NCBI GenBank assembly: GCA_047967505.1
Contig: CM106538.1
DNA from: Dipteris shenzhenensis
Lineage: Eukaryota
Length of the DNA stretch: 64,000 nt
Strand: one strand, 5' to 3'
A program made the translations under genes and the position numbers. Below, piece after piece: positions 1 through 64,000 of this stretch. Below the pieces are notes generated by a model. It worked only from the letters and a program-made list of their open reading frames with translations, did not search any database and had not been told where the DNA came from. Numbering within the stretch: position 1 is the first letter of the stretch; every line of letters starts with the position of its first letter.

Positions 1-20
1 TAGTGGAGTTCAATATATGA

Positions 21-246
21 CACGTTTCATTGAAACCATAGAAAGATGTTCCACATTTTGAAGCATTTCAAGGTCAATGAAACATGACGTACTTTACTAC
101 CATGTTTATAACACAACACATAGTGTAGTCCAATAACATGGCAGCACAGTCACAATGAAACACGTTTCATTGAAAAACATAGAAAGTTGTTGCACATTTT
201 GAAACGTTTCATGGTCAATGAAACATGATGTACTTTACTACCATGT
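21..246. repeat. Two diverged direct copies of an ~85-bp unit, period 140 bp
   Basis: CACGTTTCATTGAAA...GGTCAATGAAACATGA(C/T)GTACTTTACTACCATGT at 21-105 and 161-246. Confidence 0.75.
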
Positions 247-1868
247 GGATAACTAGATTGGCAAGACCTCTTTTTTGCACTCTTTTGTAAGTCACATACT
301 AATTCTAGAATCTAAATTGTGAGATTTAAAAGCATTGTGGACTATGTATGAGGCAGAAGGCAGGGCTAATGACTTAGAGTACATACTTGGTCATTTTAGG
401 CATTATCGAAAGCCATTTAATGGATTTTAAGCTTATTTTGCATTGTTTCAACATACCATATATATATTTTTTACACTTTTTGGACCCAAAAACACAGAGT
501 CGAAATTTTAAACTCCCGCTGTTTTTAAAAAAGGTTTTGAAATGTTTGACGCTTCAATGTTTGGAAACATTTTACGATATGACTTTGCATGACAATCATG
601 CACAAGGTTGAAAACCGTAAGCTCCATCATGCATAGCAGGAACTAGCTACTATGACATCCCCACCAATGTCATCAGTGCCCAATAGTATGTGTAGACAAC
701 AGTTCTACGAAAACCCATGGTATTCATGAAAATAGAACTTACATCCTCATAAGGTGCAGCTGCTAACCCAAAGACAACTCCCAGAATTCCCTTCTTGGCA
801 AGCTACACTGGCAAGAGCTAGCATAGGTTACAATAACTAGAGGTGGCAGTCCATAGCTAGCATTTGGACCCCAGATATAGTTGTAAGACAACAAGATGAG
901 CTAAGCCATCTAACTTAGTGATTGGACAAGGCATCCTAAGTCCCGTGATACATGCTAGTTGGCAGGTGTATTTTCCACTATTGCCAAGAGTTCTAGGCTA
1001 TAACTCCATGTCAATGGGCAATAGAGAGGATGATATAGAGTAGAGCTGTGTACAGGCCTAACGGCATCCAGCCCTCTAGATAGCTTGTGATGCTTTGGAA
1101 CACTATGGGATTGACTAGGAATTAACCCTGTTGCCACACTCACTCCCAAGCATGGGGATGAGCTCTACACAGCCTTGTACTTATAACTTATTTTTTGTGA
1201 TCTAGTTGTTGGATTTTGAAAAAGTATTGAGTAAGTATGAGCTAAGATAGCTTTGTGAATCGATAATCCTATTAAAAAGTGTCTGGCAAGAATAAGAACC
1301 AATCATCAAGCCCACCATTTGATGAATGATCACCCCAATTCACTCACAAAACGTGGGGATTTGTTAAGGACGATGAAGGAACAGACTCAATGGAAAATAA
1401 TTAAAATCACTAATCATACAAATTGAAGAAAAGTTTTCATATTAACTGAAGCATCACAAACTCATAAGATCAATGTAAGGGGAGCTGAGAAAGCTGCTGA
1501 CATTCTTACATGATGAATTGTTTAAGAAGTGCGTGTATACACGCACAAACACCAAGAAATAAAAACACACACACATAAGGTTGAAGGTATTGATGGACCC
1601 AATTGGAAACAATATGTCAAAGATTGGGAGCCATCTAGAGTCTACAGAGTACTTTGATAGACTTAAGATTCACATCTTAGTGATGTTCACTTTCACATCG
1701 CAGATGCAAATTCAAAGTTCTTGGAAGGATTTGTAGTGGTGGAAATCTATGTGAAGCAGCTACAAGGATCTCATTGTACATGTTAAACGATTTGAGGTTG
1801 GAAATTCTGACGAATACAGGATGGGATGAAATACATATTGGATGCTCAATGTTGTTCCTAGTTTCGGT

Positions 1869-1899
<31 letters not shown>

Positions 1900-1992
1900 G
1901 GTACCAAGGTTGTGCTTCCAATGGTCTCATGCGCATGCGTGCGTGTGTGTATATAGATAGTTGTATGTATATATGTACACACACACACACAC

Positions 1993-2100
1993 TTTTTTTT
2001 TTGGTGAAACCAGTAACTATATTATTAACATGAGATCAATGTACATGACATTAGACTCCAAAAGAGAGCCTAATGGAAGAACTCAAAAACAGTCAGAAAA
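1993..2100 (-). mobile_element. Extremely 5'-truncated LINE (last ORF2 codons, 3' UTR and poly(A)) within (CA)n
   Basis: Minus strand reads TCTGACTGTTTTTGA (..DCF*), similar to the ..YCF* end of the adjacent LINE, then AATATAGTTACTGGTTTCACC-A10-(GT)n. Flanked by (CA)n on both sides. Confidence 0.75.
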
Positions 2101-2263
2101 CACACACACACACATGTATGCATGAGATCAATGTATACATACATGTGTGTGTGTGTGTTCCTTCTTTCACACACATTTTTTTTTTGTAAAACCAAGATAC
2201 TTATATTATAAAACATTCATTTACATCCAGGCCGTGCTCAAAAGAGAGCTACAGCCCTATCCA

Positions 2264-5200
2264 TCAGAAACAGTAAAAGAAAAGTTGAATACAAGAAACA
2301 TCCAAATCTTCCTCATGTAAGGCATCATATAAAGACTGCCTTAATGAGGCTCTGAAAAACTCATAAGGATGCTGAAGAGGAGAATTCATATGCTTGGATG
2401 CGCTGCAGCCAGAGGGTCCATAAGGCCCAGTATCTGATCCAGTGGAAGAAGAGAGAATACTGTGACAAAGAAGCTGATAGTGTGCCATACATCCAGAAAA
2501 ACCTGTAGAACCTGTGTGCTGGAAATCTGAGAGATAAAAAATAGGAGATTCTATCTAGAAGGTCTCTGGAATATGAACAAAACCACAATAAATGCGGAAT
2601 ACTCTCCGATGCAAGGTGACATCTTGGACAGAGAGGTGAAGCTATTCGTCGTTTAGCCAATTTCACTCCCACTGGGAGAATACCAACAATACATCTCCAT
2701 AGGAATAGTCTTTGCTTCAATGGCATTTTCAACTTCCATATCATTTGCAATCTTCCTTTCCACCAGGCTAATGATTTGTTCAGATGCCATAAAGAATTAG
2801 CATGATGGGCAATCCAAGGAGGAGGTAATATTAATCTATAAGCCTGTATAGATGTCAATGACTGCAAAGGCTTAGAAGAAATGCTTGAACTCGAAGACTG
2901 AAGGTGCCAATCTTGAAGCCTGTCACTGCCATTCAATGTCGGAATCGGAACCAGAGGAAGTAGGAGATCAGCAATAGCTTTCCAAATAGGTCTATGATGC
3001 ATAGCCAGGTTGTATTGTCTACATGCTGCTGGAAAAAGGAGAATATTTCCTTGCATATCTACAACGTCATCAATGAACCGGATACCCATTTTCATAAGAT
3101 TGTAAGCTCTGATGGGTTGTTGAACAGCAAGGGGAGAGGAAAACACAGCACTCCAATGAATACTCTCCAATCTGAGTGATGATGCTAGAGAAGCAGGATG
3201 AGGAGACCATTTGATGTGAGAGAGTACTTGCTTCCAATCCTGAATCAAGGAATTAGAAAATGGACAACCAGGGATTTTACCTTGAAATTTTCCAAGTACT
3301 ACTTCCGATGGATCTACTATCCAATGTCCATAAGCATGTGTGCGCATCTGACCACACAAAATTGCTAGCATAATAGACCAAGGCTGCTCTTGTTGAAAGA
3401 ATGTTTTGAGCATAGTAATCTTTCTTGCCAACACATGATATTTGATGTTTATTATATTCAAACCACCATGCATTCTGGGTGAGCAAAGCAAGTCCATTTT
3501 GAGCAACCGTAAAGCTTTTTTATGAAGCTTGGTTTTCCAAAAAATCTCCATGGCTTGAGACATAAAAGATGAGAGATCTCGAGATGACCAATGTAATAGA
3601 GGAAGGTAGAACTGGACATAAGCTAGAACAATAGACTGGACAATTCGAAGCCGTACATGCAGAGGCCATGTGGAAATCTTCCAATATTGTAATTTGTCCT
3701 GAATTTGTTGAACACCCACAACATTTGTTGCTTATTACTGATTTTCCAGCCAATAGGATAACCCAAATGTCTTACTATATTTTCCGGTTGAATAATCTCG
3801 CCTGGCCACAGAATAGCATGCCAATCACAAAGCTTGAGAGGCAAGAGTTTTGATTTCTGAAAATTAATTTTAAGACCAGCTGCCAACCCAAAATCTGAAA
3901 GGGTATCCATCAAGAGGCGAATCTCCAATGGACTGTTCTTTAGCATGAAGAATGAATCATCTGCATAGGCCTGCGCTATGAAGGGTCGTGAACCAGAAAT
4001 CTGAAGCCCCTCTAGCTGTCCAGTATCAACCATGTGATCCATATAAAGAAGCAAAGGATGTGAAGCGATGGCATAAAGCAAGGCACTGAGAGGACATCCT
4101 TGTCGAACCGAACGTTCGAGAGTCCAAGACTCAGACAAATGTTTCCCTATAAAGCATTGTGCAGTAGAATTTGAATAAAGCCAATATATGACATTAGATA
4201 GCTTTGGCCCAAAACCAAGTTTTTGCATGATTTGAGAGACATAATCCCACTGTACTGTATCAAACGCCTTCGCCACATCCACCTGCATGACCAACACATC
4301 TTGATTTGAATATTTAGCATATTCCATTGCGATAAGAGTGTTAGTGATATTGTCATGTATGTGCCGTCTTGGAACAAAACCATATTGCCTGGGATGAAGT
4401 CCATCATGAAGGATATCCTTTATCCGATGTACCAACATTTTGGCAATCAGTTTGTATATCACCGGCATCAAAGTAATTGGTCTCCAGTCATCCATAGTCT
4501 CACAAAGAATCTTTTTGGGCACAAGCCTAACCAAACCATGCTTCCAAGCTGAGGGAAGATGTTGGTGCTGCCATGCTGCATTAATAAACTGCAGAATTGG
4601 ACCCTTTATTTCTGGCCAAAAGGCTTCGAAAAATTCAACCGTCAGACCATCCCAGCCAGGGGATTTATGTTTACCCAAATGCTTAAGGGCTTCATCCAAT
4701 TCATCATCTGAAAAAGACATTTCCAGCATTGAGGCTTTTTGCGGGGAGACAATGGGAGAAACAAGCTCAGTAAATCTGTTACGAGCCAATGCGACCTGAG
4801 GTGCAGAAGAGGATGGCTGAGAATAAAGAAACTGAAAATGATCCAGACATTGTTTTTCAAGCTGAGAGAGAGACTGGGTCCAGAGACCATCTGATTTCCT
4901 TACCCTCATGATAGATTGGCTTTGTCTGTGTGCATGTAAGTTCCGGAAAAAAGATTTAGGGGAACAGCCCTTATCTAGCATAGGTTTAACTCTGGCCCTA
5001 ATCTGCCATTTAGACAGCTTGCGTTTGTCATTGGCATCAATTATAGAGGAAGCACAAGACAATAAATGCTGCTCAGAATCAGATAGAGATCTTTGATGAC
5101 TAATCTGTACAAGATACTGCTTGTATGATTTTGCCCACTGGATATGCTGTCTGGTTTCTGCCAAGTACCATCTTCCATATTCCTTGATGACATTTTGAAT

Positions 5201-6079
5201 ACGATGTATGAAAGAGATCCAAGCAAATTCCAGATCCTCCTGGGCATGGGATAGCAATGGCCTGCAAGCCAGTCTGATCATATGCTGAAATTTTTCATGA
5301 GAAAGATAGAATTGATTAACCTGTAAATTTCTGACTGAAGAGAGCTGCAAGTCATCCAGAGGCATACCAAAAGAAAGGGTGAGCTAAAGTGGAGTGTGAT
5401 CAGATAATTGTTGTGAATAATCAGTCCACATCTGACATGTATATTCATCATATTGCTGAGCATGAATGAGATAAAATCTATCAAGCCTGGCCCAATAATC
5501 TGTGAGAGCATTATGGTGATATGTAAATCCCATCACTGAAGGATGAGTTGCTGTCCATAAATCTGCAAATCGAAGTGATGAAGTCATGTGTTCCCATTGC
5601 TGGATTTCAGAGGGCAGCATATGTGATTTATGCGTGGTATTGTCCTTCCAGTGAGGAGAATTGTTAAAATCGCCACAAAGTAGAGCATTAGAGGACCAGG
5701 GATATTGCTTTATGGAGTTCCACATTTGAGCTCTGGAAGCTGAATTTTGAGAGGCATACAAAGATCCTATTTCAAAAATCTCTCCATTGATCATGCATTG
5801 GATAATCATCCATCGTCCACCTAGATCATTATATGCTATCAAGGGTTGTAGATCATGTCTGGCTAAAATGCACAGCCTAGAGAATTGTTCCAATCCTGAA
5901 TAGAATATATCATATCCTGAAAAAAACCCATGCTGTCCAGCAAAAAAATGCTGATTATGCTCTTGGAGACATACAACATCCGGATGAGTTGTATTTATAT
6001 AATGCCAGAGAAGCCTCCATTTATTCTGGTTGCAGAGGCCCTGTATATTATAGGAAAAATATTTAAGAGAAGCACGCAT
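2264..6079 (-). pseudogene. LINE-A ORF2 (APE endonuclease, reverse transcriptase, zf-RVT), disrupted
   Basis: Motifs SYNIQG, CLQE, CGDFN, RLDRF, SDH, KSPGWDG, WRPITL, RQGCPLS, YADD and CPRC..ESIPHLLWFC. In-frame TAG at 5384-5386 and frameshifts near 3720 and 2400. Ends FFYCF* at 2264. Confidence 0.92.
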
Positions 6080-6127
6080 GAAAATATATACAAGAGAATG
6101 ATCGGTCCTCCAAAAGAGCGGGAGGCC

Positions 6128-7332
6128 TCAAGCCTTTGCCATTGCCACAGGGTCTTGCTGACCCTCAGCTTCCAATTCCCTGATAATATCATCTTCTTCA
6201 CAAAGGGGAAGACCCTTCTTGACTGCATTGACCAAGCCTTTGAGATGGGGCTGCTTGAAGAGGTAGAAGATTGTCCTGGAGAAGGAACAGAGGCATCCCA
6301 ATTACGAGATTGGAGAGGTCTTTGTTTGAGAGGGACCATCTTCTTTGCAGTCTGCCATCCCTCATGAGAAGATGGAATGTTTTCTCCTAACTTGCTTTTG
6401 CCTTTATCCTTATTTTGAGCTGAATTGGCCTGGCTCCCTGTATGAACTAAAGGCTTTGCTCCTTTAGCTTCAATCTTTTCCACATATGTCTTCTGACCTC
6501 CTTTATTAGATGGCAGAGGAATAGCAGCTGGAGGAGGTGGATGAAGGATAGAAGGACACTCCGAAGCAAGATGCCCAAATTTGTGACAAGAAAAACAAGC
6601 TCCAGCAAAAATGCCCCATTTTAAGGTGAAATATTTCTTGCCCAAATTAACACCCTCAATCTCAACTGCAATAGAAGAAGGGGTCGGTCTATCAGTATCC
6701 CATAATATGCAAAAACGATTTTTATTACCTGTTGGACGAGGGGGACAGATCACTTGTCCCAATGTCATAGCTAAACCTGGAAGCTCTGTTCTCATATAAT
6801 CTGGAAAATCAACCACTTCAACCCATACAGGGCAATGATGCTTGATGAGGTTCTGATAGTCCTTATTGGGGGACCAGGGCATGATATGCACCATCTGGCG
6901 ACCAAAAAATAAAGGGGACATTTCCAGCATCTTTTGTTTTGTCAAAGCATCCAAAAGATGAACTTCATAAAATCCTCGGGAGGCAAAATAGACTCCTTCT
7001 ACAAAGCATCCACCTAGGAGAGAATTCACCCATTGTCCCACATCATTAGCAGAGGGAATTTTGCCTGGGAAAAAGATGATAACTGCAGTTTGAGAAAGCT
7101 TCTTCAAAGGTTGCACAAGAGATGGCAGCTTCATTTTGTAAGTGAGTTCCGGAGCAGGTTGAATCCATTCCCTTCTGCTTTGTTGAAAATCATCATTCAG
7201 CATATCAAACACATAGGAAGCATCTTCAGAAGAAGGAGCTATGGGGGAAGAGGCTTCCCTTAATTGTCTTTTGGGTTCAGGAGAGAGGGCTCTCTTGACA
7301 TAGTACTTGTTTACTTCTACCATGGAGGCCAA
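6128..7332 (-). pseudogene. LINE-A ORF1 (plant L1 ORF1-like, CCHC zinc knuckle), frameshifted near the C-terminus
   Basis: PVWVEVVDFP motif and CFSCHKFGHLASEC knuckle. The alternative frame KKGLPLCEED..VAMAKA* (stop 6128-6130) matches the ORF1 end of LINE-B (KKGIPIL..MAMT*). Confidence 0.85.
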
Positions 7333-7393
7333 GGGATTGAACAGATATCAAACAGGGAGAATCGGACAGGGCACAAAGAAAGGCTGGCAGGAA

Positions 7394-7715
7394 GTACGGA
7401 TGCTGGGATGAAGCACTGTACGGACACAACAAAGAAACTGACAGAAACTGTACGGACAGATTAAGAGATTGCAAGAAGGACCGACAGGCTGTACGGGATC
7501 ACTGACAGGCTGTACGGGACAACAGACAGTCTGTACGGAAGAGTTAACGACTGTACGGATTGATTAAACGGGAAAAAGACGGACGGACTGTATGGGCTTT
7601 AGGAAGGAAAACTGCAGGTAAGAACTGACGTGCAGGGTTGAAAGGATCGGCGATGATACGGTAATCTGACGCAGAATCCGTACGGGAACCGTACGACGGC
7701 CGTACGATGGTACGG
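7394..7715 (-). promoter_or_regulatory. Cluster of 11 GTACG cores (mostly CCGTAC on the element sense strand) in the LINE-A 5' UTR
   Basis: GTACG at 7394, 7418, 7450, 7491, 7512, 7533, 7553, 7680, 7691, 7702 and 7710. The regulatory role is inferred. Confidence 0.5.
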
Positions 7716-7770
7716 ACAAAAAGATGGGCGCCAAACAACGACGGGCGACGCTGACCAGCAATCACGATCG

Positions 7771-7863
7771 ACGCTCACCGTCACAGACCGGCAGCCAACT
7801 CTCGTCGAGGCTCACACCACGCTCACCGTCACACACCGGCAGCCAACTCTCGTCGAGGCTCAC
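7771..7863. repeat. 48-bp tandem duplication in the LINE-A 5' UTR
   Basis: ACGCTCACCGTCACA(G/C)ACCGGCAGCCAACTCTCGTCGAGGCTCAC starts at 7771 and 7819. Confidence 0.9.
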
Positions 7864-8599
7864 CCTGTCACCACACACACACGTGATCGACGCACACACA
7901 CACACCACACAGCTCCGTCGATCACACCCTCCACACACACACACCTACTCCTTCTTTCACACACACACACACATGTATGTATACATACATACATAGTCAT
8001 CTATCAACTCAAGGATGGCTTAAGAATCTATAAAGTGTACATGATGGTGACTCTATGGATGGACTTGACAATGATACCTAAGCATCTGAAGATACGTCTT
8101 TAGGTTAGCTCGAGCTGATCATGAAACATGCAAAGCCATGCCTAAACGTGCAAGACTTGTGGATGATTGGACTTGAATTCGAGGACGCCGTCAATTTTCC
8201 TTGCTACAAGAGTAAGCCCACAATGGGTCATCGGGAGGGGGTCTTCAGATAGATGCTCGATAATTTCAAGCCAATCGTCACTCAATGCATTTCAGTTTTG
8301 TTTGATTAAATTTCAATGTTTTCATAGGATAATTACCCCGGATGGACATTTCTCACCTTGAATAGGTCATATGTAGCAAGTTTTATACGTGAGGAGATTC
8401 AAGCATTATTCTAGGTCATATCTCTTTATCCATGACTTCAAAGATCTCTTGGCAATGATCATGATTATAAGCAACTCTTCTCCAACAATGTTCATGATGT
8501 AGATTTCTACTTTGAGCTGACGGCAATGATATCTAGTTATATACGTGTGTGTTAGCAATAGTTTGATGCACATGGTCAAGTCATAGCACAGAGTGATAT

Positions 8600-8930
8600 G
8601 TCAAGCTGTGACCTTATGTATTGAGCTAGGTGTGTCACTGTGTATCTTAGTGATAGGGTCCATAGGCATGAGCTCGATCTTAATACAATACTACTCTACT
8701 TTTTTTGGGTCATGTGTATTGAATTTGGTGTGTCACATTGTCAAGCTATGAGCTTATGTATTGAGCTAGGTATATCACCTTTGTATCTTAGTAACAGGGC
8801 ACGTAGGCATGATGCAATACTAGTCTACTTTTTTTGGGCTATATATATTGAATTTGGTGTGTCGCTTTGTTTCTACGCAATAGGGCCCGTAGTCATAAAC
8901 TTGACCTTGATACAATACTAGTCTCTAGTT
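8600..8930. repeat. Diverged ~140-bp tandem repeat (2 copies plus a partial copy)
   Basis: GTCAAGCT..TTATGTATTGAGCTAGGT...ATTGAATTTGGTGTGTC repeated at ~8600 and ~8740. Confidence 0.7.
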
Positions 8931-11047
8931 TTTTGTTAGTCTTTGTATTGCTCAAATTGGTCAATTGTCTTTCGGAGTATTTGATTGAGTTCTTTGTATG
9001 TTGACCTCAAATTTTCAACACATTGCATTTACTTTATTGTTTGGCAAGTATGGTGTATGACAATTGAAAGCCACACGTGTTAGTATGCTCATCCATGCAT
9101 TATGGATGATGAATTCAAGTAAAATAAATTTATGGGAATCATGCCGTGCATATTGTTATGGAGCAGAAACATTTGACAATTTTAACAGTTAATTCAGATG
9201 ATGATCATAGTGATCATCGAATACGTTTTCTACATATCTTCAATAGTATTTTCATATGCTCTAGCACATCGCACAATTTTTGACTTGTCGATATGATTTT
9301 ATAGTTCTTTGGTAGTGCTTTGTTCTCCGTGCTTGGAGAAACTACATGGTCTAAATGCTCAGCCTTGTGTAGGTGACCACATAAAATTTTGAGTTTGAGG
9401 GCTTGCGCTACTTACGTAGCTCATGGTAATTTGTGGACGTGGCTCTGTGTGAGCAATAATTAGCATATGATAGTTTGCTGTGGACATCTCCTATGTGGTG
9501 GATCTGCCTATACTCGTGCGGAAATTTTTTGTTTGCACCACTCGAGTTTGCAGGTTTGTGACCACCTCGTTCATCAAACACTCAAGTAGGGTCTTAAGGG
9601 CACGTATCATCTGCTTGATGTTTTCTCTATGCTTTTTACCTACTCTGTTCAAGACGGGGATTGTTGGTTATTAGCATATTGTAAACCTCTTATGGAGGCT
9701 GTGCTTTTGTTTGGTTGGGTGGCCATGCATAAGGCGCTTACCGTGGATTCAGCATATTTCACCTTGGATTGGTCATATCCAGCACGCTTGGGATACGTCA
9801 GGGATTCATGCTTTATCCCAGGGCTCACACTTGCCCATGTATTCCTCTGTGACTGCAGCAATCTTCTGGCAATGATTGTGATAATGGGCGGCATGTGGAT
9901 TTCATCTTTCAGCTGATGGCATCGATATCTAGCTATATAAGTGTGGTGTGTCAAAGATAGTCAATGGCAAACACTCCATGCTGCCCGTCTATCACGATTC
10001 AGACCAGCCTGCCATCTCGCCACTTTTGCCTATGAACAGCGGCCTTTTTGCTGCCTTTCCAATCACGCTCAGACAGGCCAAGCCCTGCCCTCAGATTGTA
10101 CGCAGCACATAATGCAATTTCAATGCAGGAGATAGGGCCAGGTTCCACGCAATCTGCCCTCTTCTGCAAATCGCCTCTGCCATGCCTCAATCAGCCTTGA
10201 AAGTCTCGCCATGAGCCTCTTTTTGGTTCACCATTCAACGTGGACTTGCACAGACAATCGATGGACTTCCGGACAAGAGATTTTCAGGCCTTGCTATGCA
10301 ACTAATTGGCAAAACTGATCTATGCCAGGTGGATTCTTTCCATTCTCTTTTTCTTTCATATTGATATTTGCTGCTCATTATCAAATTACAGCCAATGAAA
10401 GCCCTTCCTTTAAAACATGGAAACCCCTGGTAATGCCCCAGTACCTTCAAGGTCACCACAGGCATCACCTATCACTCAATATTGTGTTCAGATTGCACAA
10501 CCAGTCCACTTTGGAGCCTTTACATCATGGGTCTCTTGTGTCACGTGCCCTTCCAGTGATTTAGACCACATCCTATATCTTCTGCGCGAGGCACCTCAAC
10601 TACACTACTTCCTTAGCGCAGTCCAAGTTGTGTTTCACGAGACACGAAGATACCCAGAACCCGATATTCCACACAAGTTCGCTGTCCATCTTTGGAGAGA
10701 CTTTTACCCCTTAGCTTCAGCATCTCCAAGGTACTCTCCACCTCCTTCAGCTCCCAGATATCCTCCTGAACAGGTTTCACCTTCTCCAAGACAGTATTTA
10801 CACTCTGAAGGCACTCCTTCTCCTCAATATCCTCCTCTTCCGACAGCAACTCCTTGCCCTTTCTCAAATCCGTGGACTCTGCAACCAACTCCTATGCTCT
10901 CACAAGTAGTAACACCCATTTCGGCATCACCAGTGTTACCTCCTTCAAGACCTCCTTTGCCAGATTTCCACGGGTGGTTCCATCCTACCTCGCCTACCAC
11001 ATCCAACATGAGCAATCTCAGGGAGCAGCCCAAATCTTCCTCCACGA

Positions 11048-12800
11048 ATGGTACAAACTAGAGCGCAATCTCGTGCTCTTCTCACAAGGACCTCAGACAT
11101 GTCGAACCACTCGTGTCCAACCTCCCCGGAGATAAGCGACTCTAGTTCAAAAAAGATCCCTGAAGTGAATATACATGGTGAAGCATTACTTCAACTTCAG
11201 ATTTCTCAACTTCAAGACAGTATTTCTGATTTGGTCCAGAAAGTTCAACAACTCCAAGATTCTCGTAGTACCACACATACAGAGGATGACGTGATGCCAC
11301 CTAACGACTATGTGGACCCGATTCCACCAGAGGTATAAAACATTGAACTTTGTGCCCTCTGCTACTTACTTTAAGCTTCCAAAACTAAAAGACTTGACAT
11401 AAAACTACCGGAAGCCTACACTGGTCAATGGAATCGCCAAACAGTTGACCAGTGGCTCGCCAAAATGTGCATGTACTTTGAAACTATCAAACTCACTAAA
11501 GGCAAGAAGATTGCCTTGGCATCCTCCCTCCTCAAGGATACAGCTTTTCTTTGGTGGCAACGACACTTAAAGGACGGCAAAAGTGTGTTAACCTGGGAAC
11601 GTTTTGAACATGTGCTCTGTAAGCAGTTCATACCTGCCAATGTGGACTTCCAAGCACGTTCAAGACTTTGACAGTTGGAGCAAACGGGCTCCCTATCTTC
11701 CTACATCTCCCAGTTCACCACATTGGTGTTGGAGATCGATGGTTTGACTGATGATGATTGCCTCCATGGTTTTATCTCAGGCCTAAATCCCTTGTTACGC
11801 ATTGATGTCCTCAAAGCAAACATCACCACCACAACTGACGCTATTGCTTACGCAGAGCGCATTACAGATTTCCAAAACACACGAAAGCAGGGTTCTAACA
11901 AATCGCAGAACTCTACATCAGCCAAGGGTGCTCGCCCTCAGGATAACTCAAAGTTCAGAAAAAATTCAGATGATCAAGGTCCTCGACAGTCTCAAGATCC
12001 CAACAAGTCTCAGAAATCGTAAGCTGGATCCCAACAGAAGCACTCCTCTAAGGATCGTGCCTCTTCCTCTTCACAAAGCAATGATTGTCATCATCAACAC
12101 AAAGGTGCCGCCTCTGACAAGAAGAACAGCTCTAGCACAAAAGGACTTTGTACCATCTGCACTGGTGACCACAGATGGTTTGATTGTCCAAAGCGACCCA
12201 AGCAAAATTCAAATATGGAACCTAGCACTTCCCAGACAGAAGATGCTGCTCCTGCACAAGACAAGAAAGGTAAAGCTGTTCAAATGGCAAATACCATCCA
12301 CATGAGCCTTGCCAGCAACCTTGAACCTTCCTTGGTCACTCAAGTACTTTGCATCCAAGGACACCGATCACTATCCTCATAGACAATGGCTGCTCTCATA
12401 ATTTCCTAGCTAGTTCTATGGTTGAAAGACTTCGGTTGACCACCAGTCCTAGCTCCATGGACTATCAGCTCGAACTCGCTAATGGAACTACCTTCTTCTG
12501 CAACACCAATGTCAAAAACCTGTCCTTTCGCATCCAACATTATACGAACAAGTTGAATTTTGACATCATGCCTCTTTCCTAATATGATGTCATCCTTGGA
12601 CAACAGTGACTCTACGACTATGACCCATCAATCAGTTTTCGCAACCATACTATCCAGTTTGTCCACCAGGGAAAACTTATCGAGCTAACTAGTTCTAGGG
12701 ACTCTCCTTCAACTCCAGCTGCCTCCGTCTTACAAGTAAAGAAGTGGATTCGTAAACGTCAAGTAAAGACTGCACTTCTCTTGGGCAGTTGAGGAGACAC
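11048..12800 (+). pseudogene. Gypsy gag and aspartic protease, with stops and frameshifts
   Basis: Gag-like AFLWWQ..TWERF..QTGSLSSYISQF, knuckle CTICTGDHRWFDC and protease ILIDNGCSHNF. Confidence 0.8.
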
Positions 12801-13080
12801 TGTGACGCCAAAATTTGATATTTTTTATTTGGCATTGGTATTGTTTTCTTCTATGTTTGATAAGAGTTTGAGTATCAAGTGATAGCCTAGCGGCTCTCAC
12901 TTATTTACAAGTAAAGAAGTGGGTTCGTAAACGTCAAGTAAAGACTGCACTTCTGTTGGGCAGTTTAGGAGACACTGTGACGCCAAAAGTTGATATTTTT
13001 TATTTGGCATTGGTATTGTTTTCTTCTATGTTTGATAAGAGTTTGACTATCAAGTGATAGCCTAGCGGCTCTCACTTATT
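12731..13080. repeat. 175-bp tandem duplication spanning the gypsy/insert junction
   Basis: Copies at 12731-12905 and 12906-13080 with about 5 substitutions. Confidence 0.92.
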
Positions 13081-14690
13081 TCTATTTTCTAAGATATCGT
13101 ATGGGATTGAGAGGATGAGTGGAATGGATCATTGTAAATACCACAGGTATGAATTATAAATACATTGATTTGTGTATGGGATATTATGGGGTTTTTAGAA
13201 AATAGGAAGAGTGAGTCATATAAAGAGGTGGGCTCATGTCCATGTGTTCCAATAATATAAGAGAGGCCACATGCCAAGCGTGTGGAAGGCACATGGAGGA
13301 GTGTGGAGTCAAGAGGAATCCTTCTAGAATTCCCATGTGGAATAAGAAGAATGTGGACATATGGAAAAGAGAGGGTCCCTATGGGCTCCATGTGGGGAGG
13401 CTCTTGACTTTCTTAATATTTTAAAAGTCTTGAGCATCTTTTGATGGGACACATGGCAAGAGTAGCCAAAAAGAACATGGATGGTGACATACGGGCTTAT
13501 GTGATTGATGGGAAAATGAATCTACATGCAGCAATTATAAATGGGTGAAGGAGGGTGACAAAATCTCTATAAAAGAAGCCCTCCTCTCCATTGTTCATCA
13601 TCTCTTTCACCATTAGGCCTCATGTTGCTGTAGCTCTAGTCTCTTCAAGCCTCTTCCATGAGCCTTCTCTCCCTCTTATAGATATTCTCTTATGTAGACT
13701 CTTGAGTCCATCTCTCTCTAGTTCATTCTCTCTCTATAAGTAGTCTTGGAGCTTCCGCTCCCTCTTGTACGTATGAAACCTCTTCTTCTCCCTTGTCTTT
13801 GTAGTATTTTGAGTTGCATTGGAGTGGAGTCTCACTCTATTGACAATGAAGATTACTTCGTATTCCCTCTCTTGAGTCTCTCTTCCCTTTTCTTTCTTTC
13901 AAAGCCTTAAAAGTTCTTTCTATTCGGCTGCTCATTGCACACACATGGTCCATCCATTTCCCGAGCCACCAGGGGAGTTACTTACCCTATTCTAGGCGAA
14001 ATCTATGAGTGGTGGATCATTGATAAAGGTGGAGTCTTGAGGGAGCATCCTGCTCAGGCGAAATGAGCATGGGTGGAGGGCAGTTTTCAAGACAGTTTGA
14101 CTCCCTGTTAGTGTTTTGCTCATAACTTTCTGCACGTTAGTCCGATTTTGATGAAACTTATATCAGCGCGAAGCTCTCTTCAAGACGCATGTCTCTGTGT
14201 TATCAGACCTTGAATCAGATACTACAGCAAAAAGTTATGAGTCTCTGTGTTTGACAGTATGTTTTTATGACAGTTTGACCCCCTGTTAGTGTTTTTCTCA
14301 TAACTTTCCGCTCGTCGTTAGTCCGATTTTGATGAAACTTATATCAGCGCGAAGCTCTCTTCAAGGCGCATGTCTTTTCAAGGCGCATGTCTTAGTGTTA
14401 TCAGACCTTGAATCAGATACTACAGCAAAAAGTTATGAGTCTCTGTGTTTAACAGTCTGTTTTCATGACAGTTTTTACCCCCGTCTAGTATACCGCCCAT
14501 AACTTTCAGGCTGCTTCTTTGTTTCTTACGAAATGTATATCAGCGCGAATCCCATCTCAAGGCGCATCTCTATATGTGTTTGAATCTTTGGTATCATGTC
14601 TCTACCGAAATTTATAGGCCTTTGTGTCTAATGATAGTTTGCAGAGTGTTTTGAGCTAAGTGTAAAGATATCTATGAAGGAGGTGCAATG
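12976..14690 (+). mobile_element. Non-coding LTR-like insertion in gypsy pol; 3' end not defined
   Basis: Starts TGTGACGCC where pol homology stops. TATA-like CTATAAAAG at ~13566 followed by a CT-rich tract. No ORF. Confidence 0.55.
14091..14640. repeat. Three ~180-200-bp tandem units with internal CATAACTTT...AAAGTTATG inverted motif
   Basis: Units start GACAGTTT at ~14091, ~14269 and ~14468. Unit 2 has a ~20-bp internal duplication and unit 3 is more diverged. Confidence 0.88.
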
Positions 14691-14822
14691 TTTCCTCAGA
14701 ACCTACCCATCCGACCCAATCAGCCCCTTCAAGCTCCTTGATATATACAGTTTATGTCATGTTGAGCCGCAAGATCTTCTTTCAACAGCGTATCGCTCTT
14801 CTCTTTGGCGCAGACCGGCTTG

Positions 14823-15240
14823 CATCCATTGCCTCGCATTGATGACCTTTTCGATCAAGTTCTGCACGCAACACAATTTTCAAAGATTGATCTTCGTTTA
14901 GATTATCATCAAATCCGCATATGAGAAGGTGATGAGTACAAGACAACTTTTCGAACAAAGTATGGACACTATGAATGTTTGGTCATGCCTTTTGGGTTAA
15001 ACAATGCCCCGGCCACATTCATGACACTAATGAACGATACCTTCAGGCCTTTTCTCGATAAGTTCGTCATTGTTTACCTCGATGACATCCTCGTTTTCAG
15101 CAGATCCTTAAATGAGCACAAACATCTTCACCAAGTTTTTGAAGTTCTCCGCACAAATTCTCTCTACATCAACGTTGAGAAGAGTGAGTTCTTCAAAACC
15201 CAACTCGAATATTTGGGACATGTTACTTCAGCCCAAGGCA
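14823..15240 (+). pseudogene. Gypsy reverse transcriptase fragment
   Basis: [67 protein letters not shown]. Confidence 0.9.
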
Positions 15241-16004
15241 TGACGATTACTTTTGTGGTCCATGTCTGGTGCTACTTGCAGAGAACTAGTTTCTTAAGTG
15301 CATCTCTTTTGAATGGGAACTTTTATGCTATTCCCATTGCTTTTGAATATTATGGTGTTCCAAGTTAATATTCTCATCTTATAGACTGCTATCCCAGCCA
15401 TAATCTTTCTTTGGTCCTTGGACCCATCCAAAGTCTCTCTCTAACGACAACTGGATTGGTTGGGGCTGCATAGTACGGGATGCACAGTCATACTTGGGAT
15501 TGACTAAGGTCAATAGGTACAAACAAGGAGACAAAGATTGATTTGTTTAGCCATGGATTTGGGCAAAGATGTCTTGTATAGTAATAGGTTGGATAACCTG
15601 CTATTCTGAAGGGATACTATATAGTGGATTGTTGGGTGCAGGAAGCAATGGAACGGGAGTGGAGTGCGGGAAGCAAACAAGCTGGAGCAAAACGTAGTAC
15701 TGCTCAAATGGACAAGAGGAAAATACAAAGCGCTAGAGCAAAACCTAGTACTATTGAAATGGATAAGAGGAAAATACAAAGGGTGGCCTATATGGCCCTC
15801 AAGTCAACCATATGGTTGACCAAAGAAGTCAACTCATAGAGTTGACCTGACCTACAAGGCTCATACCAGGGCTAAGTGCTAACAAACCCCCCTCCATGGT
15901 ATGGCTGAAGTATCCTGGAAATATCTCTGGAATACCTAGAAACTATATCATGGTTATTCGTCCCAAAGGGATATAGCAACCTATGATATGTATAGAGTGA
16001 TCCC

Positions 16005-18196
16005 TCACGTAACAAAAGGAGCCAAGTGTAAAGCATGTTGAAATTCCTGAAACTTGGGCCACGGTAAGCTTTTGTGAAAAGATCTACCAAGTTGTCCTCG
16101 GTGGGAACATAGGACAACTGGATGTCTCCACCAGACAGTTGCTCTCGAACTAGTCATAGTGGACTTCAATATGCTTTGTGCGCGCATGAAACACTGGGTT
16201 TCTAGCAAACGCCAAAGCACCTTGGCTGTCGGTGTAGATCGTAGTAGAGTTGGGCTGAATGATATCAAGATCTGCAAGTAATTTGCAAAGACAAACGCAC
16301 TCTATTGTAGCTATGAAAGCTGCTCTGCACTCAGCCTCACAACTGGATGTGGCAACTGTAGGCTACTTCTTGCTAAACCAAGAGATGCATGAAGCTCCAA
16401 GCATAAAACAGTTGCCATTGTGTGACACCCTAGTGTTGTAACATCCTGCCCAGTCGCTGTCTGTGAATGCATGCAAAACAAGTGGGGCCTTTGAACCATA
16501 GAGTAAACCCAAATGCTGCGTGGCCTTCAAGTATCGAAAGACTGGCCTCACTGCTTGCCAATGCTGCGTACTAGGCTTGTGCATGTACCCTGCTGAGCTG
16601 GGAAATGGCACACTGAAGATCAGGCCGGGTATGAAAAAGGCATATGAGGCAACCAACAGCCTGCGGATAAAGGGATGCATCAAATGGTGGACTTCCATTC
16701 TCGGAGGCGAAACGAAAGCCGGGCTCCAATGGAGTAGAAACTAGCTTGCAATCCTCGAACTAGAAGCGATCAAGGAGCTGTCCAATATACTTGGACTGAC
16801 TCGTCATTATACCCCCCTCAACATATGCAAACTGTATGCCCAAATAATAGTGCAACTGGCCCATATCTGTCATGGCAAAAGACTGCTGTAAATCAGCATT
16901 GAAATCTGCAATTTGTTCCATATCTGACCAAGTGATGAGCATGTCATCAACATATAAAATCAGAATTAAAAATTCTGATGCACTCTTTCAGACATAAAGA
17001 GCGGCCTCGGTTGGGCTATTCTGAAAGCCACGGGCTGTCAAAAATGCATGTGTATCTTCATATACCATGCCCGGGGTGCCTGCTTCAAGCCATAGAGGGA
17101 TTTTCTAAGCCGGCAAACCATATTTTCAGAACCTAATTGTTCAAAACCAGGTGGCTGAGTGACATAGACCTCTTCCTGAAGATCACCATGAAGGAAGGCA
17201 ATCTTGATGTCCAGTTGATGAGCCTCCCAATGCCGATGAGATGCCATAGCAATAACACACCTGATAGTAGTAATGAGTGAGGTGGGAGCAAAGGTCTCCT
17301 CAAAGTCAATGCCGTGCTGCTGTGCATATCCCTTTGCAACCAAGCGGGCTTTGAGGCAGTTAACACTGCCATCAGCTTTCCTTTTCACCTTGTAGACCCA
17401 CTTTGTGCCAATGGCATGCTTGCCTACTGGCAAGTCACACAACTCCCAAGTGTTGTTTGCATGAATGGATTCAAGCTCAGCCTTCATGGCATCCATCCAT
17501 TCCTTGCTGTCAAAGGCATCCTTGTGACATAAAGGTTCCTCATTGCAAGCAGTAGCAACCAAAGCTACAGCCAAATACCATGCATCTGTTTATGCGCGCC
17601 TCTAGTGTGGGCTGGCAAAGGCTCAGCTTGTTTGTCGTCCCTAAGTGTGTCCAAAAGCCATCTCGGGACTGATTTTTGCTGTTTAATGACAGCACTCTCC
17701 TGTGCAACTGCCTGCTCAATAGCATGATCATCAACTAAGGGCATATCAAGCTGAGCAAGAGCTATTGGAGGAGGGTGTGCACAGGTAGAAGTGTATGGCA
17801 CAACACTATGCACTGGCTGCTCCGGATCTGTAGGTGACTGAAAGAGAGGCAACAATGTGTCAGACATATGAGGAATCAACAGTAGGCTGTTTTTTGCATT
17901 CCAGCCAAGGTAAAGGCACGTTTTCAGCGAATACAGCATCCCTACTGACAATGACCTTGCCCGTGCTGGGCTGATACAACCTGTATCCCTTGCTCTCTAC
18001 GCTATAACCAATGGATATGCATTTTACAGCTTTGTCTTCAAGCTTGTGCCTCAGCTGAGATGGCACATGAGCATAAGCCAATGACCCGAAAACCCGCATC
18101 TCAAAAATTTCAGGTTTGCGACTGTGCCATGCCTTGTAAGGTGTGATAGTCTTCAATGCCTTTGTGGGTGCCCGATTGAGCACATAGTTGGAGCAC
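16005..18196 (-). pseudogene. Copia-A integrase C-terminal part, RT and RNase H
   Basis: [54 protein letters not shown] and SWFSKK, with frameshifts. Confidence 0.9.
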
Positions 18197-18698
18197 GTGA
18201 CTGTTGGAATCGGAGTCCTAGTGTGTGTGGTCCTAGTGTGTGTAGTCCTAGTGTGGTCCTAGAGTCTTAGGAATGTCCTACAGTTGTGTGAGTGTGAAGA
18301 GTCTTGAGGCCACTTGCGCCACCTCATGTGATTCCTCACCTAGATTATAGGATCTAGATTCTCTTGTGTGTGACCTCATCTATGAGGTGCCTGTAAGGCT
18401 TGCCCAGCCTATAAAAGAGGCTATGTACTTGCTGTGATAAAACAATCAACATCAGTTTATGCCTCAGTCCTTGTCTTCAATCATGTGATGAGTGTCTCTC
18501 ACCCTCTCCCCATTTTCAACAAATGGTATCAGAGCTGGTTCATTCAGCCTGTCATCTACTCCTCATGGAGGGTTTCTAGATTTCATCACGAGATCTGAGT
18601 CAGCCTCCCTCGCAATGAAGCGCCTTGCCCATCCTTCATCGCCACTCTTCTGCTGCTCCCGCTTCTGCTCTTTCTGCTGCGCCACTCTTCTTCTGCTA

Positions 18699-18833
18699 AG
18701 CCCGTACCTGCCGTACAACAGCCCGTACCTGCTGTACATCAGCCCGTACCTGCCGTACATCAGCCCGTACCTGTCATACAACAGCCCGTACCTGTCGTAC
18801 ATCAGCCCGTACCTGTCGTACAACAGCCCATAC
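18699..18833 (+). repeat. 21-bp tandem repeat (6 copies plus a partial copy), consensus AGCCCGTACCTG(C/T)CGTACA(A/T)C
   Basis: Read directly. Lies in the 5' leader just after the PBS. Confidence 0.95.
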
Positions 18834-19100
18834 AGCCTACCCGCCGCCTGCAATCCACGTTGTCCACGCTGATACTGCTGCTGTGGCGCCGTACAACTTG
18901 ATCTCTACGCTACGCCATCCTGCAAATCTCTGCTAGTCATCTGCTGCACCTCTCTACCCACGCTGTTGCTCCTGCGCACCATATAGTCTCTGCTGCTGCT
19001 GAAGCGTGGTAAACCCGACGTGAACACCTGCTGCTCCGTCTTCTGCCCGAACCTGCTGCTCCCACGCAACTCGACCTGCGACGGCGCCAGCCATGGAGCT

Positions 19101-19154
19101 GACTTGACGACTGACGATCTGAGGGCTAACTTGACGACTGACGATCTGAGGGCT
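19101..19154 (+). repeat. 27-bp tandem duplication
   Basis: (G/A)ACTTGACGACTGACGATCTGAGGGCT x2. Confidence 0.85.
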
Positions 19155-19565
19155 GTGGCCATCAACTCACACAACTGATCTGAGTTATTGCTCTACACTG
19201 TTGATCTTCTTCGTTCGCCTCTCCCCTCTCCACATGAGCTCCATCGACCAGCAGACAGTCCGTCTGAGATATTTTAAGATTTTTGTCTCATTTTTGGGTG
19301 AATTTGTTGGGGCTTTTATGGTCTGAAGCTCCCCTAGTGTTGCTAGAACACTATGCTCTAGGAAATTTTGAAAAGCCCCAATTTTCTGCAAACCCTAATT
19401 TTTGCAGTAACCCTAATCCTAAAATTTAGGGCTTTTCTGTTCTATGTCTTCCTTTGGCATAATTGAAGCTTCTACCATGTAAAATTTGGGCCCTTTTTGA
19501 AATCTGAGTAAACATTGTAAGGGATTTAGACACTAGCTGTAATAACAGCTAAGACCTTCCCACCA

Positions 19566-20432
19566 ATGGATAGCATAAAAAACTCCTTGCTCATCGAGAA
19601 ATTCTCAGGGAACAATTTCCCAACTTGGCAGACAAAACTCCGGCTTCTTCTTATGCGAGAAGGGATATGGAATATCACCAATGGCAAGGAGCCAAAACCC
19701 CAAAGTGATGATGCTAGAATCAGTTGGTGGCAAAACCAAAATGATAAAGCAATGGCTATCATTGGCCTAGCTTTAGCTGACAACCTTATCCACCATGTGG
19801 ATTTTGATAAGACAGCAAACGACGTTTGGGAAAAGTTAGAGAATTTGTTTGGAAATAAGATCAATAATTCCAAAGTATTTCTCAAACAAAAACTCTTCAA
19901 GCTCAAGATGAAGGAAATTGAAACCCTCAATGAACACTTGAGCAATCTTGGGTCAATTCTCCAACAATTATCTGCCATCCGAGCCATTGTTGAAGATGAT
20001 GATCAAGTTGCTGTACTTCTCTCCAGTATTGAAGACATTTCCAAGTACAATGAGATCCTTGCTGTCCTAAGAGTCAGCCGCAATATGAGCTTTAAGGATA
20101 TGGTAGCTCATCTCATTGATGAGGACCGTAGGCTTACAGAGAAAGCAGAATCTCCCTTCGAATCTGGCAAAGCATTCTTTCTCAAGAAAAAGCCCAAGAA
20201 GAACGGAAAACCTCTTAAATGTAATTACTGTCAGAAACTTGGCCATCCAGAGGATCGTTGCTTCAAGAAAATGGCAAAGGTACAAGCCAAAGAACATGCC
20301 AATCTGGTTGCGGAGCAGAGCGAGGACGAAGACGATGAAACTACACCTTCTGGACCTGAGGAACAAGCCTGCACTGCTGCTATTTCTGGTCTATCCCTCC
20401 ATGAGGTGATAGATGAAGAGTGGGCTTTCTAG
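19566..20432 (+). CDS. gag: Intact copia-type Gag (288 aa) with CCHC zinc knuckle; no pol
   Basis: EKFSGNNFPTWQ, TANDVWEKLENLF, VAVLLSSI and CNYCQKLGHPEDRC. Ends EEWAF*. Confidence 0.9.
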   Translation: MDSIKNSLLIEKFSGNNFPTWQTKLRLLLMREGIWNITNGKEPKPQSDDARISWWQNQNDKAMAIIGLALADNLIHHVDFDKTANDVWEKLENLFGNKINNSKVFLKQKLFKLKMKEIETLNEHLSNLGSILQQLSAIRAIVEDDDQVAVLLSSIEDISKYNEILAVLRVSRNMSFKDMVAHLIDEDRRLTEKAESPFESGKAFFLKKKPKKNGKPLKCNYCQKLGHPEDRCFKKMAKVQAKEHANLVAEQSEDEDDETTPSGPEEQACTAAISGLSLHEVIDEEWAF

Positions 20433-21130
20433 AGTCATGTGTGTTAGGTACTCTGCCTTGGGTAGTCTCCCTAAAATGTTGTAATAATTTGTCATTTTGT
20501 GTGCCTTGTCCTATAAAAGGCTCCACTTACTTCCATGTACCCAGTTAGGAGACAGGGGGGGGTTGTTATGTCTTTCCTTTATCAGGCCTGGCCGAGTTCC
20601 AGGATGTTGGTGTACTCCCTCGACCTATAAGTTGGTCATGCATCCATGCTCAGATTTCAGTCTCTGATCATGTTGACACCTAAGCCATGAGAGTGCTTGG
20701 TTCAACCTCTGAATTATGCTCAGCTGTTAGCCTCTGAGATTGCCTGGGATGCACAGTCTGGATGATGTCATCGTCTCTCACCCTAGCTCCGAGGGGGGGT
20801 TTGTTGGAATCGGAGTCCTAGTGTGTGTGGTCCTAGTGTGTGTAGTCCTAGTGTGTGTGGTCCTAGAGTCTTAGGAATCTCCTACAGTTGTGTGAGTGTG
20901 AAGAGTCTTGAGGCCACTTGTGCCACCTCATGTGATTCCTCACCTAGATTATAGGATCTAGATTCTCTTGTGTGTGACCTCATCTATGAGGTGTCTGTAA
21001 GGCTTGCCCAGCCTATAAAAGAGGCTATGTACTTGCTGTGATAAAACAATCAACATCAGTTTATGCCTCAGTCCTTGTCTTCAATCATGTGATGAGTGTC
21101 TCTCACCCTCTCCCCATTTTCAACAGTGAC

Positions 21131-23177
21131 AGCATCCAACCAAAATTTATTTGGCAAAGACTTTCCTTTGAGCATGCACCTGCCCATTTCCATCTCTGAC
21201 CGATTTTTCCTCTCTGCCAGCCTGTTCTTCTACGGAGTACAAGGCACTGTACATTGATGATAATACCCCGAGCTGCCAAAAAATCAGAGAATTCACGGGA
21301 CATGTGCTCTCCCCCCCTGTCAGTGCGTAGAGTAAGGAGCTTGTTCCCTGATTCATTTTCAGCCATGGCAAGCCACATCAGATTTGGCCTTCATGCAATA
21401 TATCCAAGCAAATCTAGTACAGTCATCCACAAAGGTAGAAAAGTAAAGGTAGCCCCCAAGGATGTTGTTTGCATTGGCCAGCACACATCACTATGCACAA
21501 GGTGAAGCTTCCTGGATGCAACAACCATCCCATCCTTTGGAAATGAGAAACGATGAATTTTGCCCAACAAGCATCCCTCACAAACATGTTTGGTGCATGC
21601 ATGGGTAGCAACCACCATGTTTTGTGAATGCATTTTAACCAAGCTTCTGTAATTGAGGTGACCCAACCTCGCATGCCATAAGTGGGAATCTGAAATTACA
21701 GATTCAGCCACCAAATTTGCCTCTATAGCAGGCTGTTTGTCATAAACATCAAGATGATATAGCCTAGAAGAAAGTGACCCAGTAAGTACTATGATGTCAT
21801 CATACCGGTTGTCATACACGGCACATCGATAACCATCAAAGAGAACCCGAAAGCCATTCAAGGATATGGCTGCAATGGAGATGAGGTTCTTTTTATACCT
21901 GGGACAAACAAAACATCCATAAGCATGATCGTATCACCTGAAACTGAAGTGACCTTGACGTGGCCAATCCCTTTCACAGGATATGATGCATTGTTGGCAC
22001 ATGTCACTATGCCACCATGTGGAGCAGCCCCCAATGTCTGAAAGAGTGATCTACAAGAAGTGATGTGCTGTCGAAGCACCACTATCGAAGCACCAATCTG
22101 ACTTAAAATCTAAGACAGACAAGGCTGTAGCATGCTTCTCTGGATGGTACTAGCATGTCACCGTGAAAGCCCACTCATGGTGAGCAATGTTTGCTGCCTC
22201 ATGACCATGATCTGGGGCAGCAACAATAGCAGTGACAGCAAGTCCCTTTTGCTGCTTTTTCTTTTTAGGAGCGATGCACTTGTGACATTCAAAAATGTCA
22301 TGTCCTAGCTTCCGGCAGTAATTACGACATTTGATGTTTTTCTTCTTTGCATCAGACGGGGCAGAATTAGATGAGTGTCCAGCAGTAGATGAGCCTCCAG
22401 AAGGCTTGGGTTTGCTGTAATTTTGCCCGTTCTTTCCCTTATTTTTGTGATTAGCAACAAAATCCTGATTTGCAATTTGAGAAGTAGCACGATTTGTGCG
22501 ACTCTGCTCTTCCTGCAGGAGAAAGGAAACAACTTGGTCGAAAGTATGAGTGTTGAGATTGCCCATGGCAACCAACCTCAATGTAGTAGCAAACCCTTGG
22601 TAGGACTCAGGAAGTCCATTGAGTGTCGTGGACACTACCTGAGCATCTGAAATAATTTCATCCACGTTAATGAGCTGCTCTTGAAATCCTTGATTTTTGT
22701 GATGTATGCATCCATGCTGTCCCCCTCTTCCATTTTCACATTCTCCAATTGCCTGCGTAAGAAAGCAACACATGCCTCATTGCGAACCTGGTAAAGGTGA
22801 GCCAAGATGTCCGACGCAGCCTTTGATAATTTGCAAGACTGAATGTGAGGAATGATATGTCTCTTGACTGAAAAAGCAATGATAAAATGTGCTTGGGCAT
22901 CTCTACCATCACATTTGGCCTGTTTTGGTGTAGGAGGTGTGGCTGGAGTAGTAGTAGATCCAGAGGTGGCTGTAACAACTGCACCAGAGCGGTGGCAGTA
23001 GATCCAGAAGTGGCTGTAGCAGTAGCAGAAGTGGATGCCACAGAGGAAGGTCGAAGATCCGATCCTGAGACAATACCCAACTAGCAAATGTTTCACCATG
23101 TATGACCACATGGGATAATTGGGTCCATCGAGCTTGTCCTCAGCTGAGAACATGCTCATCCAATCGTTGCTTCCCAT
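21131..23177 (-). pseudogene. Copia-A gag, protease and integrase N-terminal part
   Basis: KLDGPNYPMWS, TTLNGLPESY, knuckle ..YCRKLGHDIFEC, WCFDSG, LWHARLGHLNY, CEGC, LVHSDVC and LRTDRGGE, with many frameshifts. Confidence 0.88.
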
Positions 23178-25709
23178 GGCAAAAATAAATCCCTAAAGGA
23201 AAAACATGCGCTCAAGAATAGCCTCAAGGCTTTCATTGCAAAATGAGCTGGCTGTCCAAAAATGACAGCAAATGTCAAGCAGTGACAAACCAAAAATTGA
23301 CTGCTCAAACAATGAGCTAAATGCACGTGCTGTCCCCAAAAATATGTCGTGCAAAACAATATTTGTCCAGTCAAAGGACCCTTCTGCCAAAGATAGCTGT
23401 CTTGCAAAAATATCAGCCCAAAACAAGGGGCAAATGTCTGCAAATGTATCCAATGATCAATTGAGCTGTAAATGTCCCAGATGGAGGCTGCGTGCCTCAA
23501 ATCTGACAAGACAACAAGCCCAAATCAAGGGGCAAATGCATAATATACCCAAATTGAGGTGAATAAAGCAAATGCCACTGCAATGGACAGCAAATTTGGC
23601 AAAAGCCCCAAAATCTAAGAGGTCAAATATTCCAAAAAGAGGGCAAATTGGAAAAAGGCCCAAATTGTGCTACAAGTTGCAAATGTGATTCAATGTGCTG
23701 CAATTCCAAGATAATGTCAATGTTCCTACTTGTCAATGTCTACCAAATGCCCAAAATTGGTTGTACCAAGCCAATGTCACTGCAAATTTCAACAAAATTG
23801 ACAAAACCCCCAATTTCTGGAAGGGCAAAGCTGTCAAATTTGGGGCAAATGACCAAAAGCCCCAAATTTTGCTGAAATAAGGCAAATGTGACAAAATAAC
23901 CTGCAAATCTAAAAATATCCCACAATCTGTCAGCAATAGATCCGAAATCCCCAGCGTCGGAGTGGAAAGGAAGTCAAAATAGGGCAAATACTAGAAAAGC
24001 CCCAAAATGTGACCAAAAGGAGCAAATGTCACTGTAAAATCTGCAAATGTGACACAAAAGTCCCAATCTCTAGAGAAAAATCACCTCAATGTCACTGTAA
24101 TGTGTGCAAACGTGACATAAAAGACGGTGAAAAGCTTCAAATCCAACTATACCAGGCAGATCAGAGTCACGAGGGAGAGAATCCCAGCCAAATGGTGCTA
24201 GAGAAGATTGGAGCACCTAGAGGAAGGCCCGAATGACTCAAAACAGTCCAAAACTGAGCAAAAAACCTCTAAAAACTATTCAAAAATGCTCGAAATCAAC
24301 TTCTGACAAGTCGTACGGATTCCTAGCAGCATTGCGCACCTATACGTACGGGCGTACGGATGAATTTTTTTCGACCGAAATGGTGTGGGACAGGGTCATT
24401 TGTTTGCGGGCAGCTCAAAAATTTCAAAAAACATTGAAATTGGACCTCAAAAAATAAAAAACAGTCACTGGACTGTTTTTCTACTCAAAAAACAAGTTTT
24501 AGGCGATGAAATGAGGCACCGGACTGAGCTGAAGCAAAATGGCAGGTAGGAGCAATGAGAGAGCACGAGGGAAGGCAGGTAGGAGCAAGAGAACCTACTA
24601 TGATACCACTGTTGGGTGCAGGAAGCAATGGAACGGGAGTGGAGTGTAGGAAGCAAACAACAAGCTGAAGCAAAACGTAGTACTACTCAAATGGATAAGA
24701 GGAAAATACAAAGGATGGCCTATATGGCCCCCAAGTCAGCCCTATGGTTGACCAGAGAAGTCAACTCATAGAGTTGACTTGACCTACAAGGCTAATACCA
24801 GGACTAAGCGCTAACATGGATGCTTGATATTCTAAAGTGAGGCTTCACTTGGGTAGTGGCAAGCTAGTAAAGGAACTCAGTAAGTCCATCTTGTGCTTGG
24901 ATTGAGCACGAGATGGGAACACAAGACAACTTTTAAACTTTATGTTCATGTGAACATAGAGAAATTTTGGGTTCTCAAAGAGAGAATTCATGATTATCAG
25001 AAAAGCAACATCAGAAGTAATCCTTCTGGTAGCTTTTGGGTAAACTCTGGTATCCTTGTGGACAGGGTTTTGGGATGTCGGATGACATCAATCTACCTAG
25101 TGGACACTTGGCTAAGTTTCCACCCGCACCTCTCCCTCAAGGCCAAGGCTATGAAAGACACGTCTGGGAACCCTTTACAAGTGAGAGGGAGAGAAGAGAA
25201 AATTTGGAACATGATTTTCTTGAGATCTTAAATTGGATCTCAATAGACCTTAACTTGAAACTTGGATCTTGCCATCATAGATGACCCAAATACTAACATC
25301 CGGATGGGTGGTCTGCAGTAGTATGGGATGCTACAGATGCTATTGTGGGTGCATCAGAATTCCTTAGTGACAGGGAATTCAAAACCTCTACCATTGGGCC
25401 GTCGGTTGGTAGATGACGGTTCATTCTTTGGTGATAAGGATCACCTGAGGAGTTCAGGATTGTAACTCCTAGTTGCCAGATACCATGGTCTATCAAGCAT
25501 TCTGCCATTGGTGAGTGGGTGTCGCCAAACCTACCCAATGGGTTACCCTAAGGAAACTGGGTAATGGATGACCCTAGACTTGCTGACGAGCGAGTCGGTC
25601 ACTGTGGACTTTCGGATGGAAGGTTGTGGGCTGTAAATTGGTTACGGCTTAAGTTCGTTTTCCTATCCTGACATATATTAGTATAAGTCTTATTTTAAGG
25701 GAAGGAGGA

Positions 25710-26289
25710 CGTTACATCCCCACTAGGATGTAACCAGCTATGGGTTCGCAAACCCTAAGGTGTGACTGACATGGTCTTGATCTAGCTAAGGGTTAGGACT
25801 AACCTAAGGGACCTAACTAGCAGAAGAGGTCTACAAGAGCTGGCCTAGCCTCAAGTATGGCTAAACTTGGGTGGAGTGTTTCCCCAACTAGGTCAGAGAC
25901 AAATATAGCCTAGGTAGCCCTAAAGTAGGACTTGCTGGCTATAGATGGCTAAAGCCTAGGGTAGGGGCTCAGTTGATGTGGTCTTGAGGATGCGTTCCTC
26001 CGTGACCAAGACTTGCTGCCTAGAGGGCAGCAACTAGGGTGAAGGGCTTGTGGTATGCGACGCAAGTCTGAGTCTAAGGCTAGCTGGTTCTCGTATCCAG
26101 ATGGTTTAGACCTCTAGCCCAGGGGTGGCTCGGATGAGCCTACAGTTGCGAGGTGAGTTGCTAGCTTCAACCCTTATGGGTTGGTTGCGGGTACGTCCCA
26201 TGGTGTGTATTGTGAGATTTGGTTTAGAGGGCGGTGTAGGATACCTCACCAGGGTCTAGGGTTGACCAAAACCGGCAACGGTTGTTACA
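25710..26289 (+). mobile_element. Possible degenerate LTR
   Basis: PPT-like TTTTAAGGGAAGGAGGA followed by GTTACA, and an end at GGTTGTTACA. No partner LTR or TSD seen. Confidence 0.35.
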
Positions 26290-26764
26290 GTTAGGCTCTA
26301 GCAAGCTAGCCTCAATTATCTTGACAGATGTAGTGTACAAGCAAACTCACAAAACCTAGCACATCATTATAGAGTCATACAATTTTATTAAAACGCCTTT
26401 TACTCAACATATAAACGTGGCTCTATTTGGGCCATGTCATGAACTTGTGATACATCCAATTGCCTTTCCTCCTGATGAAGAGTGTTTCAACCATATGCTT
26501 CAATAGTGAAGAATTTCCTTTTGGCTTCAGCACGACTGTTCAAGTAGGCAAAGATAAATATCCTTTGGCTCTTCTTGCCAGGTTTCTATCTTGAAGCAAT
26601 TTGATAGCTGACCGGCAACAATACTCTACTTCTCAGCTTCAATACTAGAAAGTTGTTCTTCTCCATAAATTGCGAACGCAACACACTTGACTTAGATAAG
26701 GATGCAACAATAGGATACCTAGATACAACCTCTGTACAAACATCATGCAATTGGCCATTCTTAC

Positions 26765-26961
26765 CTCTCTCTCTCTCTCTCTCTTCCTTCCTTCCTTCCA
26801 TGACAAAACTTTGAATACCATATGCATAGCCATAATCAAGTGCATAACATTTATTGAAAGCTCTCTCTCTCTCTCTCTCTCTCTTCCTTCCTTCCTCCCA
26901 TGACAAAGGTTTGAATACCATATGCATAACCATAATCAAGTGCATAACATTTATTGAAAGC

Positions 26962-26964
<3 letters not shown>
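26765..26964. repeat. ~100-bp tandem duplication, each copy starting with (CT)n
   Basis: (CT)n-TCCTTCC..CCATGACAAA..TTTGAATACCATATGCATA..ATTTATTGAAAG x2. Confidence 0.88.
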
Positions 26965-27029
<65 letters not shown>

Positions 27030-27031
<2 letters not shown>

Positions 27032-30000
27032 CCCATGTCAACCTCGATCTAGGGAGCCCTGCTATTGCTTGCTTTGAGCCCAGCTGATCTTCTTCAGCAT
27101 CTTCAGCCCTCTTACATAATCCGTACTATCCGTACAAACTGTACGGACAGTTTTCGTCCGTCCCTACAGCCCTGAACCCTGACGCAGATCTCGAAAATTG
27201 AAATTAGCCCGCCACCCTGCTCTTCTCGCCTTCTCGTCGTTTCCTGCTCGTCTTTTGTTGTTCATATCGTTGCATCGCCTCCAACATTTCCTTAGCTTTG
27301 TCTTTGTTTAACCCTCTTCTCCTTTCATAACCTAGTTGCATTGAATCTCTTCCTTCTTAATACTCAGACTTTTGCTGTGTTTTTTTGGTACTGGTTTACG
27401 TGGGCGTGTGGATATCCCTTACGCTGTCCATATCCTCTTCTATGCTTTAGTTCTCCTCCTTCACCTCTTCTCTGATGGATTCTGACCCTCAACTCAAGCA
27501 TTATTTGCACAGGGATCGCTCTCTTGATCCCAAATGAAGACTTACAGAAGCTCCTGCAAAGGATAATCTGGATGCACGCTATGTCTTTGATATGCTTCAT
27601 GAGGAATTTTTTCAAAGTAGACACACATGGAGCGTTCCGGAAGTCAAGTACAAATTGAAGCTTCCCTCTTTGGTAAATCCTCTGAAAAAGATATCACAGA
27701 CTGCTGTAATTTTGTTTTTTCCAGGAAGAATCCCTGCTGCTAATGATGTAGCGTAGTGGATAAAGGCCTTGTTGGGTGGATGTTTTGTTGAGGGAGTATA
27801 GTTTGCCTCAAGGGGCTTTTATGAAGTACATCTTGCTGATGTCACTTACAAGTAGAAGTTATTGGAATTCTCCCCTTTGTTTTATGGCAGACGATTGCCC
27901 AATATGGGTGGAATTGGTTGATTTTCCAAACTATATGCGTGAGGAGTTACCTGGACTCGCTGCATCTTTGGGGCAAGTGATATGTCCTCGTAGACCCACT
28001 GGTAATCGCAATAGACTTTGCATTTTATGGAACACTGACAAGCCTACACCTCCTTCCATTGCAGTTGAGGTGGAGGAGGTTCGTATGGGAGAGAGAGAAA
28101 TATTTTGAGTTAAAGTGGGGGGTCTTTCGAAGACTTGTAGAGATTCTCTGAACCAAAGGTGCCATCAAACTGTCTTTTTATGTGACCATACTCGCCATTA
28201 TAATTGACAAACTTCATAGACTAGAGGTAGTCAATAGAGCGAGCGGGCGGAGCTTGCTTTGCATGTCACAAGTTTGGTCACTTGGCATCAGAGTGTCCTA
28301 CTGTTCTTCATAGACCTCCTCCAACAGCTATGCCTCAAAATAATGCTCAGCCTTTGCCTTGCAATGGAGGGCAGCTTCCCAACATTTCAACCAATACTAC
28401 TCTGGATAAGGCATCTAAAGCAGCAAATGAGCATTTGATAAAGGTAAACACTCCTACAAAGGCAAAGGACAAAGGTAAAGAGAATCTAAAGGATTATGAT
28501 AATTCAGAGAATGAAGGCTGGCAGCAACTTAAAAAGGTTATTTCTTTAAGGTAGAGACCCTTGCAATCCAGACACTGGGATGCCTCTTCTCCCACTCCTG
28601 GTCAAGGCTTCCAGTTCTCAAGTCTCCCATGCCACTAGATTATGGACAGATGTCCTCAAAAAAGGTATTCCAATCTTGATCTAGCTGATGCTGCTCCTCC
28701 TTATGAGCATGAGTCTCAACAAGAGGCAGAGGACATGGCAATGACTTGATGCTTTCTCACATTTCTTGTATACAGCTTTGGAATGTCTTTCTTACAATGT
28801 TCAAGGCCTCTGCAATGTAAATAAATGGAGGCTACTTTGGCATTATGTACATACTATGATCCAGATGTGGTTTGTTTGCAAGAACATAATCAGCATGATA
28901 TGGCTGGACAACAAGGACACTTTGCAGGATATTACATTTTTTATGCAAGCAATTTGAGTTTTTCAGGAGTATGCATCTTAGTCAAGCATGACTTGCATCC
29001 TTTGCTGGCTTTTAATGATCAGCATGGTAGATGGATGGTGTTACAATGCATGGTTGAAGAGGATATCTATGAGATTGCTTTTGTGTATGCCTCTCAAACT
29101 TTTGCTTTGTGTGGATAGATGTGGGATGCCATCAATCATTATCCTTGGAAGTCTAATGCCTTCGTATGTGGAGATTTCAATAACTCCCCTCATCCACAGG
29201 ATAATACTACTCACAAGTCTCATATGATACCTTCTGAATTTCAGAAATGGGAGGAGATGCAAAGTACTCTTAATGCAGAAAATTTGTGGAAAATCTATCA
29301 GCCTCAAACACTGGGATTCACATATCATCATAATGCACTTTCCCATTACTGGGCGAGATTGGACAGATGGTACCTATTGAATGCGCAGCAGTTTGATGCT
29401 TTCACATGTAATTTGTGGGTTGACTACTCTCTTTAACTGTGGAATCATGCGCCCTTGTGGTTGGACTTATGTTTTGCTCAAACAATAAATTATTTACAGC
29501 CTTCAAGTGCTACAATGCTTCATGTGAATAATGCCTACCTTTCACACAAGCAATTTCAGGAAGCCATCTTACTTGCCATCCGGCCTCTTCCGTTGCATGC
29601 TTAAGAGGATTTGGATTTTGCTTGGGAGAGTTTCGTATGCCGCATTCAAATGATCATTAAGGATTATGGCAGGTGGGACTCAAAATGATCAAAGAAAGCT
29701 TCGTAAATGGCAAGTTAGAGCCCGGATTAAGCCCTTGTTGGACAAAGACTGTTCTTCAAAATCCTTTTTTAAGAGTTTGCATGCAGGAAGACAAAGACAA
29801 TCAATTCAAAGGATTAAAAAACAGGATGGTTGCTGGACACAAACTCAATCCCAACTGGAGGCTGAATGTGTACAGCATTTCAAAAACATTTTCTCGCAGC
29901 CTTTGCCTTCCTCTTATCAGTTCCAAGCTCAGCGCAGATTTTTGGATCGTTTCAGCCCAATTATTGATTCAAAGGTTGCTGTAGATCTTGAAAAGCATTT

Positions 30001-31777
30001 CTCAGACACTGAACTTGATGATGCTATGGCAAAGTTGGCTAAAGGTAATGCTCTGTTGTATGAAATTGCTACCCATCCGCTGCTGTTATATATGGATTAT
30101 TTGACTAACTTGGGACAGTTGCATGGTCTTCAGTTACCTGGAGCACAATCTTTTTTTGCACAGACGTATGCTGATAATTCTTTTTTCATGCCTCAAAATA
30201 GTCCTGCTGAAATCAGGCTTCTCATGAGCACTCTTTTTGACTTTGGATTGGCAGCTGGTCTGAATATCAATTTTAATAAATCTAAGCTTTTGCCATTGAA
30301 AGCTTGTGATTGGCACTCGCTTATTTGGCCTGGTCAAATTTTTCCTCCTGATCGGATTGTCAGACATCTAGGGTATCCTGTGGGCCGGAATATTACCATC
30401 AAACAGCAAATGGCATGGGTGTCTGAGAAGCTTTATCAGAAGTTGGATTATTGGAAATTATCCACATGGCCACTACATGTTCGCCTCAGAATTGTTCAAT
30501 CCATGATTATGGCTCATGTTCAGTTTTATTTGCCCCTTTTACACTAGACTACTAAACATCTCAATACTTTTATGTATCATGCAATGCAGCTGTTTTGGAA
30601 GACAAAAACTCGCAGGAAAGGTTTGAGGCTGTTAAAAATGCACTTTATATGTTCTCCAAAGATGCATGGGGGTCTTAACATTCTCGACATCGGGTATCAT
30701 ATATAAGCGAGAAAGATTACCATGCTTCCTACTTTTTCCCAGCAAAATCAGCCATGGGCTATCATGTTGGCAGCCATTGTATGAACATGAGGACAAAGGC
30801 ATATGGGGATTGGATTACTGATCATTGGGAAGTGGTCATTGGCAAATTTCATGGCATTATCCCTGGCTGTCCTTACTCCTCTTCTCTATTACACGATTGG
30901 AAGCGAGTGCTTCCAAAAGTTAAATGGTCTCCTGTCAAGTCAGCTCAGGCCAATTCTCTTCGCCATGAAAGTATACACTGGAGCTCAGTTTTTCATCTTC
31001 CTCTTGCCTTACAGGAACCGGTTAAGGCATACAATCTCATGAAACTTGGGATTCATTACATTGATGATGTGGTGGATGCTCAAGGGAATATTTTATCATT
31101 TCCAGGTGCTTGCCGTCAATTTCCCCTTGGTATGCATCATAGACCAATATGAAGGAAAATAAGCATCTTGTTGCAACACCTACTCCCAATTCCACCTTAT
31201 GATGGCTCCCTCCGACTTCAGAATTGGCAGCTCATGCCCTGTAATCATGGATTACGCCCCATTTCTTTGCAAGCCATTTCTTCTATAAAAACTTATAGAT
31301 TGATTTTGCCTCCTCCATGGATTGTGTAGCATGGGAATACCCTCTGGCATCTACACAAATCTCTTTAATGGTGGAAGTCAAATCTCAAAGTAGTATGGAG
31401 AAGTAAGCTACCTTTAAAGCAAAGATTGTTTCTTTGGAGATGTTTGGTGGGTGTTTTTTCAGTGGGAGTCACTTTGGGCAAATGTGGGATTTCTCTCTTT
31501 TTTCATTGGGTCAGATTTTGGGCGTTTTGGGCTATTTGGAAGCCGAGGAATCAGGTCTTCTAAGGCAATCCATTGCTTCAACCGTATGAGTTTTTTAGAG
31601 CATCATTACGGCAATCTCTGTATGATGCTTGTCATGAGAATGACTTGATGTATCTACTTTAGAGGTATTTTCCCACTGCTTTTGATTTTTCAAAATAGTC
31701 TGTTTTCTAGGCTATTCTTGTTGTAAAAAGTTTTTCTTATTATAAATTTAGTGGTTTCACCCCTCAAAAAAAAAAAA
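27030..31777 (+). mobile_element. LINE-B: near full-span L1-type LINE related to LINE-A, degenerate with internal deletions
   Basis: ORF1 remnants (CPIWVELVDFP, CHKFGHLASEC), EN (SYNVQG, CLQE, CGDFN, RLDRW), partial RT and an A12 tail at 31766-31777. Flanked on both sides by (GT)n(GA)n. Confidence 0.9.
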
Positions 31778-31802
31778 GTGTGTGTGTGTGTGTGTGAGAG
31801 AG

Positions 31803-33639
31803 ATGACTGGTCTTAAAATCCTTGGGGCTGCATCTTTTTTGGCACAAGCATATGCTGATGATTCCTTCTTTATGCCACAAAATTCTCCCCGGGAAGTTCA
31901 CATGCTTATGACCACCCTATCATTGTATGGATTAGCAGCGGGATTGCATGTCAATTTTGACAAATCTAAATTGCTTCCCTTGAAACAATGTGACTGGCAT
32001 TCTATTCTCTAGCTAGGTCAGGTGGTGCATTCCAAAGATGTAGTCAGGCATTTGGGATATCCTATAGGATGGCATATTACCAGGAAGCAGCAGTTAAAAT
32101 GGATCTTCCAAAGACTTCAACATAAACTGGAATATTGGAAAATTTCTACTTGGCCACTTCATGTCAGGCTCAGAATGGTACAGTCCATTGTAATGTCCTA
32201 TGTTCAATTCTTTTTGCCTTTGTTACATTGGTCCCCCAGAGATATTTCAGCCTTTATGTCTCAAGCTATGGAGCTGTTATGGAGGACAAAAACTGCTGTG
32301 AAAGCATTGAGACTGATGAAGATGGAAATGGTGTGCTCTCCTAGGATGCATGGTGGACTTAATGTTCTCAATATAAGATATCATGTACTTGCAAGGAAGG
32401 CGACTATGCTCCATACTTTTTCCCGTCAACAACAGCCATGGACTTGTATGATAGCATCCATGTGTGTCAACATGAGGACATCGGCATATGGCCATTGGAC
32501 TACTGATCATTGGGAGGTTGTCATTGGGAGATTTGTAGGGAAGATACCTGGCTGTCCTTTCTCTACTGCTCTGATACTTGACTGGAAACAAGTACTTTCT
32601 AAGGTCAAATGGGCTCCCAATAACTGCTCGGGGACAAACTCGATGAGGAAAGAAAGTATTCATTGGAGTGCCATCTTTGACATTCCACTTGCTTTACAGG
32701 AACCTGTTCGGGCATATAATCTCATGAAATTGGGAATTAGATACATAAATGATGTGGTAGATGATCAGGGCTATGTCTTATCTTTTCCTCAGGCCACTGC
32801 TTCCTATGCATTGGGAATGCATCATAGGTCGATATGGAAGAAAATTGCTGATTTGTTACATCCTCTTCTCCCTGTTTCTCCTGTGGCTGGCACAGACAGG
32901 CTTATGGATTGGCAATTGCAACCCTCTGCTACATGCTCTCATCCTGTTCCTCTGCCTGTCTTGACCTCCATCAAAGCCTACAGGCTTCTTTAGCCTGCTC
33001 CATGGATTCAGCAATATGCTAATACTCTGTGGCATATCAGGAAGCCCCTTTCATGGTGGCGGAAGAATCTCTAGATATTATGGAAGTGTAAAATGCCTTT
33101 GAAACAAAGACTTTTTCTTTGGAGATGCATGACCGGCACTTTGTCAGTGGGAATCACACTTGCCAAACGTCACATTGCACCATCCACATGTTTACAATGT
33201 CGAGCTCCTTCAGAGACTGTCCCTCATTTGCTTTGGCACTGCCCGTGTTCTAGGAACTCCTTGGAAGAATTTCAGATCATCTTCGGCTCCGTTTCCCGAG
33301 CCACAGATTTGGGAAACATTTTTGGTTATTTGGAAGATTTATGAGGTCTTGGTCTCACTATTCACTATTTCTCTCATGGGTCAGATTTTGGGCTCTTTGG
33401 ACAATCTGGAATGAGCATAATTTGGCATACTTGGGTCACCAGATTCACAAGTCATATGAATCTTTCCGAGCCTCATTGCGGCAATCCTTATATGATGCCT
33501 GCCATGAAGGTGATATCCATGCTTCTTGCATAGAGCTTTTCTTTTTATGTTTCTGATCTTTCGGATACTATCCATTTTGGAGACTTCCCATCTTGTAAAT
33601 TTATGAGAATATAAATACACTGGATTTTACTAAAAAAAA
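31803..33639 (+). mobile_element. LINE-C: 5'-truncated L1-type LINE (RT YADD to 3' end), head-to-tail with LINE-B
   Basis: QAYADDSFF, WKISTWPLHVRL, zf-RVT CLQC..HLLWHC and FFLCF*. A8 tail at 33632-33639 followed by (GT)5(GA)n. Confidence 0.92.
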
Positions 33640-34770
33640 GTGTGTGTGTGAGAGAGAGAGAGACAGAGCTATTAATTGAGGACATTTCAAGTTACCTGCT
33701 TTAAAGATTCATTTATTTTGAAAAAATTTAACTGTATGCACATTTTAACGTGGCCACTGGACCTGCTGAATCTTCCACTGAGGCTGAAGGAGCAAGAGAA
33801 GCAGAAAAGAGGCAACCCTTGTTAGAGGACACTCCAGGTTCTTACATCCACTCCAAGGCCACATTGTAGCTCCTCACAATCTCAAGGAAGAAAAACTTCT
33901 AAGCTCCAATACCAATGTAGTAGAGATGTAGCCTACGATCTTCTCTCACAAGTCTGTCTAACAAACTACTGCTCATAGCATCCATTCTGAGCCAACCAAG
34001 ACTGTCCGGAAAAGCTGTGTTTCCTGATTGACAGGAGCTAATTGAGTACAACAATACTATATCATTTTCATTTCATCCAACAACAGGGGCTGGGGCTGAT
34101 CCTCAATGAAGAGGCTGAAGGCGGCAATGGGATGGGTTGAAGCCCGAATCCAGGGCTTCTGCAGAGGCTACTAGAGGCTGGATCCAGTCACTTGCTCCTG
34201 TCCATGTGACTGCCTGTGTGCCAGTCCCACATGGGCTGCGCTGCTGCTGCCATCTGCCCCCGTGGCAGATCTGTGACTGCTGCTGTTGGTGGTGGCCCTT
34301 GTGTCTGCCTATGTTCACAGCCCTATAGATGCCTGTGACATAATACCACAAATAGGATCCACAACTAGCTCTCAACAGTCACGCTATTTGGAAGCTCTAG
34401 CCCCATCTTTAATAACCCCATCCCTTGCCCCAGTTATATCAGAGGCAAGAGACATTATTAAAAAGATGCACATCTAAGACTACATAACACCAGAGTTCCA
34501 GGACCCATTGACATTTTGACTGCAACTTCTTAGCTACTCTGCTCAGAACATTTTAAGAATTCAGTACTAAAGCAAGGCTTCTTTTTATGGGATTCTTCAT
34601 TTAGTATATTCCATGTTTAGTATGTTTTTTACTGTGTTCTTCTGTTTTTCTTAGTTCTTGGCATAAGCAGGCACATGGTTGAATGTACGAGTGTTTTTTT
34701 TTAAATAATTAAGGTGAAAACAGGATTGCTCGCACAGAAATTAAAAGCCAGAAAACGTTCGATGCATTAC

Positions 34771-34857
34771 CAGAATAAGGTCTGCTGCTGGCAAGAACTC
34801 TACTTGGTGGGTCACAAAGATAACCGTCTTCTGTGCTAGTGCTCCCAATATGCATTC
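34771..34857 (-). CDS. ABCC5: ABCC5-like coding exon 3 (87 bp; H-loop)
   Basis: cag|GAATGC...ATTCTG|gtaatg boundaries. Encodes ECILGALAQKTVIFVTHQVEFLPAADLIL. Confidence 0.92.
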
Positions 34858-35105
34858 CTGGATACAGATAGACCAGATTTGCATAGCCATATTATTCCCA
34901 AATAATATTGCACATGTACTGCTCAACACTTACTTTACTAGCTGCTCTCACGCGTAAGTAACACTATGCTTTCAAATATACAGATCATTGGTTATCAAGC
35001 TACATAAATGCAAGTCATTTCCAAGCAGGCGGTCTTCTTCAAAGCCAACCATTAGGGTGAGCGAGTGCAGGTCATAGACAAAAACTTCCACAAACTACTT
35101 CTCAC

Positions 35106-35426
35106 CTTAAACAATTCACTTCCAGTGTGAGCATCAAGTGCACTGAATGGGTCATCAAGAAGATAAATATCTGCATCTTTGTATAAAGCCCGGGCAACTT
35201 GAACTCTCTGTTTTTGTCCACCACTTAAGTTGATTCCCCTCTCTCCAATAATTGTCTGGTCTCCATGGGAGAAAAGGCTCAAATCCTTTTTTAAAGCACA
35301 AACCTGAAGGGCATTCTTATACTTATACTTATCCATGTGACTTCCAAAAAGGATATTATCTTCTATATTGCCAGTCTTAATCCATGCTGACTGTGAGACG
35401 TATGCTGTTTGCCCGCAAAGTTTCAC
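35106..35426 (-). CDS. ABCC5: ABCC5-like coding exon 2 (321 bp; ABC signature and Walker B)
   Basis: cag|GTGAAA...TTTAAG|gtgag boundaries. Encodes [21 protein letters not shown] and [15 protein letters not shown]. Confidence 0.93.
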
Positions 35427-35887
35427 CTGGACAGTTGATTTGCTAAGATCAGCCTACAAGCTCAAAATAGTAGGAACACTTAGAAGTGAAAAAATTGTGG
35501 TGGACCATTTCCACTTTACTACAGAAAAGGAGGTAAGCATTTCCGCTTCCGATAAAACGCAATAACGCAGCACGTAAAACTAGAGGACAGAGGAGAAGGA
35601 GCGAGAACGGGAATATAAACAGAAAAAGAGGGAGAAGAGGGTTGAGGGAGCGAGGGGAGCGGAGGGTGTAGAAGACAAGAAATTGCGGTGTACATTTCCT
35701 TTAGTGACAAAAGGAAGGAGCAATAAATGCACGGGGTATAAATTGGTTCCTCTCAACGGGACATCTCTTCAAAAAAGAACCTTTCTCGAAGCAGCATTTG
35801 TGATGGTCTAACTCCGTTCGCCCACCCAATGCTGGTAAAGCAAGATAGATCCAGTTCAAGCCACTGCCAAAGGTTTCAGTATCTTAC

Positions 35888-37303
35888 TGTGCCAGAAAGC
35901 TTTGGAATTTCACCAAGAATGCATGCAAGGAGGCTTGTCTTCCCAGACCCAACCTTTCCGCAGACTGCAACTCGCATCCCCTTGGTTACTCTTAGATTGA
36001 TTTTTGAAAGCGTGGGATTTTCAGAAGAAGGGTCCCAGCTGAATATACCCCCTTTTACTTCAATCGCCACGCTCGACGAATCCTTGTCGAGTCTCATGAC
36101 GGCACCTTTCTGCAGCTCCTCCTCTGAAAGGAAACTGGAAAGACGCTCTAAGGAAACTTTCGTTTGAGCAATCATTGCGAGGAGGTCCGGAAAATTTCGC
36201 AACGGTTCTTGAAGAACGCGAAATGTAGCTAACGCTGAAAGAACTCTTCCTGCAGCCAGTGGGATTTCAAGCATCAAACAGGTGCCGAAGGTAATCACGG
36301 ATACAAAAATCGGTGCTCCCCAGAAAACAAACGTGATCGCTGCCTGCGCCAAGAGAGCTTTGCGCAGCCACCTGTATTCTACTTTCCTCAAATCTTCCAG
36401 CTTCACCCGGTATCTGTCTTCCCATGCTTGCAGCTTCAATATTCTCATACCACGCAGACACTCAGACGTAGCCTTCATTCGCTCATCTTTGGCTGTCATC
36501 AATTCATCCTGGTATTTCTCTTGCAGTCTAGCAAGAGGCGTATTACTGATTATACAGACAATTGTTGCTGCCAACGTTGCAATGAAGGCCATCCCGACAC
36601 TTCTGTACAAGATCGCCAGAGCCAAAATAATTTGCAGCGGTAGAACCCAGATGTCATGCAAATACCAGGAGAAGTCCCCAACCCTCTGCACATCGACGGA
36701 CATGTAATTGATAATCTCCCCAGCGCTGTGGCTTTGCCGCGATTGACTAGAAAGACGTAGCCCTTTACGATACACGAATGCTGTCAATGCAGCACGAACA
36801 TGCATACCCAATACGTTGATTCCCATGTACCAATGCCGCTGCGCCAAATTCTCCGCCAATTTGGAGCCAAGAAAGGCAAAAGCCAGCACGTAACCTTCAT
36901 GCCTGAACCGCCTTTTGCCGCTCAGGTACTCCACAAAGTCGGTGATCAGAAACGGACCTACGTACGTGGCGCAGGTGTTCACCGCCGCGAACACGGCGCT
37001 GCAGGCCGCCTCTCTCCAGAAAGCGGCGGCAATGGCGCGGGTGAGGGGGGGAGAGGGGCGGCGAGGTGGCTGAGGAAGGTCGAATTTCCGCAAGCTGGAT
37101 TTCAAGCAGAGGTAGGAAGATTCAGAGCGATGGAGGGGGGGGAGGAAGGGGATGTCGGAGAGTTCGAGGGGTTTACGGGAGCCGAGGGAGAGGAGGGGGT
37201 CAAGCCAGGAGAGGGTGGCGAGGCTGAAGAGGTTGGAGGGAGGGAAAGGGGAGGGGGGGGGGGGCTTGTCGGGGGGGAGGAGGGGTTGGGAGAGGTGAGC
37301 CAT
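35888..37303 (-). CDS. ABCC5: ABCC (MRP) transporter, ABCC5/MRP5-like, coding exon 1 (linker, TMD1, NBD1 Walker A)
   Basis: SLATLSWLDPLL, GEIINYMSVDVQRVGDFSWYLHDIW, LQEPLRNFPDL and GKVGSGKT closely resemble Arabidopsis ABCC5 as recalled. GT donor after GGCACA (1416 bp, phase 0). Confidence 0.92.

Positions 37304-64000: not shown

Follow-up and report, generated by a model that had tools for sequence, protein, structure and literature searches.

According to excerpts of the published descriptions, the insect R1-clade APE LINEs MinoAg1 and Waldo have (AC)n and (ACAY)n as their targets, and Kibi and Koshi, fish elements of the Tx1 group within the L1 clade, are targeted to (TC)n and (TTC)n (PMC3812793). 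The Tx1 group is nested in the L1 clade and plant L1s form a monophyletic group of their own (PMC3472496 and PMC3747384, both in excerpt); a plant case of microsatellite targeting would therefore represent an independent gain. In the literature that we searched, microsatellite-targeting APE LINEs came only from animals; an earlier sequence-only reading of this DNA had likewise named animal cases and no equivalent characterised land-plant clade. No description of a microsatellite-targeting LINE in plants was found in these reviews and papers; the supplementary lists of target-specific families that go with them could bear on the novelty. Here, we describe four related LINE copies in a 64-kb stretch of DNA (the whole stretch analysed, hereafter the window), a group that is probably a new plant variant of this known animal phenomenon. 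We consider it rather likely that this L1-type APE-endonuclease LINE group, probably of fern origin, prefers (GT)n.(CA)n microsatellites for integration via TPRT.

LINE-A is a full-length copy on the minus strand (body 2186..7948; 5773 bp including its tail). Its ORF1 (5995-7347) carries a DUF4283 domain (E = 3.7e-7) and a CCHC knuckle, CFSCHKFGHLASEC, at residue 251, and its ORF2 comprises an N-terminal APE endonuclease (5384-6127; Pfam Exo_endo_phos, E = 2.1e-7), the RT (3623-5383; RVT_1, E = 8.2e-29) and a C-terminal zf-RVT domain (2361-3731; E = 2.5e-11). A DUF4283 ORF1, a CCHC knuckle and a C-terminal zf-RVT are hallmarks of plant L1, and further L1-type traits of the group are the poly(A) tails, the 5' truncation of two copies and the exact 17-bp TSD of LINE-A. 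The best PDB matches were human L1 EN and ORF2p. The lesions of LINE-A are one in-frame TAG (5384-5386) and one frameshift near 3700, and its endonuclease ORF (5387-6127) is open. This ORF aligned to human L1 EN (E = 4.7e-7); the residues at the catalytic positions of the alignment are N, E, Y, D-x-N and D, and just before the stop there is an SDH motif. Among named proteins, the closest come from the fern Adiantum nelumboides (53-64% identity), and a Protein Atlas search with the RT returned generic RT clusters only. The group is a land-plant, probably a fern, L1-type lineage.

The other copies are a 97-bp stub on the minus strand (2003..2099), which is the 5'-truncated 3' UTR end of a related LINE, and two elements on the plus strand, LINE-B and LINE-C. 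LINE-B (27031..31765, its 5' boundary approximate) is decayed, with reading frames interrupted by stop codons and tblastn matches to LINE-A that fall into several segments and skip residues 239-404 of the LINE-A RT ORF. LINE-C (31804..33631) is 5'-truncated in the RT just upstream of the YADD motif, at a boundary uncertain by ~7 bp. Pairwise DNA identity among LINE-A, LINE-B and LINE-C was 64-67% over 1640-1823 aligned bases, which bears out the earlier claim that the copies are clearly diverged; amino-acid identity ranged from 42 to 65% across tblastn segments and was mostly 55-65%. The stub is 51-62% identical in DNA to the 3' ends of the three longer copies, and, to judge from these identities, the four copies represent separate insertion events. 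The A/B/C clade has the 3' end ...ATAATATA..TGGTTTYAC-A(n). No further copies of this conserved end were found in the window, where the pattern TGGTTTYACNAAAAAA retrieved only the stub, LINE-A, LINE-C and one internal match with two mismatches, and metagenome, genome and viral contigs searched with the three-copy alignment (A, B, C) yielded no relatives.

On the element sense strand, GT/TG repeats lie directly 3' of all four poly(A) tails (tail ends at 1993, 2176, 31777 and 33639), and the junctions read as the sequence-only reading had described them. In the stub, ...TGGTTTCACC is followed by A10 (1993-2002) and (GT)8 (1977-1992), and in LINE-A, ...GGTTTTAC is followed by A10 (2176-2185) and TGTGTGTGAAAGAAGGA, the 3' copy of the 17-bp TSD (2159..2175), all on the minus strand. 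On the plus strand, LINE-B runs through A12 (31766-31777) into (GT)9.5(GA)3.5 (31778..31803), which flanks both LINE-B (on its 3' side) and LINE-C (on its 5' side), and LINE-C runs through A8 (33632-33639) into (GT)5.5(GA)9.5 (33640..33668), a tract that includes its 3' TSD copy. Tail length therefore spans A8-A12, and the GT tract behind it varies among the four copies from 4 to 9.5 units. The orientation is constant, from poly(A) to GT and never from poly(A) to AC, in 4/4 copies; the first repeat base is G in three copies and T in one, so the phase of the nick is not uniform, a point against the targeting reading. The last GA units at the LINE-B/LINE-C junction overlap a possible microhomology with the first bases of LINE-C.

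GT repeats are also found on the 5' side of both 5'-truncated copies, the stub and LINE-C, where they cannot be element sequence because of the truncation; the (TG)7.5 directly 5' of the stub (2100..2114, minus strand) is for this reason target-derived. LINE-B is directly preceded by (TG)16(GA)16.5 (26966..27029, plus strand), which is probably its (expanded) 5' TSD copy or target. For LINE-A, the only two exact matches to the 17-mer of the TSD are those at 2159-2175 and 7949-7965, on the minus strand in both cases, and 0 of 100 shuffles gave two matches. The TSD starts inside a (TG)8, with the 5' copy continuing upstream as this repeat to 7973 with no A-run, and the primer end reads ...CACA-3'; since the 5' copy is preceded by more TG, not A or T, the nick falls inside (CA)n. 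Read by eye, a near-perfect inverted repeat, TGTATACATACA(TG)8 - AAAGAAGGAA - (CA)7.5 TGTATGTATACA, is centred on this target. Repeat slippage prevents the TSD limits from being fixed for the stub, LINE-B and LINE-C. That the GT repeat is the element's own tail, taken as the sole explanation, is ruled out by the LINE-A TSD together with the GT on the 5' side of the truncated copies. The (GT)n was thus present in the target before insertion, with poly(A) always adjoining the GT strand.

The four insertions form two tandem pairs, each in one orientation and within a single microsatellite: one compound microsatellite contains the stub and, ~60 bp away, LINE-A, and LINE-B and LINE-C have one (GT)n(GA)n tract in common. 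Tandem same-orientation pairs in single microsatellites are typical of target-specific LINEs, and here two microsatellites were each struck twice, by different subfamilies. The independent genomic sites accordingly number two, with two insertions each, and the three GT-purine junctions of the earlier reading amount to these two sites.

Within the window, A-runs of at least 8 bases on both strands number ten, and (GT/TG) of at least 4 units follows the 4 LINE tails and none of the 6 others (Fisher exact p = 1/210, by our own arithmetic). GTGTGT or TGTGTG starts at 248 of 128000 strand positions (0.0019, the LINE-associated ones included), which by our own arithmetic gives a chance of adjacency of ~4e-6 when the four tails are counted as only two independent loci. 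All (GT)n of at least 7.5 units detected by TRF in the 64 kb lie at or within ~110 bp of these LINEs or in the LINE-A leader; an exception, found by regex, is a (TG)8 at 48113-48128 inside a (GA)n array. Against the targeting reading, unoccupied (GT)n of at least 5 units number at least four in the window, at 1565, 1867, 48113 and 53849. No other LINE family was present in the window to serve as an internal control; an RVT_1 match at 14925-15368 was considered as another LINE and rejected as part of a Ty3/Gypsy element. LINEs could also be drawn to microsatellite-rich patches, or kept there, for unrelated reasons.

The preference for (GT)n is seen at two loci; we infer that it may hold genome-wide and that the site would be set by the endonuclease's own nicking preference, and microsatellites may, as the sequence-only reading proposed, serve as safe-harbour sites. 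The first nick would fall on the CA strand, inside the repeat, and reverse transcription of the poly(A) tail would then start from the free ...CACA-3' end with no need for T:A pairing, to give a product that reads element-A(8-12)-(GT)n. A second nick ~17 bp downstream, placed inside a purine run in the two resolvable cases, would produce TSDs of the form (GT)k plus purines, and repeated strikes on one microsatellite would leave head-to-tail pairs. Endonuclease-dependent TPRT would be expected to leave poly(A) tails and TSDs, and both are present. More tentatively, a fern L1 lineage may have acquired, independently, a first-strand nick truly specific for (CA)n.(GT)n together with priming free of T:A pairing to poly(A), a trait kept across at least four subfamilies diverged to ~65% DNA identity; this stronger version is possible rather than probable.

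Several other routes to the same junctions deserve consideration. Targeting might depend on RNA-target pairing, in which read-through transcripts ending in A(n)(GU)n anneal to a nicked or frayed (CA)n strand; source copies would then sit in (GT)n and the GT beside the tail would be partly templated by element RNA, so that insertion would still be microsatellite-directed, by another determinant. Read-through 3' ends aid precise integration in R1/SART-type elements, and GT after all four tails, in tracts of 4 to 9.5 units, would fit, as would the 5' leader of LINE-A, where three (GT)n blocks at 7872-7944 are followed by G-rich purines, a pattern that could stem from co-transcription of flanking target in previous cycles. 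The TSD, however, accounts fully for the GT tract of LINE-A, there is no further poly(A) on the 3' side of the GT tracts, and a conserved 3' UTR RNA structure, a sign of stringent template recognition, was not found (-0.26 kcal/mol, 5 weak pairs); we regard this route as unlikely. Neither do we expect that the sites were chosen by their fragility, a quite unlikely reading in which (GT)n.(CA)n and nearby inverted repeats form non-B DNA that breaks or breathes, and LINEs of ordinary specificity use, or are recruited to, the lesions. The inverted repeat centred on the LINE-A target and the compound nature of the microsatellites at both loci would suit it. Endonuclease-independent insertions, however, usually lack TSDs and poly(A) tails, both of which are present here; the same strand choice in 4/4 copies would not be expected from random breaks, and the 2.4-kb and 1.5-kb (GA)n arrays of the window, which are also prone to non-B DNA, contain no LINE of group A/B/C.

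The base-exact adjacency in 4/4 copies, set against a background of 0.0019 per position, speaks against passive co-location or chance in a repeat-rich, gene-poor stretch, with the exact junctions arising by coincidence or by growth of microsatellites from the tails after insertion. The window is indeed dominated by Ty3/Gypsy, Copia and simple repeats, and there is a precedent in Drosophila, where passive accumulation of Waldo-A/B near CA repeats has been proposed (PMC3812793, in excerpt). Nevertheless, one orientation is common to all four copies, the GT lies within the exact TSD of LINE-A, and for A(n) to turn into (GT)n, A>G and A>T changes would have to occur repeatedly, with the GT on the 5' side left unexplained, points which together make this account very improbable.

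A second alignment search yielded 10 metagenome loci and no matches in genome or viral contigs. The 3' end was reached in only two of the loci (L001 and L002), which represent the nearest sampled sister family, with 46-52% amino-acid identity to the group. In a local tree of fern and metagenome relatives, A, B and C form a clade with two Adiantum proteins (SH-aLRT 97), and L001 and L002 both fall outside it. Between the C-terminal region of the sister family and a carrot L1 protein, identity is only 25%. A GT flank was found at 0/2 of the sister-family 3' ends, whose tails continue into GAAAACGTC and GTTTTGATGG in the metagenome contigs, and no TSD was visible for L001 or L002. Their 5' sides were left out, since flanks from different copies may have been merged in these short-read contigs. 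Any specificity would therefore be confined to the subclade. The microsatellite-targeting proposal of the sequence-only reading stands as regards insertion into pre-existing (GT)n in a constant orientation, on the evidence of the LINE-A TSD and of the GT repeats 5' of the truncated copies, and narrows to this subclade at most.

If (GT)n preference is borne out, land plants would have their first microsatellite-specific LINE clade, and (GT)n specificity would have arisen independently in a clade for which A/T-rich sites are otherwise assumed. Target-specific LINEs are natural models of site choice by the APE endonuclease and TPRT and templates for programmable insertion tools, and the non-GT sister family would offer a natural contrast pair, through domain or loop swaps, for mapping what determines target choice by the APE endonuclease. 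In large fern genomes, GT microsatellites are linked with dispersed repeats, and such a preference would account for some of this association, which matters for marker design and assembly of these genomes.

Compared with known systems, the group, with its probable (GT)n targeting, resembles MinoAg1 and Waldo, APE-type non-LTR elements with sequence-specific insertion in a CA/GT-type microsatellite (PMC3812793, in excerpt). Those are animal elements of another clade, whereas the fern group is set apart by its plant-L1 architecture (DUF4283 ORF1, zf-RVT C-terminus, poly(A)). Kibi and Koshi are L1-clade relatives with an APE endonuclease and microsatellite targets (same excerpt), but differ in target motif and host kingdom. 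Togen, a NeSL-related fish element specific for (TG)n, has the same target repeat (PMC4640811, in excerpt), yet it belongs to a different clade and kingdom and uses a restriction-like endonuclease, not APE. Within the green lineage, the Chlamys Penelope-like elements of green algae are retroelements with a (CA)n insertion bias; unlike the fern group, they are PLEs with a GIY-YIG endonuclease and not LINEs, reported in algae, spike mosses and slime moulds (PMC8557442, in excerpt). Ordinary plant L1 LINEs match the fern group in domain architecture, poly(A) tail and 17-bp TSD, but use A/T-rich targets, whereas the target of the fern group is not A/T-rich and the primer end of LINE-A is ...CACA-3'.

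In all four L1-type LINE copies of the window, the poly(A) tail is followed directly by GT repeats; the sequence-only reading had claimed this, and re-reading the four junctions on the element sense strand bore it out. The stub, a 97-bp 3' UTR remnant (body 2099..2003, minus strand), ends in TGGTTTCACC-A10 followed by (GT)8, and LINE-A (7948..2186, minus strand) ends in GGTTTTAC-A10 followed by TGTGTGTGAAAGAAGGA. On the plus strand, the A12 end of LINE-B (~27031..31765) leads into (GT)9.5(GA)3.5 and the A8 end of LINE-C (~31804..33631) into (GT)5.5(GA)9.5. Scanning the two strands of the window recovered 10 A-runs of at least 8 bases, with a GT/TG repeat after 4 of the 4 LINE tails and 0 of the 6 other runs. 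A GTGTGT or TGTGTG begins at 248 of the 128000 strand positions, so tails that directly abut a GT repeat greatly exceed the chance expectation even when only two sites are taken as independent, and the association of tail and GT repeat is real and non-random. The strand is constant, poly(A) adjoining the GT strand in 4/4 copies. Two microsatellite sites were each struck twice by different subfamilies, resulting in the head-to-tail pairs stub plus LINE-A and LINE-B plus LINE-C. Head-to-tail pairs are characteristic of LINEs with a specific target, as in R1/R2/Tx1-type elements.

LINE-A is a full-length element of 5773 bp, with DUF4283 and a CCHC knuckle in ORF1 and an APE endonuclease, RVT_1 and a C-terminal zf-RVT in ORF2. 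ORF2 is disrupted by one in-frame TAG (5384-5386) and one frameshift near 3700; the endonuclease ORF is open, and its catalytic positions are occupied in the alignment to the human L1 EN (E = 4.7e-7). Using tblastn, the LINE-A proteins matched only LINE-A itself, LINE-B and LINE-C in the window, and the stub was identified through 3' UTR alignment. Pairwise DNA identity among A, B and C is 64-67%, and each thus represents a subfamily and an insertion event of its own. Among named proteins, the closest are hypothetical ones from the fern Adiantum nelumboides (53-64% identity), which makes a fern the probable source of the window. The LINE-A 5' leader (7872-7944, minus strand) holds three (GT)n blocks in its first ~80 nt, which look like target sequence that the 5' end picked up during earlier cycles, and continues with two 48-bp tandem units and CCGTAC-rich repeats.

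The evidence indicates that the GT repeat was already present in the target. The 17-mer target-site duplication of LINE-A (TSD; 2159-2175 and 7949-7965, minus strand) occurs exactly twice, once per element end, and two matches were obtained in 0 of 100 shuffles. The 5' copy reads ...ACATACA(TG)8AAAGAAGGA up to the element; with no A-run ahead of it, the bottom-strand nick is placed inside (CA)n, with the primer ending in ...CACA-3'. Despite its 5' truncation, the stub carries (TG)7.5 at the 5' junction and (GT)8 past its tail. LINE-C, 5'-truncated inside the RT, has (GT)9.5(GA)3.5 as its 5' flank and (GT)5.5(GA)9.5 as its 3' flank, which would fit a TSD of no more than ~17 bp. The last GA units of the 5' flank may be microhomology with the element. 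LINE-B adjoins (TG)16(GA)16.5 at its 5' end, and its two flanks share a terminal ...GAGC and diverge beyond it; tentatively, its TSD spanned the compound repeat, which would since have slipped. In the two resolvable cases the TSD has the form (TG)4-5 plus 7-9 purines, which, with n=2, may bear on the second nick. Insertion of these four copies into pre-existing (GT)n in a fixed strand orientation is well supported. A GT repeat that is merely the element's own tail fails to explain the 5' flanks of the stub, LINE-C and LINE-B or the LINE-A TSD.

Just upstream of (TG)16(GA)16.5, a 100-bp unit with (CT)10-12 CTTCC repeats at its head is tandemly duplicated (26765-26964). The exact LINE-B 5' end is uncertain, because the bases past its 5' microsatellite, CTCCCATGTCAA, resemble the start of this unit, CTCCCATGACAA.

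The best-supported mechanism is endonuclease-dependent target-primed reverse transcription, in which (GT)n.(CA)n would first be nicked on its CA strand, priming would proceed without complementarity to the poly(A), and the second nick would follow ~17 bp downstream; we infer that the site is set by the endonuclease's own preference. Alternatively, read-through RNA ends of the form A(n)(GU)n might pair with the CA strand, and the three GT blocks of the LINE-A leader fit a target sequence that has long been co-transcribed. A further rival is recruitment to non-B DNA or to breaks, favored by the position of the LINE-A target at the center of an inverted repeat with arms of ~28 nt: with the element removed (2114-2175 joined to 7949-7990), the site reads as the near-perfect inverted repeat TGTATACATACA(TG)8 - AAAGAAGGAA - (CA)7.5 TGTATGTATACA, which could form a cruciform or hairpin. 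Passive accumulation is another candidate. A conserved 3' UTR structure was sought and none was found.

Clade-wide specificity encoded by the endonuclease, as first proposed, is no more than plausible. Counter-evidence comes from the window, where the pattern samples only two sites, at least four (GT)n of at least 5 units are unoccupied, and LINE-A differs in nick phase (the first repeat base past its poly(A) is T, not G), and from a sister family. Among 10 related loci from metagenome contigs, the 2 that reach the 3' end (L001 and L002) form one family with an intact-looking ORF2 and 46-52% identity to LINE-A; a carrot L1 shares only 25% identity with their C-terminal region. Their tails are followed by GAAAACGTC (L001) and GTTTTGATGG (L002), that is, by GT in 0/2. 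A quick ML tree was built from 12 C-terminal sequences, with B and C entered as translated tblastn-matched stretches (stops as X) and with L002, L006-L009 and P0001 omitted because they were duplicates or too short; it unites A, B, C and two Adiantum proteins in one clade (SH-aLRT 97), with the L001 group outside. Any specificity is therefore a trait of the subclade and not of the wider fern group. No TSD was found for L001 or L002 in their metagenome contigs, which are perhaps chimeric. In L002, (GA)n at 90-104 borders the 5' end of the element (AAGGAGAGAGAGAGAGG, then element).

The window also contains Ty3/Gypsy and Copia elements, a tnp2-type transposase fragment, an ABC-transporter fragment and very long (GA)n arrays. 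The 15-mer catgagatcaatgta (plus strand) lies inside the stub (2029-2043) and again between the stub and the LINE-A TSD (2121-2135), which would fit either a small duplication at this locus or another very short stub. At the same locus, ~100 bp away from the stub, lies an odd simple-sequence junction in which (GT)8.5 runs straight into G19 (1867-1901). Within the (GA)n arrays, (TG)8 at 48113-48128 and (GT)5.5 at 53849-53859 form (GT)n(GA)n compound motifs without a LINE, i.e. unoccupied potential targets. These degenerate arrays (45798-48183, ~2.4 kb, starting directly after a 100-N assembly gap at 45696-45795; 53761-55243, ~1.5 kb) adjoin repeated LTR-like segments (48045-48536, 53031-53761, 55241-55980) of the Copia element at 49056-53449. 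A 496-aa open frame at 35876-37366 (minus strand) encodes ABC_membrane and the beginning of ABC_tran and probably represents a host ABC-transporter exon. AACCCT x3.3 occurs at 41844-41863 and 42422-42441, 578 bp apart, with (CT)9.5 ~70 bp past each; this resembles the duplication of a segment that carries a short telomere-like hexamer.

Microsatellite-targeting APE LINEs include Waldo (ACAY), MinoAg1 (AC), Kibi (TC), Koshi (TTC) and Dong (TAA) (Grandi and An 2013, PMC3812793); in that review all are animal elements and the word 'plant' occurs 0 times. Fish Togen is described as (TG)n-specific (Kojima and Jurka 2015, PMC4640811), and in the green lineage a (CA)n bias is reported for Chlamys Penelope-like elements (Craig et al. 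2021, PMC8557442). Plant L1s are given as a monophyletic group apart from Tx1 by Ohshima (2012 and 2013). In the openly searchable literature, we found no microsatellite-targeting LINE described from a plant or fern. The GT-inserted LINEs described here are probably a plant variant of a known phenomenon, and their occurrence in a plant would be the new part.

What the first reader, a model, noticed from the sequence alone, without database searches (positions are those of the whole stretch)
7394..27148. CCGTAC clusters, partly 21-bp phased, in the 5' leaders of four retroelements from both LINE and LTR classes
Seen: the LINE-A 5' UTR has 11 GTACG cores, four of them at 21/21/20-bp spacing (sense unit CCCGTACAGCCTGTC). 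The gag-only LTR element has a 21-bp x6 array AGCCCGTACCTGTCGTACATC after its PBS. The Copia-A leader has three GTACGG at 24314-24359, and the LINE-B 5' UTR has three at 27121-27146. They mostly read CCGTAC on the element sense strand, and I did not notice such clusters elsewhere in the window. Known: GTAC, often in CCGTAC/CGTAC context, is the SBP-box/SPL binding core, and 21 bp is two helical turns. Tandem short motifs are also the targets of VANC anti-silencing proteins in Arabidopsis. Inference: different TE classes have converged on, or exchanged, one host-factor or anti-silencing binding module.
Basis: partly seen in the sequence, partly recalled or inferred. Interest (0 to 1): 0.75.

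Follow-up and report, generated by a model that had tools for sequence, protein, structure and literature searches.

The report
CCGTAC motif clusters in retroelement leaders
Three unrelated plant retrotransposon lineages in this window each carry a tight cluster of the same short DNA word, CCGTAC, in the untranslated stretch before their first gene; it most likely works as a transcription-factor landing pad, but no binding was tested.

Summary
CCGTAC occurs 29 times against 3.8 expected. It is the commonest of 593 CpG hexamers. 27 of the 29 copies lie in four clusters covering about 590 bp.

Each cluster sits in the transcribed 5' leader of a retroelement:
- LINE-A, full length with target-site duplications.
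- LINE-B, also full length.
- A 2.9-kb gag-only LTR element (TR-GAG type).
- A nested Copia.

CCGTAC is the only sense-strand hexamer present at least twice in all four leaders. None of 3000 random segment sets shared a CpG hexamer in this way.

- The two LINEs are relatives (70-80% identity in blastn-aligned ORF stretches), so there are three independent lineages, not four.
- The 21-bp phasing is simply tandem duplication.
- A related gag-only copy in another run lacks the array.
- No sequence exchange is detectable.
- The VANC idea has no support.

Best reading (0.45): clusters of sites for one DNA-binding factor, acting downstream of the transcription start. The motif matches the published SBP/SPL site CCGTAC(A/G) in 18 of 27 copies. 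Binding, expression and genome-wide enrichment could not be tested because no genome is held. This is a new variant of a known kind, of moderate interest.

The parts
2176..7949 (-). LINE-A, a full-length L1-type element
   Evidence: A 16-bp target-site duplication lies at 2160-2175 and 7950-7965, with the poly-A tail next to 2176. Pfam hits: ORF1 DUF4283 plus zf-CCHC, then Exo_endo_phos, RVT_1 and zf-RVT. ORF2 is split over three frames.
7324..7949 (-). LINE-A 5' UTR, about 626 nt, CpG-island-like
   Evidence: The ORF1 ATG is at 7323-7321. CpG o/e is 1.21 for 7348-7760, against 0.17 in ORF1 and 0.30 in ORF2. It also holds a 48-bp tandem repeat at 7771-7882.
7678..7715 (-). LINE-A upstream (alpha) cluster: 5 CCGTAC words on 4 GTAC cores, three of them within the palindrome CGTACG; +235 to +272 from the element's 5' end
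   Evidence: GTAC cores are spaced 11, 11 and 8 bp. The RNA hairpin has z -2.1. It aligns with the LINE-B cluster.
7394..7558 (-). LINE-A downstream (beta) cluster: 7 sense CCGTAC, 6 of them as CCGTACAG; +392 to +556 from the 5' end. A decayed copy, CCATAC, lies at 7590.
   Evidence: TRF finds period 21 with 2.7 copies at 7483-7538.
18202..21124 (+). Gag-only LTR retrotransposon (TR-GAG type), young, inserted inside Copia-A
   Evidence: LTRs at about 18202-18521 and 20806-21124; the 271-nt repeat pair 18251-18521 / 20855-21125 is 99% identical. The 5-bp TSD is GTGAC on both flanks, and a purine tract precedes the 3' LTR. PBS at 18524-18535. The gag ORF 19566-20432 carries Retrotran_gag_2 and a CCHC knuckle, and there is no pol.
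18699..18833 (+). 21-bp x 6.4 tandem array with two CCGTAC-type words per unit, 164 nt after the PBS; one more CCGTAC at 18889
   Evidence: Decayed copies: CTGTAC at 18732 and CCATAC at 18828. A related contig in run X2 joins 18696 to 18937 with 25 other letters between, so it lacks the array. Run X1 has a 'goes back' joint from 18838 to 18672.
15630..24950 (-). Copia-A, an older Copia element interrupted by the gag-only element
   Evidence: LTR pieces 24610-24816 match 15630-15884 at about 92%. An 8-nt PBS match lies at 24601-24608. Pfam hits on the - strand: RVT_2, SH3_retrovirus, gag_pre-integrs and Retrotran_gag_2. The outer LTR end near 24950 is approximate.
24313..24359 (-). Copia-A leader cluster: 3 sense CCGTAC, each extended to CCGTACG; about 237-283 nt after the PBS
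   Evidence: It holds 6 of the 21 CpGs in the 1072-nt leader. RNA fold z is +0.55.
27030..31777 (+). LINE-B, a degenerate full-length relative of LINE-A
   Evidence: Poly-A at 31766-31777, with (TG)n(GA)n on both flanks. Pfam hits: zf-CCHC_2 and Exo_endo_phos. It shares 70-80% nucleotide identity with LINE-A in the blastn-aligned ORF stretches.
27121..27146 (+). LINE-B 5' UTR cluster: 2 sense and 1 antisense CCGTAC at 9-bp spacing; +92 to +117 from the 5' end. It includes the only exact TNCGTACAA match found in any cluster.
   Evidence: The ORF1 ATG is at 27475. UTR CpG o/e is 0.84 against 0.28 in the body.
48549..49100 (+). Copia-B leader, a negative control with no CCGTAC. Its sister Copia-C leader (58391-59000) also has none.
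   Evidence: PBS at 48537 and 58379. Both leaders have 0 CCGTAC. The two elements are 91-97% identical.

Best explanation
The clusters are groups of binding sites for one sequence-specific DNA-binding factor. They lie inside the transcribed 5' leader, 90-560 nt downstream of the element's 5' end or 160-280 nt after the PBS. Because they are transcribed, they are copied with the RNA and travel with every new insertion. They act as a downstream or internal enhancer/promoter module whose strength depends on copy number, and tandem duplication changes that number. The most likely binder is an SBP-box (SPL) factor. The CpG inside the site would make binding depend on methylation state.

Shown here: the enrichment, the position in leaders, the presence in three unrelated lineages, retention between two diverged LINEs, CpG-rich leaders inside CpG-poor elements, and copy-number variation among relatives.

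Inferred, not shown: that the motif acts on DNA, that a protein binds it, that the protein is an SPL, and that it raises transcription.

Of my 0.45 for a DNA-level factor site, about 0.3 is for SPL specifically.
For: - Enrichment is extreme and specific. CCGTACR occurs 19 times against 1.65 expected, and 18 of the 19 lie in the clusters.
- All four clusters lie in 5' leaders. The six leaders cover 4368 of 64000 bases, so the odds are about 3e-4 for three independent hits; this is my own post hoc calculation.
- The elements are complete at their 5' ends, so the clusters are internal to them. TSDs support this for LINE-A and the gag-only element; microsatellite flanks and a poly-A tail support it for LINE-B.
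- The gag-only element and Copia-A share no tblastx hit with each other, and LINEs are a different class.
- LINE-A and LINE-B UTRs are not alignable by blastn, although their ORFs are 70-80% identical in the blastn-aligned stretches. Both still keep a cluster, and MAFFT aligns the two.
- Leaders are CpG-rich (o/e 0.46-1.21) while element bodies and LTRs are CpG-poor (0.12-0.37). This holds even in the gag-only element with 99%-identical LTRs, so the CpG words persist in the propagating lineage.
- GTAC is the most leader-enriched of the 16 palindromic tetramers, at 3.5-fold.
- Sites are packed 8-12 bp apart in all four clusters.
- The motif equals the published SBP site CCGTAC(A/G) (passages); 18 of 27 clustered copies match it.
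- Precedent exists. Plant enhancers downstream of the TSS act in a dose-dependent way through a short motif, GATC (PMC11525189, abstract and passages). Arabidopsis TEs exploit that motif in a methylation-dependent way (PMC13547354, passages).
Against: - No binding, expression, chromatin or methylation data could be obtained. No genome is held, and no RNA run was listed among the holders.
- Only one 64-kb window and three lineages were examined.
- The longer SBP consensus TNCGTACAA is matched exactly by only 1 clustered site, out of 4 exact matches in the window. T precedes CCGTAC in 13 of 27 copies.
- In the gag-only array, 6 of 9 copies are followed by C rather than A/G.
- The sense-strand bias (23 of 27; 16 of 20 after collapsing) is not required of an enhancer site with a palindromic core and fits an RNA-level role as well.
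- Two Copia leaders of similar CpG content lack the motif.
- A related gag-only copy lacks the whole array, so the array is dispensable for that copy's existence.
- Another factor could be the binder. A deep-learning model assigns CCGTAC to bHLH28 (PMC13234004, passage).
Confidence: 0.45

Rival explanations
1. RNA-level signal. The repeated CCGUAC / CGUACG words act in the leader RNA as binding sites for the element's own CCHC zinc-knuckle protein (Gag or LINE ORF1p) or for a host RNA-binding protein. Alternatively they act as self-complementary contacts for RNA dimerisation or packaging, since the PBS-to-gag leader is where retroviral packaging signals lie.
For: - Sense-strand bias: 23 of 27 copies, or 16 of 20 after collapsing tandem copies.
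- The position between PBS and gag in both LTR elements.
- Both LINE ORF1 and the gag proteins carry CCHC knuckles.
- CGTACG and CCGTACGG are palindromes.
- The LINE-A upstream cluster and the LINE-B cluster fold better than shuffles, with z -2.1 and -2.4.
- That retroviral packaging signals lie in this leader is recalled knowledge, not from a call.
Against: - There is no common structure. Fold z-scores are -1.1 and -1.7 for the two arrays and +0.55 for Copia-A.
- There is no Rfam match.
- LINEs are not known to dimerise or to use leader packaging signals (recalled).
- Unrelated Gag and ORF1 proteins would have to recognise the same word.
- One of the three LINE-B sites is antisense.
Confidence: 0.15
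2. No function. Untranslated regions of retroelements are hot spots for short tandem duplication, and CpG-rich leaders happen to carry this word. The shared hexamer reflects amplification of chance seeds plus descent (for the two LINEs).
For: - Two of the four clusters are largely tandem arrays.
- The same leaders hold other tandem repeats: 48 bp at 7771-7882 and 27 bp at 19098-19154.
- Array length varies, and the array is absent from a related copy.
- CpG-decayed copies lie inside the arrays.
- The motif is absent from the Copia-B/C leaders.
Against: - Tandem duplication cannot explain the non-tandem copies: 7394, 7418, 7450, the LINE-A upstream cluster, Copia-A and LINE-B.
- It does not explain why three unrelated lineages amplified the same word.
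- 0 of 3000 random four-segment sets shared a CpG hexamer at 2 or more copies each.
- CCGTAC is the only such hexamer in the four leaders.
- The motif is kept between LINE-A and LINE-B in UTRs that are otherwise diverged.
Confidence: 0.2
3. Epigenetic targeting or anti-silencing. The motif clusters are recognised by a silencing or anti-silencing factor, or the 21-bp repeats feed small-RNA pathways.
For: - The arrays are tandem repeats of short motifs with a 21-bp period.
- Leaders are CpG-rich islands inside CpG-poor elements, which could reflect local hypomethylation.
Against: - VANC proteins are encoded by, and act on, Mutator-like DNA transposons (recalled). The carriers here are LINE and Copia elements.
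- No such gene appeared among the 56 ORFs scanned.
- Only two of the four clusters show a 21-bp period.
- No small-RNA or methylation data were available.
Confidence: 0.05
4. The gag-only array is coding. An 85-codon upstream ORF (18615-18872) reads the 21-bp units as a heptad repeat.
For: An ATG-started ORF runs through the whole array, and 21 is a multiple of 3.
Against: - Frames on both strands are open across the array, as expected for any stop-free repeat of period 21.
- There is no Pfam match.
- The ORF ends about 700 nt before gag and is not joined to it.
- The same word lies outside any long ORF in Copia-A and LINE-B.
- I did not search protein databases with this ORF.
Confidence: 0.02

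Closest known systems
SBP-box / SPL transcription-factor binding site: GTAC core, CCGTAC(A/G), TNCGTACAA
   Same: The hexamer is identical. 18 of 27 clustered copies fit CCGTAC(A/G). There is one exact TNCGTACAA match in LINE-B. The carriers are plant-type elements beside a Streptophyta-like ABC transporter gene.
   Different: Known sites are described in host gene promoters. Here they form dense same-motif clusters in the transcribed leaders of retroelements. Binding was not tested. Most copies differ from the 9-nt consensus at one or more positions.
Dose-dependent GATC enhancer motif downstream of the TSS in plants, also exploited by Arabidopsis TEs (PMC11525189 and PMC13547354; abstract and passages read)
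   Same: A short word with a 4-nt palindromic core accumulates within about 500 bp downstream of the transcription start. Copy number is the variable, and for TEs the effect depends on methylation.
   Different: The word differs (GTAC, not GATC) and so does the presumed factor family (SBP, not GATA). GATC is only 1.6-fold enriched in these leaders, against 3.5-fold for GTAC. 'GTAC' does not occur in the main text of PMC11525189.
Sirevirus repeated palindromic motifs with a CGG-CCG signature (Bousios et al. 2010, PMC2829016; section 9 read)
   Same: Plant Copia elements carry 8-32 copies of a short CpG-bearing motif. The motif is shared by elements with little other similarity, and its clusters border CpG islands. 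A regulatory role was proposed but not tested.
   Different: Those motifs lie in the LTR upstream of the TATA box and before the env-like gene, not in the 5' leader. They are dyad-symmetric CGG...CCG words, none of which is CCGTAC, and they are specific to Sireviruses. Here LINEs carry the motif too.
Internal promoters and enhancers of retroelements: the LINE-1 5' UTR with host-factor sites, mouse L1 tandem monomers, and the Drosophila copia untranslated-leader enhancer with variable repeat number
   Same: The regulatory sites lie inside the transcribed 5' region, so they are inherited by new copies, and tandem copy number varies among copies. The copia leader enhancer is cited in PMC2829016's reference list and named in PMC2443393. 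The L1 details are recalled.
   Different: Those systems are in animals and use other motifs and factors. No plant LINE or Copia leader module of this kind turned up in my 10 literature searches.
TR-GAG non-autonomous LTR retrotransposons (name and definition recalled)
   Same: The element at 18202-21124 has LTRs, a PBS, a purine tract, a TSD and a gag ORF only.
   Different: This classifies the carrier element, not the motif array.

Membership tests
SBP/SPL binding site | GTAC core | tested here: met
   All 27 clustered copies contain GTAC.
SBP/SPL binding site | Extended site CCGTAC(A/G), as given in PMC6508781 | tested here: met
   18 of 27 clustered copies match: LINE-A 10 of 12, gag-only 3 of 9, Copia-A 3 of 3, LINE-B 2 of 3. 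The window total is 19 against 1.65 expected.
SBP/SPL binding site | 9-nt consensus TNCGTACAA, as given in PMC10796333 | tested here: inconclusive
   Only 1 exact match lies in the clusters (27129), out of 4 in the window. 13 clustered sites match with one mismatch.
SBP/SPL binding site | Bound by an SBP-domain protein | not testable with these tools
   This needs DAP-seq, EMSA or ChIP in the species.
VANC-type anti-silencing target | Motif arrays lie in non-coding parts of a Mutator-like (VANDAL) transposon that encodes the VANC protein (definition recalled) | tested here: not met
   The carriers are L1-type LINEs and Copia elements by Pfam. No Mutator-like or VANC-like hit appeared among the 56 ORFs scanned.
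LINE internal (5' UTR) promoter module | Lies inside the element, downstream of its true 5' end | tested here: met
   The LINE-A TSD places the 5' end at 7949, with clusters at +235 to +556. The LINE-B 5' end is at 27030 and its cluster at +92 to +117.
LINE internal (5' UTR) promoter module | Drives transcription | not testable with these tools
   No listed holder was on record as RNA. A reporter assay is needed.
Hypervariable tandem repeats in LTR-retrotransposon untranslated regions | Short tandem array in an untranslated region, with copy number varying among family members | tested here: met
   The 21-bp array has 6.4 copies. It is absent from an X2 contig, and X1 has a rearranged joint. 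This applies to the gag-only array and partly to LINE-A, but not to Copia-A or LINE-B.
Sirevirus palindromic repeated motifs | Dyad-symmetric CGG...CCG word clustered in the LTR upstream of the TATA box and/or before env | tested here: not met
   The clusters lie in leaders after the PBS, not in LTRs. The word differs from all 13 consensus motifs in Table 3 of PMC2829016.
TR-GAG element (carrier at 18202-21124) | LTRs, PBS, purine tract and TSD, with gag as the only ORF | tested here: met

The most novel reading that the evidence does not exclude
Unrelated retroelement lineages of a plant genome (an L1-type LINE clade, a gag-only LTR element and a Copia) have each independently built a 'GTAC box'. 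This would be a dose-adjustable cluster of SBP/SPL sites in the transcribed leader. It would tie their transcription to cells where SPL factors are active, such as adult-phase and reproductive meristems and sporogenous tissue, which is where new insertions become heritable. The CpG inside each site would make the switch sensitive to methylation. That would be a plant counterpart of animal retroelements that recruit germline or early-embryo factors, and a second downstream-of-TSS enhancer word beside GATC.
Probability: 0.25. Interest if true: 0.75.

Novelty: new variant of a known kind. Interest (0 to 1): 0.5.

Why it matters
If these clusters are real factor sites, they would show three things:
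- Which host regulator plant LINEs and Copia elements use to be transcribed.
- That the control module lies downstream of the transcription start, where it is copied with the RNA.
- That different element classes converge on it.

That would give a simple sequence marker for transcription-competent copies, namely intact CCGTAC clusters in the leader. It would also give a testable link between developmental phase (the miR156/SPL pathway) and transposition.

If the motif proves not to be enriched genome-wide, this is a local curiosity produced by tandem duplication.

Tried and rejected
- **Whole-genome test.** Not possible; no genome is held.
- **Earlier scan notes.** Nothing by place, words or sequence.
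- **Sequencing runs.** Only two small coded runs hold about 11-12% of the sampled words, and no listed holder is on record as RNA.
  - Laying contigs of 4 runs gave no cover of LINE-B and next to none of LINE-A: the 7300-7966 bin reads 0 in X1 and X3 and 0.26 and 0.24 in X2 and X5, with no piece listed over the clusters.
  - No listed piece covered the Copia-A cluster; 669 pieces were not shown.
  - Nothing can therefore be said about conservation of the motif in other copies, except for the gag-only array joints.
- **Metagenome pattern scan** for three CCGTACAG words at 18-24 bp period.
  - They are unrelated short tandem arrays of every composition.
  - None has tblastn or blastn similarity to the window's elements or leaders.
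  - My prior chance estimate (under 1 hit) was wrong, because tandem repeats are not independent draws. The scan is no test of the hypothesis.
- **Four viral-contig scans** with gag, LINE ORF1, Copia pol and LINE RT found no relatives.
- **Rfam.** No family in the window.
- **Bacterial-type promoter scan** of the LINE-A UTR. It is irrelevant to a plant and found nothing.
- **Common captured insert or exchanged module.** Rejected; there is no blastn similarity among the leaders.
- **Helical phasing.** Rejected as the explanation of the 21-bp period.
- **miR156-like seed words** near LINE-A units. Seen by eye; only 8 nt match, too short for plant miRNA targeting. Not pursued.
- **Organism.** Not identified beyond plant-like.
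- **Literature.** None returned a paper linking GTAC/SBP sites to retroelement leaders. Subscription journals and supplements were not seen. One paper reading failed on a term format and was not repeated.
- **Not done.** The uORF across the array was not searched against protein databases.

Full report
**1. The observation**

CCGTAC, counted on both strands, occurs 29 times in the 64-kb window. One hundred dinucleotide-preserving shuffles gave a mean of 3.80 and a maximum of 8. GTACG occurs 51 times against 15.6.

CCGTAC is the most frequent of the 593 strand-collapsed CpG-containing hexamers, in a window whose CpG o/e is only 0.35.

27 of the 29 copies lie in four clusters: 7394-7715, 18702-18894, 24313-24359 and 27121-27146. 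The other two are singletons at 3651 and 15473.

A scan that also accepted the CpG-decayed forms CTGTAC and CCATAC found no further dense cluster.

**2. What carries the clusters**

*LINE-A* (2176-7949, minus strand):
- It is a full-length L1-type element bounded by a 16-bp target-site duplication and a poly-A tail.
- Pfam finds ORF1 (DUF4283 plus CCHC), an endonuclease, RT and zf-RVT.
- Its 626-nt 5' UTR holds an upstream cluster at +235 to +272 and a downstream cluster at +392 to +556.

*LINE-B* (27030-31777, plus strand):
- It has a poly-A tail and microsatellite flanks and degenerate ORFs.
- Its cluster lies at +92 to +117, ahead of the ORF1 ATG at 27475.

*The gag-only element* (18202-21124):
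- It is a young non-autonomous LTR retrotransposon. Its LTRs are 99% identical and its 5-bp TSD is GTGAC.
- The PBS is at 18524 and the only ORF is a 288-codon gag.
- The 21-bp x 6.4 array starts 164 nt after the PBS.

*Copia-A* (minus strand):
- The gag-only element sits inside Copia-A, an older Copia whose LTR pieces are about 92% identical.
- Its three sites lie about 240-280 nt after its PBS.

**3. How many independent cases**

LINE-A and LINE-B are relatives. They are colinear, with 70-80% nucleotide identity in the blastn-aligned ORF stretches. Their UTRs give no blastn hit, but a MAFFT alignment puts the LINE-B cluster on the LINE-A upstream cluster, with a similar stretch just downstream. 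I read that as descent with retention of the motif.

The gag-only element and Copia-A share no tblastx hit. None of the four leaders shares blastn similarity with another.

There are therefore three independent lineages, and no sign of an exchanged segment.

**4. Specificity**

- Among all sense-strand hexamers, CCGTAC is the only one present at least twice in each of the four leaders. No 7-mer or 8-mer qualifies.
- In 3000 random sets of four window segments of the same lengths, 68 shared some hexamer in that way, mostly A/T-rich or low-complexity words. None shared a CpG-containing one.
- GTAC is the most leader-enriched of the 16 palindromic tetramers, at 3.5-fold. GATC is at 1.6-fold.
- The motif is not universal. 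The leaders of Copia-B and Copia-C, one family at 91-97% identity, have no copy.

**5. The 21-bp phase**

Both 21-bp series are local tandem duplications. Elsewhere GTAC cores are 8-12 bp apart (LINE-A upstream cluster, within the gag-only unit, Copia-A, LINE-B) or 20-41 bp apart. The common feature is tight packing, not a two-turn phase.

Contigs from a coded run (X2) include a related gag-only copy that joins 18696 to 18937 with 25 other letters between, so it lacks the array. Run X1 shows a 'goes back' joint inside the region. The array is therefore a labile, copy-number-variable feature.

**6. Context that bears on function**

The leaders are CpG-rich islands inside CpG-poor elements:

| Element | Leader / UTR CpG o/e | Rest of element CpG o/e |
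|---|---|---|
| LINE-A | 1.21 | 0.17 (ORF1), 0.30 (ORF2) |
| LINE-B | 0.84 | 0.28 |
| Gag-only | 0.72 | 0.12 (LTR), 0.37 (gag) |
| Copia-A | 0.46 | 0.25-0.37 |

The gag-only insertion is very young, so its CpG-poor LTR and CpG-rich leader are properties of the propagating lineage, not of decay after insertion. That is what one expects if leader CpG words are kept by selection or lie in a hypomethylated stretch. The motif-free Copia-B leader shows the same contrast (0.61 against 0.23), so it is not specific to CCGTAC.

CGTAC words hold 14 of 31, 11 of 44, 6 of 21 and 3 of 18 leader CpGs in the four elements.

**7. What the motif resembles**

Passages I read give three descriptions of the SBP site:
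- The SBP-domain site as CCGTAC(A/G) (PMC6508781).
- TNCGTACAA with an essential GTAC core (PMC10796333).
- CCGTAC/GTACGG used as the 'SBP-box' in maize (PMC10165856).

CCGTACR occurs 19 times against 1.65 expected, and 18 of those are in the clusters. The 9-nt consensus is matched exactly only once in the clusters. T precedes the hexamer in 13 of 27 copies.

One modelling paper assigns CCGTAC to bHLH28 (PMC13234004), so SPL is the leading candidate but not the only one.

**8. Mechanism**

My best reading is a cluster of sites for one DNA-binding factor, acting downstream of the transcription start. LINEs must carry their promoter internally. In LTR elements a leader module is likewise copied with the RNA.

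Plants are now known to use position-dependent enhancers downstream of the TSS, with a short motif (GATC) acting in a dose-dependent way within about 500 bp (PMC11525189). Arabidopsis TEs are reported to exploit that motif in a methylation-dependent way (PMC13547354).

The CCGTAC clusters fit this pattern with a different word. Tandem duplication would tune the dose, and the internal CpG would couple binding to methylation. None of these functional steps is shown here.

**9. Rivals**

- *RNA-level role* (packaging, dimerisation or protein binding). It is favoured by the sense bias (23 of 27; 16 of 20 after collapsing) and by the palindromic CGTACG forms. However, predicted folds are not consistent across the clusters, with z from -2.4 to +0.55, and Rfam finds nothing.
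- *Neutral origin by tandem amplification.* It explains the arrays and their variability. It does not explain the non-tandem copies or the same word in three lineages.
- *VANC-like anti-silencing.* It fails its defining feature, because the carriers are not Mutator-like elements.
- *Coding reading of the gag-only array.* It is possible only as a uORF. It has no Pfam support, and I did not test it against protein databases.

**10. Limits**

- No genome is held, so the decisive test, position-specific enrichment across the TE library, could not be run.
- Public runs gave only sparse contigs, with no listed holder on record as RNA.
- The metagenome pattern scan returned unrelated tandem arrays and is no test.
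- Four viral-contig scans found no relatives.
- Ten literature searches found no report of GTAC/SBP clusters in retroelement leaders. That library lacks most subscription journals, and I saw no supplements.

**11. Verdict**

I rate it a new variant of a known kind (TE-borne factor-site clusters and downstream enhancer motifs). Interest is moderate at 0.5, because the pattern is striking and directly testable but rests on one window and has no functional data.

Noticed in passing
2160-2175 / 7950-7965; 26966-27029 / 31778-31800; 33632-33660: LINE-A, LINE-B and a third poly-A-ended sequence (poly-A at 33632-33639) are all followed by, or flanked with, (TG)n or (TG)n(GA)n microsatellite sequence. 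This could be a target-site preference of this LINE clade for TG/CA repeats, or microsatellites arising at LINE ends.
   Followed up: partly
45798-48183 and 53761-55243: Two very long degenerate GA/AG-rich simple-sequence tracts (2.4 kb and 1.5 kb, 72-73% matches) bracket Copia-B. A 100-N assembly gap lies at 45696-45795 just before the first tract.
   Followed up: no
15629 / 24836: A 3.8-kb contig from coded run X2 joins 15629 to 24836 with 43 other letters between. In that related genome the whole Copia-A, with its nested gag-only element, is absent or reduced. The flanks match at roughly 80-90%.
   Followed up: no
leaders against bodies of all retroelements in the window: 5' leaders and UTRs are CpG-rich (o/e 0.46-1.21), while LTRs and coding parts are CpG-poor (0.12-0.37). 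This includes the motif-free Copia-B (0.61 against 0.23). It looks like a general CpG-island-like leader feature in this genome.
   Followed up: partly
7771-7882; 19098-19154; 18214-18255 and 20815-20866: The same elements hold other short tandem repeats: a 48-bp x 2 repeat in the LINE-A UTR, a 27-bp x 2 repeat in the gag-only leader, and a 15-bp x 2.8-3.5 repeat at the start of both gag-only LTRs.
   Followed up: no
35052-37366 (-): Exons of a host ABC transporter gene (ABC_membrane plus ABC_tran, ABCC-like, nearest Atlas clusters mostly Streptophyta) lie between the retroelement nests.
   Followed up: no
56146-56586 (+): A fragment of a CACTA-type transposase (Transposase_21, E 8e-39) lies between the two Copia-B/C copies.
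   Followed up: no
metagenome loci L001, L008, L022, L025, L040, L052, L071, L076, L088, L099, L109: One recurrent 27-bp tandem repeat family containing GTACCGTACAG turns up in many contigs that share similar record-name prefixes. It is unrelated to the window and is probably a repeat of one host or symbiont genome.
   Followed up: no
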